A stretch of DNA of 64,000 nt from Candidatus Oxydemutatoraceae bacterium (lineage in GTDB: Bacteria > Pseudomonadota > Gammaproteobacteria > Poriferisulfidales > Oxydemutatoraceae). Below are positions 1 to 64,000 of the stretch, one piece after another. The stretch's first letter is position 1. Each line of letters opens with the position of its first letter. The notes beneath the pieces are model-generated. The model made no database searches and was not told the origin of the DNA. It was given only the letters and a program-made list of their open reading frames with translations. Both the position numbers and the translations under genes were made by a program. The stretch covers positions 1,100,769-1,164,768 of the forward strand of contig OZ244779.1 of NCBI GenBank assembly GCA_965219575.1, in the 5' to 3' direction.

Positions 1-152
1 GAGGTATTCAGGTATTGGATACCGCGCAGGCCGGCGCATTGATTTTTGATTTTCCGACCGACCGAAACTTCGATTTGCAATCGTATCGCATGCACGAGCA
101 ACGCTATTGGCGCAACCGCCCTAATTCCTTATCGCCGTCGGGCGATAATTAA
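1..152 (+). CDS. 3' end of probable ComEC/Rec2 competence protein (partial)
   Basis: Frame 3 reads GIQVLDTAQAGALIF...EQRYWRNRP..*, resembling the ComEC C-terminal DTA.sGA...rRYW pattern; TAA at 150-152. Confidence 0.5.
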   Translation, partial: GIQVLDTAQAGALIFDFPTDRNFDLQSYRMHEQRYWRNRPNSLSPSGDN

Positions 153-204
153 AAAGTAATTTTTTGTCACCCCAAGTTAAAACTTCATCTCCAAGTTTTG
201 CAAA

Positions 205-580
205 CCACCCGTAGAGGTGGACTTGCATGTCCACCCTTAACTACCGTTCGGTACGAACCCAACCGCTTGCGCCATTTTGTTTTGGTTTCCATAATATTAA
301 TGGGTGAACGCGTTAATCGTGCAAACATGATGTATTTCGGGCGGACATGTTAGTCCGCCCCTACACATGTCGTTTACATTGCGGTTCGGTACGAACCCAA
401 CCGCTTGCGCCATTTTGTTTTGGTTTCCATAAATTGAATGGATGAATGTATAAATCGTGCCGATCAACGCGTTACGGGCAGAACAGAGCCGCCGATTGAG
501 CCAGTAGGTCAATCGGCAATTTTGAAGTCCGCCCCTACAACTTTATGAAATACTTTTTCAACAGCCCCACGGCACAACCA
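205..580. repeat. Mosaic intergenic repeat cluster (inverted REP-A pair, D-filled REP-A, B TIR)
   Basis: REP-A at 211-236, inverted REP-A at 339-364, D-filled REP-A at 476-538, TTTTTCAACAGCCCC ending at 568. Confidence 0.9.
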
Positions 581-660
581 TTCCATGGAAAGGTTATATA
601 TTCTGCCAAACATTACCCAAAATAGCTTATAATACTAGGATTATTCAATAATATCGTTAA

Positions 661-1653
661 ATGACATATTACCGTATCTACTATTTATTCTTGACATCTC
701 TTTTTCTGGGCCTAATCCAGTTGAATTCTTTGTACGCTCAAGAAGAAGAGGATGTTCAGGGTACGACTCAAACCGAAATTCGCCTGTTGCCCGAGGATAT
801 AGGAGACAGTTCCGCAAGTACTAAAAATGAAGCCGAAAAGGCGGATACCGGTGAGCGGGATGTTGCCGAAGAAGAGCCTGTCGGAGAGGACGAGCGCATG
901 GAAAGAGATATTCAAGCCATCATGCGGCGGATGGAGGCTAGAGAAAACCGAGCTAGAAAAGCCAAACTACTCGATTACGATGTAGTTAATCGTTTTCCGC
1001 ATCGTCAGGAGATTTTTACCCAGGGGCTGATAGTAGACGGCGATACATTGATAGCAAGCAGTGGTGGTTACGGCAAGTCGTCGTTGAGTAAGGTGAGCCT
1101 CAAAGACGGCGAAGTGTTGGCGGAAGAAGAATTACCGCCGCATCTTTTTGCCGAAGGTGTTGCGCGTCTCAAAGGCTCTCTTTATCAACTTACCTACAGA
1201 AGAGGAGTGCTGATGGTCTACGATGCGGACACGCTGCAATTGAGCAGTCAACTTCAATATAGTGGTGAGGGTTGGGGGATAACGAGCAACGGTAAAGAAT
1301 TAATTATGAGCGATGGTTCCGATATATTGAAATATATGGACCCTAATAACTTTAAGGAAACCAAGCGCATATCGGTGACCGAGAACGGCCGCCCGCTTAA
1401 ATATCTGAACGAGCTCGAATGGGTAAACGGAAGAATTTATGCCAATGTGTGGTTGCGGAATAAAATCGTCATAATCAATCCTAGAACAGGCGTGGTCACT
1501 TCTTATCTGGACCTCAAGGAATTATTGGACGAAGTGAGAGCCGAAACGAAGACCGGTGTCTTGAACGGCATCGCTTACGATAAAAAAGGTAAAAGACTTT
1601 ATGTGACCGGAAAGAACTGGCCTACCTTGTTCGAGATTGAAATTGACTCTTGA
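661..1653 (+). CDS. Glutaminyl-peptide cyclotransferase (bacterial/plant beta-propeller type) with signal peptide and acidic linker
   Basis: Motifs FTQGL, FAEG, GEGWG, SDGS, LNELE, ANVW, LNGIA, VTGKNWP. Confidence 0.85.
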   Translation: MTYYRIYYLFLTSLFLGLIQLNSLYAQEEEDVQGTTQTEIRLLPEDIGDSSASTKNEAEKADTGERDVAEEEPVGEDERMERDIQAIMRRMEARENRARKAKLLDYDVVNRFPHRQEIFTQGLIVDGDTLIASSGGYGKSSLSKVSLKDGEVLAEEELPPHLFAEGVARLKGSLYQLTYRRGVLMVYDADTLQLSSQLQYSGEGWGITSNGKELIMSDGSDILKYMDPNNFKETKRISVTENGRPLKYLNELEWVNGRIYANVWLRNKIVIINPRTGVVTSYLDLKELLDEVRAETKTGVLNGIAYDKKGKRLYVTGKNWPTLFEIEIDS

Positions 1654-1693
1654 AGTAAGGCCGCATAATCACCCTTGCGTGTCTTAAATAACC

Positions 1694-4234
1694 ATGCCCG
1701 ATTTTGCCAAAGAAATTCTTCCGGTTAGTTTAGAAGCCGAGATGCGTAAATCCTATTTGGATTACGCAATGAGTGTGATTATAGGCCGTGCTTTGCCCGA
1801 TATTTGCGACGGTTTGAAACCGGTACATAGACGCGTACTCTATGCGATGCACGAACTTCATAACGATTGGAACAAAGCGTATAAGAAATCGGCACGCATC
1901 GTCGGTGATGTGATAGGTAAGTATCACCCGCACGGCGATAATGCGGTATACGATACCATAGTACGGATGGCACAAACCTTCTCTTTGCGCTATCCGTTGA
2001 TAGACGGACAAGGTAATTTCGGTTCTATAGACGGTGATGCTCCTGCGGCGATGCGCTATACCGAGGTCCGGCTTGCGAAAATAGCACACGAACTGCTTGC
2101 CGACATAGATAAGGAAACGGTCGATTTCATTCCCAATTACGATAATTCCGAGAAAGAACCCGTAGTCTTGCCTTCGCGGGTGCCGAATTTGCTGGTCAAC
2201 GGTTCTGCAGGCATTGCAGTCGGTATGGCGACGAATATCCCGACCCATAATTTGGGTGAGGTAATCGATGCCGTTTTGGCACTTGCGAAGAACCCGGATA
2301 TATCGATAGACGATTTGATTCGCTACATTCCGGGACCGGATTTTCCGACCGCCGCCATTATCAACGGGCGCGAGGGGTTGCACGAAGCCTATCGTAGTGG
2401 GCGTGGACGCGCAGTGATGCGTGCCAAGTGCAAAATAGAACCCATAAAAAAAGGAGAGCACGAGCGTATTATCATCGAAGAACTGCCGTATGCGGTCAAT
2501 AAAGCACAGTTGCTCGAGAAAATTGCCGATTTGGTCAAAGAAAAACGAATTGAGGGTATTTCCGAATTACGCGACGAGACCGACAAGGAAGGCATGCGCG
2601 TCGTTATAGAATTAAAGCGTAGAGAGAACAGCGAAATCATACTCAATAATCTGTACAAACATACCAAGATGCAATCGACATTCAGCATCAACATGGTTGC
2701 GCTACAGCAAGGTCAGCCGAAGCTATTTAACCTCAAGGAAATTCTAGAGGCCTTTCTGCGGCATCGCCGTGATGTTGTCACCAAACGCACCGTGTTTGAA
2801 TTACGCAAAGCCAAGGACAAAGCACATCTTTTGGAAGGGTTGGCGGTTGCGCTTGCCAATATAGACGAAGTGATTGCGCTGATAAAAAGTTCGCAGACAT
2901 CGGCCGATGCCAAACGTGCGCTCAGCGGGCGGGCGTGGAAACCGGGGGCGGTTATGCAGCTCATGGAGAAAGCCGATGCGGTGATATCCAAACCGGACAC
3001 TCTGCCTGCCGAATTCGGCTTACACGAAGACGGTTATCATTTATCCGAACAGCAAGCGCAAGCGATACTAGACCTGAAACTTCATCGCTTGACCGCATTG
3101 GAGCAGGACAAAATAGTCTCCGATTACGAGGAGCTTATTGCATTGATATTGGATCTACTCGAAATACTCTCCAACCCCGATCGTTTGATGAAGGTGATTT
3201 GCGACGAGTTAAAGAATATCAAGAAGCACTACGGCGACGAGCGCAAGACCAAGATAGTAGACCAATCGGTTGACATAGACGAGGAAGATCTGATTACCGA
3301 AGAGGATATGATGTTGACGATATCGCACGCCGGCTATGCCAAAATACAACCGCCCGATCATTATCGCGCCCAGCGCAGAGGCGGCAGAGGAAAGACGGCA
3401 ACCGCCGTCAAAGAAGAAGATTTCATAGAAATGATGTTCGTTGCGAGTACGCACGACACCCTATTATGTTTTTCCAACCTAGGACAACTCTATTGGATCA
3501 AGGTTTATAAATTACCCCGAGCCGGACGCACCGCCAGAGGCAAACCCTTGGTCAATCTGCTCAAACTCGGTGAGGACGAGCGTATCACTACGATACTACC
3601 GATAAAGTCTTATGCAGAAGGTTTGTATATTACGATGGCAACCGAGAGAGGAATCGTCAAACGCACGCCGTTGACGGCATTTTCCAGACCGCGCAGCAAC
3701 GGTATCAGGGCGATCAATCTGAAAGCAGGCGACAAAATGATAGGTGCGGTGTTAACCGACGGTGCGAGAGAAATCATGCTGTTCAGCGATGTGGGGCGTG
3801 CGGTTCGCTTTAAGGAATCCGACATACGCTCGATGGGTAGAATAGCCCGTGGTGTCATAGGAATGCGACTGCCCGAGGGTGCGAAGATTATTTCTTTGAT
3901 TTGTTTATCGGAAAGAGATGAGGGAAAAGTTAAAATTTTGGTCGCAACCGAAAACGGCTACGGCAAGCGAACCTATGCAAAAGAGTTTTCTACCAAGCGG
4001 CGCGGTTGTATGGGAACGATTTCTATAAAAACCAGCGAGCGCAACGGCAAAGTAATAGGTGCGCTACCCTTTGCCGATGTCGACGAAATCATGTTGATTA
4101 CCGATAAAGGCGTGCTGGTTCGCACCCGAGTGTCTACCATCTCTACCGTAAGCCGTAATACGCAAGGTGTCAGGCTGATACGGCTCGACAACAATGCAAA
4201 GCTATCGGAAATAGTGCGCATAGATAAGGAATGA
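1694..4234 (+). CDS. gyrA: DNA gyrase subunit A
   Basis: [24 protein letters not shown], GyrA box QRRGGRG. Confidence 0.98.
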
Positions 4235-4261
4235 TCGTCGCTTAGCGCAAAGCTCGAACTT

Positions 4262-4591
4262 GGGATTGTTGAAAAATACCGTTTTGCATGAATAATGTGT
4301 TTACCGACCAAATTTATGCTTACCCACCGTAGGGGCAGACTAGCATGTCTGCCCTTAAGTATCGTTTTGCACAACACCAACCGCTCTGCGCCGACAAATA
4401 ATGGTTTCCATAAATTAATGGGTAAACGCGTTAATTGTGCAAACATGATGCGTTTCGGGCGGACATCATTAAATTGCCGATTGACCTACCGGCTCAATCG
4501 GCGGCTTTATACTGCCCCTACAGGTGGTCTGGGTAATTATATGGCGCAAGCGGTTAGATTTGTGCGATGCCAGTACTTTTTCAACAGTCGA
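4262..4591. repeat. Mosaic repeat cluster bounded by degenerate B TIRs
   Basis: GGGATTGTTGAAAAA...TTTTTCAACAG enclosing a REP-A and a D-filled REP-A (4457-4521). Confidence 0.85.
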
Positions 4592-4613
4592 GCCCAAGCA
4601 ACACGCAATCTAT

Positions 4614-5693
4614 ATGCCGCTTTATAATTTTTCCCCCGGCCCTGCGGTTTTACCTCAAGTCGTAGTGGAAAAATCCCGACAACTCGTTTGCGAAAGGCAT
4701 CCGGTGCCACTCCTAGAGATAGGGCATAGAACCGCTTATATCGACGAGGTCGTTCAAAGCATGCGCGATAGGCTACGCAGGCTATTGGATATCCCCGATG
4801 ACTACGAGGTATTATTTTCGTCGAGCGGCACCCGTGCCCAATACGCGGCGGTGGCGATGAACCTCGCCCACGATAAGCGTGTCGATTATTTCAATACCGG
4901 TTATTGGTCGGAGTACGCCGTTGCCGAAGCTAAAAAGTATATTCCCGATAACAAGCTCAAAATCGTCGCTTCAGTCTCCGAACAGCCACCGTTGTCCTTA
5001 GCCGCCCCCGAAGCGTGGCAGCTCGGCGAAGCGGCGGCGTATCGTCATTATGTTTCAAACGAAACGCTTACCGGGTTTGAATTTTTTGCCGAAGCGCATA
5101 TAGACGACGGTAGCTTGGTAGCCGATATGACATCCAATTTTCTAACCCGCACGATCGACATACGCTCGCATCGGATGATATACGCCGGCGCACAAAAGAA
5201 TGCCGGTGTCGGCGGCTTGGTTTATATCGTCATCGCACGCGAAGCCTTATCGGCACTGCCTCATCCCTCAACTCCGGCGTTATACGACTATAATAAATTG
5301 TATGAAACAAACTCCAGACCGACTACACCGCCGGTTTTTTCGTGGTTGGTTGCGAATCTGATGTTGGAATGGATAGAGGCGCAAGGCGGTGTGGTGGAAA
5401 TGCAAAAGCGATGCCGGCAACGCTCGGCTTTGATATACGATTGCATAGACGGCTCTTCAGTTTATACAAATCCTATTGCTAAGCGATATCGTTCTCGGGT
5501 CAATGTATTATTCAATTTGCCGACGAGTGCGCTCGAGCAGCAATTTATAGGTCAAGCGGAGCAACACGGTTTGTGGGGGTTGAAAGGGCATAGCCATACC
5601 GGCGGTATACGCGCAAGCCTGTATAATGGAATGCCGATTTCGGGAGCCCGAACCTTAGTGGAATTTATGAGAGATTTTGAACGCAAAATTTAA
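4614..5693 (+). CDS. serC: Phosphoserine aminotransferase
   Basis: YNFSPGPAVLP, YAGAQKN (PLP Lys), LKGH..GGIRASLYN; ATG 4614 preferred because the longer ORF starts inside repeats. Confidence 0.95.
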   Translation: MPLYNFSPGPAVLPQVVVEKSRQLVCERHPVPLLEIGHRTAYIDEVVQSMRDRLRRLLDIPDDYEVLFSSSGTRAQYAAVAMNLAHDKRVDYFNTGYWSEYAVAEAKKYIPDNKLKIVASVSEQPPLSLAAPEAWQLGEAAAYRHYVSNETLTGFEFFAEAHIDDGSLVADMTSNFLTRTIDIRSHRMIYAGAQKNAGVGGLVYIVIAREALSALPHPSTPALYDYNKLYETNSRPTTPPVFSWLVANLMLEWIEAQGGVVEMQKRCRQRSALIYDCIDGSSVYTNPIAKRYRSRVNVLFNLPTSALEQQFIGQAEQHGLWGLKGHSHTGGIRASLYNGMPISGARTLVEFMRDFERKI

Positions 5694-5708
5694 AAGGCAA
5701 GCAGTGTA

Positions 5709-6788
5709 ATGAAAGACGACGAGATAGAGAAACTACGAGCACGGATAGACGCAGTGGATGCGCATATACTAAAGCTACTCGGCGAGCGCGCACAACATGC
5801 GATAGACATAGGACATGCAAAGCAAAGGGAAGATAAAGACACCTGCACCTATCGTCCCGACCGAGAGGCGGCGCATTTAAGAGAGCTACTATCGCAGAAT
5901 CCGGGACCGTTGCCCGATGCCACCTTGTCGATGCTGTTCAGAGAAATCATATCGGCGTGTAGGGCACTCGAAAAAAAACTCACCGTTGTTTTTTTAGGTC
6001 CTGCCGCAACCTATACCGAACAAGCCGTGTTTAAGCATTTCGGACATGCCGTCTCGTTGGAATCGTGTGCGACGATAGAAGAGGTATTTCAATATATCTC
6101 GGCGAACCGGGCCTATTACGGTGTGGTGCCGATAGAAAATTCCAGTGAAGGTAGCGTGAGCAACACTTTGGATTGCTTCATGGAGACCGATGTAAAAATA
6201 GTCGGCGAGGTGGAATTGCGCATCAACCACTGCTTGCTCGGCAACCGAAGCCGTATCGAGGATATAGCAAAAGTCTACGGACATTCTCAATCTCTTGCCC
6301 AGTGCCGCTACTGGCTTAATACCTATCTGCCCGACAGCATGCAGGTCAACGCCGAGAGTAGCACCCAAGCCATTCGCCAACTCGAGCGAGACCCCGATGC
6401 GGCGGCGATTGCGAGTGCCCACGCAGCGGAGTTATATCAACTCAACATCCTAGCCGAAGACATAGAAGACAATGTACAAAACACGACGCGCTTTTTGATT
6501 TTGGGTAATCAATATCCGCAACCCAGTGGTCGCGACAAGACCAGCGTTCTGGTATCGACCGAAAATCATTCGGGGACGCTTGTCGGTTTGTTGCAGATAC
6601 TCGCCGACCAAGGTGTCAGTTTGACGCGTATAGAATCGCGTCCGTCGCGACGCATCAAATGGGAATATGCTTTTTTTCTGGACATGGAAGGACACTGCGA
6701 AGAGCCGCACATCAAAAAAGGGCTTGCCGAACTTCGGGCACAAGCCGCATTTTATAAATTATTAGGCTCTTATCCGTGTGCCGAATAA
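5709..6788 (+). CDS. pheA: Chorismate mutase/prephenate dehydratase (P-protein)
   Basis: CM N-terminus LRARIDAVD; VVPIENSSEG, NTTRF, IESRPS. Confidence 0.96.
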   Translation: MKDDEIEKLRARIDAVDAHILKLLGERAQHAIDIGHAKQREDKDTCTYRPDREAAHLRELLSQNPGPLPDATLSMLFREIISACRALEKKLTVVFLGPAATYTEQAVFKHFGHAVSLESCATIEEVFQYISANRAYYGVVPIENSSEGSVSNTLDCFMETDVKIVGEVELRINHCLLGNRSRIEDIAKVYGHSQSLAQCRYWLNTYLPDSMQVNAESSTQAIRQLERDPDAAAIASAHAAELYQLNILAEDIEDNVQNTTRFLILGNQYPQPSGRDKTSVLVSTENHSGTLVGLLQILADQGVSLTRIESRPSRRIKWEYAFFLDMEGHCEEPHIKKGLAELRAQAAFYKLLGSYPCAE

Positions 6789-7282
6789 TAGAATTTACGC
6801 CGCAAATGGCGCAATACCGCGTAGACCCAAAGCCATGCGAACATACCGGTGGCAACCGAATATAACTTTTTCCAACTGCCTTCGGGTGCGTCGCGTATAC
6901 CTTCAATCCATAGACTAACAAGTATATAAAGACCGAGTACCATGGCGATAAACAACATTTGTTGTGGGATATAAAAGCGTAATCGCTTATAAAGTAAAAT
7001 TGCCGCATAAGCGATTAAAGTATAAAGCAGTGCATTTTGCCCCAGCCAAGTACCCGATATAAAATCGACCAATAATCCGGTAAACCATGCAAATTTGATG
7101 TTGAATCGGTAGGGCAGGGCGAGTACCCAATAAATAACGGCGAGCATAGTCCAACTAGGCCAATAAAAATATCCCCACTGCGGCAACGGCAGCGCATCCA
7201 TCGTTAGAGCAAAGAATATGCTCCCCCATACGAGCATGTATTGGCGTCGTATGAATTTTGTTTTTTCTTTAAGTGTCTTCAT
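6770..7282 (-). CDS. mreD: Rod shape-determining protein MreD
   Basis: Membrane protein with P.W..L..IYW, GLLVD...G..LG motifs; follows mreC. Confidence 0.9.
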   Translation of the reverse strand: MKTLKEKTKFIRRQYMLVWGSIFFALTMDALPLPQWGYFYWPSWTMLAVIYWVLALPYRFNIKFAWFTGLLVDFISGTWLGQNALLYTLIAYAAILLYKRLRFYIPQQMLFIAMVLGLYILVSLWIEGIRDAPEGSWKKLYSVATGMFAWLWVYAVLRHLRRKFYYSAHG

Positions 7283-8117
7283 CGGCGTGCGTTATTTTTC
7301 CGGTGGGCCAAACGAGTAGCATCTCTAGGTTGTGGTTGAGTTTGGCATTCGGTTTGATGTAAATCGTAGAGAAACTGTTTCCTGCCGGTTTTTCTATACT
7401 CAGTACCGTTCCTACCGGGTAGCCGTAAGGATATTTATGATCTAGTCCCGAACTAACGATTTGATCTCCGATTTTGATATCTGCGGTTGTCGGTACATAA
7501 AGCAATTGTAGTCGCTCTGCATTGCCGATGCCGCGCACGACCACTCGCAAACTGGAACGTTCGATTTCTCCCATCACCGTGAAACCCGGACTGGAGATCA
7601 ATATCACCGTTGCGCTAATCGGGGTCAATTTCCCGACTTGTCCGATAATACCGTTTATGCCCAACACCGGCTGCCCTACATAGACACCGTCCGAACTGCC
7701 TTTGTCGATAATAATCTTCTGTTCTATTGAAGAGGAATATACTCCGATCAGTTTGACCACCGTAAAATTTTTATCGTCGTTGCTTTCGAGTAGGTTTAAT
7801 AAATTTCGTAAATGATTGTTTCTGTGTTTGAGTGCCGACATTTCGGACAATTCGGCAAGAAGTCTGACATTTTCGTCTTGCAGTCGGTTTTTTTTGTCCA
7901 ACAATTCCGAGCGCTCCTGTAAGTAATCGTATGTCAGAAGTGTGGTGGCATAAGGTAGATTTGCAATATAGCGGATTGCGTAGCCGAACATGTCTGCGTG
8001 GTATCGCACCCTATCCAAATAGCTAAATCGGTAATCGGTTATTATCAATACGATAGATAAAGCTATAAAGAGAATCAGCTTGGAAGTGAGATTGCGAGGA
8101 CTGAATAATTCTTTAAT
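7269..8117 (-). CDS. mreC: Rod shape-determining protein MreC (probable ATT start at 8117)
   Basis: IIIDKGSSDGV, SSGLD..YP.GYPVG; the N-terminal TM helix continues upstream of TTG 8048 to ATT 8117. Confidence 0.9.
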   Translation of the reverse strand: MKELFSPRNLTSKLILFIALSIVLIITDYRFSYLDRVRYHADMFGYAIRYIANLPYATTLLTYDYLQERSELLDKKNRLQDENVRLLAELSEMSALKHRNNHLRNLLNLLESNDDKNFTVVKLIGVYSSSIEQKIIIDKGSSDGVYVGQPVLGINGIIGQVGKLTPISATVILISSPGFTVMGEIERSSLRVVVRGIGNAERLQLLYVPTTADIKIGDQIVSSGLDHKYPYGYPVGTVLSIEKPAGNSFSTIYIKPNAKLNHNLEMLLVWPTGKITHADEDT

Positions 8118-8134
8118 CTTTAGATGCTCCGACT

Positions 8135-9178
8135 TTATTCTTCATAGAGGAAAGTGACTTTCTTTTCGTCTAATAATTCCAGTGCTTTTCCTCCTCCTTG
8201 GGCGACGCAAGTTAGGGGTTCGTCGGCGATGACCGCAGGGATGGTCGTTTCTTGATTAATCAAGACATCCAAGTTTTTCAATAAAGCACCGCCGCCGGTC
8301 AAGACGATGCCGCGCTCGGCTATATCGGAACTTAATTCCGGTGGTGTTTCATCGAGTGCTTTTTTGACCGCCAAGATGATGTTGTTCAGTGTTTCTTTCA
8401 TTGCGTCGTAGATTTCGTTGCTACTGACGGTGATGTTTTTCGGGATACCGCCGGCAACCTCGCGAGCGTGAATCTCGGTTTCTATAATTTCCGCAGCCGG
8501 GTAAGCGGTACCGATAGAACTTTTCACTCGTTCTGCGGTTGCCTCGCCGATCATCACACCGTATTGGCGACGCATATAGTCTATAATTGCCTCGTCCAGC
8601 TTATCACCCCCGAATCTGACCGAAGCCGAATAAACGATGCCGTTTAGCGATAACACTGCGACCTCGGATGTGCCACCGCCGATATCCAAAATCATCGAAC
8701 CTTGGGCTTCGCTAATCGGGAGGTTCGCCCCTATCGCAGCAGCGATGGGTTCCTCTATTAAATAGACTTTGCTCGCACCGGCACCAAGTGCCGATTCCCG
8801 AATTGCGCGTCTTTCAACTTGGGTTGCACCGCACGGAACGCAGATAAGAACTCGACCGCTCGATTTAAGCAATTTACCTTTATGGACTTTGTGTATAAAC
8901 ATTTGAAGCATTTTTTCGGTCGTCGTGAAGTCGGCTATCACGCCGTCTTTCAGCGGTCTGATGACTTTTATATTGGAGGGTGTTTTGCCGAGCATTTCCT
9001 TGGCGGTGCGTCCGGCAGCCTCGACGCTCACCGTAGAGCCGTGGCTGTTGATGCGCGTTGCAACCACCGACGGTTCGTCGAGCACGATACCTTGACCCTT
9101 CATACAAATCAGCGTATTTGCGGTGCCTAAATCTATGGATAAATCATCCGAAAAAAGAGAAAAAATTCTTTTGAGCAT
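8135..9178 (-). CDS. mreB: Rod shape-determining protein MreB
   Basis: [33 protein letters not shown]. Confidence 0.98.
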
Positions 9179-9215
9179 GGTCTTTTATATTTGTCAGTAT
9201 AATGTGGAAGCATAG

Positions 9216-9832
9216 TATCATTACATCCATAATTAAACAAGGATAAAATTATTATATCCACCAAAGCTCAACCGTCTTTGCAAAAATTTCCACGAACCGT
9301 AGGGGCGGACATCAAAATTGCCGATTGACCTACTGGCTCAATCGGCGGCTCTGTTCTGCCCGTAGCGCGTTGGTCGGCACGATTTATACATTCATCCACC
9401 CGATTTATGGAAACCAAAACCATACGGCGCAAGCGGTTGCAATTGTGCGAAACGGCACTTTTTCAACAGCCCCACATTTCTACTTTGGGTTGACACATAT
9501 TTCTCTATCATTACATCCATAATTAAACAAGGATAAAATTATTATATCCGCCCAAGCCCAACCGTCTTTGCAAAAATTTCCACGAACCGTAGGGGCGGAC
9601 TAACATGTCCGCCCGTAGCGCGTTGGTCGGCACGATTTATACATTCATCCACCCGATTTATGGAAACCAAAACCATACGGGCAAGCGGTTGCAATTGTGC
9701 GAAACGGCACTTTTTCAACAGCCCCACATTTCTACTTTGGGTTGACACATATTTCTCTATCATTACATCTATAATTAAACAAGGATAAAATTATTATATC
9801 CGCCCAAGCCCAACCGTCTTTGCAAAAATTTC
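9216..9832. repeat. Tandem duplication (290 bp + 252 bp + partial) of a mosaic repeat unit
   Basis: TATCATTACATC.ATAATTAAACAAGG begins at 9216, 9506 and 9758; each full unit has REP-A, a B TIR and a 22-bp IS1202 end. Confidence 0.92.
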
Positions 9833-9904
9833 TTATAAAAAGATGTCGCGTGCTTCAATAGGACCGGCAACAGGCTATAATATGCCCGAAGGAATATTGA
9901 AAAT

Positions 9905-10780
9905 ATGGAAATTCAAGTAAAAGCAATAGTATCCAAAATAATACTCGTTTCTCTTTTTATAGTGTCCGTATTACCGTTATCGGGTTGCGGGGATAGCATT
10001 TTTGAGGCGATTGCATTTGCGCCGGCGAGGCAACTGGCGGACGATGTATCGGTGTGTCGATATTTTAATCGGGTCGAAGACCGAAATTGCGAGGATACCG
10101 AATTCGAAGAATTATTTTTTCAGTCGCTCGACCCCAAGGTCAGATTGCACGCATTATTCTTCCCTAATCCCGATACGCGCAAACTCGTCGTCTATTTCCA
10201 CGGCAACGGCGCGCATATTTATTGGCGTTTGTCGCATAGCCTAAAATTGGCCGAACTTGCCAATGTTTTTATCGTGAGTTATAGAGGCTATAGTAAAAGT
10301 AGCGGAGAACCCTCCGAGGCGGGTGTTTATGAAGATGCGATTGCTACATTAAAATACACATCCGAACAGCTGGGTTTTGCGACTACACAGACTTATATCT
10401 TCGGGCGATCCTTGGGGAGTGCGGTGGCGATAGGGGCTTTGGACAGCTTGGTATCCGATAACGATTACGGCGGCTTGATTTTAGTTTCCCCGTTTTATAG
10501 CGGCTTAAGAATGGCCGAAGACAAAGGTTTGGGCTGGGTTCCGGGGTTGAACAATCCCTTTGACTCGGCATCTAAAGTTCGTAATTTCACTATGCCGTTG
10601 CTCGTTATACACGGCACCGAGGATAACATTATTCCATTCGAACACGGCTATGATTTATATCGACAATATCCGGTAGACGACAAGGTGTTTCGGACGGTAC
10701 ACGGTGTCGGGCACCACGGCATCAGTCGCCGCGCCGGCGAAGACTACTGGCGATGGATCGGCGATCTAGTCGCACGATAA
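9905..10780 (+). CDS. Alpha/beta hydrolase (ABHD13/Bem46-like), putative lipoprotein
   Basis: LSGC lipobox, FHGNG, YRGY..S.G.PSE, GRSLG, HGTED, GH. Confidence 0.85.
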   Translation: MEIQVKAIVSKIILVSLFIVSVLPLSGCGDSIFEAIAFAPARQLADDVSVCRYFNRVEDRNCEDTEFEELFFQSLDPKVRLHALFFPNPDTRKLVVYFHGNGAHIYWRLSHSLKLAELANVFIVSYRGYSKSSGEPSEAGVYEDAIATLKYTSEQLGFATTQTYIFGRSLGSAVAIGALDSLVSDNDYGGLILVSPFYSGLRMAEDKGLGWVPGLNNPFDSASKVRNFTMPLLVIHGTEDNIIPFEHGYDLYRQYPVDDKVFRTVHGVGHHGISRRAGEDYWRWIGDLVAR

Positions 10781-10815
10781 ATATCCAAAATTTCACTAAT
10801 TAAAAGGAGCTTGTC

Positions 10816-11541
10816 ATGAGCAATACCATTCCTAATATCTCGTTATTCAACTTGGCGTTGAGTTTTATTCCGATGCTGGTCAGCGTGATTATATTCTATT
10901 GGTGGTCTGTAGGAATACGCACGACTTTATACGCATTCAGTCGGATGCTTCTCCAACTGATATTGGTCGGTTATCTATTGACTTATCTGTTCGCTGCCGA
11001 GCACGACATTATTCTTATCGTAGTATTGTGTGTGATGATACTGGTGTCGGCGTGGATTTCTCTGCGTCCTTTGGCACACAAAAACTTCCAACTTTATCTT
11101 AAATCTTTATCGGCAATCGCATTGAGCGGCACCCTGATTTTATTTTTCACGCTGGAGTTCGTTTTGGATCTCGAGCGTTGGTTGACACCGAATTATTTAA
11201 TTCCACTGGCCGGTATGATTTATGCAAATGCGATGAATTCGGTAAGCCTTGCCGCCGAACGATTTGATACCGAGATAAAAAACAATGTCGGTTATATCGA
11301 TGCGCGTAAAACCGCATTGCAGACCTCGCTGATACCGTCGCTCAATTTATTTTTTGCAGTAGGTTTAGTTTCTCTGCCGGGAATGATGACCGGTCAAATA
11401 CTCGCCGGTGTCTCTCCGCTAATAGCCGTCCGCTATCAAATCGTCATTATGAGTATAATTTTTGCCGCCGGTGCCGTTTCGGTATTCTTTTATTTATTGC
11501 AGATGAGAGAACCACCGATTGAACTTGTAGGGGCGGACTAA
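10816..11541 (+). CDS. UPF0014/YbbM(FetB)-like ABC permease
   Basis: R..LQL..VG, IP..GM, GLVSLPGMMTGQILAG.SP..AVRYQI. Confidence 0.85.
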   Translation: MSNTIPNISLFNLALSFIPMLVSVIIFYWWSVGIRTTLYAFSRMLLQLILVGYLLTYLFAAEHDIILIVVLCVMILVSAWISLRPLAHKNFQLYLKSLSAIALSGTLILFFTLEFVLDLERWLTPNYLIPLAGMIYANAMNSVSLAAERFDTEIKNNVGYIDARKTALQTSLIPSLNLFFAVGLVSLPGMMTGQILAGVSPLIAVRYQIVIMSIIFAAGAVSVFFYLLQMREPPIELVGAD

Positions 11542-11985
11542 CATGTCCGCCCTTAAGTACCGTTCTGCACGACACCAACCGCTTGCGCCAACAAATAATG
11601 GTTTCCATAATATTAATGGGTAAACGCGTTAATCGTGCAAACATGATACGTGGGGCTGTTGAAAAAGTGCGGGCATTGCACAAACCTAACCGCTGTGCGC
11701 CGTGAATATTCGCAAACCGCCGTAGGGGCGGACTTATATAAATTGCCGATTGACCTACTGGCTCAATCGGCGGCTCTGTTCTGCCCGTAACGTTGACCGG
11801 CATGATTTATACATTCATTCATCCAATTTATGGAAACCAAAACCAAATGGCGCAAGCGGTTGAGTTTGTACAGAACAGTACTTAAGGGCAGACATGTTAG
11901 TCTGCCCCTACAACTCGGTGGTTATCGTAAATTCAATGGCGCAAGCGGTTACGATCGTGTAAAACGATATTTTTTCAACAACCCA
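11509..11985. repeat. Mosaic repeat cluster
   Basis: D half-site plus REP-A at 11527, B TIR at 11652, D-filled REP-A 11722-11786, inverted REP-A, right B TIR. Confidence 0.88.
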
Positions 11986-11991
11986 AGTATC

Positions 11992-12669
11992 TTATTGGGT
12001 GTGCGCCACATGCGACACCAGCGTGCCGGTGTAGATGGCATTCGCGGTTAACGCACCGGCAATACCTATCTCGGATAATGTATTCAAGTCGCCCCGGTCT
12101 CGTATACCTCCGCCGGCATAAATCTCTCCCCGATAGCGGCTGCGCAACTGTTTTAAGCAAGCGATATCGGCACCGCCTCGGCTACCGATGCGATCTAGGA
12201 ACAAAACGATAATGCGCAACGGCCAGTAGCGTATTTGTGTTAAGACATTGTGTCCGATCAACCGCCCATTCTTAAAATCCAACGACAAAATGTAGCGTTC
12301 ACTGACAAAGCGATCCAAGTCTTCGGTTAAGGTTTCGGTGCCTACGACCTTGACTACCGCTTGAGGTACCTCCAACGATCTAAACCGAGCATAATTGCCG
12401 ATTCCCGCATCCAGCCAAAATTCAATCTCGGGAAATTGTTTGCATAAATCGGAAATTAGATTATGATGATTGCCTTGTTTGTTAATCGCATCTAGATCTG
12501 CTAGATATATAATATCGGTGTCTAATAATTTTAATAGGGTTTGTATTACTTTAACGGCGGAAGCATTCGGAAAAAGTTTGCTATGCAACGGGCGATATTT
12601 TTGACGTACTCCGCCTTGTGCTTGAACTACTACACCGCCCATTAAATCTATTGCAGGTATTAGTTTCAT
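11992..12669 (-). CDS. HisA/HisF-related TIM-barrel protein (Orf17-like, H4MPT/methanofuran C1 cluster)
   Basis: IPAIDLMGG.VV.A.GG.R..Y.P, IYLADLDAI, AGGGIR; gene context. Confidence 0.75.
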   Translation of the reverse strand: MKLIPAIDLMGGVVVQAQGGVRQKYRPLHSKLFPNASAVKVIQTLLKLLDTDIIYLADLDAINKQGNHHNLISDLCKQFPEIEFWLDAGIGNYARFRSLEVPQAVVKVVGTETLTEDLDRFVSERYILSLDFKNGRLIGHNVLTQIRYWPLRIIVLFLDRIGSRGGADIACLKQLRSRYRGEIYAGGGIRDRGDLNTLSEIGIAGALTANAIYTGTLVSHVAHTQ

Positions 12670-12687
12670 CGTTGAAAATATAAGGTC

Positions 12688-13668
12688 ATGAGAGTAGTCA
12701 TATTCGAGTATACCAGTAGCGGCATCTGTAAACCCGAGTTATTATATCCCGACCTAATCAAGGAGGCGGATTTAATGGTCAACGAGCTGGGGCAGAGGAT
12801 GAGAGAAGCAGGCTGCGATTTAGTGCTATTTCGTAGCCCGTCGTTGCCGCCGCCGTTATTCGAAGCCGAGATTATACCGCTCGACGGGACCGATGATTGG
12901 CATGCTATCTTGGAAGACGAACTTCACAAGGCGGATGCCTATATACCGCTTGCCCCGGAAAGCGATGCTTTGCTGGAGAATTTGTGCCTCAAAGCGGAAC
13001 AAACACACTGCACTTTATTGAATACATCGGCGCACACGGTACGCGAGACCTCCGATAAACACTATACCTTGAAACGATTGGCAGAGCATGGTGTTCCTTG
13101 CATCGGTTGTTACCACATAGACCAATGTACTTTCCCGATGTCCGAAGATTGGGTTATCAAGCCGAATAACGGCTTCGCTTGCGAGCATACTTTTTTGATA
13201 CGCGCCGGCGATATGCCGACCTCGGAACAAAGGCAGCATGCACAAATATGCCAACCTTATATGCAAGGCACGAATGCCAGTTTGAGCGTAATCTATGCCC
13301 TCGATTCCAAGCCGTGTATTTTAGGTGTCAACCACCAAGAAATCACCGTAGGAGAGCAGGATTGTTTTCAGTTGGCTACTTGTCATGTCAATGCGCTTGC
13401 ACATCTGGAACTAGATTTTGAAGGTCTCGCTGCCGATGTGCAGAAATGTTTTACCGGTTTGCTCGGCCATGTAGGTATCGATATTATCATTCATGACGAC
13501 ACACCCTATGTACTGGAGATTAACCCGCGCCTGACGACTTCTTTTGCCGGTCTTGCCAAGACCACCGGTGTCAATCCGTGTGCGATGCTACTGGCAGCTG
13601 TTTGTGGTGAGCCACTGCCGTGTCCCAAGCGAAGCGAGTTCACCGACTATAAAGTCGGTATCACTTAA
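12688..13668 (+). CDS. ATP-grasp ligase, MfnD (tyramine-glutamate ligase)-like
   Basis: FEY..SG, LAPESD, VIKP..G, G.VGID, EINPRLTTS. Confidence 0.75.
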   Translation: MRVVIFEYTSSGICKPELLYPDLIKEADLMVNELGQRMREAGCDLVLFRSPSLPPPLFEAEIIPLDGTDDWHAILEDELHKADAYIPLAPESDALLENLCLKAEQTHCTLLNTSAHTVRETSDKHYTLKRLAEHGVPCIGCYHIDQCTFPMSEDWVIKPNNGFACEHTFLIRAGDMPTSEQRQHAQICQPYMQGTNASLSVIYALDSKPCILGVNHQEITVGEQDCFQLATCHVNALAHLELDFEGLAADVQKCFTGLLGHVGIDIIIHDDTPYVLEINPRLTTSFAGLAKTTGVNPCAMLLAAVCGEPLPCPKRSEFTDYKVGIT

Positions 13669-13671
13669 ATG

Positions 13672-13903
13672 CCGTTATGCACAACATCAACCGTTCTGCG
13701 CCAATAAATAATGGCTTCCATGATATTAATGGGCGAATGCATCAATCGTGCAAATATGATGCATCTCGGGCGGACATCATTAAATTGCCGATTGACCTGC
13801 CGGTTCAATCGGCGGCTCTATACTGCCCCTACGGGTGGTTTGCGTAATTAGGTGGCGCACAGCAATTGGATCTGCACGATGCCAGTACTTCTTCAACAGC
13901 CCC
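13672..13903. repeat. Mosaic repeat cluster inside the C1-cofactor gene cluster
   Basis: D-filled REP-A 13768-13832; B TIR ends 2 nt before ATG 13906. Confidence 0.85.
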
Positions 13904-13905
13904 AA

Positions 13906-14979
13906 ATGACCAAAGCCGATATATGCGCCGAGCCACAGAATTATATAGGGTGGGATATAGGGGGCGCGCACTTGAAGGTGGCACGGTTATCACTCGATGC
14001 CGGTGTAGAAGCGGTGCTACAAATCGCATGCCCTTTGTGGCAGGGTATCGATGAACTGGAACGGGCATACCAAGAGGCATGCAGAGAGATGTCTATTTCA
14101 AGCAGTATCACCGATCCTATCCACATCGTTACGATGACCGGTGAATTAGCCGATAGTTTCAGCGATAGAAAGCAGGGCGTATATCGCATCTTAGATGCCA
14201 TGTATCGTTTATTAGGGCAACCTTATAAGGTCTATGCAAGTGATAAAGGTATGTTGAGTCATGACGGCGTATCCGATATAGAGTCGGTTGCATCCCGAAA
14301 CTGGCAAGCGACTGCCGAATGGCTTGCGATGAATTGTGAAGAAGGCATATTGGTGGATATGGGTAGCACGACAACCGATTTAGTGCCTTTTAAGCACGGG
14401 TTTATAAAAGTTCAAGGTTATGACGATGCGATGCGGATGCGACACGGAGAATTAATCTATACCGGCATCAGTAGAACGCCGATCATGGCAATTTCGGATC
14501 ATTTCAATATAGATAGCGTTAATTATCCGATTATAGCAGAAAATTTTTCGACAATCGCAGATGTTTACCGAATTTTAGGACAATTATCCGAAAATGATGA
14601 CTTATATCCCACCTGTGATAATACTGCTAAAACAGTCTCGGCAAGTGCGAGGCGCTTAGAGAGAATGTTTGGTATTGACTGGGCAGGGGATTTGGATGCG
14701 ACGCATGTTAAAGCCCGAGCGATTGCCGAGGCACAGCAGCAAAAAATTAGTTGCGCGCTTGACACTTTGATAAGGAAAACCCGGTTATCCGACGGTGCTT
14801 ATGTTATCGGTGCGGGTTCGGGATATAAGATAGTACAATGTATTGCCGAGCGTTTAGGACTACACTTTATGCCGTATCATCGTTTGCTGGACAATTTGCC
14901 CGAACATCTAGAAGATGTCGTATGCCGTTGTGCGAGTGCCGTGAGTGTTGCAAGCCTGGCGCACCGAAAGCACCTATAA
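13906..14979 (+). CDS. Hydantoinase/oxoprolinase-N family protein, MfnF/Orf9-like
   Basis: GWDIGGAHLK, CPLWQG, TMTGELAD.F, DMGSTTTD, ELIYTG..RTP. Confidence 0.8.
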   Translation: MTKADICAEPQNYIGWDIGGAHLKVARLSLDAGVEAVLQIACPLWQGIDELERAYQEACREMSISSSITDPIHIVTMTGELADSFSDRKQGVYRILDAMYRLLGQPYKVYASDKGMLSHDGVSDIESVASRNWQATAEWLAMNCEEGILVDMGSTTTDLVPFKHGFIKVQGYDDAMRMRHGELIYTGISRTPIMAISDHFNIDSVNYPIIAENFSTIADVYRILGQLSENDDLYPTCDNTAKTVSASARRLERMFGIDWAGDLDATHVKARAIAEAQQQKISCALDTLIRKTRLSDGAYVIGAGSGYKIVQCIAERLGLHFMPYHRLLDNLPEHLEDVVCRCASAVSVASLAHRKHL

Positions 14980-14983
14980 AGAT

Positions 14984-16366
14984 ATGACTAAGTTATGGAT
15001 CAAGGATTTGGCTTATGCGAGCGACAGCGCGCGACTATTTGATTGTTTGAAAGGACAGCCGGGTGCGGTATTTTTGGATAGTGGAAGCCGTCGTCGGGAT
15101 GCACGCTACGATGTTCTGACGGCGTGTCCTTCGCGCCTCATACGTAGCAAAGACGGCATCACGACCGTTGAATATGCCGATGGACACTCTCAACGCTATA
15201 CCGAAGATCCCTTTGAGGTCGTGCGCACACAACTCACTTTTGATGAAATACAAAGCGATACCGAACTGCCTTTTCATGGTGGTGCGATCGGTTATTTCGG
15301 ATACGATTTGGGTCGTCGGATAGAAAAGTTGCCGCACTATGCAAGCGACTCCGATAGGCTTCCGGAGCTGATGCTCGGGATATACGATTGGGCGATTGTC
15401 AACGACCATCTACGCAAGCGAACTTGTTTAATCGCATATCCGAGTGATCAATTCGGCACAAAGGACTTTAGTCGGTGGGAGGAATTGTTAAATCAAGCCC
15501 CGCACCCTGCGCAAAAATTTGTTTGCAAACAGTTGGGTGCGTTACAATCTAATATGGATCGTGCGACCTACATCAAGTGTTTCAACGCGGTAAAAGAGCA
15601 TATTTATCAGGGCAATTGCTACCAAATCAATCTGGCACAGAGATTTGCCATGTCGATGGAGTGCGATGCGTGGCAGCTGTATTGCCGTTTGCGCTCGATC
15701 AATTCCGCTCCGTACTCGGCGTATTTAGATTTCGGGCAATTTCAGGTTTTGAGCATTTCTCCGGAACAATTTCTACATTTGCACGAGGGTTATGTCGAGA
15801 CCAGTCCTATTAAAGGCACCCGCCCGCGGCATCATGACCCCGACCAAGATAATAGGCAAGTCGAAGCGTTGTCCAACAGTGCTAAAGATCAAGCCGAGAA
15901 CCTGATGATCGTAGATTTATTACGCAACGATTTCGGTAAAAGTTGTAGTCCGGGTTCTATCACTGCCAAACACTTATTTAATGTCGAGAGTTTCGATAAT
16001 GTGCACCATCTGGTCAGCACGGTCTGCGGAAAGCTCGATAAAAACAAAGATGCTTTGCATTTGTTGAAGGATTGTTTTCCCGGTGGTTCTATCACCGGCG
16101 CACCGAAGCTACGGGCGATGGAAATTATAGAGGAATTAGAACCGCATCGGCGCGGCGTATATTGCGGCTCTATAGGATACTTGAGCCGTAACGGCGATAT
16201 GATGCTCAATATTGCGATCCGCACTGCGATATATCAAAATCGGCAATTCGTGTTTTACGGCGGCGGTGGCATTGTTGCAGACTCCGATGCCGATTTGGAA
16301 TATCAGGAAACGATTGACAAGGTGTCGTCTATGACCGACTTGTTAAAAGAAGCCGCAAACGAATGA
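14984..16366 (+). CDS. pabB: Aminodeoxychorismate synthase component I
   Basis: GYFGYDLG, YQINLAQRF, SPEQF, PIKGTRPR, AENLMIVDLLRND, FPGGSITGAPK. Confidence 0.93.
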   Translation: MTKLWIKDLAYASDSARLFDCLKGQPGAVFLDSGSRRRDARYDVLTACPSRLIRSKDGITTVEYADGHSQRYTEDPFEVVRTQLTFDEIQSDTELPFHGGAIGYFGYDLGRRIEKLPHYASDSDRLPELMLGIYDWAIVNDHLRKRTCLIAYPSDQFGTKDFSRWEELLNQAPHPAQKFVCKQLGALQSNMDRATYIKCFNAVKEHIYQGNCYQINLAQRFAMSMECDAWQLYCRLRSINSAPYSAYLDFGQFQVLSISPEQFLHLHEGYVETSPIKGTRPRHHDPDQDNRQVEALSNSAKDQAENLMIVDLLRNDFGKSCSPGSITAKHLFNVESFDNVHHLVSTVCGKLDKNKDALHLLKDCFPGGSITGAPKLRAMEIIEELEPHRRGVYCGSIGYLSRNGDMMLNIAIRTAIYQNRQFVFYGGGGIVADSDADLEYQETIDKVSSMTDLLKEAANE

Positions 16367-16935
16367 AATGGGTATTGAAGATCGGCGGCAGCTTGTATAA
16401 GCATACCGAGTTGGCGGATGTGCTGGCACAAGCAAAACATCTCTCCCGAGCCTCGGCAAGATGCACGATCGTACCGGGTGGTGGTCCGTTCGCCGACCAA
16501 GTTCGGGCAGCCGCTAAACAGTGGCACTTAGACGAGCAAACCGCACACCGAATGGCCATATTGGGAATGCGTCAATACGGCAGATTATTGGCAAGTCTAT
16601 CACGATTGCCGGTATATTATTCGGATGAACAAGGCGGCGAACGTTGTGCGATATGGTTGCCGACGGACCGCCCGACACCGACATGTCTGGCTAAAATTCC
16701 CCATCGGCAACTGGATTGGGACTTTACTTCGGACTCAATCGCAATTTGCATGGCGGATTATATCGGTGCCGAATATCTGGTTTTGGTAAAAGCAATTTCC
16801 ATCGATCAGGCAGGTTCTCTGACAAAATTGGTAGACAAACGTTTCGTCGGTTTGATGTACGATAGAGCGGTGAAAGTTATTTGCCTATCGGTGGCAGAGT
16901 GGCTGCAAAAGAATACCGCAGCATTGTTCTCCTAA
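16363..16935 (+). CDS. Amino-acid kinase family protein, MfnE/Orf21-like
   Basis: VLKIGGSL, VPGGG.FADQVR, AH.MAI..M.QYG, W..TSDSIA. Confidence 0.8.
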   Translation: MKWVLKIGGSLYKHTELADVLAQAKHLSRASARCTIVPGGGPFADQVRAAAKQWHLDEQTAHRMAILGMRQYGRLLASLSRLPVYYSDEQGGERCAIWLPTDRPTPTCLAKIPHRQLDWDFTSDSIAICMADYIGAEYLVLVKAISIDQAGSLTKLVDKRFVGLMYDRAVKVICLSVAEWLQKNTAALFS

Positions 16936-17004
16936 AAGCTAAACCTATTTCTCTCTTCGCATCCAATTCGCGATAACCATTTGTCGGCTAGAATAATTTT
17001 CTAC

Positions 17005-17038
17005 TTGCATATTTCATACAATAAGGGATAATTCCCTT
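17005..17038 (+). promoter_or_regulatory. Candidate promoter and operator of the HTH-S24 repressor
   Basis: TTGCAT (17005)-N16-GATAAT overlapped by palindrome AAGGGA-TAAT-TCCCTT (17023-17038); no SD before ATG 17042. Confidence 0.4.
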
Positions 17039-17516
17039 GTTATGAATAAACGTATTTCAAGCGCAGACCTCTTAAAAATTATAGATCGTGCGCTTGATGA
17101 ACAAGGTATCTCTGCCCGCCAAGCCTCTATTCTTGCCACCGGCACTCCCGAACTTATTCGCAATATGCGTCGGGGGCGTGTGCCTTCGGTGGAGAGATTC
17201 TACGCTTTATGCGATACCCTAGACCTAGAGTTTTATGTAGGTCCCAGATACCATCGAAAATCACCTTCGGTTCGTGCCGTTAGCGAAAGAAAAACCATGT
17301 CCGATATGCTCGAAGAGATAATATCTCGATTACCTCCTCGTAAAATCCTGCAGCAAACATCGAAGCCCGACAAATCATATAAAGACTCAAAATTAGGTAG
17401 TGCGTATCGGATTCCTGTTTGTAAGCGCAAAGTAGTAATGTCACCTTTCGCCAAAGTAGAAATGTCACCTTTAGGGGACAATAAAGCATTTTTAACCCAG
17501 CTTAGGAGAAGATGCA

Positions 17517-18826
17517 ATGAACGAAGGAACTTACTCTATGTCAGACAAAGAAATAGAACGCCACCATGTCCTCAAGCGATGCTTGGAGGAAAAATTACCG
17601 AGAGCCAAGGCCGCACAGATGCTCAACATCAGCGTCCGCCATGTGAAGCGATTATTAAGTGCCTATCGCAAGCAAGATATCAAGGCACTGATATCTAAAC
17701 GACGCGGTAAGCCTTCAAACAATAAAATACCGGAGACAATCAAACAACTAGCCGTTAAGCTCATTCGTGAGAACTATCACGATTTCGGACCGACTTTTGC
17801 ACATGAGCAGTTGTTTGAATGTCATGGGCATTTATTTGACCGCTCATTCAGCGTTGAAACCTTGCGCAAGTGGATGATTGCAGAGGGGCTACACCAGGGT
17901 AAGCGACGCAATGCAATCAAAACGCATCAAAGCCGTCCCAGACAAACTGGCTTCGGCAAACTCATACAGATTGACGGTTCGACCCACGATTGGTTTGAAG
18001 GGCGAGGCGACCCCTGCACGCTCATTATATTTATTGACGATGCCACCTCACAGATTACCGCATTGCATTTCTGTGCTGCCGAGACCACCTTTGATTATAT
18101 GCGAACACTCAAACAGCATATCCAACGCCATGGCTGCCCGTTGTGCCTGTATTCCGACCGCCATAGCATCTTTAGCAACAATGCCAAAGAGCAACACATC
18201 TTTCAACAACCGACCCAGTTCCAAAGTGCTTTGCAACAAATGGAAATTGAACTATGCCTGGCACGCACACCGCAAGCTAAAGGACGCGTTGAACGCGCAT
18301 TCAAAACCCTGCAAGACCGATGGGTCAAACTCATGAGGCTTCACAACATCTGCTCTATTGAGGAAGCTAACCAGTTTGCTCAATGGTATCTCCCAAAACA
18401 CAATCAGCAGTTCGCCACGAAGCCTCTAGACAGCCACGACTATCATCGCAAAATGCCTCTCACCCAGCGAGAATTAGCACTGGCTTTGTCTAAACAGAGT
18501 ACTAGAAAGTTATCGAAAAACCTCATCTGTCAGCATCATAATATACAGTATCTTATCAAAACCAAGAAACCCGGTTATGCGATGCGTGGCGCATCGGTCA
18601 CCGTGTGCGAGCTACTCAATGGCGAGATTGTCATACTCTACAAAGGGCGGGAGTTGGCGCATGATATCTACTGCGAACACCCCCACTGTCTCAACCGTAC
18701 AACGACAAAACAATCAATCTAGCGGTAGATGAGATTGTGGCAAAACACCGTCGCGGTCATAAGCCGAAGCCGACCCACCCGTGGAGACGCTACAATAAGG
18801 ATTATCTCAGTGCCAAGCAGAAGTAA
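17517..18826 (+). pseudogene. IS1202/ISNCY DDE transposase with a -1 frameshift near the C-terminus
   Basis: QIDGS.HDWFEGRG, IDDAT, YSDRH, PQAKGRVER.FKTLQDR; one extra C in the C5 run (18680-18684) restores ...KPKPTHPWRRY..* ending at 18826. Confidence 0.85.
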
Positions 18827-18931
18827 TCAGAACCGGTGTTTTCCCAGACTTACGCACAGGCTGTCTAACATGCCTGTGCCACTGCAAACGCATCATTCGT
18901 CAAACCACGAGATAGCAACCGAGCACCACAC

Positions 18932-19189
18932 ACGCTCTAAAATGCTTGGGAATTGGAAGGTAGTAGAGTTCATCTCAACTAGAGATCGTCTCTTAACGGC
19001 ACGCTATAGAGCTTGTTTTTTAGTCGGCAAGCCTGATTTAGGCAAAAACAAGCACTGGCACCGCATACGCTCTAAAATGCTTGGAAATTGGAAGGTAGTA
19101 GAGTTCATCTCAACTAGAGATCGTCTCTTAACGGCACGCTATGGGGCTTGTTTTTTAGTCGGCAAGCCTGATTTAGGCAAAAACAAGCA
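18932..19189. repeat. 135-bp-period direct repeat in the IS 3' non-coding region
   Basis: Near-identical copies 18932-19054 and 19067-19189, each with a GCTTGTTTTT...AAAAACAAGC stem. Confidence 0.9.
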
Positions 19190-19751
19190 GTATTAGCCAA
19201 TTTATCACCTAGTCGAATAATCAACTAACGGACATAAAGTAATCTTAGATATCTAGTTTCCTGAAGGTTTTATCGGCATCAAGGGTGACATTTCTACTTT
19301 GGTCAAGGGGGTGACATTTCTACTTTGGGTTGACATATCGGATTCCTGTTTTTGAGACGGATACCGCTATGGATGATACCTCGATCAATAAGGAAAAACG
19401 CGCTGTGGGTCATATATCTTTTCAGGAAAGTTGGTTCAACGGACAAGGTTTGAATCCGGAATACTGCATCATCGTACAAATCCTAGATCACTCGATGGAA
19501 CCCACCATAGCAACTCACTCAATGGTTTTGGTAGACCTTTCACGATACCGCCGACGGCAGGAGCGTATCTATGCAATACGCATCGGCGATAATCTCATTG
19601 TCAGGCGGCTTAGCAAAAACAAAGATAAATGGCAGTTAGTCGCCGACCACCCGAAATCAAAGCCGGAACCTTTTCCGAGTTCTGCGGAGATTATCGGAGA
19701 AGTCAGATGGATGGCAAAAACCTTCGGCTAAGCACTTTAGCTGCATAGCAC

Positions 19752-20098
19752 GGTGGTTGTGTCGTGGGGCTGTTGAAAAAGTACCGTCAGTGTGCAACCG
19801 TAACCGCTTGCGCCGTAAATTTATAATAACCACAAAGCCGTAGGGGCAGACCTGTGTGTCTGCCCTAAAGTACCGTTCTGCACGACACCAACCGCTTGCG
19901 CCGTATGGTTTTGGCTTCCATAAATTGGATGAATGAATGTATAAATCGTGCAGGCGCAACGCGTTACGGGCGGACATAATAATTGCCGATTGACCTACTG
20001 GCTCAATCGGCGGCTTTATATTGCCGATTGACCTACTGGCTCAATCGGCGGCTTTATACTGCCCCTACCACTCTATGAAATACTTTTTCAACAGCCCT
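19752..20098. repeat. Mosaic repeat cluster (B-bounded; REP-A holding a double D insert)
   Basis: GGGGCTGTTGAAAAA at 19766; two tandem D units inside REP-A 19967-20068. Confidence 0.9.
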
Positions 20099-20127
20099 AT
20101 ATCTTTTATTTTTAGCGCACCTCCGCA

Positions 20128-20162
20128 TTGAGTTTGATAGTATCGTATGATACTATCAAACT
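20128..20162 (+). promoter_or_regulatory. Sigma70 promoter overlapped by a perfect 14-bp inverted repeat (fic operator)
   Basis: TTGAGT-N17-TACTAT with TG extension; AGTTTGATAGTATC-gtat-GATACTATCAAACT at 20131-20162 abuts the ATG. Confidence 0.65.
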
Positions 20163-21160
20163 ATGCCTTCCAAATCGAATAAACCGCCGTATCGTGTCAC
20201 CGACGAGGCAATCCGTCTGGTTGCAGAAATTTCCGAGCTATTGGGTGAATTAGGCGCAACGACCTTTAAGAAACCTTTGGTTGAATTGCGCAAAAAGAAT
20301 CGCATCCGCACAATTAAGTCCACCTTGGCTATTGAAGGACATTCTTTTAACGAGACTCAAGTTACCGCAGTGTTAGAAAAAAAAGGGTGATAGGAACGAG
20401 AAAAGAAATACTGGAGGTTCAAAACGCACTTCGCCTATACGAAGCGATGGATCAATTCAGGTCTTGTAAAGTTAAAGATTTTCTTCGTGCGCATAAAATT
20501 TTAATGAAAGGACTACTACCGGATGCCGGGCATTACCGCACGAGGAATGTCGGTATCTTTGATAAGCAAGAGGTCAAACATGCAGCCCCTAAACCATCGT
20601 TTGTTCCACAACTCATGAATCGTTTGTTTGAGTGGATAAAAGGCGCAAATAAAATACATCCGCTAGTCTTGGGTTCGGTTGTTCATTACGAGATAGAATT
20701 TATCCATCCTTTTGAAGACGGAAACGGAAGGATAGGGCGGTTCTGGCAAGGGCTCATCCTGAAAGAATTTAATACATTTTTCAGGTATGTTCCGATTGAA
20801 AGCCTCATAGAGAAAAATCAAAAAAAATACTACGCCACTTTGAAAGCAGCCGATAAAGAGGGTAATTCAACCGTGTTTATGGAATTTATGCTGCATATTA
20901 TAAAAGCAACCTTGCAAGAGATGTCTGTAGATATCATAGGTATAATCCATACGACCGAAGATCGCCTGAGAGTAGCCTGCCTGCATTTCAAAACCCAAGC
21001 CTTTGCGCGCAAAGATTATATGCAACTGTTCAAGAACATCTCTAGTGCAACCGCCAGCCGCGATCTAAAAGAAGGTGTAAAGAACGGCAGGCTTGAGCCT
21101 ATCGGCCGGAGAAATCAAAGCCGATATCAGGCTGTTGACAAAGTATTTTATGAACCGTAG
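20163..21160 (+). pseudogene. Fic family protein with C-terminal HTH; frameshift in an A8 run
   Basis: Canonical HPFEDGNGRIGR, STLAIEG and ATASRDL; the two ORFs join if the run at 20377-20384 were A9. Confidence 0.85.
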
Positions 21161-21740
21161 GGACAGAATAGAGTTGCGTGTCTGCATAAGTATAGTGTAG
21201 GTGTATTCCCCTCCTGTGGAGGGGTGGCCTATGCATTTTGCAATGCACGCGTTTAGCAGTCATGTTGAGGCTCTGAACAAAGTCACGCCGATTGACCTAC
21301 TGGTTCAATCGGCGGTTCTATTTAGTCTGACGGGGTAGTCGCGTCGTGGGGCTGTTGAAAAAGTATCGCCAGCGTGCAACCGTAACCGTTTGCGCCATGA
21401 ATTTATAATAACCACCAAGCCGTAGGGGCAGACCTGTGTGTCTGCCCTTAAGTATCGTTCTGCACAGCCGGAACCACTTGCGCCAACAAATAATGGTTTC
21501 CATAATATTAATGGGTGAACGCGTTAATCGTGCAAACATGATACGTTACGGACGGACATGCCAGTCCGCCCCTACGGCGGTTTGTAAATATTTACGGCGC
21601 AAGCGGTTGAGTTTGAGCGATGCCCGCACTTTTTCAACAGTCGCGTCGTATTTGCACGATTTATACATCCATCCAATTTATGGAAACCAAAACCAAATGG
21701 CGCAAGCGGTTAGATTTTTGAGATGCCAGTACTTTTTCGA
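21129..21740. repeat. Mosaic repeat cluster (C with 94-bp insert, B-MITE)
   Basis: C hairpin at about 21207-21228, insert 21229-21322, B-MITE from 21348. Confidence 0.88.
21348..21644. mobile_element. B-MITE with 5-bp TSD GTCGT
   Basis: GTCGT at 21343-21347 and 21645-21649 flanks GGGGCTGTTGAAAAA...TTTTTCAACAGTCGC. Confidence 0.7.
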
Positions 21741-21800
21741 TGCCATTTCTTTTGAAATTTTTTTATATCATACTCCTAATTTATCGTGTAAAATGGGAGT

Positions 21801-22961
21801 ATGATATCGAGAATCTTAAAACCTGGCTCAAAAGATAGCTTTTTTCTATTTGGCGCAAGGGGCGTAGGAAAATCCTTTCTCCTTGAACATAAATTCAAGA
21901 AAAGCGCATGCTTATGGATAGATTTTTTAGACTTTGAAGAAGAGCAAGCCTTTCGCCGGAATCCCAATGAACTATCTTATAGATTGTCCAAAGGTAGCTA
22001 TCGCAGGGTTGTTATCGATGAAATTCAAAAAGTGCCTAAACTTTTGGATATCGTTCAAAAGGAGATGGGAAAGAATCCTAAAATCCAATTCATCATGACC
22101 GGTTCCAGTGCAAGAAAACTTAAAAGAGATCAAAGCAACCTGCTTGCCGGAAGAGCATTTACCTATCATCTTTATCCGTTAACCACCTTTGAATTAAAAA
22201 ACAACTTTGACCTCACCGAAGTACTAAACTTCGGTAGCTTGCCGGGATTGCTGGAGAAAAAATCAAAGGCTCGGAAAAGCGAGTTTTTAAGAAGTTATGT
22301 GCATACCTATATGAAAGAGGAGATAAGAGTAGAGCAACTGATAAGAAACTTCGATCCTTTTCAAACATTTCTTGAGGTCGCCGCACAACAAAACGGAAAA
22401 ATTATCAATTACTCTAATATCGCCGACGATGTGCAGGTGAACCATAAAACGGTGGCGAGCTACTTCACAATTCTCGAGGATACATTATTAGGTTTTATGT
22501 TGCCGTCGTACCATAAATCCATCAGAAAACAACAGCGTAAATCTCCTAAATTCTATTTCTTCGATACCGGGCTAAAGAAAGCTCTGGATAGAACCTTAAA
22601 CTTTGATCTTAGCGAAGGGACCTATGCTTTCGGAGCAGCCTTCGAGCATTGGGTTATCGCCGAGTGTTTTCGTCTCAACGCATACTTGAGAAAAGATTTT
22701 AAGTTTTCGTATCTTAGAACCAAGGACGGAGTGGAGATAGATCTGATTATAGAAAGACCCATGCAAAAAGATCTTCTGGTCGAGATAAAGTCTTCCGGAC
22801 AAATCAAAGACAAACATACGACGCATCTTTGTGCCTTTCAAAAAGACTGGAAGCCCGGCGGTATAAGCCAGATTTGGTCGTTGGATAAAAACGAAAAAAA
22901 TATCAAAGGGGTGGATTGTTTATTTTGGAAAAATGCGCTTAAAAGAATATTCATAGAGTAG
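21801..22961 (+). CDS. AAA_14 ATPase with DUF4143 / PD-(D/E)XK C-terminal domain
   Basis: GARGVGKS, VVIDEIQ, TGSS, LAGRA, PKFYFFDTGL, EIDLII..VEIK. Confidence 0.9.
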   Translation: MISRILKPGSKDSFFLFGARGVGKSFLLEHKFKKSACLWIDFLDFEEEQAFRRNPNELSYRLSKGSYRRVVIDEIQKVPKLLDIVQKEMGKNPKIQFIMTGSSARKLKRDQSNLLAGRAFTYHLYPLTTFELKNNFDLTEVLNFGSLPGLLEKKSKARKSEFLRSYVHTYMKEEIRVEQLIRNFDPFQTFLEVAAQQNGKIINYSNIADDVQVNHKTVASYFTILEDTLLGFMLPSYHKSIRKQQRKSPKFYFFDTGLKKALDRTLNFDLSEGTYAFGAAFEHWVIAECFRLNAYLRKDFKFSYLRTKDGVEIDLIIERPMQKDLLVEIKSSGQIKDKHTTHLCAFQKDWKPGGISQIWSLDKNEKNIKGVDCLFWKNALKRIFIE

Positions 22962-23132
22962 AATTTGCGAACCACCTATAGAGATGCGCCATTCCCTTCG
23001 TTGTAGGGGTGGCCTATGCATTTTGCAATGCATGCGTTTAGCAGTCATGTTGAGGTTCTGAACAAAGTCACGCCGATTGACCTACTGGTTCAATCGGCGT
23101 TTCTATTCAGCCTGATGGGGTGGTTGCAGCGT

Positions 23133-24229
23133 GGGGCTGTTGAAAAAGTATCGCCAGCGTGCAACCGTAACCGTTTGCGCCATGAATTTATACAAACCGC
23201 CGTAGGGGCGGACTGGCATGTCCGCCCTAAAGTGTCGTTCTGCACAGCCGTAATCGCTTGCGCCGTATGGTTTTGGTTTCCATAAATTAACTGGTGTACG
23301 ATTTTATTTGTGCAAACGCAGTGCGTTTCGAGAAGGTATGTTATCTCCCTACGGTTCATAAAATACTTTTTCAACGGCTCCGTCGTATCTGCACAAGCAC
23401 GGTGTCTGCCCATTCCCTTACTGTGGCGGGTGCAATAGCCCCACGTTCTTGGCATTAGTTCACAAAAAGCACGACCACACTGAGAATAGAACATACCGAA
23501 ACAAAAATGCCGATAGCGAGCCCAACACCCCATTTATAAATGTTATCTCTCAATTTAGATTGTTCTCTTAAGATGTCATCTCTCAATTTAGATTGTTCTC
23601 TTAAGATGTCATCTCGCAATTTAGATTGTTCTCTTGCAATGGTCGCAATGTCCTTTTTCATTTCTACAATATCGGTTTTTATATTCAAGATGTCGGTTTT
23701 CATAACCGCCATCTCAACTTCAACATTGTTTAGTCTCAGTTCTATATTTTTTATATCGGCTTTCATATCTACGATGTCGGCTTCAATATTGTTTAGTCTC
23801 AGTTTCATGCTTTCTATATCGGCTTTCATGTCTGCCATCTCGGCTTTCATGTCTACGATATCGGCTTCAACATTGCTTAGTCTTAGATCTATACTTTCCA
23901 TATATAAACCTGCCTTGTCCGATTGTGGGGGATGTGTTTCCGATTCTAGAAAGTCTAGCGTTGACTTCATTTCGAGCACCATTTTGTAAATAGTTTCAAT
24001 CGTTAAGTTATCTACATTTTCTATATTTTCCATTTTTAACCTCTTTAAGTTGAATTATAAGAAAGAGCCTGCGTTATAGCAAGCCGTCTAATCGCAATCG
24101 GATTATAAATTCGGCTAGAGGGTGCTGTTTCGCGTTTCCGACGAACGGTATCAAAAATATGGATGAACTTGCAGAAGCCATTGATTGAGGTCATAGGTTA
24201 ATCGGCCGATACCATCTTTCAACGGCTCC
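23133..24229. mobile_element. Composite B-TIR-bounded unit carrying a coiled-coil gene; 5-bp TSD AGCGT
   Basis: AGCGT(23128-23132)-GGGGCTGTTGAAA...TTTCAACGGCTCC-AGCGT(24230-24234). Confidence 0.6.
23455..24033 (-). CDS. Heptad/hendecad-repeat coiled-coil protein with C-terminal TM anchor (Bdr/DUF1640-like architecture), copy 1
   Basis: MKADIxx/LRLNN heptads, LRDDILREQSK repeats, hydrophobic tail; AGAGG SD. Confidence 0.8.
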   Translation of the reverse strand: MENIENVDNLTIETIYKMVLEMKSTLDFLESETHPPQSDKAGLYMESIDLRLSNVEADIVDMKAEMADMKADIESMKLRLNNIEADIVDMKADIKNIELRLNNVEVEMAVMKTDILNIKTDIVEMKKDIATIAREQSKLRDDILREQSKLRDDILREQSKLRDNIYKWGVGLAIGIFVSVCSILSVVVLFVN

Positions 24230-24322
24230 AGCGTATCTGCACCATTCCAATCGCTACCCACCAATATGGCAAGTGATGCGACTTTCTGCTACGATAGCCG
24301 TTTATACCGAACAGGAGAAGCA

Positions 24323-25664
24323 ATGAAAGATGTTATAGATAAGGAATTATTCGGATGGATCCCACTCTACGAAGGAATAGCCGACCCTTTTAGAGGTCGT
24401 CGGAGAAGAGCCATCGGCGGAACCAAAGCCGAAGAAAGATGAGTAGCTATCTTTTTGAGGGGAAGTTTATTACGAAGCTACGCGCTTCTAATCCTAGACG
24501 TACACCGGACGAAAGCCGGACCGACAAGGCGACTATTCGTAACAAATCTAACGGCTATTACAGCTGGAAGTTACTTTCGGACGGCGATTCCTACGAGGAA
24601 TATATAAAGAAGGGCGGTCGTCCTAAAGATCTACGCTGTGACTACGACCGCGATCGTATCGCCTTAAGCGATACGAGAGAAGAAGCCTTAGCTAAAGCTC
24701 TTCCGCAGGCGGAAGCCGAAGATGTAGCCGAAGAGGAAACCGAATATAAGCCTGATGATCTGCCCGATTCGGATGAACTCTATGGGGTTGACGACATCGT
24801 TAAAAACGGTTGCTTTATGACTCGTGCAGAATTGGAGAACATTCTCGGACCGCTACGAAGCAAAAAAACATCGTTCTACAAGGTCCTCCCGGCACCGGAA
24901 AAACATGGCTAGCCAAACGGTTGGCGTATGCTTTGATGGGGGTCAAAGATAGCGATAAATTAAAAGCCGTACAATTCCATTCAAACATATCTTACGAAGA
25001 TTTTGTTATCGGATACCGCCCGTCGGGGGACGGAAAGTTGGAACTGAAGCACGGTCCATTTCTAGAGATGATAGACAAAGCCGAAAATGACGACAACAAT
25101 AACTATGTTGTCGTGATAGAAGAGATCAACAGGGGGAATCCCGCTCGGGTATTCGGAGAAATGTTAACCCTTCTGGAAGCCGATAAAAGAGAAGCGGGGG
25201 AAGCATTGCAACTGAGTTACGGCAAGGAAAAGGTGTTCGTACCACCCAATCTTTTCGTTATCGGCACCATGAACATTGCCGATCGCTCGTTGGCATTGGT
25301 TGATTTTGCTCTGCGTCGCAGGTTTGCTTTTATAGATCTGAAGCCTAATTTTGGAGATAAGTGGAAAAACTGGGTTCATGCGGAAATCGATATCCCCGAA
25401 GAATTTTTGGAAAAAATAGGACAGCGGATGAGAGAACTAAACGATACAATCGCAAATGCCTCCGGCTTGGGTGAACAATTTAAGATAGGGCATAGCTATT
25501 TGATACCGACCGGCAATACGATAGAAGCGGACTATAAAGGGAGTCATACGGCGTGGTATAGAGAGGTGATAAAAACCGAGATAGAACCGTTGCTTAGAGA
25601 ATATTGGTTTGATACACCGGAGACTGCCAAGAAGGAGGCGGAAAAACTTAGCGAAGGGATTTAG
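24323..25664 (+). pseudogene. mcrB: McrB-like AAA+ GTPase, fragmented
   Basis: N-terminal FGWIPLYE fragment with SD; frameshift at the A7 run 24862-24868 before NIVLQGPPGTGKT; EEINRG, GTMNIADRS, ALRRRF. Confidence 0.8.
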
Positions 25665-26770
25665 TGGCAGTGTCGGCAACTGAGGCTATACTCATTGTAG
25701 GCAAGATTCCTATTCGCAATTTATAGCTACTGATATTCTACGCTTCCGACCTTCATCACCACGACGAGACGGCTAGAAAAAACCTCGAAGAGAATCCCGA
25801 CGACATTGCCGATATCGCGGCGGATATACTTTGCCATCATGTAGAGCGGCGGCTGAGGCGCAATCTGAGTTTTGGTTATCAAAATAAAGTTGCCGTTCTG
25901 AACAGAGTGCGAGGACGTATAGACCTGCTCTATACCGAGTCTCGTCAACTATTGAGCAAAGCCGAGGTCTGTTGCCGTTTTGCCGAACTGACCATTGATA
26001 CACCGCGCAATCGCTATGTGCATGCGGCATTGCAATATCTAGCCTCACTAAAACAGCTTGATAAAGAGCGAAAACACCAATGCCGTTTGCTCGCTATGCA
26101 ACTTGAAGCCATAGGTGTGGGACGGCAAAAACCACCCAACTATGGTGCGAGGAGCGAGCGTTTCGGCTTACACGACTACGCAGACAGAGCCATGCTATAC
26201 GCTGCCGACTTGGCATTTAGCTTAGCCTTGCCGACCGACATAGACGGCGACCATTACCTGCTATCTTCCGATAAAGATATCAGCTGGTTGCGAAAGTTAT
26301 TTGAGCGCGCAGTGCGCGGTTTCTATGCGATTAGACTTAAAGATATATGCGAGGTGAAATCGGAAAATTTGAAATGGGATAGGCAACAAGAAACCGATCA
26401 AATTAAAGACATCTTGCCGGAAATGCAAACCGACATAAGCATTAAAAATAAATCATCCGGCGAGTGTTTAATCATTGATACCAAGTTTAACGAAATAACC
26501 ACCAAAGGGTGGCATAGGGACAGGGCACTGCGCAACAGTTATATCTACCAAATATACGCTTATGTAAGAAGCCAAGAGCGATACGAAGATCCGTCATCGC
26601 GTTCAACGGCAGGGATGTTGTTGCATCCCTCGGTTGGCGAAGATTACAACGAATCGGTTACTATTCAAGGACACGAGTTCAAGTTCTGCACCGTCGATCT
26701 CGCAGCCGAGGCAAAGCAGATAACTGCCCGATTATTGGATCTGCTACCCGCACATTTTAGGGAAGTGTGA
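25664..26770 (+). pseudogene. mcrC: McrC-like nuclease with a premature TAG
   Basis: GTG overlaps the mcrB stop; KIPIRNL*LLIFYASD (TAG 25724-25726), continuing in frame to RGRID..., MQTDI, IIDTKF, YQIYAY. Confidence 0.82.
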
Positions 26771-26821
26771 ACGATACGCGAGGCGCATATCGTTTAACCG
26801 CCGTTAATTTTGAGTTAATTT

Positions 26822-26875
26822 GTAGGGGCAGACTTATATGTCTGCCCGCTTTATAGCGCATGGAATACTTTTTCA
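26822..26875. repeat. Single REP-A plus B TIR remnant
   Basis: GTAGGGGCAGACTTATATGTCTGCCC at 26822-26847. Confidence 0.8.
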
Positions 26876-27166
26876 ATGATCGGATGTAGATTGTTTGTCT
26901 CTGTTCTTGAGGCGATCTCTGAGGTCTATGAAAGAATTTATTAATTTCATAAAAGCATTGATGAGCTTTACGAGGAAGAGTACTATGGTCAGAACCAACA
27001 GAACCAACCCACCGGCATAATAGATGGGGTCTTCTATTACTAAACTTCCCCAAGCTATTGCCATCACGACACCTCCCAGTATCATTAGCAATATGAGTTC
27101 GGCTAAGTTACCGTTCTCTTTCCATGTTGTCGATTGAAATCGATCAGAGTCTACCGAAACAGTCAT
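26873..27166 (-). CDS. Hypothetical small two-TM protein
   Basis: Two hydrophobic segments; start codon uncertain. Confidence 0.4.
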   Translation of the reverse strand: MTVSVDSDRFQSTTWKENGNLAELILLMILGGVVMAIAWGSLVIEDPIYYAGGLVLLVLTIVLFLVKLINAFMKLINSFIDLRDRLKNRDKQSTSDH

Positions 27167-27231
27167 ATCAAATTTCCCTCAAAGTGTTATCACATAAGAC
27201 CTATCGTAGCACAAGACATTATCCATACCGG

Positions 27232-27939
27232 CTAGAACAAAAGAGCAAGACCGAGGGTGCCGATAAAAGCACCACTATCTTCGTCGTTGCTTCGGGCAAT
27301 AGACGAGGTCTCTCCGAGTTTGCGTTCGTATTTAATTTCCAAGTAGGGTGCGACAGAACGCGCAATCTCGTAGCGCGTTTGTATGCCGAGTTCAATGCTT
27401 GAAAAACCCGCACCTATATCTAGCTCCGACACATCTTGTGCGTAAAGTTCTATTTCAAAATAAGGTTCTGCGATAAGTCTTTGCGTGAACAGAAGTTCGT
27501 TTTCCTGTCGAAGGCGCGCGCTAAAGTCGCCGTCTTCACTAACAAACAAATGTGCTTCGGTCTCAAAGAAATAGGGTGCCAATCCGTCAAAGCCGACCAC
27601 TGCATAGGTCAATGAACGGGGTTGGGTATCGTGCCGTACGCCGACTTGAAAATCCCAAAAGCTAGAGATATTGCGGCTATACATCGCCCAAAACTCGGCT
27701 TGTTCGGTTTCGCTGTCGCTACGCTCACCCTCGGATTTAAGCCATAGTTTATTTTCGTCGGTGCCGATCCAGCCGTCAAAATCCCAGTCGGAAAAATTAC
27801 TACCGTCGTCGGTTGCACCGATACCTATTTCCAAGTCAAAAGTATGGAATGTGCCACCGCCGTGTGCATCGTCGGCATGAACTAAAGGAAAAGATAAGAT
27901 CGTCGCCAAGCCGGCAACGCTCATATATTTAATGAACAT
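27232..27939 (-). CDS. copB: Copper resistance protein B (CopB/PcoB, outer membrane)
   Basis: W.G.D.NKLWLKSEGE, WDFQ.G.R.D, GLAPY.FE, RYEI.R..APY; directly downstream of copA. Confidence 0.9.
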   Translation of the reverse strand: MFIKYMSVAGLATILSFPLVHADDAHGGGTFHTFDLEIGIGATDDGSNFSDWDFDGWIGTDENKLWLKSEGERSDSETEQAEFWAMYSRNISSFWDFQVGVRHDTQPRSLTYAVVGFDGLAPYFFETEAHLFVSEDGDFSARLRQENELLFTQRLIAEPYFEIELYAQDVSELDIGAGFSSIELGIQTRYEIARSVAPYLEIKYERKLGETSSIARSNDEDSGAFIGTLGLALLF

Positions 27940-27944
27940 CGTTT

Positions 27945-29714
27945 TTATAGCGGGGCATCGCCCGTTCGGTGGAGCGAGTGATGTTTCTCTTCTTGTGCTT
28001 TAGGTGAATAAAGTTCAGCCGACACTTTGGCCGCATCCAGTTTGGCAACGATAACTTTGTTCATCATGCCCGACATCATGTGATACAAAAGATGACAATG
28101 AAATGCCCATTCGCCGGCTTCGTCTGCGGTGAGCAGTGCCGAATAGGTATCCCCCGGTGCCACATTCACGGTATGCTTGTTAGGGAGTTTGGATATCGGC
28201 TGTCCGTTTTCCAACTGCACGAACATACCGTGCAGATGCATCGGATGCGCCATCATCGTATCGTTGATAAAGGTCAAGCGGACGCGTTCGCCGTGTTCCA
28301 AGTTTATCGGTCCGGAGTCTTCATATTTCTTGCCGTTCAGTGTCCATATATAACGCTCCATATTGCCGCCCAAGCGCACGATAATTTCCCGTCCCGGCAA
28401 TCGCTGATCCTTTTGAACACCGTAATAGCGTAGGTCTTTATATGTCAATGCCTTATGTCCTTCGGGTGTATCTGCATCGGCCCATCCACTGCCCGGTGTA
28501 CCGGTATCGAAGTCGTCGCCCGGCGGATGATACATGTCGTGCTCCTGATGTGATTCGTGTTCTGCGTGATCCATGTTTGTCGCAGAGTGTTCGCTATGAT
28601 TCATATCTGTCATATCGTGTTGGCTATGATCCATACCGGACATGTGATGCATCTTATGCGCCACGCCCATATCCGCCATCGTCAGTGTTGCGCGTTTGCG
28701 TTGACGAGGCGGTTCTCCGCGCATTCCCTCGCGAGGTGCTAAAGTGGCTAGTGCGAAACCGGTTCTATCAATCGGTTCGGCAACAATCGTATAAGCCTTA
28801 TCTTCCGATGGCTCAACGATTGCATCGTAAGTCTCCGCCACACCGAAGCGGAACTCGTCGACGACCACCGGTTCTATAGGCTGACCGTCGGTAGCGACCA
28901 TCGTCATTTTCAACCCCGGAATCCGTACATCGTAAAAAGACATCGCCGAGGCATTGATAAAGCGTAGCCTAATACGCTCGCCGACCCCGAAAAGCCCTGT
29001 CCAGTTTTGCTCGGGTGTTTTACCGTTGACCAAAAAGGTATAATTGCCGACATCCGTGAGATCGGTCGGCATCATCCGCATCCTGCCCCACATTTTGGCA
29101 TTTTCCCATGCCTTGCCGAAACCTTGCTTCTTTGCATCGGCAAAGAAATCACCGACGGTGCGCCGAACATAAACATAGTATTCGGATGATTTTTTTAGGT
29201 TTGCCATAATCATGTTCGCATCGTCCTCGTGGAAATCGGAGAACAAAATCACATAGTCACGATCCACCTTGATATAATCCTCGTCTTTGGGATGAATGAC
29301 GATAGACCCGTAAAGACCGTCTTGCTCTTGCCCTTTAGAGTGGGCGTGATACCAGTAAGTTCCGCTCTGCCGAATCCTAAAACGATAAGTAAATGTCTCA
29401 CCGGGCTTGATACCCGGGAAACCGTTAAAATCGGGAACACCGTCCATTCGCCCGGGCAACAACACCCCGTGCCAATGAATGGAGGTATACTCGTCCATCG
29501 TATTGCTAACATGAATAACCGCCTCTTCACCCTCGTTGAATTGCAGGGTCGGAGCGGGGATACTTCCGTTGACAGTAACCCGCTCAAGCGGTTTCCCGGT
29601 GATATAAACTTGCGCTTTGGCAACGACTAGGGAATACTCCCGCGTCTCGGCAACGCACGGCAAAGCAACAAGCACCCCTGCTATTACCAACATACTCAAT
29701 AGATATTTAACCAT
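27945..29714 (-). CDS. copA: Copper resistance multicopper oxidase (CopA/PcoA)
   Basis: HWHG, YWYHAH, HPMHLHG, HCHLLYHM; His/Met-rich insert. Confidence 0.93.
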   Translation of the reverse strand: MVKYLLSMLVIAGVLVALPCVAETREYSLVVAKAQVYITGKPLERVTVNGSIPAPTLQFNEGEEAVIHVSNTMDEYTSIHWHGVLLPGRMDGVPDFNGFPGIKPGETFTYRFRIRQSGTYWYHAHSKGQEQDGLYGSIVIHPKDEDYIKVDRDYVILFSDFHEDDANMIMANLKKSSEYYVYVRRTVGDFFADAKKQGFGKAWENAKMWGRMRMMPTDLTDVGNYTFLVNGKTPEQNWTGLFGVGERIRLRFINASAMSFYDVRIPGLKMTMVATDGQPIEPVVVDEFRFGVAETYDAIVEPSEDKAYTIVAEPIDRTGFALATLAPREGMRGEPPRQRKRATLTMADMGVAHKMHHMSGMDHSQHDMTDMNHSEHSATNMDHAEHESHQEHDMYHPPGDDFDTGTPGSGWADADTPEGHKALTYKDLRYYGVQKDQRLPGREIIVRLGGNMERYIWTLNGKKYEDSGPINLEHGERVRLTFINDTMMAHPMHLHGMFVQLENGQPISKLPNKHTVNVAPGDTYSALLTADEAGEWAFHCHLLYHMMSGMMNKVIVAKLDAAKVSAELYSPKAQEEKHHSLHRTGDAPL

Positions 29715-29819
29715 AATCCAACCTCCGCCGAGTGGTCATAATATAGTGAAAGGGGGAAGTCATCGCAAGCATAGCCATACTTGCTTATTATAGGCTACTT
29801 TCTCAAGCGACGATACCAG

Positions 29820-29910
29820 TGGCGGAGAGAGAGGGATTCGAACCCTCGATACGGGATAACCGTATACACGCTTTCCAAGCGTGCGCCTTCGACCGCTCGG
29901 CCATCTCTCC
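29820..29910 (-). tRNA. tRNA-Ser(GGA)
   Basis: GGAGAGATGGCCGAGCGG...CACGC-TTGGAAA-GCGTG, long variable arm, GGTTCGAATCC, encoded CCA. Confidence 0.97.
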
Positions 29911-30010
29911 GCAATCAGAGGCTTATTCTATTACACTTGCACAGCGGTACACGGTTTGTATTTGCCGGTGTATATTCGGTGGGTTGTGCGTATCTATGAA
30001 ATTTGCCGGA

Positions 30011-30847
30011 TTACGGGTCGTAGATACGGCAGATTTTTTCAACGCCCTCGGCGATACGCAGCGACGGTCGCTGTATTAAATCCGACTCTATATAGTGGGT
30101 CGGTATTTCTTCTCCGAATAGATCGGCAATCGTTCCTTTATCTACGCCCGATTCAAAACTATGGAATATATAATCGGGCTTTGATAACAACAGTGCCTCT
30201 CTGCCGAGCCGCACGACTTGCGGCTCTAGATATGCATAGATGTTGGTGCCGCCGCAAAGGCTAATCGCTTTTGATATCCAACTCGTGCGGTTGACGCTGA
30301 GCGTGGGTTTGAGCCATAACAAATAGGCGGTTTTGCGATTGGTCTGCACGGTGCGGCCTAGCGATGTCAGAGTTTGCTCGAATCTATCGGCTAAAGCAGA
30401 TGATTTTTCGGGTTGTCCTATCAATACGCCTATATCTTTCAGTGTGTTTGCGATGTCTTCAAAATCACGCGGCTCGGAGATGTAAAAATCGTAGCCGGTG
30501 TCATTCAATCTCCGAAATACCGGTTGTTTGAGCATCACACCCCAGACGAGGATTAAATCGGGGGCAAGTTTAAGCAGTAATTCACGGTTAAAGGTACGGT
30601 AATCGGCAACGACGGGCAGTTCAAGTGCCTGCGGTGGATAATCGGAATGTTCCGACACGCCGACCAGATACTCGCCACCGCCTGCCGAGTAGACTAACTC
30701 CGTCAGATGCGGTGCCAGTGTGATAATACGGCGCGCCGGATTTTCCAATGAAATCGTTCTTTGCCAATCGTCTACGACGACGATTTTGTTTGCATCAACC
30801 GTCGTGCATAAACCGAGCAGTATAAAGATTATTATTTTACATTTCAT
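30011..30847 (-). CDS. btuF: Cobalamin/Fe-complex periplasmic binding protein (BtuF-like)
   Basis: ARRIITLAPHLTEL, GVSEHSDYP, LAPDLIL.W, RPSLRI. Confidence 0.8.
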   Translation of the reverse strand: MKCKIIIFILLGLCTTVDANKIVVVDDWQRTISLENPARRIITLAPHLTELVYSAGGGEYLVGVSEHSDYPPQALELPVVADYRTFNRELLLKLAPDLILVWGVMLKQPVFRRLNDTGYDFYISEPRDFEDIANTLKDIGVLIGQPEKSSALADRFEQTLTSLGRTVQTNRKTAYLLWLKPTLSVNRTSWISKAISLCGGTNIYAYLEPQVVRLGREALLLSKPDYIFHSFESGVDKGTIADLFGEEIPTHYIESDLIQRPSLRIAEGVEKICRIYDP

Positions 30848-30939
30848 GGCTGTTTCGTATTAGTCTGTCTGTGTCGGTGCAAATATACCACTTGATTATG
30901 TTGATGTGTCGGTAGCGCATACATTACAAAATGCGGGGA

Positions 30940-31540
30940 CCACCCCGTCAGGCTGAATAGAACCGCCGATTGAACCAGTAGGTCAATCGGCGTGACTTTG
31001 TTCAGAACCTCAACATGACTACTAAATGCATGCATTGCAAAATGCATAGGCCACCCCTCCAGAGGAGGGGAATGTACCGACGCTATACCTTGTGCAGATA
31101 TTTCTGCAACCACCCCGTCAGGCTAACGCCTGCCACCCCTCCAAAGGAGAGGAATTGACTCGTGCAGACCCTTAGGGGCTGTTGAAAAAGTATCCACGAA
31201 CCGTAGGGGCGGACTTGCATGTCCGCCCGTGACGCGTTGGTCGGCACGATTTATACATTTATTCACCCGATTTATGGAAACCAAAACCATACGGCGCAAG
31301 CGATTACGGCTGTGCAGAACGATACTTTAGGGCAGACACACAGGTCTGCCCCTACGACTTTGTGGTTATCATAATTATGTGGCGCAAGCGGTTACGATCG
31401 TGCAAAACGGTATTTTTCAACAGTCCCCCTTAGCAACCACCCCGTCAGGCTAACGCCTGCCACCCCTCCAAAGGAGGGGAATTGACTCGTGCAGACCCTT
31501 AGCAACCACCTCGTCAGGCTTTTCGCCTGCCACTCCTACA
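30940..31540. repeat. Array of C repeats with a 94-bp insert and a B-MITE
   Basis: Four C units on the minus strand; insert 30956-31049. Confidence 0.9.
31175..31427. mobile_element. B-MITE with TSD CCTTA
   Basis: CCTTA at 31170-31174 and 31428-31432; empty site GCAGACCCTTAGCAACCAC at about 31491-31509. Confidence 0.8.
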
Positions 31541-31541
31541 G

Positions 31542-32414
31542 TTAAGGTGTCTCGGCTTCGGGTTCCACCGGTGGCGGTGGCACATAAGGCGAGCATCGCT
31601 TTTCTATAAACTTTTTCATTTCCTTTTTTGTAGTCTCAATGCCCACAAGGCTACTATATGTTTTACATAGATAATCGGGTTGTAGCGTCGTATCCCAATT
31701 TTTGGGAGTTCCTATGGGAAGAAAGGTTTCGGGAGGTTGTTCGGGAGGCGATTTCCATGACCATGGGTAGTCAATCACCGTTCCTTTATCTATTACCGCG
31801 TCGGCAAGGTTTGCGGCACTAAAATTCACCGCGAAAAGATTCGCGTCGGAGAAAATCGCATTGCTGAGATTGGTGGCAGTGAAGTCGGTACCGAAAAGAT
31901 TGGCACCACTCAGATCCGCTCCCGATAGATTGGCACCGCTAAGGTTCGCTCTTGATAGATTGGCTCCCGATAAATCCGCGCCGGTGAGGTTTGCATCGTG
32001 TAGGCGCGCGGCGGTGAAATTTGCCTCGGAGAGAATCGCATCGCTCAGGTCTGCATCGGATAGGTTTGTCTCGGAAAGATCCATTTGTTTAAGGTATATA
32101 CGCTTCAAGTCAACACCTTTTCTAAGATCCAGTGTTTTCGGAGAAAGATCTATGCCCGCGAAAAGATTTTTAGCTACGGAGAACTCAAGTTTGTCGCCCA
32201 CCGGTTCTTTTTGTGCTAGCAAGTATTTCAGAGCTTCAAGTTTGTCGTTATGGTTGGAGGTTTCATCATGAACAATTTCCCAATTATTTTCTATAACGCC
32301 CTCCTTGAATAAATCGTCTTTTATTATAGCAATGATTGAGAAAAGGACGACTATTGAGACGAGGCCTATCCATAGTAGTTCGTAGTGCTGTGTTTTTAGT
32401 TCGGATAATTTCAT
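31542..32414 (-). CDS. Membrane-anchored pentapeptide repeat protein
   Basis: N-terminal TM helix; A(D/N)LSG repeats. Confidence 0.88.
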   Translation of the reverse strand: MKLSELKTQHYELLWIGLVSIVVLFSIIAIIKDDLFKEGVIENNWEIVHDETSNHNDKLEALKYLLAQKEPVGDKLEFSVAKNLFAGIDLSPKTLDLRKGVDLKRIYLKQMDLSETNLSDADLSDAILSEANFTAARLHDANLTGADLSGANLSRANLSGANLSGADLSGANLFGTDFTATNLSNAIFSDANLFAVNFSAANLADAVIDKGTVIDYPWSWKSPPEQPPETFLPIGTPKNWDTTLQPDYLCKTYSSLVGIETTKKEMKKFIEKRCSPYVPPPPVEPEAETP

Positions 32415-32427
32415 CGCTTGTCTATTT

Positions 32428-33231
32428 TTACTCTGCTACATCAAACTTTGCAGTGCCGCTCATTCCTAATTTCAGCCCGTCTTGCGATTTGAATTTAAGC
32501 AAAGCCTTGACGCTTTGGTCTAGCGGGTCAACCTCTTGCGATAAATCGGCTAGTTCGGCAGGGTAGTTTTCACCCATTATATCAATTTCTGCGGTATCGC
32601 CGACCGAGAGCTTTTTCAGCCATACCCACGGTAAAAAGACCCGGAAATAAAAAGGTTGATTGTCGATAATTTCCATAACCGGTGCAAGCGCAGCAGCGGT
32701 TTCGTATTCGCGCACCAGTATTTTGAGAACGCGCCCCGAAAACGGAGCGAGCAATCGGCAGTTCTTTGTGCGCTCGCGCATGTGGTTGAGTTTTGTCAGC
32801 GCGAGTTCGGTTTTCAGTTTCAGCAATTCCAAAGTTTGCGGCGACACCGGTGTGTCTCTCGCTTCGCGTTGTTTTTTATCGTAGTCAAACTTTGCAACTT
32901 CGTACGAGAATCTAGCTTCCTCGAGTGCGGTGCGCTCAATGGAGCAATCGAACTCGATCAGCAAGTCGTTCTTTTTGAATTGTGCGCCTTCCTCGGTATG
33001 TAACTTGGAGACGGTTGCGCTTATTTGACTATTTATTTTCAATCGGTTTTTTGCCATCACGATGCCGCGCCGAGTATAGTTTTCTGCGCTCGTGCCGGTA
33101 GCAGCCGGCATTTGTTGCGCCGGTTTCGCTTGCTCATTTTGGAGACGGTTCTTTTGTGCTTGTGGCTGTGAGCATAAAATGAATGTGAGTATAACCGATA
33201 AGAAAGTTATTTTGAAAAAACCGACACGCAT
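32428..33231 (-). CDS. HlyD/RND-type membrane fusion (periplasmic adaptor) protein
   Basis: Lipoyl halves (EG..F.K.DLLI.FDC; APFSGRV), short hairpin, VDP..Q, GMSG.A. Confidence 0.8.
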   Translation of the reverse strand: MRVGFFKITFLSVILTFILCSQPQAQKNRLQNEQAKPAQQMPAATGTSAENYTRRGIVMAKNRLKINSQISATVSKLHTEEGAQFKKNDLLIEFDCSIERTALEEARFSYEVAKFDYDKKQREARDTPVSPQTLELLKLKTELALTKLNHMRERTKNCRLLAPFSGRVLKILVREYETAAALAPVMEIIDNQPFYFRVFLPWVWLKKLSVGDTAEIDIMGENYPAELADLSQEVDPLDQSVKALLKFKSQDGLKLGMSGTAKFDVAE

Positions 33232-33239
33232 GGGTTACA

Positions 33240-34628
33240 CTAGTCGGACAATTTCAGTGCGATAAACAGAGGGCTCTCGCTGTTTCTGATTACCAGCAAC
33301 GCAACAAAGCGATCTTTAGGGAGTTCGTCTACGATATCTTTAAACTCCTCTACGGTTTCAAAACGTTGATTGTCCAACATAATCAATATGTCGCCTTTCT
33401 GTATACCCGCTCTTTCAGCGTCGCCGTCTGCTATGCTTTCTACGACTAAACCACCTTCCCTGAAGTTCGGTTTTTCTCGCTGTTCCGAATCCAGTTCTCC
33501 CAATTTCATGCCGAGTATCTCGGAATGTTCGGGTTTGGCTTCTGCGCCCATCGCAACAGCCCTATTCGACGGCAGTTGTTCAATCGTGACTTCTATGTCG
33601 ATTACTCGGTCGTCTCGCAGTATCTCTACGATTGCTTTTTCTCCCGCCGGCACGCTACCGACCGTGGGCGGCAGCATAGACGAAGACTCAATCTCCGTAT
33701 CGTTGAAGCGCAATACAACATCGCCTACTTCTATACCGGCTTTCTCCGCCGGGCTGTCTTTGATAACCCGACTAACCAATGCGCCTATCGGTCTGTCCAG
33801 ATTAAAAGACTCGGATAAGTCACTGGTGACTTCTTGTATATAGATGCCCAGCCATCCTCGCACGACTTTACCGGTATCTTTTAATTGACCGACTATATCG
33901 AGTGCGAGGTCTATAGGCACGGCAAAAGATAAACCGGAATAACTGCCGGTTCGGCTATAAATTTGGGAGTTAATGCCGACAACCTCGCCGTCTAAATTGA
34001 ACAGAGGCCCGCCCGAGTTGCCCGGATTAATCGCGACATCGGTTTGCAGAAAGGGTACATAGTTGCTGTCCGGCAAGCTACGCCCTTTGGCACTGACGAT
34101 GCCGGCGGTGACGGTATAATCAAAGCCGAAAGGCGCACCGATGGCAAGCACCCATTGTCCGACTTTTAAGGATTCCGAAGACCCCATCTTCAGGGTCGGT
34201 AAGTTCTCGGCGTCTATTTTCAAAAGTACGACATCGCTGAGTTCGTCGGAACCTATGACCTCGGCGCGCATCTCGCGACGGTCGCTTAATTTGACGATGA
34301 TTTGATCTGCATTCTTGACGACATGATGATTGCTGATAATCTCTCCGTCGGGGCTGATGATGAAACCCGAACCTACCGAATTTTTATTGCGCGGTTGTGG
34401 CACTTCATCGGGTGGCATGAATCTTTCTATAAAGTCTTCCCACGGGATATTATTAGGAAACTCTTCGGGTTTTTGTATTGTTCTTTTGCTAGGCTTATTG
34501 ATGACGCTGATATTGACGACCGCCGGTGCTGCGCGCTCGGCGAGCTCGGAGAAATCCGGTAGCGAGGTCTGTGCCGATAGCGGCGGACAGATTAGAACGG
34601 CAATCAGAATATATAGATATCGTTTCAT
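33240..34628 (-). CDS. mucD: DegP/MucD serine endoprotease with two PDZ domains
   Basis: GSGFII, NHHVV, QTDVAINPGNSGGPL; follows rseC with an ATGA overlap. Confidence 0.9.
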   Translation of the reverse strand: MKRYLYILIAVLICPPLSAQTSLPDFSELAERAAPAVVNISVINKPSKRTIQKPEEFPNNIPWEDFIERFMPPDEVPQPRNKNSVGSGFIISPDGEIISNHHVVKNADQIIVKLSDRREMRAEVIGSDELSDVVLLKIDAENLPTLKMGSSESLKVGQWVLAIGAPFGFDYTVTAGIVSAKGRSLPDSNYVPFLQTDVAINPGNSGGPLFNLDGEVVGINSQIYSRTGSYSGLSFAVPIDLALDIVGQLKDTGKVVRGWLGIYIQEVTSDLSESFNLDRPIGALVSRVIKDSPAEKAGIEVGDVVLRFNDTEIESSSMLPPTVGSVPAGEKAIVEILRDDRVIDIEVTIEQLPSNRAVAMGAEAKPEHSEILGMKLGELDSEQREKPNFREGGLVVESIADGDAERAGIQKGDILIMLDNQRFETVEEFKDIVDELPKDRFVALLVIRNSESPLFIALKLSD

Positions 34629-35074
34629 CGGGTTAATTGAATGCCGAATAAATCGAGAGAAAACAGCCACCGCTTTATCAATAGATAGGAGGCTGAAACG
34701 CTACCTAGTCCTATGACGGCAGTCAGCCATTCCATGCCCAACAGCAGATGAGTGACAGATGCGGTAATCACGAGCATCGCTACGGGCAAGCCGTAACAAA
34801 ATGCGGCAACTTTAAGCAAAGTATCCGAATGAATTGCAAGTCGCACTTCGGTTCCGCTTTCAAAAAGATGCTTGGTAGGCACTTGCCAAATATCGCGATG
34901 ACGTGAAAAAATGGCACCGAAAGTGTATAGTGCGCAGATGCTCTGCTTGGATCCACCACAGCCCTCGCAACCGTCGTTATCGGTATGGACGCGTAGTGTT
35001 GCGACACCGTCTTTGCATTGTATGACGGTTGCGTGCTTAAGCCACCAAAATGTGTCATTCGTTTTGTTTTGCAT
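34625..35074 (-). CDS. rseC: RseC/MucC family protein
   Basis: CEGC......C motif, YGLP, two TM helices. Confidence 0.75.
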   Translation of the reverse strand: MQNKTNDTFWWLKHATVIQCKDGVATLRVHTDNDGCEGCGGSKQSICALYTFGAIFSRHRDIWQVPTKHLFESGTEVRLAIHSDTLLKVAAFCYGLPVAMLVITASVTHLLLGMEWLTAVIGLGSVSASYLLIKRWLFSLDLFGIQLTR

Positions 35075-35077
35075 CAA

Positions 35078-35635
35078 TCAAATACTCGTGCTTGCTTGTA
35101 TAAAATGTTTTTTATAATGTTTAAGTTCCTCTATCGAACCGTAGATATCTTGTCTTGCGCGATGGCTGGTAATTTTATCGCTCTGATAGACGATATCGGG
35201 ATCCCAACGAGATGCCAACTCTTTGAGTGTGCTGACATCCAGGTTCCTATAATGAAAAAATCTTTCAAGTTCGGGCATCAGGCGAGCGAGAAAGCGGCGG
35301 TCTTGGCATATACTGTTGCCGCACATGGGGGAACAATTTGCAGCGACGTATTGCTTTAGAAATTTAAGCGTTCGCGCCTCGGCTTGTTTGGCATCGATGT
35401 TACTTTGTCTGACCTCGTCCACTAAGCCCGAAGCGGTATGGTGTTTTTTGTTCCAGTGATCCATCTGTTCAAGTATATCATCGGACTGATGAATCACCAG
35501 TTCCGGCCCCTCCCCGATAATATCCAATGCTTTATCCGTGATTATAGTCGCTATCTCTATTATATAATCGCAGGAACAATCCAAACCTGTCATTTCAAGA
35601 TCTATCCAAATTAGGTTAAACTTATCAACCGCCAT
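35078..35635 (-). CDS. orn: Oligoribonuclease
   Basis: WIDLEMTGL, GNSICQDRRFL, HYRNLDVSTLKEL. Confidence 0.97.
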   Translation of the reverse strand: MAVDKFNLIWIDLEMTGLDCSCDYIIEIATIITDKALDIIGEGPELVIHQSDDILEQMDHWNKKHHTASGLVDEVRQSNIDAKQAEARTLKFLKQYVAANCSPMCGNSICQDRRFLARLMPELERFFHYRNLDVSTLKELASRWDPDIVYQSDKITSHRARQDIYGSIEELKHYKKHFIQASTSI

Positions 35636-35661
35636 AGGAACTCATTATAAATGAAAAAGCA

Positions 35662-35955
35662 ATGATTAAAAAAATTCTTTATACGACTATATGTGCCATG
35701 CTCAATATAGCCATAGCTGCAAACGACAGCATACCACCGCACTATAGTGCCGAATGTGTTGCTTGTCATGAACAAATGGTAAGCGGTGATGCAAAAGTTT
35801 TATATACGCGCAAGGATCGCCTTGCTAGAAATTATGAGGAATTGCAACGGCGCGTGCGTTATTGTAAGGATCAGCTCAAACTCGACTGGAGCGAAGAACA
35901 AACGCGTACCGTCGTAGAATATCTAGCAAAAAATTATTACGATTACCAGCCGTAG
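35662..35955 (+). CDS. Small periplasmic monoheme c-type cytochrome
   Basis: Signal peptide, CVACH, YTR.DR, YL...YY. Confidence 0.75.
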   Translation: MIKKILYTTICAMLNIAIAANDSIPPHYSAECVACHEQMVSGDAKVLYTRKDRLARNYEELQRRVRYCKDQLKLDWSEEQTRTVVEYLAKNYYDYQP

Positions 35956-36000
35956 AGATAGAATAGAACCGCCGATTGACCTACTGATATCGACCGAAAC

Positions 36001-36279
36001 CTATAGAAACCTTATCATCAATCCAACTGCTGCGATGACTACTATAATGTTGACTGCAGCAACCGCGTATATTAGCTTCGCTAACCTAGTCTCAAGTTCT
36101 GCTAAATCTTTTTTTGTAGCCATATCTTTTATGTCAGCTCTAGTTTCTGCTTTTAACTCTGTTATATCTGCCTTAGTCGCTACATTTTTATTGCTTGCAA
36201 CATCGGCTACCGCTTTCTCCGCTTCATCGGGTTCAAGACCTAGCTTAGTAAGTGCATTATATAGGGCTATTTCGAACAT
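36001..36279 (-). CDS. DUF1640/CCDC90-like small coiled-coil protein with C-terminal TM
   Basis: LYNAL..LG....AE, ATKADI/ATKKDL repeats, hydrophobic tail; AAGGAG SD. Confidence 0.7.
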   Translation of the reverse strand: MFEIALYNALTKLGLEPDEAEKAVADVASNKNVATKADITELKAETRADIKDMATKKDLAELETRLAKLIYAVAAVNIIVVIAAVGLMIRFL

Positions 36280-36378
36280 TTCTATTCTCTCCTTTTATGG
36301 TGTCAAGCTAATAGCATAACTGATTATTCGTTAATTGCTTGTATATTATCTTACATAACATATGATCCTCGTGCAAAC

Positions 36379-37191
36379 TTAACTGCGCGCCATCGTGTAT
36401 CGTGGGTGTCCGGCAATGTCTTCGAGACAATCAATATCGTCAAAGCCTGCCTCTCGCATCAGGCGTTCCACCGTTTCGGCTTGTCTGCAACCGTGTTCTA
36501 CGAGTAGCGTGCCGTGCTTAAGAAGATGCTGTTCGGCATCGATGATAATTGTGCTCAACTCGGCGATACCGTTGTCTTTTGCATACAAGGCAAGGTCGGG
36601 TTCCGCTGCGATTGCGTCTCGGTCTGCCTCACTATCGTCGAATCCAATATAAGGCGGATTGGCAACAATCCAATCGAAACATCCGTTTATGTTTTGGTAC
36701 CAGTCGCTCTGCACGAAAGTGATATCGCACCGATGAAGTTGTGCATTGCTTTGTGCAACATCCAGCGCGCTCGAGGATATGTCGCTCGCCACGATATGCA
36801 AATCGGGGCGGTGGCAAGCGATGGCAACTGCGATATTGCCACACCCGGTACCCAGATCCAGCAACCGTGCATCGGGCAACATAGAGTTAATCGCACATTC
36901 AACTGCAATCTCCGTTTCCGGGCGCGGTATCAATACCGTCTCGTCGACTAAGAAGTCTAAGCCGTAGAATTCTCGGTAGCCCTTTAAGTAGGCTAGGGGT
37001 TTGCCGGTTTTGCGTTTGTCGGTAAGCTCGCTCAATCGACTACTTTGGGCGCAGTTAAGTTGATATTCGGGGTGTGAATAAAGCCACGAAAGATCTTTGC
37101 CCAAAACATGGCTCAACAGGTAATCGCCCTCGCCGGAGTCGTAATCAAGTACTGCCTGTATATAGTGTCGTGCGGTTTGTATGTCCATCAT
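36379..37191 (-). CDS. prmC: Release factor glutamine methyltransferase
   Basis: [23 protein letters not shown]. Confidence 0.95.
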
Positions 37192-38273
37192 TCTTTGATG
37201 AGTGCGGTTAGCAAATCGGCATGGTGTTCGTTGACCAACGGCGTGATTAGCATGTCTAAGTCGCCCTCCAGTAATTGCGGTAACTGGTAGAGTGTCAAGG
37301 CAATGCGGTGGTCGGTGACCCGACCCTGCGGAAAGTTATAAGTGCGGATGCGCTCGGAGCGATCGCCGCTACCGACTAAATTGCGGCGGTTCTCGGCGTG
37401 TTCTTGCTCTTGCTTACGCCGCTCTGCGTCTAGGAGCTTGGCTTGCAATAATGAGATTGCGCGCATTTTATTTTTATGCTGCGAACGCTCGTCCTGACAT
37501 TCAACGACGATGCCGCTCGGTTGATGGGTGAGGCGGATTGCCGAATCGGTTTTATTGACATGCTGTCCGCCGGCTCCGGATGCCCTGAAGGTATCGATGC
37601 GTACTTCGCTCATATCGATCTCTATGTGGTCTATTTCTTGCGCTTCGGGCATCACTGCGACGGTTGCCGCCGAAGTATGGATGCGCCCTTGCGACTCGGT
37701 TTCCGGTACGCGCTGCACGCGATGTGCGCCCGACTCGAATTTAAGGCAAGAATAAACCGCGTCGCCTTTGATTCTGGAGATAATCTCCTTGAACCCTCCG
37801 TGGTCTCCCTCGTTGACATTTAATATCTCTATCCGCCATCGCTTTTTTTCCACATAACGACTGTACATCCGAAATAGGTCGCCGGCGAAAATAGCGGCTT
37901 CGTCGCCGCCGGTGCCGGCTCGAATTTCTAAAAATATATTTGCTTGGTCGTGTGGGTCTTCGGGGATTAGCAACTGTAGCAACTCGTGTTCCAGTGTTGT
38001 TTGCCGTTGTTGCAAATCTTTGATTTCCTCCTGTGCGACAACGCGCAGCGCATCGTCCGGTTCGTTTAGTAACTCTTCGGTTTCATGGATTTTATCGTTG
38101 CAGTCGCGATATGCCTCGTAGTGTTTGACGATTGCATCCAAGTGCGCGTATTCTTGCCCGAGCTTTTTATACTGCGCGTGATCTTGTATGACCTCGGGGT
38201 CGGCTAATTGCGAGGCAATCTGCCTGTGATGCTCGGATGCGGCATCTAATTTTTTGAGTATCGAAGGCTTCAT
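37188..38273 (-). CDS. prfA: Peptide chain release factor 1
   Basis: [26 protein letters not shown]. Confidence 0.98.
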
Positions 38274-39535
38274 TGATCTATACTCGGGTCATTATACAAT
38301 CGGGTTGCAGCGCGGATTAAATCGGCATCGCCGCTTGTGGCAGCTTTATTGAGCGTTTCAATTGTTCGGTGCATCAGTTTAGCGGTTAGTGTATGTTTTA
38401 GATATTCTAAAGCCTCTGCAGGGTTTTTACCGTGTTCAATCAGCGCAAGCGACTTTTGATATACATCGGCACTTTGTTCGTCGGCTTCGGCTTTGAGCTT
38501 GGCAATCATCTGTGCCACTTGTCTGGTGTTCAGCCACCGCATAAAGTTTTGAATCTCGTATTCGATAATTTTCTGTGCTTCGCCGACATTGCTTATGCGA
38601 TGATGCTTGTTGATATCTACGATTTGGGTTATGTTCTCCAGTGTATAAAGATAAACATTTTCTATCTCTGCAACCGCAGATTCTATATCCCGAGGCAACG
38701 CTAGGTCAACGATGCATAAAGGGTTTTGCTTGCGCCGTTTCAATGCTTGCTCGACTGCCGTTGTTCCGAGTATTGCATCCTTGCTCGCCGTGCAACTGAT
38801 AATCAAGTCGAAGCGGTGCAGCGACTCGGAAATTTCATTAAAGGGGAGAGTGTCCGCATCTAGCTGTGATGCCAGTTTTTCGGCATTTTGCAGTGAGCGG
38901 CTAGCGATAGTTAGAGTGCCGATGTCTTGGCTTTTGAGCTGCAAGGCGGTCGCTTTTATCATGTCGCCGGAACCGATCATCAAGGCGTGGCGCGAAGATA
39001 GTTTCGCAAAGATTTTCTGAGGCACCGCAACCGCAATAGAAGGATACGAAGTCTTATATTGCCCTAAAGCCGTCTCGCTGCGTACCCGCTTGGCGGTGTA
39101 CAAAGCGCATTCAAATAACTTGTTCAATACGGTATTGGTGCGGTTGCTCGATAATGCAGTTTGATACGCCGTTTTAACCTGCCCTAAGATTTGCGGTTCA
39201 CCGACAATCTCCGATTTAAGACTGCCGGCAACTTCAAATAAATGACGCACCGCTGCGACATCGCCCAGCTGAAAAAAATACTCTGCGTTGTCGGCGTAGC
39301 CGATGCCTCTTCGGGCGCATAACCATTTTATAAGCTGCTCCGCTTGAACATCGTCCGACATCTCTACATAAAGCTCGCAACGGTTGCAGGTAGAAATTAT
39401 CACACCGTATCTGATGCGCAACTGCTTCTCAAGTTCGGATAACGCACCGTGAATGGAGTCCGCAGGCAAACTGAGTTGCTCGCGAATTGCAAACGGAGCC
39501 GTATGATGATTGAGACCGACGACAGCTAAACTCAT
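38270..39535 (-). CDS. hemA: Glutamyl-tRNA reductase
   Basis: [32 protein letters not shown]. Confidence 0.96.
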
Positions 39536-39619
39536 TGCTACTATATAATTAAAGGATGCGATTGTGGATGCGTAAAGCGTAGTTTAGCAGATATACGATA
39601 GTCTCTGTACTTTAGGCGG

Positions 39620-39994
39620 ACCATTCCCCTCCTGTGGAGGGGTGGCAGGCTGTGCCTGACGAGGTGGTTGTGTCGTTGGGGCTGTTGAAAAAGTATTTCA
39701 TAAAGTTATAGGGGCGGAACAGGGTCGCCGATTGAGCCAGTAGGTCAATCGGCAATTATGATGTCTGCCCGAAACGCGTTGCGCCTGCACAATTTATACA
39801 TTTATTCACCCGATTTATGGAAACCAAAACCATACGGCGCAAGCGGTTGGTGTCGTGCAGAACGGTACTTAAGGGCAGACACACAGGTCTGCCCCTACGG
39901 CTTGGTGGTTATTATAAATTCACGGCGCAAGCGGTTACCGTTGCACGCTGACGATACTTTTTCAACAGCCCCACATTACTACTTTGCGCTTACA
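39620..39994. repeat. Mosaic repeat cluster ending in an IS1202 left-end copy
   Basis: C unit, B TIR at 39678, D-filled REP-A, REP-A, right B TIR, then ACATTACTACTTTGCGCTTACA at 39973-39994. Confidence 0.9.
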
Positions 39995-40071
39995 CTGCGG
40001 CAGCATCACCTTGCTTTATTTTAGATAATATGGAAAATATAGGATTTCTAACTAAACACGGAGAGATAACT

Positions 40072-40302
40072 ATGTCGGAATTTGATCAAGAATTGGATAC
40101 TTGTGGCTTAAATTGTCCTTTGCCGATATTGCACGCTAAGAAAACTTTGGCAAAAATGGAACAAGGTCGAGTTTTGCATATCATCTCAACCGACGCAGGC
40201 TCGGTTAAAGACTTTGAAGCGTTTTCCAAGCAGACCGGAAACGAATTGCTTGAATCTAAAGAAGAGGGCGGTAAATTTTACTTTTTAATCAAAAAGGCAT
40301 GA
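40072..40302 (+). CDS. tusA: Sulfur carrier protein TusA/SirA family
   Basis: LDTCGLNCPLP, D.GS..DF. Confidence 0.9.
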   Translation: MSEFDQELDTCGLNCPLPILHAKKTLAKMEQGRVLHIISTDAGSVKDFEAFSKQTGNELLESKEEGGKFYFLIKKA

Positions 40303-40348
40303 TAATCAATTTATCGGGGTGTTTGATTCTGATGCGATGTGAGTGTGC

Positions 40349-41880
<1,532 letters not shown>

Positions 41881-41886
41881 GCGATA

Positions 41887-42669
41887 ATGCAACAAGTCAA
41901 AGGCAAGGCACTAAAGAAAGGCATATTCTTATTGCCTAGTTTGGTTACTATAGCTTCCTTGTTTAGCGGTGTGTATGCAATGATCATGGCATACGCGGGA
42001 GACTACGAGCGCGCGGCGATTTTCGGTTTGCTTTGCGTTCTGCTCGACGGCATAGACGGCAATGTCGCACGGCTGACCCATACCGTGAGTCGTTTCGGTG
42101 CCGAACTCGATAGTCTGACCGATGTCGTTGTATTCGGGTGTATTCCGGCACTGATTATTTATCAATGGTCGTTAATCCATATTAGCGAGACCGGCTGGTT
42201 GCTCGCTAAAATAGGCTGGCTGGTGGTCTTTTTTTATATTGCCATGACGGTAATAAGATTAGCGCGTTTCAACTCTCAGCAAGATACCCTGAAGAAATAC
42301 TTTAGAGGCATGCCGTGCCCTGCAGCGGCAACCTTATTAATGAGCTTCGTATGGGTATGGGAAGACATGGGTTATAGCGGTATCGAAGCCATAGGTCTAA
42401 GCTGTGTTATTTTGCTTTTAAGCGGTATCGCGATGATTAGCAACCTGAGCTACTACAGCATCAAGCAAATAGAGATCAGCAGGGTGTCTTTGACCGGTAT
42501 ATTGGCGGCGGTAAGCCTGCTGATTATAGTCTCTTTGGACATTCCCAAGGTTATCCTTTTTCTATCGCTGTTATATCTATTTTCCGGACCTTCTTTGTGG
42601 TTATCCAGACTATTCAAGAGACGCATTTCGTATAAGCGCACACTGCCATCCACTCGCATAGGCAAATAA
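41887..42669 (+). CDS. pssA: CDP-diacylglycerol--serine O-phosphatidyltransferase
   Basis: DG.DG.VAR.....S.FG.ELDSL.D, RLARFN, F.G.P.P. Confidence 0.9.
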   Translation: MQQVKGKALKKGIFLLPSLVTIASLFSGVYAMIMAYAGDYERAAIFGLLCVLLDGIDGNVARLTHTVSRFGAELDSLTDVVVFGCIPALIIYQWSLIHISETGWLLAKIGWLVVFFYIAMTVIRLARFNSQQDTLKKYFRGMPCPAAATLLMSFVWVWEDMGYSGIEAIGLSCVILLLSGIAMISNLSYYSIKQIEISRVSLTGILAAVSLLIIVSLDIPKVILFLSLLYLFSGPSLWLSRLFKRRISYKRTLPSTRIGK

Positions 42670-42709
42670 TACTGTAATCTATGAATAGGAGTAACTCCGA
42701 TGCCAAAGG

Positions 42710-43190
42710 CAGTGTCGGTACATTCCCCTCCTTCGGAGGGGTGGCAGGCTGTGCCTGACGGGGTGGTCGCATCGTGTCTGCGACAAGTGCAGTGTTGGTA
42801 CATTCCCCTCCTCTGGAGGGGTGGCAGGCGCAGCCTGACGGTGTGGTCGTGCCGTATCTGCACTGCTTAATTCCCCTCCTCTGGAGGGGTGTCAGGCGAA
42901 GCCTGACGGGGTGGTTGCAGAAGTTTCTGCACAAATATAATTTGGTTTCGTTCAATAAAAGAGGCAAGAGAGACTATAGAAGACTAGCGTATAGATTATA
43001 ATGAAGTGCGTCCGCACAGCGCATTGGGTTATCAACTCCCGAGTGTATTTGCGGAGGCAATAGCATGAAAACTAATTTTGCAAGTGGTCCTAAAAATGGG
43101 TAACGTCAACACGACCACCCCTCCAAAGGAGGGGAATTGGTTAGTGCAGATACGCCACGACCACCCCTCCGAAGGAAGGGAATTAGCTTG
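42710..43190. repeat. Array of C repeats flanking an IS3 remnant
   Basis: Three direct C units 42723-42916 and two inverted partial units 43114-43183. Confidence 0.88.
42943..43108 (+). pseudogene. IS3-family (IS407-like) transposase 3' remnant with right end
   Basis: WFRSIKEARETIED*RIDYNEVRPHSALGYQLP..FA; terminal GTGGTCCTAAAAATGGGTAACGTCA. Confidence 0.8.
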
Positions 43191-43200
43191 TTCCACCACG

Positions 43201-43725
43201 CTACGCACGCTCGTGTAATCTCGGCATCAGTTCGACCAGATTGCAAGGACGGGTTCGGTAATCCAGTTGGTGGCAGATGATTTTGTCCCACGCCTCGGCG
43301 CATGCACCGGGTGAGCCCGGCAAGCAAAAGAGGTAGGTTGCATTTGCTACACCCGCCAATGCCCGCGACTGCAAGGTTGAGGTCTTAATCGTCTGGTAGG
43401 ATAAAGCTCTGAAAGTCTCGCCGAAACCTGCAATCTCTTTATCCAGTAATACCGAAATTGCCTCGGGGGTTCCGTCTCGTCCGGTTACCCCGGTGCCGCC
43501 ACTACTGATAACGACTTGCACTTGTGCATCGGCAATCCATTGTGAGACCTGGGCGCGGATTTGATAGATATCGTCGCGCACGATTTGCTGGTCGTGAATC
43601 AGATGTCCGCCATCGGTAACCCGTTGTTTCAGCACTTGTCCCGAACGATCGTCGGCGGGCGTGCGACTATCGGAAACGGTTAATAAAGCGATATTTAGCG
43701 GTATAAAATCTCGTTCTTTGTTCAT
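43201..43725 (-). CDS. moaB: Molybdenum cofactor biosynthesis protein B
   Basis: LTVSDSRT, SGGTG.T.RD.TPEA, GFGE.FR, LPGS, PCN. Confidence 0.93.
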   Translation of the reverse strand: MNKERDFIPLNIALLTVSDSRTPADDRSGQVLKQRVTDGGHLIHDQQIVRDDIYQIRAQVSQWIADAQVQVVISSGGTGVTGRDGTPEAISVLLDKEIAGFGETFRALSYQTIKTSTLQSRALAGVANATYLFCLPGSPGACAEAWDKIICHQLDYRTRPCNLVELMPRLHERA

Positions 43726-43774
43726 GGTTCCTTTATATTTGTGTATACTATTTATTGATTTAATCGGAGGCACT

Positions 43775-44269
43775 ATGGCCGGCAATACTTCTAATGATAT
43801 AAACAAACAATTTTACAAGCAAGTTGAACTTTCGGAACAACCTTTCGATGCTTTTGAAAAAATAAAAGCATATCAAAGGCAAGTGTCGGCCGAGAAATCC
43901 GGGGCTTTATCGCTGTTCGTAGGCACGATGCGTGATTTTAATCATAATGCCGAAGTGCAGAGCATGTGGCTTGAGCATTATCCAGAGATGACGCATAAAT
44001 ATATTACCGCGCAGTTGGATGAAGTTCATAGCCGCTATCAAGTCAACGATATTCGTATTGTGCATCGCGTCGGTGTGGTATATCCAGGAGACACCATCGT
44101 GGTTGTTGCGGTTTGGGCGGCGCACCGTAGCGATGCGATTGCGGCAAATCACTATCTCGTCGAACAGCTAAAATCCAAAGCACCTTTTTGGAAGAAAGAA
44201 AAGTTCAAAGATCAAAGCACGCACTGGGTTGCAGTCAATACGCCGGGTGCGAGTATACCCTCATACTAA
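43775..44269 (+). CDS. moaE: Molybdopterin synthase catalytic subunit
   Basis: F.GT.RD, LEHYP.M, HRVG, AHR, LK..APFWKKE; GGAGG SD. Confidence 0.93.
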   Translation: MAGNTSNDINKQFYKQVELSEQPFDAFEKIKAYQRQVSAEKSGALSLFVGTMRDFNHNAEVQSMWLEHYPEMTHKYITAQLDEVHSRYQVNDIRIVHRVGVVYPGDTIVVVAVWAAHRSDAIAANHYLVEQLKSKAPFWKKEKFKDQSTHWVAVNTPGASIPSY

Positions 44270-44281
44270 AGGAGCTGAAAC

Positions 44282-44866
44282 ATGAAAAACCTCAAACGAC
44301 TATTGATTATTTATTCGCTAATACTCTTTTGCTTGCCTGCCGATGCGGCGGACTGGCAATTAAACCGCGAGCGCTCGGCGATTAGTTATCTCTCTTCCAA
44401 GCAAGCGACTGTCGAGACGCCGATGATGTTTGAAAGCAACCTTTTCCGTGAATTTTCCGGAACCATAGACGGTGCACAAGTTGAACTTGTGGTGGAATTG
44501 GATAGTTTGGATACCAAGGTAGCGATTCGCGACGAGCGTGTTGCCGAACATGTATTCTTGACCAAGCAGTATCCACAGGCGACCGTATCCGCCACCATAG
44601 ACGGCATTGAACAAATAAGTTATGAGCGCAAGCAAATAGCGGCAACACTCACGATGCGTGGTCAAAGCCACGGCGTGCAAGCCGAAGTTATCATTGAGCG
44701 TAGCGATCCTCGGACACTACGCATACAAACCACCACGCCGGTTTTGGTCAATGCCAACGCTTACGGTATGCTCGATGGGTTTGCAACACTCAAGCAATTG
44801 GTCGGGTTGATGCAGATCCCGATGACCATACCGGTGAGCTTACATCTGGTATTTGAAACCAACTGA
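44282..44866 (+). CDS. YceI-like periplasmic lipid-binding protein
   Basis: Signal peptide, W.L....S, F..FSG, S.DT....RD.R, YP.A. Confidence 0.8.
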   Translation: MKNLKRLLIIYSLILFCLPADAADWQLNRERSAISYLSSKQATVETPMMFESNLFREFSGTIDGAQVELVVELDSLDTKVAIRDERVAEHVFLTKQYPQATVSATIDGIEQISYERKQIAATLTMRGQSHGVQAEVIIERSDPRTLRIQTTTPVLVNANAYGMLDGFATLKQLVGLMQIPMTIPVSLHLVFETN

Positions 44867-45345
44867 CCTATAAGCTCAATCGGCGGATACTGCATTTCGC
44901 AATGTATGCGTCAGCAATGTGTTAAGGTTCTGCACGACACTAACCGATTGCGCCAACAAATAATGGTTTCCATAAATTGGATGGATGAATGTATAAATCA
45001 TGCAGATACGACACAACCACCCCGTCAGGCTACGCCTGCCACCCCTCCGAAGGAGGGGAATTAAATTTTGCAGACCCTTAGCGACCACCCCGTCAGGCTG
45101 CGCCTGCCGCCCCTCCGAAGGAAAGGAATGTACTGGTGCACATACTTCTGCGACCACCCCATTGAAAGGCTTACATTTTGTAGACATTTCAGAGTTCTGC
45201 ACAAAGTCACGCCGATTGAACCGGTAGGTCAATCGGCGGCTCTACTCTGCCCCCACGGCTCGGCGGTTATCGTAAATTCAATGGCGCAAGCGACTGTTTG
45301 TACAGAACGGCACTCTTCAACAGCCCCGTGTATCTGCACGACATT
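44863..45345. repeat. Mosaic repeat cluster (D, C x2, D/A hybrid, B TIR)
   Basis: Same modules as the other clusters. Confidence 0.85.
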
Positions 45346-45412
45346 TTACCGCTTATCTAATATCTGCTACCGTTCATCGAAATGTTTCCCCTCACCCTAA
45401 ATATTCGCTCAC

Positions 45413-45440
45413 CCTATGAGTTTTAACTAAAACTCATAGG
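45413..45440 (+). promoter_or_regulatory. Perfect 13-bp inverted repeat overlapping the SD of the Rpn gene
   Basis: CCTATGAGTTTTA-AC-TAAAACTCATAGG; AGGAGG at 45438-45443. Confidence 0.6.
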
Positions 45441-45447
45441 AGGTTTC

Positions 45448-46389
45448 ATGAACAAAGAACAGAAAAAATATTTACCACTGACCAAAGACCGCGTCTTCAA
45501 ACGATACTTCTCAACTAATAAACAGGTACTGCTCTCGCTGATCAAGAGCTTTCTGCCGATCTCCGATAGTGCCTCGGATATGGTGATACTGAACCCTGGA
45601 AAAAACAACACAGAGTCCGAGTCTGCAAAGCAACCACAGAGTCAATCGGACGATAAGTTGCATCTGGAAGACAGTGTCATCCCACCGAGCACGCCGGACA
45701 GCAAGCAAGTCGTACTAGACCTCAATGTTAAATTGAATAGTGGCGAGAATGTTAGCATAGAAATGCAGGTCTATCGTGAGAAACACTTTCTGGGTAGAAT
45801 GTTGCTCTATTGGGCACAGTTGCATACGCATGTCGTAAACCGTGGACAAAAGTATAGCAAGATTAGTCCGACCTACTTGCTGGCATTCACCGACTTCACG
45901 GTATTTGGCGACACAGACGAACATATAGACCAACTAGAAATCAAATCGATTAAGCATCTGAATAAGAAACTCAAGATGGATTTAACGATAATGATAGTGG
46001 AACTAAACAAATTTAATAAGAGCTACTTAGAGCTAGTTGATATGGCTGATAGGTGGTGCTATATTATGAAACACGCAAAGGACTTGACACCCGAGCAGGT
46101 AGCGCATTTATCACAAGACGGAGAGATAAAGATGGCATTAGAGCATTTAGAGAAAGTATCGGAAGAGGAGATAGAGCTGTGGGATTCTATAGCCCACGAC
46201 AGATACAAGCTGGAATACAACTTGGAAAGGGAAGGACTGATAGAGGAAGGCATTGAACAGGGCATTGAAAAAGGTAGGGTTAAAGAGGCTCGAAATATCG
46301 CTTTGAATATGTTGCAAAAGGGCTATAAGGTTTTGGCAATTTCCGAAGTGACGGGTTTATCCGCTGAGGAGATTAAACGGCTCAAATAA
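45448..46389 (+). CDS. Rpn/YhgA-like PD-(D/E)XK nuclease (PDDEXK_2 family)
   Basis: D..FK..F, LD......SGE.V.IEMQ, R...YW, ELNKF, EEGIEQGIEKG, IA.NML..G....I.EVTGLS.EEI. Confidence 0.88.
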   Translation: MNKEQKKYLPLTKDRVFKRYFSTNKQVLLSLIKSFLPISDSASDMVILNPGKNNTESESAKQPQSQSDDKLHLEDSVIPPSTPDSKQVVLDLNVKLNSGENVSIEMQVYREKHFLGRMLLYWAQLHTHVVNRGQKYSKISPTYLLAFTDFTVFGDTDEHIDQLEIKSIKHLNKKLKMDLTIMIVELNKFNKSYLELVDMADRWCYIMKHAKDLTPEQVAHLSQDGEIKMALEHLEKVSEEEIELWDSIAHDRYKLEYNLEREGLIEEGIEQGIEKGRVKEARNIALNMLQKGYKVLAISEVTGLSAEEIKRLK

Positions 46390-46429
46390 CAACGCAAAGT
46401 CGCTGTTCTTATACATTGTGTCGGCACAT

Positions 46430-46777
46430 GAGACTGTGAAAAAGTATCGTCAGCGTGCAGCCGCAACCGCTTGCGCCATTTGGTTTTGGTTTCCATAAAT
46501 CAGATGAATGAATGTATAAATCGTCCATGCATAACGCGTTACGGGCAGAACAGAGCCGCCGATTGAGCCAGTAGGTCAATCGGCAATTTAATTTTAGTCC
46601 GCCCCTACGGCGGTTTGCAAATGTTCATGGCGCACAGCGATTGGGTTTGAGCAATGCCCGTACTTTTTCAACAGCCCCCTTTAGCGACCACCCCATGGAA
46701 AGGCTTTACATTTTGTACTATGTATTAAGTTCTGCACAGTGTTACGCCGATTGACTTACCGGTTCAATGGCGGTTCT
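46430..46777. repeat. Mosaic repeat cluster
   Basis: B-like ends, D-filled REP-A at about 46543-46608, D variant at about 46746-46777. Confidence 0.85.
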
Positions 46778-46778
46778 G

Positions 46779-48041
46779 TCATATTAAAGCTTCAAAAGGA
46801 ATCACGGTGACCGTGTCGCCCGCCGCCACCCTCGAGGTGTCTTGTGCCAGCACGATAAAGCAGTTGGCTTTGCTGAGCGAGCTCAATATGCCCGAACCCT
46901 GAGAACCGGTCGTGCTTACTTGCAGATCGCCGTTGTCGCAGACATTGAGTATGCCTCGCTGATATTCGGTTCTGCCGGGTCGTTTGCGCAAATCGCCGAG
47001 CGTCGTCGCTTTTACTTCGAGGGGCTTGTGTTCGTTTTCTCCGCTCATTTTTTTTAGTGCCGGTTGTACGAAGATATAAAAAGTCGTCATCACCGATACC
47101 GGATTACCGGGCAAACCGAAATAGAGTTTTTCGCCTATGCTTCCGAAAGCGAGCGGACGACCGGGCTTCATGGCGATTTTCCAAAAGTTTATTTTTCCCA
47201 CCGCCTCGAACACCGATTTGGAATAATCGGCTTCGCCGACCGATACGCCGCCGCTGGTGATAACCACATCGTGATTTGATGCAGCGGTCTCGAAGGCGGT
47301 TCTCAAAGACTCGGGTTGATCGCCGACGATACCCAAGTCGGTGACTTCCACATCGAGTCGTTTGAGCATCGCAAATAGCGTGTAGCGATTGCTGTCGTAT
47401 ATTTCGCCTTTCTCCAGCGGACTTCCGACCGTGCGCAATTCATCGCCGGTCGAGAAAAAGCAGACTTTGAGGCGACGATAGACTTTGAGTTGTGCGATGC
47501 CCAGAGATGCCGCCAAACCTATATCGGCGGCATTCAGCTTTCTGCCTCGCTTCAAGACAATGTTGCCGACGGCAATATCTTCGCCGGCGCGCCGTACATT
47601 TTGCGCCTTGCGATGCAGCTTGCCGTCGGTCACTATCGTATCGCTGTCTTTAATCGTATGCTCCTGTATCACCACGGTATCCGCACCTTCGGGTATTACT
47701 CCGCCGGTCATAATGCGTATCGTCTCGCACCGCCCGAGCGATTTTCGCGAAGGGTGTCCGGCGAACGCGGTATCTATGACTTTGAACGAAGTGTTGCCGT
47801 CGTCTTTGAGGTCGGCAAAGCGTATCGCATAACCGTCCATTGCCGAGTTGTCGTGTCCGGGCACATCGATAGACGACTTCAAGTTTTCGGCAAGGACTCG
47901 ATGCAGTGCATTTTTCAATGCGACTTGTTCGTAATCTTTTATCGGTGCGGCACTTGCTTTGATCGTATGCAGTGCTACATCTACGCTTAAACTTTCGGGG
48001 TCGTAATCGTCGGCACAGCTGGGGGCGGTCTGGATAGTCAT
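46779..48041 (-). CDS. moeA: Molybdopterin molybdotransferase
   Basis: SAMDGYA, RIMTG, STGDEL, SGGVSVG, KPGRP, GLPGNPVS. Confidence 0.96.
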   Translation of the reverse strand: MTIQTAPSCADDYDPESLSVDVALHTIKASAAPIKDYEQVALKNALHRVLAENLKSSIDVPGHDNSAMDGYAIRFADLKDDGNTSFKVIDTAFAGHPSRKSLGRCETIRIMTGGVIPEGADTVVIQEHTIKDSDTIVTDGKLHRKAQNVRRAGEDIAVGNIVLKRGRKLNAADIGLAASLGIAQLKVYRRLKVCFFSTGDELRTVGSPLEKGEIYDSNRYTLFAMLKRLDVEVTDLGIVGDQPESLRTAFETAASNHDVVITSGGVSVGEADYSKSVFEAVGKINFWKIAMKPGRPLAFGSIGEKLYFGLPGNPVSVMTTFYIFVQPALKKMSGENEHKPLEVKATTLGDLRKRPGRTEYQRGILNVCDNGDLQVSTTGSQGSGILSSLSKANCFIVLAQDTSRVAAGDTVTVIPFEALI

Positions 48042-48541
48042 CGTTTTTTAAGCATTACATAAGCTGCCCCGTCGCCACCGTCCTTGGGCATTGCGAACTC
48101 GTAGGCGAGTATTTCCGGGCTGGCAATCATATACGAGCAGATTATTTTTTTAAGCACCGGTCCTTCTTGCGAGGATAAACCCTTGCCGAAGATAACCAAA
48201 AAGTACGGTATTCCCTCGCTTCGACATTGCTTGATATGGTCATTCAATTCCTCAACCGCAGGTTCTTTGTTATAACCGTGCAGGTCTATACATGATTTTA
48301 TTTTGCCGAAATGGTTTCTAAAACGACGCAGGCTCGCACTATTGGTGCCGGCACTTTTATATGATTTAGGCACCGGATCGATGGTGTCAAAAGAAATATT
48401 TTCTATATAATGAGTATTCTGCACAGCTTGTCGTTGTTCCGGGGTAGCGTGGGAGGCGTGCCTCGGTGTATCGCAAGCGAGTGTGTTTTTAGAACTTTCG
48501 AATAATTCGCTGAAGTTTAATTCTTTATCGGGCATGGTCAT
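48038..48541 (-). CDS. Smr/MutS2 C-terminal domain protein
   Basis: IDLHG, I.GKG..S, LK, GG.GA.YV.L. Confidence 0.85.
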   Translation of the reverse strand: MTMPDKELNFSELFESSKNTLACDTPRHASHATPEQRQAVQNTHYIENISFDTIDPVPKSYKSAGTNSASLRRFRNHFGKIKSCIDLHGYNKEPAVEELNDHIKQCRSEGIPYFLVIFGKGLSSQEGPVLKKIICSYMIASPEILAYEFAMPKDGGDGAAYVMLKKR

Positions 48542-48777
48542 TCAGATTTTATAACAAGTTCGGGAATTATATAAATAACTTAACAAAGAAAAGATAAAAT
48601 ACCCTAATGAAAGCTCACAGAACAATTCGCAAACATATTGGCGGCTGGGAATACCGCAACCGGGCGTGGAGGTGGCGGGGTTGCCCGACCTGTGAAGCGT
48701 CAAAAAGATAAGGTAGTGAGACAAGCTAAAAAGTCTGTCAATTTATCTATATAATTCCGACAAGTTTAAGATTTTAT

Positions 48778-49527
48778 ATGCATATTTTAATTAGCAACGA
48801 CGACGGCTATTTGAGCCCCGGCACTAAATTACTCTTTGAAGCATTAGCCGAATTCATGCAAGTGACCGCAGTCACACCGACCCGCAATCGTTCTGCGGCG
48901 AGCAACTCTTTGACCTTGGATCGCCCTTTGCGCGTTTATAACATCGGCAAAAACTACTATGCGGTAGACGGCACACCCACCGATTGCGTACATCTTGCGC
49001 TCACCGGATTACTCAAAGATGTTGCCCCCGATGTAGTGATATCGGGCATCAACCACGGACCCAATTTAGGCGACGATGTGCTGTATTCGGGAACCGTCGC
49101 CGCAGCGATGGAAGGGCGTTTTTTGGGTTTGCCGGCGATCGCAATATCGGCGAACAACACACAACCCAAATATGTGAGCGATGCGGTTCGTACTGCGTGC
49201 GACCTGATTAAACGTCTATTAAAAGACCCCGTGCCTGCCAAAATACTCAACATCAATATACCCGACCTGCCTTACGAACGGATCGAAGGCATCGAAATTA
49301 CCCGCTTAGGCTCGCGCCACAAGGCGGAACCGGTGATAAAGACCAACGACCCTAAGGGAAACCCTATTTACTGGGTCGGTTCCGCAGGCAGCGAACAAGA
49401 CGCCGGACCGGGTACCGATTTTCATGCCGTCAATCACAACCGTGTTTCTATAACACCCCTGGATGTGGATTTGACGCACCATCAATTACTCGACGAGATG
49501 CGCCGCTCGTGGAGTAATACAAAATAG
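48778..49527 (+). CDS. surE: 5'/3'-nucleotidase SurE
   Basis: ISNDDG, GTPTDCV, SGIN.G.NLG.DV.YSGTVAAA.EG. Confidence 0.97.
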   Translation: MHILISNDDGYLSPGTKLLFEALAEFMQVTAVTPTRNRSAASNSLTLDRPLRVYNIGKNYYAVDGTPTDCVHLALTGLLKDVAPDVVISGINHGPNLGDDVLYSGTVAAAMEGRFLGLPAIAISANNTQPKYVSDAVRTACDLIKRLLKDPVPAKILNINIPDLPYERIEGIEITRLGSRHKAEPVIKTNDPKGNPIYWVGSAGSEQDAGPGTDFHAVNHNRVSITPLDVDLTHHQLLDEMRRSWSNTK

Positions 49528-49529
49528 CA

Positions 49530-50186
49530 ATGCACTCTGTTTCTAAAGCACCCGCTAAAGCGTCCGCCTATGCCAAACAGGAATTGATACGCAGTCTGCG
49601 CAACAAAGGCATAAGCGATGAGCGTGTATTGGCAGCGATGCACAATGTGCCGCGCCACCTATTTATCGGAAAGGAATACGCACATCTCGCGTACGAGGAT
49701 CAATCGCTGCCTATAGACCATCGGCAAACGATTTCTCAACCTTATGTCGTTGCCTATATGACGCAGACACTGATGGCACAAGATATAGACACGGTGTTGG
49801 AAATAGGCACCGGTTCCGGTTATCAAACTGCCGTTTTGGCGCAACTGATTCCACGGGTATTCACGGTAGAGAGAATTTCCGCGCTCACACGCGGTGCGCG
49901 TGCTTTATTGAAAAAGCTAGGCTATAAGAACATTCACTTTAGAACCAGTGACGGCGGTTCGGGGTGGAAGCAATTCGCACCGTACCAAGCGATTATCGTG
50001 ACCGCAGCCGCAACCTCGGTACCGGAAAAACTATACCTGCAACTTGCTCCCAAAGGTCGGATGGTTATTCCTTTGGGCAGCGAAGGTAGCACGCAACAAC
50101 TGACTTTGGTGACACCGACAATACGCGGCCCGAAATTAAAATCCTTGCTCGCCGTAAAATTCGTACCTTTGATACAAAAACAATAG
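49530..50186 (+). CDS. pcm: Protein-L-isoaspartate O-methyltransferase
   Basis: VPRHLF, QTISQPY, LEIGTGSGYQ, FVPL. Confidence 0.96.
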   Translation: MHSVSKAPAKASAYAKQELIRSLRNKGISDERVLAAMHNVPRHLFIGKEYAHLAYEDQSLPIDHRQTISQPYVVAYMTQTLMAQDIDTVLEIGTGSGYQTAVLAQLIPRVFTVERISALTRGARALLKKLGYKNIHFRTSDGGSGWKQFAPYQAIIVTAAATSVPEKLYLQLAPKGRMVIPLGSEGSTQQLTLVTPTIRGPKLKSLLAVKFVPLIQKQ

Positions 50187-50221
50187 TCAAACCTATGAGT
50201 CCATATCAATGCATACAAAAA

Positions 50222-50575
50222 ACTGTAGGGGCGGACTTATATGTCCGCCCTTAAGTGCCGTTCTGCACAGCCGTAACCGCTTGCGCCATTTGGTTTTGGT
50301 TTCTATAAATCGAGTGAATGAATGTATAAATCGTGTAGATACGATGGGGCTGTTGAAAATGTGCGGACATCGCACAAATCTAACCGCTGTGCGCCAACAA
50401 ATAATGGTTTCCATAAATTGGATGGATGAATGTATAAACATAGTACAGATACGACACAACCACCCCGTCAGGCTTCGCCTGCCACCCCTCCGAAGGAGGG
50501 GAATGTACTGCCCCTCAGGTTCGTGGATACTTTTTCAACAGCCCCGGCGTATCTGCACAGGTAGGGTGTCGGTCT
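50222..50575. repeat. Mosaic repeat cluster between pcm and yqaA
   Basis: REP-A at 50225, B TIRs at 50346 and 50545, C unit at about 50458-50504. Confidence 0.88.
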
Positions 50576-50589
50576 AAAACAATGAACGA

Positions 50590-51165
50590 ATGATATTCGC
50601 AAAGCTATACCGAAAAACAATTTCGTGGGCGCAACGTCCGAATGCACTCAAATATCTATACGGGTGGAGTGTTGCCGAATCGGTTTTTTTCCCGATACCG
50701 ACGGAGGCATTGATGATACCTATCTGCGCAACGCAAGCGAACAATGCTCTACGGATTGCATTTTGGGTCACAGTAACTTCGGTTGTCGGTGGTTTGATTG
50801 GTTATGCGATAGGTTATTTTTTGTTCAACGAGATAGAACCTTGGATAAGAACAGCCGGCTATTACACCGCATATCAGCAATCGGTTGAATTGTTTGACGA
50901 GTGGGGCGCATGGATTATTTTGGTTGCGGCGTTTAGCCCGATCCCTTATAAGCTGTTCACGATTAGTGCCGGCGTATTAAGCCAAAGCCTGCCGATTTTC
51001 ATAATTGCTTCGCTAATCGGCAGAGGCGCGCGCTATTTTCTGGTCGCATTATTGTTGCGCTACGCCGGTCCGAAGATCGTGCCTTATTTGGAACAACGCA
51101 TCGAACTCTTAGGCTGGGCAACCGTAGTGATTTTAGCGGTTATAATTTATATCTATTATGTTTAA
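50590..51165 (+). CDS. yqaA: YqaA/DedA family membrane protein
   Basis: AES.FFPIP, SV.GG..GY.IG, FSPIPYK.FTI, GRG.RYF. Confidence 0.88.
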   Translation: MIFAKLYRKTISWAQRPNALKYLYGWSVAESVFFPIPTEALMIPICATQANNALRIAFWVTVTSVVGGLIGYAIGYFLFNEIEPWIRTAGYYTAYQQSVELFDEWGAWIILVAAFSPIPYKLFTISAGVLSQSLPIFIIASLIGRGARYFLVALLLRYAGPKIVPYLEQRIELLGWATVVILAVIIYIYYV

Positions 51166-52009
51166 CACCGAGCCTATACTAAAACTTTGCGCGATGTTGT
51201 TTGCGATAGCCGTACTGTCGGCTTGTGCTACTACTCAAGAGTACTGGACAGGCGATGATAAAGTCGCCTCATCTCCTAAAACCTACACAGTCGACAAAGG
51301 CGATACGCTGTATAGCATCGCTTGGCTTTACGAACTCGATTATCGCCGACTGGCGCAATGGAACGACATCAAGGCACCGAATTATTTGATCTATCCCGGA
51401 CAGCAGTTACGGTTGGACATCCCCGAACCGGCGACCGAACCCGAAGATGAACCCGAATCCGAACCCGAAGCCAAGCAAACAGCCGCAAAGACGATCCGTC
51501 TTTCGGAGTGGCAGTGGCCGTTGAATAAGCCCGAAGTGAAAGCGTTGCCTCGCTCCAACGCACTATTGATGAAAGGTAAACCTTCCGAAGCCGTGCGTGC
51601 AACCGCCGCCGGCATCGTCGTTTATAGTGGTTTTAATTTGAAACATTACGACGGTTTGATTATCATAAAGCACGACGGCGACATCTTCAGCGTCTACGGG
51701 AATAACGAAGCACTTCTGGTAGTAGAGAAAGAACGGGTTGCCGTCGGACAAGAGATTGCGCGGCTGCCGGCATCGCAAGCCGACGCAAATCTGTATTTTG
51801 AAATTAAACATCGCAATAAATCCTTAAAAGCGGTCAATTATTTACCAGCCTTGAAAATAGGGCTGTTAGAAAAGTATTTCATGCATCGTAGAGGCGGGCG
51901 GACATATAAGTCCGCCCCTACAGGTGGTTTGGGTAATTATGTGGCGCACAGCGATTGGATTTTTGCGACGCCTGCATTTTTTCAACAGCCTAAAATATCG
52001 ACTCGTTGA
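51158..52009 (+). CDS. nlpD: NlpD-like lipoprotein (LysM + degenerate M23) with an in-frame 46-aa MITE insert
   Basis: LSAC lipobox, YTV.KGDTLYSIA, W.WP, IIIKH, LYFEI; surE-pcm-yqaA synteny. Confidence 0.85.
   Translation: MFNTEPILKLCAMLFAIAVLSACATTQEYWTGDDKVASSPKTYTVDKGDTLYSIAWLYELDYRRLAQWNDIKAPNYLIYPGQQLRLDIPEPATEPEDEPESEPEAKQTAAKTIRLSEWQWPLNKPEVKALPRSNALLMKGKPSEAVRATAAGIVVYSGFNLKHYDGLIIIKHDGDIFSVYGNNEALLVVEKERVAVGQEIARLPASQADANLYFEIKHRNKSLKAVNYLPALKIGLLEKYFMHRRGGRTYKSAPTGGLGNYVAHSDWIFATPAFFQQPKISTR
51859..51991. mobile_element. B-MITE inside nlpD, TSD AAAAT
   Basis: AAAAT at 51854-51858 and 51992-51996; ends AGGGCTGTT...AACAGCCT; one internal REP-A. Confidence 0.8.
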
Positions 52010-52012
52010 ACT

Positions 52013-53185
52013 ATGCCAACCGAAGAATTTCATAGAATACAACGGCTACCGCCGTATGTTTTCAATATCGTCAACGAATTGAAGCAAGCCGAGCGGGCGC
52101 GCGGAGAGGATGTTATCGATTTAGGCATGGGCAACCCCGACCAACCCGCACCGCAGCATGTGGTCGATAAGCTGATAGAAACCTGCAGCCGCAAGGATAC
52201 CCACCGTTATTCCATGTCCAGAGGTATTCCCAGATTACGTTCTGCGATATGCAACTGGTATCAGCGCAAATACGATGTGGTGTTGGATCCCGAAAGCGAA
52301 GCAATCGTCACCATAGGTTCCAAAGACGGCTTGGCACATCTTGCGTTGGCGGTGTTGGGTCCCGGTGATTGCGTGCTGGTGCCTACGCCGGCGTATCCTA
52401 TACATCCGTACGGCTGTGTGATTGCCGGTGCCGATGTGCAGTACCTTGCGTTGAGCGACAGTGAAAGTTTCTTCGACGGCTTGCAACAGGCGATACAAAA
52501 TAGCTGGCCGCGTCCCAAGCTACTGCTCCTCAATTTTCCATGCAACCCGACGACGCAGTGCGTGTCGCTTGATTTTTTTGAAAAAGCGGTGGCAATCGCG
52601 CGCGAACACGATATGTGGATAATCAACGACAACGCATACGCCGAGATCGTCTTTGACGGCTACCGAGCACCTTCTCTACTGCAGGTCCCGGGTGCCACCG
52701 ACATCGGTGCGGAGTTCTATTCTTTATCGAAGACCTATAATATGCCGGGCTGGCGAGTCGGTTTTATGTGCGGCAACCGCACCCTAGTACAGGCTTTGGC
52801 GAGGATCAAGTCCTATTTGGACTACGGGTTGTTCACACCGATACAGGTTGCTGCGATTTGTGCGTTGGAAAGCTCCCAAGCGTGTGTTGCCGAAACCGTG
52901 GCACTCTATCAGGGCCGTCGTGATGTATTATGCGAAGGTTTGGATAAAATAGGGTGGCATTTTGAAAAACCCGAAGCGACGATGTTTGTCTGGGCACCGG
53001 TGCCGGCAGCCTACGCCGACAAAGGTTCGCTGGAGTTTTCAAAGTTGCTGTTGAAAGAAGCGAAAGTCGCAGTGTCGCCGGGTATCGGTTTCGGCAAGAA
53101 CGGCGACTCGCATATACGCTTTAGCCTGATAGAGAATAAACAGCGTATCAGGCAAGCGGTCAGAAATATCAAAAGGATATTGTAA
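52013..53185 (+). CDS. alaC: Alanine transaminase AlaC (class I PLP aminotransferase)
   Basis: [38 protein letters not shown]; upstream of hom-thrC. Confidence 0.9.
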
Positions 53186-53213
53186 CGAACACGAGACTAA
53201 AGAAGCAAAACAT

Positions 53214-54536
53214 ATGAAACAAATGAAAATCGGTCTACTCGGTTTGGGTACCGTCGGTTGCGGCATGATTGAAGTATTGTCGCGCAACGCACCGGAAATC
53301 GCCCGTCGCGCCGGATGTCGATTGGAGGTCGTTGCGGCAACGGCGCGCGATCTGAACAAAACACGCAGCGTCAATTTGTCGGGCATACAGCTGGTTGCCG
53401 ACCCGATGCAAATTGTGACCGACCCGCAGATCGATATAGTCGTAGAACTCATCGGCGGCAACGAACCGGCGTACAGCCTAATCGTCGCAGCGATAGAGTC
53501 CGGCAAACATGTGGTGACCGCGAATAAAGCATTGATTGCCAATCACGGTAACGAGATATTCAAGGTTGCCGGTGAGCAGGGCGTGATGGTGAGCTACGAG
53601 GCGGCGGTTGCCGGCGGTGTGCCGGTTATCAAAGCGATACGAGAGTCTCTGGCAGCGAACCGCATCCAAAGCATAGTCGGCATTATCAACGGCACCTCCA
53701 ACTATATACTGACCGAGGTCGGCGAAAAGCAGCGTAGTTTTACCGAGGCTTTAGCCGATGCACAACGGCTAGGCTACGCCGAGATGGATCCTAGCTTCGA
53801 TGTCGACGGCATCGACACCGCGCACAAGCTGATGATTATGGCGGCGACTGCATTCGGCATCCCGCTACAATTCAATGCGGTGCATATAGAAGGTATACGC
53901 AACATAGAGGTGCAAGATGTTGCGTATGCCGAAGAGCTGGGCTACAAGATCAAGCACTTGGGCATCGCCAAACGTAATAGCGAAGGCAATCGCGAAGGCA
54001 TAGAATTGCGTGTGCATCCGACGCTGATTCCGCTACACTCGATGCTGGCGAATGTCTCGGGTGTGATGAACGCCGTAGTGATAAACAGCGATGCCGCCGG
54101 TGCGACTTTATATTACGGTGCCGGTGCCGGTGGTGAGGCGACCGCCTCGGCGGTGATTGCCGATCTAATCGATGTCAGCCGCGCCCTCAACGCAGACCCC
54201 GAACATCGGGTACCGCATCTTGCTTTTCAGCCCGACGAACTGTCCGACCTGCCGGTGTCGGAAATAGGGCAGACGAAGACGGCGCGTTATTTGCGTCTGC
54301 AAGTCGAAGATAAGTCGGGTGTGTTGGCCAACATCACCCGCATATTGAGCGAATTCGACATCAGTATAGAAGCGGTATTGCAAAAGGATACCGCGACTGC
54401 GCACAACCCGCTGGTACCGCTGGTATTGTTGATTTATCCGGTCAAAGAGTCCGATATCCAAGAAGCGATAACGCAGATGGAGTCGTTGCCCGAAGTGACC
54501 GACCGTGTTATCAGCTATCGTATGGAGATGAATTGA
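53214..54536 (+). CDS. hom: Homoserine dehydrogenase with ACT domain
   Basis: GLGTVG, HVVTANKA, EAAVAGG.P, GIINGT.NYIL, G.GAG. Confidence 0.96.
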   Translation: MKQMKIGLLGLGTVGCGMIEVLSRNAPEIARRAGCRLEVVAATARDLNKTRSVNLSGIQLVADPMQIVTDPQIDIVVELIGGNEPAYSLIVAAIESGKHVVTANKALIANHGNEIFKVAGEQGVMVSYEAAVAGGVPVIKAIRESLAANRIQSIVGIINGTSNYILTEVGEKQRSFTEALADAQRLGYAEMDPSFDVDGIDTAHKLMIMAATAFGIPLQFNAVHIEGIRNIEVQDVAYAEELGYKIKHLGIAKRNSEGNREGIELRVHPTLIPLHSMLANVSGVMNAVVINSDAAGATLYYGAGAGGEATASAVIADLIDVSRALNADPEHRVPHLAFQPDELSDLPVSEIGQTKTARYLRLQVEDKSGVLANITRILSEFDISIEAVLQKDTATAHNPLVPLVLLIYPVKESDIQEAITQMESLPEVTDRVISYRMEMN

Positions 54537-55660
54537 GTTATCCGATGCCGGGACTGATAGAAAAATATAGAGATTGTTTGCCGTTGCCTGCCGATGCCGA
54601 GGCAATTTCGTTGTGCGAGGGTGCAACCCCGCTGATTCAACTGCGCAACATTCCCGCACTTTTTGACATAGAGCTTGAATTGTATGTCAAATACGAAGGG
54701 TTGAATCCCACCGGTTCGTTCAAGGATAGAGGCATGACCGTTGCCGTTAGCCATGCGGTTTCGCAAAAACAAAAAGCGGTTATCTGCGCATCCACCGGCA
54801 ACACTTCGGCATCGGCTGCGGCTTATGCGGCGCGAGCCGGAATGCGATGCTTCGTGCTGATACCCGAAGGCAAAATCGCTACCGGCAAACTTGCCCAAGC
54901 GATGATAGAAGGTGCCACGGTGATACAGATCAAAGGAAACTTCGATCAAGGCATGGAACTCGTCAAGCAAGTTACCGAGCAATCCGCCGTTGCCGTCGTT
55001 AACTCGATTAACCCGTATCGCTTGCAAGGTCAAAAGACCGCATCGCTGGAGATTATAGAAGTCCTCGGTGGTGCGCCCGACTACCACTGCTTGCCGGTCG
55101 GCAACGCCGGAAATATCTCGGCGTATTGGATGGGCTACAGCGAGGCGGCAGGGCAAGACAGTTTCTGCATAGACCGAGCACGCACGGCACTATCCGATCA
55201 CTATAAATCGGCATCGGTGATTACCGCAACACGACCTAAAATGTTAGGCTACCAAGCGCAAGGAGCAGCACCGATCCTCGCCGGACATAAAATAGACAAA
55301 CCCGAGACCGTTGCAACCGCGATCAGAATAGGCAATCCGCAAAGCTGGGAGATGGCGGTGAGTGCGAGCCGCGAGTCGCAAGGCTGGTTCGCCGTATGTA
55401 GCGACGACGAAATTCTATCGGCACAACGGCTGCTTGCCGAAAAGGAAGGCATCTTTTGTGAACCGGCATCGGCAATCTCTATCGCCGGCTTAATCAAAGA
55501 CATCGCCGCCGGCAAAATTGAGCCGGGCAGTCGCATCGTCTGCACCTTGACCGGTCACGGACTCAAAGACCCCGATGTTGCAATCCATCAATCCGCCACC
55601 CGAGCAATGCAAGCCGTAGCCCCGGAGTTTAATGCCATCAGCGAACTCATCAACCTGTAG
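54533..55660 (+). CDS. thrC: Threonine synthase
   Basis: EGLNPTGSFKDRGM, CASTGNTS, PVGNAGN, LTGHGLKDP. Confidence 0.96.
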   Translation: MSYPMPGLIEKYRDCLPLPADAEAISLCEGATPLIQLRNIPALFDIELELYVKYEGLNPTGSFKDRGMTVAVSHAVSQKQKAVICASTGNTSASAAAYAARAGMRCFVLIPEGKIATGKLAQAMIEGATVIQIKGNFDQGMELVKQVTEQSAVAVVNSINPYRLQGQKTASLEIIEVLGGAPDYHCLPVGNAGNISAYWMGYSEAAGQDSFCIDRARTALSDHYKSASVITATRPKMLGYQAQGAAPILAGHKIDKPETVATAIRIGNPQSWEMAVSASRESQGWFAVCSDDEILSAQRLLAEKEGIFCEPASAISIAGLIKDIAAGKIEPGSRIVCTLTGHGLKDPDVAIHQSATRAMQAVAPEFNAISELINL

Positions 55661-55685
55661 TAATAAATTATAATCTGCACAATTT

Positions 55686-55750
55686 AATTCCCCTCCTTGT
55701 AGGGGCGGACTTGCATGTCCGCCCTTAGGGTGGCAGGCGCAATAGCCCCA
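55686..55750. repeat. C unit with REP-A inserted into its hairpin
   Basis: TTCCCCTCCTT-[REP-A 55699-55724]-TTAGGGTGGCAGGCGC. Confidence 0.75.
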
Positions 55751-55761
55751 CGCGCTTGGTA

Positions 55762-56370
55762 TTAGTTCACCAAAAGCACGACTACACTGAGAATAGAACA
55801 TACCGAAACAAAAATGCCGATAGCGAGCCCAACACCCCATTTATAAATGTCATCTCTCAGTTTAGATTGTTCTCTTAAGATGTCATTTCTCAATTTAGAT
55901 TGTTCTCTTGCAATGGTCGCAATGTCCTTTTTCATTTCTACAATATCAGCTTTTATATTCAAGATGTCGGTTTTCATAACCGCCATCTCAACTTCAATAT
56001 TGTTTAGTCTCAGCTGTATACTTTTTATATCGGCTTTCATGTCTGCCATCTCGGCTTTTATGTCTACGATATCGGCTTCAACATTGTTTAGTCTCAGCTG
56101 TATACTTTTTATATCGGCTTTCATGTCTGCCATCTCGGCTTTCATGTCTACGATGTCGGCTTCAATATTGTTTAGTCTCAGTTTCATGCTTTCTATATCG
56201 GTATCAACATTGCTTAATCTTAGGTCTATACTTTCCATGTATAAACCTGCTTTGTCCGACTGTGGAGCATGTGTTTCCGATTCTAGAAAGTCCAGCTTTG
56301 ACTTCATTTCGAGTACCATTTCATAAATGGTCTTAATTGTTAAGTTATCTACATTTTCTATATTTTCCAT
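55762..56370 (-). CDS. Heptad-repeat coiled-coil protein with C-terminal TM anchor, copy 2
   Basis: Paralog of 23455-24033 with near-identical N- and C-termini and upstream DNA. Confidence 0.82.
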   Translation of the reverse strand: MENIENVDNLTIKTIYEMVLEMKSKLDFLESETHAPQSDKAGLYMESIDLRLSNVDTDIESMKLRLNNIEADIVDMKAEMADMKADIKSIQLRLNNVEADIVDIKAEMADMKADIKSIQLRLNNIEVEMAVMKTDILNIKADIVEMKKDIATIAREQSKLRNDILREQSKLRDDIYKWGVGLAIGIFVSVCSILSVVVLLVN

Positions 56371-56497
56371 TTTTAACCTCTTTAAGTTGAATTATAAGAA
56401 AGAGCCTGCGTTATAGCAAGCCGTCTAATCGTAATCGGATTATAAATTCGGCTATAGGATGCTTTTTCGCGTTTCCGACGAACGGTATCAAAAAAGC

Positions 56498-56596
56498 GAC
56501 CGCCGATTGAGCTTGTAGGGGCAGAATAAAGCTGCCGATTGAGCCAATGGGTCAATCGGCAATTCTGATGTCCGCCCGATAGGTTAATCGGCAATA
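56498..56596. repeat. Triple nest: D containing REP-A containing D
   Basis: CCGCCGATTGAGCTT-[56515-56577]-GATAGGTTAATCGGCAAT. Confidence 0.75.
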
Positions 56597-56739
56597 TAAA
56601 TATATCCGCCTTTAGGGTAGCAGGCATGATTGCCGCCACTTGTGCTCTCAAGGTAAGCGATGATTTATCGTTCCTACGGCAAATGATGATACTATATAGC
56701 GTTCTAACAATTTGAAATAAAGTAAAAAGGAGTTTTTGA

Positions 56740-57657
56740 ATGGAAGACAGAGACGGTTGGATATGGTACGACGGAGATTTCGTACCGTGGCGCGATGCGC
56801 GCGTCCATGTGCTAACGCATACTTTACATTACGGAATGGGGGTTTTTGAAGGGGTCAGAGCATACCGAAGCGACGAAGGTACGGCAATTTTTCGCTTAGA
56901 CGAGCATACCCGTAGACTGTTCAATTCGGCTAAGATGATGGACATAGAGATACCTTATACCGATGCGCAGCTAAACGAAGCGCAGAAGGAGGTGCTGAGA
57001 AGGAACAATTTGAACACCGCTTATATACGCCCGATGATTTTTTACGGTGCCGAAGGTATGGGTTTGCACACTAAAGAATTGAAGGTGCATGCCATCGTCG
57101 CAGCTTGGGAATGGGGTGCTTATTTGGGAGAAGAAAATATGCACCGAGGGATTAGCGTTAAGGTCTCTTCTATTGCGCGTTATTCGGTTAAGACCGCAAT
57201 GTGTCGCGCCAAAGCGAACGGTTATTATATTAACTCCATGTTGGCACTTCAGGAAGCGCAGCGGCACGGTTATGACGAAGCATTGATGCCCGATGTAGAC
57301 GGTTATCTTGCCGAGGGTAGCGGTGAGAATATATTCATCTTGTCCAAAGGGGTGCTTTACACACCCGATTTGGGTTGCGTGTTGGACGGCATCACGCGTC
57401 GTACGATTATAGAACTTGCCCGTGCCGAGTTGGGTTTGGAAGTGGTAGAGAAAAAAATTACCCGCGACCAAGCCTACATCGCCGACGAGGTATTCTTCAC
57501 CGGCACCGCAGCCGAGGTCACACCGATACGCAAGATCGACGAACGGCAGATTGCCGACGGTAGGCGCGGTCCTATTACAGAAAAATTACAATCGCTTTAT
57601 GCCGATGTGGTCACCGGACGCAACGAGCGATACCGAAAATGGCTGGACTTCGTTTGA
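56740..57657 (+). CDS. ilvE: Branched-chain amino acid aminotransferase
   Basis: LHYG.GVFEG.RAY, AKA.G.Y.NS, EGSGEN.F, L.GITR, TGTAAEVTPI. Confidence 0.97.
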   Translation: MEDRDGWIWYDGDFVPWRDARVHVLTHTLHYGMGVFEGVRAYRSDEGTAIFRLDEHTRRLFNSAKMMDIEIPYTDAQLNEAQKEVLRRNNLNTAYIRPMIFYGAEGMGLHTKELKVHAIVAAWEWGAYLGEENMHRGISVKVSSIARYSVKTAMCRAKANGYYINSMLALQEAQRHGYDEALMPDVDGYLAEGSGENIFILSKGVLYTPDLGCVLDGITRRTIIELARAELGLEVVEKKITRDQAYIADEVFFTGTAAEVTPIRKIDERQIADGRRGPITEKLQSLYADVVTGRNERYRKWLDFV

Positions 57658-57670
57658 TCTATACGGTGAG

Positions 57671-59086
57671 ATGAGCGCACTTGCCGACTTTCATAAGTCT
57701 CGGGTATTAATCGTCGGCGATGTGATATTAGATCGCTACATACAAGGCAAAACATCTAGGATTTCTCGCGAAGCCCCGGTGCCGGTCGTGCTGGCCGAAT
57801 CCATCGAAGAACGTCCCGGGGGTGCCGCCAATACCGCAATGAACACCGCCGCGTTGGGCGCACACACGACGCTGATCGGGTTTGTCGGGTGCGATGCCGA
57901 CGGCAAAAAACTCGGCGAATTGCTTGCCGACAGCGCAATAAAAGCTGAACTGCTGGAGAGCAAAAATGCCGAGACGATCGTCAAATCCAGAATTCTCAGC
58001 AAACATCAACAGCTACTTCGTCTGGATCGGGAAAGGGGTTTCCACGACCGAGAAGAACTCACACGGCTTTATGATTGCTATACCGCTTGTTTAGACGATG
58101 CCGATGTCGTCGTGTTGTCCGATTACGCCAGCGGGACGATGCAGGATGCACAAAAATTAATAGCCGCTGCGCGCCAAGCGAATAAACCGGTATTCGTCGA
58201 TCCCCGACAAAGGAATTTTTATTCCTACAAGGGTGCCACCGTGCTGACACCCAACTACGACGAGTTCAGAGCGATTGTGGGTTGCTGCGACGATTTGCAG
58301 ACCCTCGAGCGTTTGGGACTCAAGCTCAAAAAAGATTTATCGCTGACCGCGCTGCTTGTGACCCGTGGCAAAGAGGGTATGTCGTTAATACACGATGCCG
58401 AGCACATCTTTCACCTGCACGCCCAAGCCCGAGAAGTCTACGATGTTACCGGTGCCGGTGATACGGTGATTGCGGTCATGGCAGCTGCGTACGCCTGTGG
58501 TTTATCTCTGCCCGAAGCGATGCGCCTTGCCAATCAAGCGGCGAGCTTGGTCGTTGCGAAGTCCGGCACCGCCACCACAAGTTCCGACGAATTGGAATAT
58601 AGCTTACGACGCGAAGCCGATACCAAAATAGTCCGAGAATTGCCGACGCTACTCGAACAAGTGGCAGCGGCGCGTCGCAAAGGTTTGCGTATCGTCATGA
58701 CCAACGGTTGTTTTGACATACTGCACGCCGGTCATATTCACAGCCTAAGGCAGGCAGCGTCTTTGGGCGATTGTTTGATCGTCGCGGTCAACGACGACAA
58801 CTCGGTACGTCAAATCAAGGGAGCAGAGCGACCGTTCAATAATTTAGATCATCGCCTGAGTGTATTGGCGGAGTTGCACACCATAGATTGGCTCATCCCG
58901 TTTGCGGAAACGACACCGCTTGCGCTAATAGAGGCTATCACGCCGGACATACTCGCCAAAGGTGGGGATTATAAAGTGGAACAAGTGGACGGTTATCAAC
59001 ATGTAATCGCCAACGGAGGGCAAGTGGTGATATTGGATTATGTCGACGGATTGTCCAGCACCAAATTCATAGAGAAACTCACCTGA
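57671..59086 (+). CDS. hldE: Bifunctional heptose-7-phosphate kinase / heptose-1-phosphate adenylyltransferase
   Basis: RIS.EAPVPV, DVTGAGDTV, TNGCFDILHAGH, KGGDY; ATG 57671 chosen to avoid overlap with ilvE. Confidence 0.95.
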   Translation: MSALADFHKSRVLIVGDVILDRYIQGKTSRISREAPVPVVLAESIEERPGGAANTAMNTAALGAHTTLIGFVGCDADGKKLGELLADSAIKAELLESKNAETIVKSRILSKHQQLLRLDRERGFHDREELTRLYDCYTACLDDADVVVLSDYASGTMQDAQKLIAAARQANKPVFVDPRQRNFYSYKGATVLTPNYDEFRAIVGCCDDLQTLERLGLKLKKDLSLTALLVTRGKEGMSLIHDAEHIFHLHAQAREVYDVTGAGDTVIAVMAAAYACGLSLPEAMRLANQAASLVVAKSGTATTSSDELEYSLRREADTKIVRELPTLLEQVAAARRKGLRIVMTNGCFDILHAGHIHSLRQAASLGDCLIVAVNDDNSVRQIKGAERPFNNLDHRLSVLAELHTIDWLIPFAETTPLALIEAITPDILAKGGDYKVEQVDGYQHVIANGGQVVILDYVDGLSSTKFIEKLT

Positions 59087-59087
59087 A

Positions 59088-61022
59088 GTGAACGAGCAAA
59101 TACGACGGTTCATTATATCGGGCATACTTTTACTTGCGTGTCACAGTGTTTTCGCAAACCAGCTACTGGACAAGCAAAGAGCCGTATATGTCAAAGCCGA
59201 ACAAACGCTCAAGCAGGGGCAGGGTGCTTTCTTTTTGCAACAACGCGACTTGCTAAGCACCTACCCGCTATATCCCTATCTGCTGTATTTGGACATGGCA
59301 AGACGCATCGCATCCGTGGAAACCGACACCATCGTTGACTTTCTGAAGGTTTATGACGGCACGCCGGTTGCCGAAAAATTGCGCTATCAATGGTTGAAGC
59401 ATCTGGCGGCTAGAAACAACCGGCAACTATTTGCACAACACTATCGCACTAACCCGTATCACACCGATAAGGAACTCGCTTGTTTTTATGCGCAGAGCTT
59501 GTTGCAAAGCGGCCGTCTTGACGAACTACGCACTTTGACAGAACAACTGTGGTTGGTCAATTTCTCTCAGCCTTCGGAATGCGATGCCGTTTTTTTGTGG
59601 GGTAAACAGACGCAAGTGATCGACCAAGAATTGATATGGCAGAGAATTCTGCTGGTTGTCAGAGGCGGTCGCTTGAAACTTGCCGATTATCTCGCAAAGC
59701 AATTAGATGCCGACGTACGCAAGTGGTATGATTTGCTCAAGCGAGCGCATAATCACCCGTTTAAAGCATTGGCGGAAATAGAAAGCCACTCCAAGGACTC
59801 TCCTTTTCTGCACCAAGTGCTTTTGTATAACCTGTTTCGGGCGCGCAACGAGGATTTGGATAGAACGCATGCATTGTGGAGGAGCATGGCGCAATCTTTT
59901 AGACCGTATCGCGAGGTATACGAACAAGCGCGCAAAGATTTGGGTATCGCTGCGTGTTGGCAATTAGAACCCGAGATGGGGCTGTACTATCTATCGTCCC
60001 TGAAGACCGCCGTTGCCGACGAAAAATTTCATCATTGGCGCATACGGTGTGCGCTGCGCTTGCAGAAATGGAAAACGGTTTTAGAGACCATTGCAGTATT
60101 AGACGAGCAAGACCGCACGAGTAGCAGATGGCTTTATTGGAAAGCACGGGCACTCGAGCGTTTGGGAAGCGACGAAGAAGCGATCGCAATATGGAAGCGC
60201 AGTGCCTCGGAGGCGAGTTATTACGGTTATTTGTCTGCCGACCGCATCGGTGCGCCGTATGCGTTGTCAACCGCCCTTCCCGATGTCGAGCGAGCAACCT
60301 TGAGAACAGTCGGAGATTTGGCTGCGATGAAACGAATATACGAGTTTTATCACATGGCGCGAATTTTCGATGCCAGACGCGAAATGTTATATCTGTTGGG
60401 CAGGGTGGGCAAAGATGAACGCTTGGGTATTGCATTGCTATGCAGACAATGGGGTTGGGCGACTTGTGCGATCGAAGCATTGAGCGACCCGGTGTTTTGG
60501 CATAAAGAATTAGAGCTACGTTTTCCGATGCCGTATCGCGAACTCGTCGGAGCGCAAGCTCGTCTAGCCGATCTGCCGGCGTATTGGATTTATGCGGTGA
60601 TGCGCCGCGAGAGTGCGTTTATAGAAGATATTAAATCACCGGCGGGTGCACTGGGTTTGATGCAGCTGATGCCGGCGACCGCCCGTCGTGTCGCGCAAGA
60701 TGTGAAACTCGGCTACGCCTCTAATCGATCGCTATTGCAACCCAAGCTGAATATGCGGCTGGGCAGTACTTATTTAAGGCAAATGTACCTCGTCAACGAC
60801 CGAAACTGGGCAGCGGCACTTGCCTCGTATAACGCCGGACCTCATCGTGCTAAAAAGTGGAAATCGCAATCACCGGTGTCCGATGCCGATATATGGATAG
60901 AGACGATACCGTTTACCGAAACTCGTCGTTATGTCAGAGCCGTCCTGTTCTATACGGTTGTCTATTACTACAAACTCAACGATAAGGCGATACGATTGAA
61001 AACCCTGATACGGGAAATTTAG
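59088..61022 (+). CDS. slt: Soluble lytic murein transglycosylase (Slt70-like)
   Basis: YPLYPY, YW.AR, RRESAF, GALGLMQLMPATA, SYNAGP, IPFTETR.YV. Confidence 0.93.
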   Translation: MNEQIRRFIISGILLLACHSVFANQLLDKQRAVYVKAEQTLKQGQGAFFLQQRDLLSTYPLYPYLLYLDMARRIASVETDTIVDFLKVYDGTPVAEKLRYQWLKHLAARNNRQLFAQHYRTNPYHTDKELACFYAQSLLQSGRLDELRTLTEQLWLVNFSQPSECDAVFLWGKQTQVIDQELIWQRILLVVRGGRLKLADYLAKQLDADVRKWYDLLKRAHNHPFKALAEIESHSKDSPFLHQVLLYNLFRARNEDLDRTHALWRSMAQSFRPYREVYEQARKDLGIAACWQLEPEMGLYYLSSLKTAVADEKFHHWRIRCALRLQKWKTVLETIAVLDEQDRTSSRWLYWKARALERLGSDEEAIAIWKRSASEASYYGYLSADRIGAPYALSTALPDVERATLRTVGDLAAMKRIYEFYHMARIFDARREMLYLLGRVGKDERLGIALLCRQWGWATCAIEALSDPVFWHKELELRFPMPYRELVGAQARLADLPAYWIYAVMRRESAFIEDIKSPAGALGLMQLMPATARRVAQDVKLGYASNRSLLQPKLNMRLGSTYLRQMYLVNDRNWAAALASYNAGPHRAKKWKSQSPVSDADIWIETIPFTETRRYVRAVLFYTVVYYYKLNDKAIRLKTLIREI

Positions 61023-61030
61023 CAGTGATC

Positions 61031-61188
61031 TTCCCCTCCTTGCAGGGGCGGACTTACCTGGGGCTGTTGAAGAAGTACTGTTCTGCACGAATATAGTGTC
61101 GGTACATTCCCCTCTTCTGGAGGGGTGGCAGGCGCAAGAACCGCCGATTCTTTTTTCAACAGTCCGGCATTACTACTTTGGGTTGACA
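61031..61188. repeat. Mosaic repeat cluster ending in an IS1202-end copy
   Basis: C/A/B/C/D fragments, then CATTACTACTTTGGGTTGACA at 61168-61188. Confidence 0.82.
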
Positions 61189-61204
61189 AGTTTTGTGCTT
61201 ACGG

Positions 61205-61232
61205 TTGATTATTATTTCTAAATTGTTATAAT
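61205..61232 (+). promoter_or_regulatory. Sigma70-type promoter of the GLUG gene
   Basis: TTGATT-N16-TATAAT with TG extension. Confidence 0.5.
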
Positions 61233-61270
61233 CCAAAAAAATTAAAGAAACTATAATAGTTTATTAAAAA

Positions 61271-64000
61271 ATGAAAACCTTCTTGTTGATTATTCTACTT
61301 GCACTATTCAGTACGAACATAGTTGCTCAAACTAACACCGTCGTAGACACTGACGGGGGCTGATAGACATCAACGATTTGGAAACCTTAAATGCAATTCG
61401 TTATCAACTGGACGGCACGAGTTATAGGACGACAACCACCGAGACGGTGATGGGAATTACCGAGGGTTGTCCTAATAACATCTGCAAAGGCTATGAATTG
61501 ATGAGAAACTTAGACTTTAACGATGATGCCAGCTATAGTTCAACAGCCAATAGGATTACATGGACTACGGGAGAGGGCTGGCAGCCGATTGGAGATTCTT
61601 CCAATGCTTTCACCGGACAGTTTGAAGGCAACGGTCACACGATTTCTAATCTTACGATTAATAGAGGTGTCACAAACTACATAGGTTTGTTCGGTTCTAC
61701 GGGAAATGGTGCTGAAATTACTAATGTTGGATTACTAAATGTAAATATAACAGGGAATTTTAGTGTAGGTGGTTTAGTCGGTGGCAATGGCGGCAGTATC
61801 ACGAACAGCCATGCGACGGGAGATGTTTTTGGAGGTTTCTTTTTCGGTGGCGGCGTAGGTGGTTTAGTCGGTCGCAATGACGGCAGTATCACGAACAGCT
61901 ATGCGACGGGTTCTGTTTCAGGGAGTGGCAGCGCAGGCGGTTTAGTTGGTTTGAATTTTGCAACTATCACGAACAGCTATGCGACGGGAGATGTTGGCGG
62001 AGAGGTTTCTGCAGGCGGTTTAGTCGGTGTCAATGGCGGTTTCTTCAGTGAGTTAGGTCTCATTGAGATAGGTACCATCACGAACAGCTATGCGACGGGA
62101 GATGTTTTTGGAGGTTTCTTTTTCGGTGGCGGCGTAGGTGGTTTAGTCGGTCGCAATGACGGCAGTATCACGAACAGCTATGCGACGGGAGAGGTTGGCG
62201 GAGAGGTTTCTGCAGGCGGTTTAGTCGGTCTCAATGGTGGCACCATCACGAACAGCTATTGGGATATAACTACTAGTAGAATACAGACAAGTGCCGGTGG
62301 CACGGGTAAAACCATGGTGGAATTGATAGCGGCGAACGCACAAAACACGGACCCCGACAAACCCTATTACGAATGGAGTACTACGAATTGGGATTTCGGC
62401 ACCGGTAGCCAATACCCAATCCTTAAATATACCGACAATCCTAACACGGATAGTAGCGAATGTCGTAGTATGAGTGATACCACAACAGATTTACCTGTCT
62501 GTGGTAGTTTGTTGTCGCCTATACTCAGATATGGTTTGAGTGAGTTGCAATTAGTGGCAGGTAATCTGTTGACTGATTTTGATGTATTAGTGCCGAGCTA
62601 CAGAGGTACGGTAGTTAATAGCACCAGCACAATACGGTTCAGACCGATAACGGTAAATCCCGATGCCAAGGTTTACATTATGTCCGATGAAGAAGCTAGA
62701 GGTACGGCCATAGCGAGTGGTAATGAGAGCGGTATGATTTCGTTAAACACCGACGGAATAACTACTATCACAATTGTAGTTGAGAATGGTGGTGAAACAA
62801 CACCGACTGTTATTTATACTCTGTATCTTAATTATAATGAGGTTAATGATGTTGATAGGGATGATGACGGTTTGATAGAGATTGATAATTTAGAAGAATT
62901 AAATGCGATGCGTTATGAGCCGGATGGGACGGGCTATAGAGAGAGGGGCACGTTTAAGGTTACAGTAGGTTGTCCTAATGACGGATGCAGAGGCTATGAA
63001 TTGACGAGAGATTTAGACTTTAACGACGATGACAGCTATAGTTCAACGGCTAATAGGATTATATGGACTACGGGAGAGGGCTGGCAGCCGATTAATGTTT
63101 TCTTTGGTAAATTTGAAGGCAACGATTTTACGATTTCTAATCTTACGATTGACAGAAGTGGCACGAGTCGGATAGGCTTGTTTGGTCGTACGGGAAGTGG
63201 TGCTGAAATCGCTAATGTTGGTTTACTAAATGTAAATATAACAGGAAGTAGCGATGTAGGCGGTTTAGTCGGTGATAATGACGGCATTATTACGAACGGC
63301 TATGCAACGGGTTTTGTTGAAGGGAGTGGTGATAGTGTAGGCGGTTTAGTCGGTGGCAATGGCAACGGAGGTATTATTACGAACAGCTATGCAACGAGTT
63401 CTGTTTCAGGGAGTGGCAGTGCAGGTGATGTAGGCGGTTTAGTCGGTGATAATGGTGGCATTATTACGAACGGCTATGCGACGGGTTTTGTTGAAGGGAG
63501 TGGTGATAGTGTAGGCGGTTTAGTCGGTGATAATGGCAACGGAGGTATTATTACGAACAGCTATGCGGCAGGTTCTGTTTCAGGGAGTGGCAGTGCAGGT
63601 GATGCAGGCGGTTTAGTCGGTGATAATGACGGCAGTATCACGAACGGCTATGCGACGGGTTTTGTTGAAGGGAGTGGTGATAGTGTAGGCGGTTTAGTCG
63701 GTGATAATGGCAACGGAGGTATTATTACGAACAGCTATGCGGCAGGTTCTGTTTCAGGGAGTTTCAGTTTCGGCAGCGGCGGATTAGTCGGTCGCAATGA
63801 CGGCACTATCACGAACAGCTATTGGGATATAAATACTAGTGGAATACAGACAAGTGCCGGTGGTAGGGGTGGAACCACACAGCAATTGCAAGCAGCAACC
63901 GACACGGGCAGTACGCCCGGCGAGATATATTATAACTGGAGTACCGATGACTGGGATTTCGGCACTAGCATCCAATACCCGGTTCTCAAATATACGGATA
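61271..64000 (+). CDS. Large secreted GLUG-motif repeat surface protein (partial; frameshift in the G5 run at 61355-61359)
   Basis: Signal peptide ORF stops at 61361; a second frame is open from 61360 to the window end with GLI.I..LE.LNA.RY, GYEL..DLDF, GWQPI, FEGNG.TISNL and many GGLVG.N...I.NSYATG repeats in two modules. Confidence 0.85.

Follow-up and report, generated by a model that had tools for sequence, protein, structure and literature searches.

The window analysed here, 64 000 nucleotides from the genome of a Candidatus Oxydemutatoraceae bacterium (G000, 98.9% complete), raises the question of how about 20 intergenic mosaics came to be built from the same few modules nested inside one another, and whether several non-autonomous families assemble them by targeting each other's hairpins and linkers, as the initial annotation proposed. 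The four modules (A to D) and the linker L were all present at the positions claimed, and clustering of module hits gave 20 clusters in the window, as had been estimated, and 373 genome-wide with a total span of 79.8 kb. The module patterns matched 426 (B), 385 (A), 371 (L), 220 (D) and 185 (C) times in the genome, and the same patterns run backwards as controls gave 0 matches. ORFs of at least 150 aa contained 123 of 1755 module hits and 29 of the 385 copies of A. Predicted folding of the C, A, D and D[A[D]] hairpins gave z-scores between −4.05 and −5.19 (A, −5.19), while the A-in-C chimera folded at only −1.52. In 74 of 168 cases a B end lay no more than 30 nt from the C end, as compared with 10.4 for random non-ORF positions (300 draws, maximum 20). 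The modules are nested non-randomly; random placement relative to each other is excluded, and so is descent from a single ancestral composite decaying by deletion. At the gathering score, an Rfam scan of the window returned one tRNA only, with no match of D or the other modules to a known structured RNA. Inspection also led us to drop two readings of the arrays, CRISPR for lack of regular spacers and integron attC by comparison with the attC consensus.

Module A carries a GTAG tag followed by a GC-rich palindrome, and its copies are mostly intergenic. The proposed assignment to the RAYT-type REPs stands: the GTAG hairpin flanks a Y1 HUH gene, its RAYT, and this gene is in turn packaged between B ends. 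Two full copies of this gene (G000:66437-67000 and 1094898-1095461) and a partial, internally deleted third (G000 1743189) are all enclosed by B ends and have A to their left and right, and five RAYT matches were obtained in G004, one of four congeners compared (G001 to G004). Some 5 kb separate the second full copy from the left edge of the window; the earlier statement that the window holds no cognate enzyme is thus correct for assignable enzymes, but one of them is a near neighbour. The ORF encodes 188 aa with HIH and Y motifs, scoring 24.1 bits against PF01797 (cut-off 23) and 49 bits (E 5e-13) against the curated NF047646, under the NCBIfam cut-off of 80. It was detected by self-BLAST and protein search, a Pfam Y1_Tnp family search of G000 having missed it, and no solved relative was found. 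GTAG-GGGC hairpins flanked all five RAYT homologues examined from other families. About four-fifths of the A copies lie in B or linker context, suggesting that A spreads as MITE cargo. The A loop also receives other elements: it is the site of all seven IS110 copies in G000, and A loops of congeners carry short IS110-end remnants.

B is an IS1182-ended MITE, each end being the terminal 17–19 bp of an IS1182 element. Its TIRs are the same as the ends of IS1182 in G001 and G004, and the congener transposase matched NF033551 with 387 bits (cut-off 270). These ends, the target site duplications (TSDs), the empty sites and the intact IS1182 of the congeners support the proposal that B is a MITE moved in trans by a DDE transposase. 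B is not a family with an interior of its own: the interior consists of A, L, C or D in 142 of 143 B pairs (A in 136, in agreement with the A pairs described inside B), and the subterminal sequence of IS1182 differs from it, so that B is an IS end fused to REP-linker DNA and its interior does not derive from the parent IS. An intact IS1182 was not found in G000, which holds only a 32-aa fragment with stops, and IS1182 relatives were not found in viral contigs. The sole DDE_Tnp_1 match in G000, an IS1380, has been hit by a B MITE and is not its partner.

Transposition of B-ended units has been recent and has involved entire cassettes containing A, L and in many cases D or C, since distant, unrelated sites hold 100%-identical copies of 208–209 bp, each with a different TSD. 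Clean filled and empty orthologous sites for B cassettes were found in comparison with congeners, and a TSD of at least 4 nt was present in 55 of 143 B pairs, as compared with a shuffled mean of 3.7 (maximum 11). Identical copies in a genome without intact IS1182 require us to assume that the element was lost or that transposase was supplied from an unassembled replicon. The main target of B in G000 is one fixed position in the C tail, with a 5-bp duplication; 76 of 95 B ends in C tails lie 8 nt behind the C end, and 14 different 5-mers occur among 21 C-tail TSDs of 5 bp. The other targets are A/T-rich A-N-N-T sites with a 4-bp duplication, insertion sites in unique DNA showing a weak A..T bias. 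Hairpin loops in general are not the target, the TSD falling in a predicted loop at a frequency of 0.26 as compared with 0.30 for random positions. In the two congeners with full-length IS1182 (G001 and G004) the element sits in A loops: of 18 copies read, 17 end in such a loop on at least one side, and 16 have matching ACAT/ATGT duplications.

In the window, the MITE between gyrA and the next gene (B[A..D..A, L]B, 4262..4591) corresponds to a site where the modules are absent in G003 and other B fragments occur in G001 and G004. A second MITE, which has lost its left end and carries D in A (13670..13903), has AAAT on both sides, and a short B[A]B unit (51860..51992) has an AAAT duplication; both sites are empty in G001, G003 and G004. 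B[L A L .. D D A]B at 19766..20098 contains a tandem D. The insertions claimed in C tails at 21348 and 31175 were both confirmed, each as a B[A..A]B unit. The former (TSD GTCGT) lies in the mosaic at 21206..21711, where the D-bearing insert claimed in C at 21229 was found as well; the latter (TSD CCTTA) fills one tail of a tandem C array on the reverse strand (30940..31539), in which one unit has a D insert and the next C tail is empty with the same 5-mer, providing the empty allele, and which coincides with a synteny break relative to G003. C, its tail and B[A(D)..A]B follow one another on the forward strand at 39624..39972, and tandem C units with empty tails stand on either side of an IS3 fragment at 42723..43170, a site with different mosaics in all three congeners. 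At 50225..50545, A and L are followed by B[L..C]B, with C inside B; this site is empty in G004 and has different mosaics in G001 and G003. In line with the claim that accessory genes gather at these platforms, B ends bracket the RAYT gene, a coiled-coil gene and Rpn genes. The coiled-coil gene (23455-24033, five paralogs) is carried in a C tail by a 1.1-kb B-ended unit (23133..24229) with the TSD AGCGT at 23128-23132 and 24230-24234. A forward-strand Rpn (PD-(D/E)XK_2) nuclease gene (45448..46389), one of 15 such loci, lies between a D/L/C/C/D/B mosaic upstream (44876..45327) and a mosaic of degenerate B, L, D in A, B and then a D arm (46430..46754).

C consists of two hairpins and GGGTGGT, the same build as the hairpins that flank DUF559 (Vsr-like) genes, and its sequence is identical to repeats beside DUF559 nuclease genes in other phyla; the identical sequence occurs at loci L150 and L178, in records titled Sideroxydans and Chlorobiaceae. 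C-like hairpins adjoin 22 of 30 DUF559 genes, and 10 of 74 C-pattern loci in other genera have a DUF559-like gene within 700 bp, two of them with the same C sequence. The genus differs in that a stand-alone DUF559 gene was found in none of its five genomes, nor in G000 with an HMM of our own, and DUF559 domains occur only inside ORFs of more than 1000 aa (four of the five genomes), suggesting that C either has lost its mover or is moved by another enzyme. Viral contigs gave no match to the strict C pattern, and a looser one matched a single phage contig, without a nuclease between the copies. A literature search found no published description of an association between C-like hairpins and DUF559. 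C was also considered as a CGTC-tagged REP, in which the tag is followed by a stem of 8–9 bp and a loop of 4–5 nt (PMC3733652); it has CGTC on the reverse strand, but there the tag adjoins a 5-bp stem with a 3-nt loop, and this candidate was rejected.

D is a covarying bulged hairpin restricted to the genus, with a 9-bp stem, a 3' bulge, a 2-bp stem and a 4-nt loop. It shows compensatory change in 10 stem types, the inner structure is kept in 29 of 40 distinct sequences, and the loop contains CCTAC, which PMC3333891 gives as the cut site of E. coli TnpA-REP. Viral and metagenome contigs contained no D, and neither did 400 further genomes from the class at two mismatches, which left no enzyme outside the genus to link with it; within the genus, no enzyme for C or D was found. 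Of the 236 GGTTCTAT-type flanks of D, 44 match no known module continuation and many of these run into unique DNA, which could mean independent movement of D. Against unique DNA the end of D is ragged (match of 1–10 nt), D ends show microhomology with the host in orthologous comparisons, as from deletions, and some flanks are chimeric, with mixed loop alleles.

Nesting among the remaining modules follows a different pattern from that of B. D-in-A (A loop, 85 of 231), D-in-C (C insert, 27 of 231), A-in-C (8 of 385 copies of A) and A-in-D (13 of 385) have one fixed junction each, repeated in many copies, and both A-in-C and A-in-D begin after CTT, the complete forms ending on a repeated TAGG-like word. 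Given these single junctions and the short shared words at those of A, the four combinations look like founder events that spread as cargo, hitch-hiking on their carriers, and were reshuffled by recombination. The claimed D in an A loop at 9299 was recovered in a 290-bp tandem pair (9299..9725), where the same A at 9589 has an empty loop; both members run on into L and a right B end. A within the first C hairpin was confirmed at 55699 (forward strand, 55688..55745). The claim of A in D was borne out at 56515, where A itself holds D and thus forms the three-level D[A[D]] (forward strand, 56502..56592); at 11527 only half of it stands, as the left arm of D joins A with no right arm, followed by B[A(D)..A]B (11508..11985; synteny break relative to G003, empty in G001, G002 and G004). 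Further combinations are a C–A junction with B in the A loop and C inside B (forward strand, 61031..61166) and a series that runs from a degenerate A through L, A, L and D in an A loop to a right B end (205..568). The latter site is empty in G001; in G003 the first A is present, its loop occupied by a 42-nt remnant of an IS110 end. Only B and IS110, the latter not noted in the initial annotation, have inserted into another module repeatedly and independently; the proposal of reciprocal targeting is supported in part, and not as far as it has each family targeting the others.

Our preferred reading, with a probability of roughly 0.7, is that the mosaics are a stack of non-autonomous repeats of separate origins, spread mainly by one carrier, B. 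AAGT and L are 22 nt apart in 133 of 138 A tails, the spacing in 212 of 215 B ends is 22–23 nt, and the two sequences are related, none of their 22-mers being identical letter for letter. We infer that the REP loops into which IS1182 inserted belonged to a REPtron or BIME. The IS end and the REP tail have the word AAAGT in common, and deletions between these words would have joined IS ends to REP-linker DNA, the outcome being a MITE with a REP interior. One or a few events of HUH cutting, or of template switching at short words in common, may have placed D in its hosts and single A hairpins in C or D; the inserts would then have ridden along. Crossovers within shared modules would keep generating new combinations and chromosome breakpoints, the IS1182 transposase having probably since decayed in G000. 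A more far-reaching version, tentative and on balance doubtful, is a self-reinforcing community of four enzyme systems, in which IS1182 captured a whole HUH REPtron between its ends and recognises the REP loop and the tail of the DUF559-type repeat as position-specific targets, the main target and the TSD length differing between sister lineages, while D is a RAYT substrate inserted into other hairpins and the arrays act as hubs of gene capture and rearrangement.

Alternatively, each family's own enzyme, past or present, might repeatedly insert it into the hairpins of the others, with D as a second HUH substrate and RAYT inserting single A copies at GTAG/TAGG words in C and D. The maintained structure and CCTAC word of D and the CTT and TAGG-like borders of nested A are consistent with this, and IS1182 and IS110 do target modules. 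However, the single junction per host pair in all or nearly all copies, the failure to find an enzyme for C or D in the genus, and the ragged, deletion-like ends of D make it unlikely.

A few founding composites, followed by homologous recombination, gene conversion and replication slippage without ongoing transposition, could also be envisaged. The 86 of 143 B pairs that lack a TSD call for later recombination in any case; 32 pairs have C-tail halves from different copies, and chimeric D copies, tandem duplications such as 9299-9725 and the lack of an IS1182 gene in G000 point the same way. Against this stand the identical cassettes with a TSD of their own at unrelated sites, the clean filled and empty orthologous sites and the autonomous partners in congeners, by which the model is largely refuted for B; as a complete account we consider it very unlikely, while recombination is the likely route for D, A-in-C and A-in-D.

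Finally, platforms maintained by host selection as terminators, mRNA stabilisers or NIME-like exchange sites, with mobility secondary, would suit the stable hairpins, the D copies at gene 3' ends, the accessory genes and the five clear synteny breaks relative to G003 that fall at modules (a raw count), but are scarcely credible given that orthologous gaps in close congeners are empty or hold different mosaics and that exact matches to C and D are absent from G002, which has two B ends. In four public runs from four studies, the mosaics break contigs and summed depth there is tens-fold higher, which fits real high-copy repeats; no contig bridging an empty site was seen among the matches listed. 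The listing of public runs containing the sequence showed no RNA run.

Among known systems, Bacillus mobile insertion cassettes are comparable to the gene-carrying B-ended units; IS621 is, beside ISPpu9, another REP-targeting IS110 element. The system is a dense, well-resolved version of BIME/NIME-type repeat mosaics rather than a new type, the nesting as such being unusual only in its density. Like REP/BIME/REPIN-RAYT systems, in which REPs are known IS targets (PMC3333891, PMC3733652, bioRxiv 10.1101/279083), A is a GTAG hairpin that occurs hundreds of times between genes, many copies forming inverted pairs with linkers, and that stands beside a Y1 HUH gene. Those systems generally have one full-length RAYT gene per REP type (10.1101/279083), whereas RAYT here is multi-copy and boxed between IS1182 ends, and A travels as MITE cargo. 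As in IS-derived MITEs (PMC3184786), B has short TIRs matching an autonomous IS, TSDs of 4–5 bp, filled and empty sites and movement in trans; unlike them, it retains only the terminal 17–19 bp of the IS, encloses REP/BIME material and sometimes genes, and strongly prefers a fixed position in the C tail. NIME arrays (dRS3, RS, Correia; PMC1797815) are likewise multi-family and intergenic, variable at syntenic sites, linked to recombination and able to take in MITEs and IS. In NIME, however, 20-bp dRS3 inverted repeats flank RS elements (PMC1797815); by inspection against that sequence no dRS3 occurs here, the arrays being made of REP, IS1182 ends, a DUF559-type repeat and D, with nesting that can be read junction by junction. 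The IS110 copies in A loops resemble ISPpu9 (bioRxiv 10.1101/2025.01.17.633520), with the difference that the same loop is also an IS1182 target in congeners and an insertion site of D.

These findings imply that REPs, and even their RAYT gene, can come to be dispersed by a DDE transposon, and MITE-carried REPs offer an alternative route for the open question of REP dispersal. With intact congener copies, defined A-loop and C-tail targets and duplications of 4 versus 5 bp, the genus is a clean test case for IS1182 target choice. C adds a case of a DUF559-linked repeat that persists at more than 100 copies with no stand-alone nuclease gene found.

As context to the modules, an ISNCY element on the forward strand (17416..19336, eight copies in the genome) has B landing sites at its ends. 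A partnership of D with Rpn genes was considered and is unproven, D also lying 3' of unrelated genes. More generally, D often abuts the 3' ends of genes, several Rpn genes included, and at about 6 of the 15 Rpn loci D or a D arm follows closely after the stop codon.

The genome that holds the window (G000) is a single contig of 2.37 Mb, 98.9% complete. Module matches grouped into 373 clusters genome-wide (79.8 kb in total), of which 20 lie in the window; all four modules, A (a GTAG REP), B (the IS1182-type end of a MITE), C (a two-hairpin DUF559-type repeat) and D (a bulged hairpin), occurred together in 59 of the 373, and reversed-pattern controls gave 0 matches. All module positions in the initial annotation were confirmed in the window; among the junctions it cited, that at 11527 proved to be only a half junction, with the other modules in place. 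D was present in four of five genus genomes and in none of the 36 genomes sampled from other genera, C in four of five and in none of 14 other genomes of the family, while exact B ends numbered 71–319 per genome in four genus genomes and 2 in the congener G002. The repeat system is real and unusually dense, yet made of known kinds of element. Of the idea that all four families reciprocally target each other through their enzymes, the evidence supports only the part on B, which was repeatedly and independently inserted behind C.

The 428 B ends of G000 included 286 arranged as 143 inward-facing pairs. A duplication of at least 4 nt was found at 55 of these pairs, compared with 3.7 with shuffled flanks, and B copies of 208–209 bp, 100% identical, lay at distant sites with differing duplications. 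At window positions 13670 and 51860 the orthologous sites were empty in the congeners G001, G003 and G004, and other orthologous sites were empty in some congeners and held different mosaics in the rest. The C tail was the main B site, with 99 and 117 of the 428 ends adjoining its two halves; only 4 of 428 adjoined an A loop. The position of B behind C was fixed (8 nt past the C end in 76/95), while the 5-bp duplications there were variable (14 kinds in 21), as were empty C tails (23 kinds in 39). Since a fixed position is combined with varying duplications, B in the C tail is the result of repeated independent insertion. The 86 B pairs without duplication, 32 of them with C-tail halves from different copies, count against a tidy picture of B insertion. 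Targeting of predicted hairpin loops by B was not supported (target in loop 0.26, compared with 0.30 for random), and at unique B target sites the bias was limited to an A at position −4 and a T at position −1. In C tails genome-wide (e.g. window 42766–42800), the 5–6 nt at the B target were hypervariable even when empty, with conserved flanks.

DUF772 matches numbered 10 in G001 and 11 in G004, and 20 of the 22 genus matches were obtained as loci. The search for an IS1182-type transposase recovered 18 full-length elements with B ends in G001 and G004, whose protein passes the IS1182 model, while G000 held only a decayed fragment. An end lay inside an A loop in 17 of these 18 elements, 16 with matching ACAT or ATGT, and a broken G003 copy was located in a C tail. 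An ISNCY element with 8 copies (window 17416–19336 and 9470–9490) has a terminal motif adjoined by 20 B ends, mostly with an ACAT duplication. At L002 (G000:C1:1763137–1766889), a single IS1380 transposase has a B cassette inserted at its 3' end, again with an ACAT duplication.

Module A is a GTAG-tagged hairpin with an 8-bp stem, present in 385 copies in G000, 311 of them in a B or linker context. Its enzyme was missed by a family search of G000 and then revealed by self-BLAST as a 188-aa Y1 HUH gene (RAYT). The gene occurs in three units, two of 1.1 kb that are near-identical and one with an internal deletion (loci L078, L079 and L250), at G000:C1:66166–67266, G000:C1:1094633–1095732 and around G000:C1:1743189. 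The statement that no cognate enzyme is in the window is to be read with the second of these units, ~5 kb to its left. All three units had B ends at their borders and A on both sides, and were placed in C tails. G004 had five RAYT matches, two within plain A arrays without B, and GTAG-GGGC hairpins stood beside all five RAYT homologues from other families (a sixth, from the unpublished genome G079, was excluded, and no conclusion draws on that genome). A was inside 136 of the 143 B pairs, and the stretch from AAGT to the conserved linker L was nearly equally long, and related in sequence, whether it followed an A tail or a B end, suggesting that B cassettes would have arisen via deletion between a word common to the IS1182 end and the REP tail. 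All seven IS110 copies of G000 lay inside A loops. A lone 42-nt IS110-end remnant was present in an A loop at L039 (the G003 orthologue of window 211) and at a further locus, L010; none was found in G000 outside the seven full copies.

In 300 genomes of the class, C-like hairpins adjoined 22 of the 30 top DUF559 genes, and 44 of 48 C-like hairpin matches near DUF559 genes lay within 1.3 kb around the gene. A collection scan for the C pattern gave at least 125 loci, with flanks for 80; six Porisulfidus loci were set aside, leaving 74. Among the matches listed, the pattern spanned phyla, a DUF559-like ORF lay at most 700 bp away in 10 of 74 loci, often with C on both sides, and the exact C sequence occurred at 2 of these 10. 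DUF559 may move C. The initial annotation had proposed looking for DUF559 genes, and no stand-alone gene was found in the genus genomes. At L038, a locus on a phage contig from the viral set, a lysozyme-like gene is flanked by two C-type repeats in direct orientation.

D forms a hairpin of 27 nt whose stems covary and whose bulge is conserved; it was matched by no Rfam entry and, outside the genus, by none of the viral contigs, metagenome contigs or other genomes of the class searched. Among 231 copies, 85 had the A loop on both sides and 27 had C-insert flanks; mixed flanks included A-left/C-right in 6 and C-left/A-right in 4, with loop alleles mixed in some. Where A lay in C (n=8) or in D (n=13), a left junction after CTT was common to nearly all, and complete forms terminated on a repeated TAGG-like word. 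D and the A-in-C and A-in-D nestings appear to stem from founder events whose products travelled as cargo and were rearranged by crossovers. Against a founder-only view, 44 of 236 GGTTCTAT-type D flanks had no known continuation, many entering unique DNA, and the D loop contains CCTAC, given in PMC3333891 as the cut site of E. coli TnpA-REP; by this analogy, RAYT may act on D. Near G000:C1 positions 631185, 986034 and 1587060, D is joined by hairpins of one more GTAG-tagged family, with stem GGACAAGC, and by another module, of the GGAGCGGACCTTCC type.

Bacillus mobile insertion cassettes, IS621 and the attC consensus form the background for comparison. A literature search, with most subscription journals outside it, gave no report of IS1182 targeting REP loops, of a RAYT enclosed by IS1182 ends or of DUF559-flanking repeats; a REPtron (RAYT plus its REPs) carried by IS1182 ends and the insertion of IS1182 at a fixed position behind a DUF559-type repeat were not found in the literature searched. 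Published accounts describe BIMEs, the mosaics of Neisseria, and REPs that serve as IS targets or lie nested within other palindromes (PMC3733652, 10.1101/279083, PMC3333891, PMC1797815, PMC12907096, PMC3184786, 10.1101/2025.01.17.633520), and the REP family tables of PMC3733652 could include an A-like family.

Cargo between B ends comprised the RAYT in three units, a coiled-coil gene (window 23133–24229, target-site duplication AGCGT) and Rpn genes, the last without such a duplication. The Rpn (PD-(D/E)XK_2) family is expanded, with 15 loci genome-wide including window 45448–46389, nearly all between mosaics; several have their stop codon within or just ahead of a D flank. Synteny with G003 was read by hand from BLAST tables over window 1–19300 and 26100–62000. 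Five clear breaks (9252/9840, 11531/11800, 30922/31570, 35961/36375 and 55669/56676) and a doubtful sixth (61025) were all at modules; this is a raw tally, and mosaics occupy many of the long gaps. A Fic gene, AAA-DUF4143 and a McrBC-like pair form an accessory cluster between mosaics (window 20165–21160, 21801–22961 and 24810–26770), the Fic gene having an apparent frameshift at its start. An insertion of ~150 bp at window 48590–48745, missing in three congeners, resembles the 3' end of the genome's TnpB elements, and window 61270–64000, like many other loci, carries members of an extensive family of secreted, adhesin-like genes with repetitive sequence, in tandem up to tens of kb.

Follow-up and report, generated by a model that had tools for sequence, protein, structure and literature searches.

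Can the ends of a miniature transposon carry off a complete bacterial gene? The question is raised by a 1.1-kb block at 23133-24229 of the window (the 64,000-nt stretch of DNA analysed here), in which TIR-type ends bracket a gene and AGCGT stands on either side. An earlier note had read the block as a transposase-free gene cassette moved in trans by MITE ends. We compared the block with the rest of its genome, with related genomes and with environmental samples, and we weigh below the histories that could have produced it.

Anatomy of an AGCGT-flanked block

Read directly from the sequence, the window runs in the order GGGGTGGTTGC, AGCGT, 23133..24229, AGCGT, ATCTGCAC. In full, GGGGTGGTTGC AGCGT is followed by a MITE (GGGGCTGTTGAAAAAGTAT ... 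ATACTTTTTCAACGGCTCC), GTCGT ATCTGCAC, the gene, and GATACCATC TTTCAACGGCTCC AGCGT ATCTGCAC CATTCC, so that every element of the AGCGT-flanked, TIR-ended block described earlier is in place (Table 1). Three parts make up the unit: a complete 249-bp MITE, here called B; an inner linker and half-site (GTCGT-ATCTGCAC); and 848 bp that hold a gene for a 192-aa coiled-coil and transmembrane protein and close with a second MITE-type terminus. The left end, starting GGGGCTGTTGAAA at 23133, agrees with the consensus at 17/17 positions, the outer right end (TTTCAACGGCTCC, 24217-24229) at 12/17. The inner right end, also TTTCAACGGCTCC, lies at 23369-23381 and is followed by GTCGT-ATCTGCAC; as the earlier note had held, it is not paired with AGCGT, and the MITE taken alone has AGCGT and GTCGT as its flanks (3/5 matching). 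With the left end, the inner right end forms an inverted repeat of 19 nt (89%) and the outer right end one of 14 nt (86%). A 26-nt direct repeat, TTTCAACGGCTCC-NN-CGTATCTGCAC, found at 23369 and 24217 with 24/26 positions identical, brackets the 848 bp.

Table 1. Features of the block, its flanks and the second gene copy in the window
Feature	Positions	Strand	Basis or remark
Left context: palindromic hairpin D module (23070-23100) and C-site left half GGGGTGGTTGC (23118-23128)	23070..23127	+	Block at 96% identity adjoins the empty site in G003
Left target-duplication copy, AGCGT	23128..23132	.	Single copy in the G003 empty allele
Complete 249-bp MITE 'B' with IS1182-type ends; TIRs 23133-23151 and 23363-23381	23133..23381	+	
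Inner linker GTCGT (consensus) and C-site right half ATCTGCAC; together with the inner right end, repeats 24217-24242 directly over 26 nt	23382..23394	+	
Degenerate C-type repeat and 3′ flank of the gene; paralog homology begins at ~23415-23432	23395..23454	+	
Passenger gene, 192 aa	23455..24033	-	ORF list, profile scans
Region upstream of the gene; conserved across the genome's 5 paralogs	24034..24182	-	
Hairpin D copy (24183-24206) and 10-nt spacer	24183..24216	.	'TIR + spacer + hairpin D' layout
Outer right terminus TTTCAACGGCTCC; 12/17 conserved TIR positions, both rare substitutions of the inner right end	24217..24229	-	
Right target-duplication copy, AGCGT	24230..24234	.	
C-site right half (ATCTGCAC CATTCC...)	24235..24262	+	Runs on from the left half in G003
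Cargo paralog, 82% identity over 806 aligned positions; no adjoining B ends	55722..56494	+	

No full second MITE flanks the gene at the right, where just a 13-nt tip stands (at most about 47 nt with hairpin D included). Nor was a transposase found in the unit: its longest ORF, of 192 aa, was scanned with Pfam and NCBIfam, and the rest are shorter, overlapping ORFs. The cargo is thus what had been claimed for it, a complete coiled-coil gene with its upstream region in a transposase-free block.

The B family, its target site and the empty allele

B ends crowd this genome, a single 2.37-Mb contig of 47% G+C (G000). The 13-mer end occurs, with at most 2 mismatches, 16 times in the window, where 1.74 are expected, and 545 times in the genome; the 17-nt end, with at most 3 mismatches, is found 260 times per strand in 2.37 Mb. 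Positions 1-17 are conserved at 77-99% across the 545 ends, which are symmetric, 'left' and 'right' carrying no information on internal orientation. About 180/520 ends are unpaired, and 170 simple pairs span 130-460 bp. The elements are small, non-coding and present in many copies, fall into size classes of ~209, 253 and 297 bp, and carry a GTAG-type hairpin. An exact duplication flanks 62 of the 170 simple pairs (28 of 4 bp, 29 of 5 bp, 4 of 6 bp and 1 of 7 bp), a further 14 have 2-3 bp, and 94 have none. The earlier note had counted three other B elements with 5-bp duplications; this stood for two of the seven in the window, the others having 4 bp (one) or none (four).

A cognate element was found in sister genomes. 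Matches to PF13751 number 9 in G001 and 12 in G004, with 2 fragments in G003 and none in G000. The IS of these genomes measures ~1,815 bp, encodes transposase ORFs of 537-619 aa, has the ends GGGACTGTTGAAAAAGTAG / AATACTTTTTCAACAGTCCC, shares the TIR GGGACTGTTGAAAAAGT with the MITE family, and is flanked by duplications of 4-5 bp (ACAT, ATGT, AATAT). Its 582-aa transposase (locus L021) scores 379 bits on NF033551, the IS1182 family (cut-off 270), and also matches DUF772 and DDE_Tnp_1_6. The autonomous IS that the earlier note had proposed to look for therefore exists. G000 itself keeps only a 32-aa transposase relic with two stops, so that the element is now a fossil there and any mobilisation lies in the past; between long B-end pairs in G000 we found IS110-family, Y1_Tnp (RAYT-like), PDDEXK_2, IS3 and IS1595 genes and no DDE enzyme with B ends. 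By its TIRs, short target duplication, small size, copy number and matching IS, B is a MITE derived from an IS1182-family IS. It is not a REPIN/RAYT-mobilised element, which makes no target duplication and has hairpin ends cut by Y1, whereas B has both the duplication and TIRs.

About half of the simple B pairs, in both orientations, lie in a repeat termed the C site, of the form GGGGTGGT[TC]G[CT]-5 nt-[AG]TCTGCAC. C half-sites adjoin 83 right ends and 67 left ends, and in 37 empty copies the linker between the halves is 5 nt long. The consensus linker is GTCGT (16/37 empty sites; 38/83 after right ends). AGCGT, which the earlier note had feared might simply be frequent, is rare: it occupies 1/37 empty C sites, 4/83 positions after right ends and 3/67 before left ends, the study locus included. 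Because AGCGT is a minority linker, a chance match of the two flanks would be expected in ~4% of cases.

We searched 40 relatives, and the flanks were matched in 3 of the 4 other genomes of the genus. The same-genus genome G003 reads GGGGTGGTTGC-AGCGT-ATCTGCACCATTCC, with a single AGCGT (in context, ...TTCTATTCAGCCTGACGGGGTGGTTGC AGCGT ATCTGCACCATTCCAATCGCTACCCACC...); there, the counterpart of window 22991-23132 (96% identity) joins directly to that of 24229 onward (88%). The single AGCGT means that 1,102 bp (1,097 + 5) were inserted with a 5-bp duplication, and these 1,102 bp are an insertion bordered by two transposon tips. The same right-flank pattern, an empty site, was found at locus L011, from the record of an uncultured Candidatus Porisulfidus MAG. 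The expectation that removing the unit restores a C-linker site, and that related genomes might hold an empty allele, was thus borne out precisely. The left neighbour is a DUF4143/AAA_14 ATPase gene (21801-22961), and to the right, at 24439-26770, stand an AAA_5 ATPase gene (McrB-like; a 284-aa ORF from an internal start) and its 287-aa neighbour. In G001 and G004 the flanking genes lie 16-19 bp apart, with none of the repeats in between, and the cargo is missing at the study site in G001, G003 and G004, where it is not syntenic.

Contigs from 4 public runs (4 samples, 2 studies) were compared with the window over 22700-24700. In all 4 samples the inner junction (23346-23496) showed 0 differences and the outer junction (24150 onward) 0-1, and the insertion is fixed in these four samples. 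The joints 23132>24230 and 23381>24230 were not seen in their contigs, which drop rare variants, so that minority alleles are possible.

These comparisons bear on two histories in which no transposase acted on the block as a whole at this site. One is chance juxtaposition, with an ordinary MITE and an unrelated solo end lying in two C sites that share a minority linker around a resident gene. AGCGT does make up 3-5% of linkers, solo ends are common, and such matches demonstrably occur: a B element stands on either side of the genes def and fmt (G000:C1:553731-555907), the outer flank of each being TAAGG, yet the two genes are syntenic in G001, G003 and G004, so equal outer linkers also arise without mobility. 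At the study site, however, G003 has one continuous C site, one AGCGT and no gene, and the gene is also missing here in G001 and G004. The G003 allele excludes chance juxtaposition for practical purposes.

The other history would have the block, together with both AGCGT copies, brought in from a lost donor by ectopic homologous recombination or gene conversion, anchored on the ~140-nt left repeat block and the right C half-site. The left flank, 22991-23132, is indeed a multi-copy repeat with 92-96% matches at several loci, and mosaic repeats and recombinant junctions are common in the genome. The homology on the right, however, amounts to only 8-11 nt, and such copying does not predict borders that fall exactly on two transposon tips with a 5-bp duplication; it also just shifts the question of origin to the donor. 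We consider this route improbable.

Two right ends: one step or two

Judged from sequence, we regard it as an even call that the block was mobilised in trans as one unit, either as a mobile insertion cassette or as a truncated composite. Under this reading, 23133-24229 would be a non-autonomous, gene-carrying derivative of an IS1182-family element, composed of the 249-bp MITE, the flank of a former site (GTCGT and half a C site), the gene with its upstream region and the second MITE-type terminus. An IS1182-family transposase acting in trans would have cut the linker of a REP-like C site (GGGGTGGTTGC-AGCGT-ATCTGCAC) with a 5-bp stagger and attached the MITE's left tip and the distal right tip to the cuts, a step that would have duplicated AGCGT. 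Such a derivative could be called a mobile insertion cassette; alternatively, it could have begun as a composite of two MITE copies, the right one being trimmed afterwards. We infer the use of both outer tips in a single event, with an IS1182-type transposase as the enzyme.

Movement as one unit is favoured by the empty allele of G003 and the lack of synteny of the cargo, because the B family targets exactly such C linkers, because a cognate IS with the same ends exists in sister genomes, and because the outer-end type closes a duplication-flanked element in G003 (below). It is weakened by an outer end with only 12/17 conserved positions, by the def-fmt pair, with its equal outer linkers in the absence of mobility, and by the lack of a donor and of a second copy: none was found in G000 or the 4 other genomes of the genus, and two metagenome scans, one for the right-flank pattern and one for the cargo/outer-end junction, had 0 matches each. 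Of the earlier claim that a cassette moved in trans, the borders, the duplication, the empty allele, the cognate IS and the G003 parallel therefore stand, and the second copy or donor that would complete it does not.

The two right ends carry a further trace of their history. An A at position 3 is found in 20/545 ends and a C at position 6 in 8/545; both occur together in 2/545, which are the inner and outer right ends of the unit, and in only one further copy in the four other genomes of the genus. As the double variant is unique in the genome, these two ends are copies of each other, a relation that the model of the earlier note did not predict. The MITE itself is chimeric. Its first ~95 nt resemble the B beside the paralog designated C, and the remainder matches, at 91% identity, the B at window coordinates -315407..-315158, its nearest relative, which has a consensus end. 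The shared variant could be explained by sister MITE copies followed by deletion, by gene conversion, or by duplication when the gene entered. Movement as one unit consequently needs an extra step, either sister copies with a deletion or gene conversion.

The outer end also has a characteristic setting. It lies 10 nt from hairpin D, and the same layout, an end followed at 9-10 nt by hairpin D, is seen at 12 further ends in the genome; that, among these 13 'TIR + hairpin D' ends, only the outer end has a partner that shares its duplication counts against movement as one unit. In G003, locus L044 (165-1396) holds a 1,232-bp element whose two ends differ, one being of the 'TIR + hairpin D' type and the other canonical; it lies in a C site, has CGAAGT on either side and carries a 387-aa ORF where PDDEXK_2 homology sits. 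Related copies occur at at least 5 places in G003, two of them in tandem. By its layout, the outer end of the unit thus appears to resemble a working end type and to be more than a 13-nt scrap.

A two-step history, which we hold possible but somewhat doubtful, would let the MITE alone enter the AGCGT linker and later gain the 848 bp before its last 13 nt, so that no transposase ever carried the gene. The gain could have come about by recombination with a paralog locus that has a B just 3′ of the gene, or by integration of a small circle at TTTCAACGGCTCC-NN-CGTATCTGCAC. The 26-nt direct repeat that brackets the 848 bp fits this course, and a shared, unique right-end variant is expected if the end was copied or if heteroduplex repair equalised both. 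The mosaic make-up of the MITE, which draws on two other copies, fits as well; the layout of paralogs C and E offers homology for the left junction; and recombination at a REP hairpin has demonstrably brought foreign repeat modules into another B element whose outer duplication, CGCGT, is intact. The course also takes one event fewer than assembly elsewhere followed by transposition. Against this, the homology at the right junction is merely 13-26 nt, the donor would itself have needed a right-end remnant beside hairpin D, and the spacing of end, 10 nt and hairpin D would copy a recurrent natural end type by coincidence. An allele with the 249-bp MITE alone, the expected intermediate, was not seen in the 4 samples and 4 relatives. 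Because a two-step history fits the empty-allele comparison equally, G003 does not settle movement in one piece.

We also considered whether long end pairs as a class bespeak composite transposition. Among pairs of 400-5000 bp, 12 have identical flanking 5-mers where 1.7 are expected, and 8 have identical non-consensus 5-mers where 0.44 are expected, a number that 0/300 shuffles reached. We count the excess in favour of movement of the study block as one unit, but rejected it as proof of composite transposition, since the cases inspected include the syntenic def-fmt pair and the recombination-enlarged B.

Several other end-bounded structures were recorded in the genome. At G000:C1:433049-435009 (locus L033, 1550-3510), TGCGT flanks a 1,961-bp unit in which a 206-aa gene is accompanied by a PDDEXK_2 element with B ends and by a small B. 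G001, G003 and G004 all lack 2.3 kb that include this unit; its 206-aa gene is a second copy, 93% identical, of a syntenic gene at G000:C1:1742332-1742871. For cargo transposition this unit is a better parallel than def-fmt. IS110-family genes (326-336 aa) lie between B ends at G000:C1:1384790-1386402, 1429086-1430664, 2071180-2072673, 1306628-1308280 and 1375451-1377112, and PF01548 and PF02371 were found on the copy scanned, 1306628-1308280. Three IS110-family copies are inserted inside the GTAG-type hairpin of a B element, GTAGGGGCGGACT.GCATG, which marks this hairpin as an IS110-family landing site. Three RAYT-like genes stand between B-type ends and REP hairpins (G000:C1:66166-67266, 1094633-1095732 and 1742923-1743709). 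The second of them was scanned and matches Y1_Tnp at 25.2 bits (cut-off 23); the first forms a unit of 1,101 bp in a C site with ACGAC on both sides.

At G000:C1:2126232-2129737, two inverted B copies (206/209 identical) flank two IS3-family copies; the outer flanks are CAGAG/CAGAG, and the inner ones, CCTTG/CCTTG, are halves of one C site. This arrangement looks as if a circle had fused with the chromosome, and we could not derive it from a standard pathway. B elements also adjoin, at ACTT, the ends (ACTTGACTAGTTTAGGG) of a ~755-bp IS that is present at G000:C1:2074266-2075043 and 7 other places (8 copies, 95-100% identity); its 226-aa protein we take, from a motif, to be IS1595-like. At G000:C1:470165-471287, six B left halves form an array with a period of ~192 bp, each after ACGAC or ACGAT.

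The passenger gene family and known systems

The passenger is the longest ORF in the block and the sole one there with paralogs. The N-terminus of its protein is conserved, the coiled-coil repeats are variable, and a transmembrane segment anchors the C-terminus. No family name came from Pfam, NCBIfam, PHROGs or the protein Atlas, which yielded only generic coiled-coil matches below their cut-offs. The genome holds five paralogs, 76-82% identical to the copy in the unit. One of them lies in the window, where the earlier note had placed a second copy devoid of B ends, and it is so. Homology with the paralogs spans ~23415-24206, covering the gene, its upstream region and in most also hairpin D; in none does it extend into the MITE or the outer end. 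A B end stands directly 3′ of the gene in four of the five paralogs, a further B lies on the 5′ side in three, and in paralogs C and E a B right end is followed by a linker, ATCTG[CT]AC and the gene, as at the unit. The check proposed earlier, for B TIRs with locus-specific 5-bp duplications at the paralogs, found no such case: no duplication surrounds a larger unit at the five paralogs of the genome, and at 9 paralog loci in G001, G003 and G004 there are B ends nearby and no pair with a matching duplication. In G003 no paralog exceeds 86% identity or has the outer end.

Paralogs are numerous in relatives, where some form tandem arrays with B ends in between. In G004 (locus L020, G004:C2:1833000-1841000), positions 2331-5400 hold three tandem repeats of a coiled-coil paralog and a B end, with the identical flank actggttcagatgcgc. 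Tandem duplication that takes a B end along is thus another way in which the coiled-coil gene family grows.

A broader reading, which we think unlikely on balance, is that B ends repeatedly captured and scattered host genes in Candidatus Porisulfidus, in the manner of Pack-MULEs, until the transposase was lost here. Its examples would be the tail-anchored coiled-coil family, the 540-bp copy of the 206-aa gene in the TGCGT-flanked unit and the PDDEXK_2 genes. If true, a protein family that varies in its repeats and may be exposed at the surface would owe its expansion in a sponge symbiont to such capture, and the process, halted here by the loss of the transposase, would parallel in bacteria the transduplication of plant Pack-MULEs.

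The locus offers a clean, dated case, in an uncultured symbiont, of a complete gene bracketed by non-autonomous transposon ends. With the gene copies of other end-bounded units added, it suggests a role of the dense MITE load in shuffling and duplicating genes, beyond that of intergenic litter. To our knowledge, the IS1182 family has seen little mechanistic study, and the left, inner and outer ends described here form a substrate for testing how much of an IS1182 end transposition needs.

The unit is a real and familiar kind of passenger-carrying mobile element, and it can be set beside several known systems. Plant Pack-MULEs belong to a eukaryotic Mutator family, usually carry gene fragments and capture them by gap repair. 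The unit resembles Pack-MULEs and transduplication in being a non-autonomous TIR element with a captured copy of a host gene whose paralogs are dispersed; unlike them, it is bacterial and holds a complete gene. With REP/BIME sequences and their RAYTs (the REPtron) it shares a target of REP-like intergenic repeats, a GTAG-type hairpin in the MITE and the occurrence of Y1_Tnp between B-type ends, but it differs in its TIRs and its target duplication, features that HUH/Y1 enzymes do not produce.

ISEcp1, of the IS1380 family, encodes its own transposase, and its transposition units use a surrogate right end and have a 5-bp duplication. As in those units, a good end and a weak distal end would move the adjacent DNA, the inner right end is kept and the duplication is 5 bp; in contrast, our unit is without a transposase of its own, and its distal end agrees with the inner end at all 13 nt and is no chance look-alike. 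Composites of two MITEs include integron mobilization units and the MITE-flanked integrons of Enterobacter and Acinetobacter. There, too, two non-autonomous ends in proper orientation bracket a cargo and the duplication lies at the outer borders, whereas the second member of our unit is a terminus of at most 13-47 nt and its cargo belongs to a chromosomal paralog family, with no resistance cassette.

The remaining comparison is with mobile insertion cassettes, of which MIC231 of Bacillus cereus is one. MIC/MICE elements are an established class of transposase-less units with IS ends and passenger genes (PMC3129680, PMC5444012), and the qnrS2 MICE of the Aeromonas plasmid pAC3 holds a MITE inside (PMC5444012). 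As in such cassettes, inverted ends that may both be of IS type bracket a passenger gene with no transposase, a short duplication flanks the whole unit, and movement would depend on a transposase in trans (PMC5444012). Unlike them, our unit has as its left part a complete MITE with the inner end and the old flank still in place, its right end retains only 12/17 conserved positions, and it is known from one copy, belongs to the IS1182 family and shows a single empty site as the sign of its presumed mobility as a unit. What is notable in the unit, then, is its IS1182 family, its retained inner end, its precise empty site and its link to an expanding gene family.
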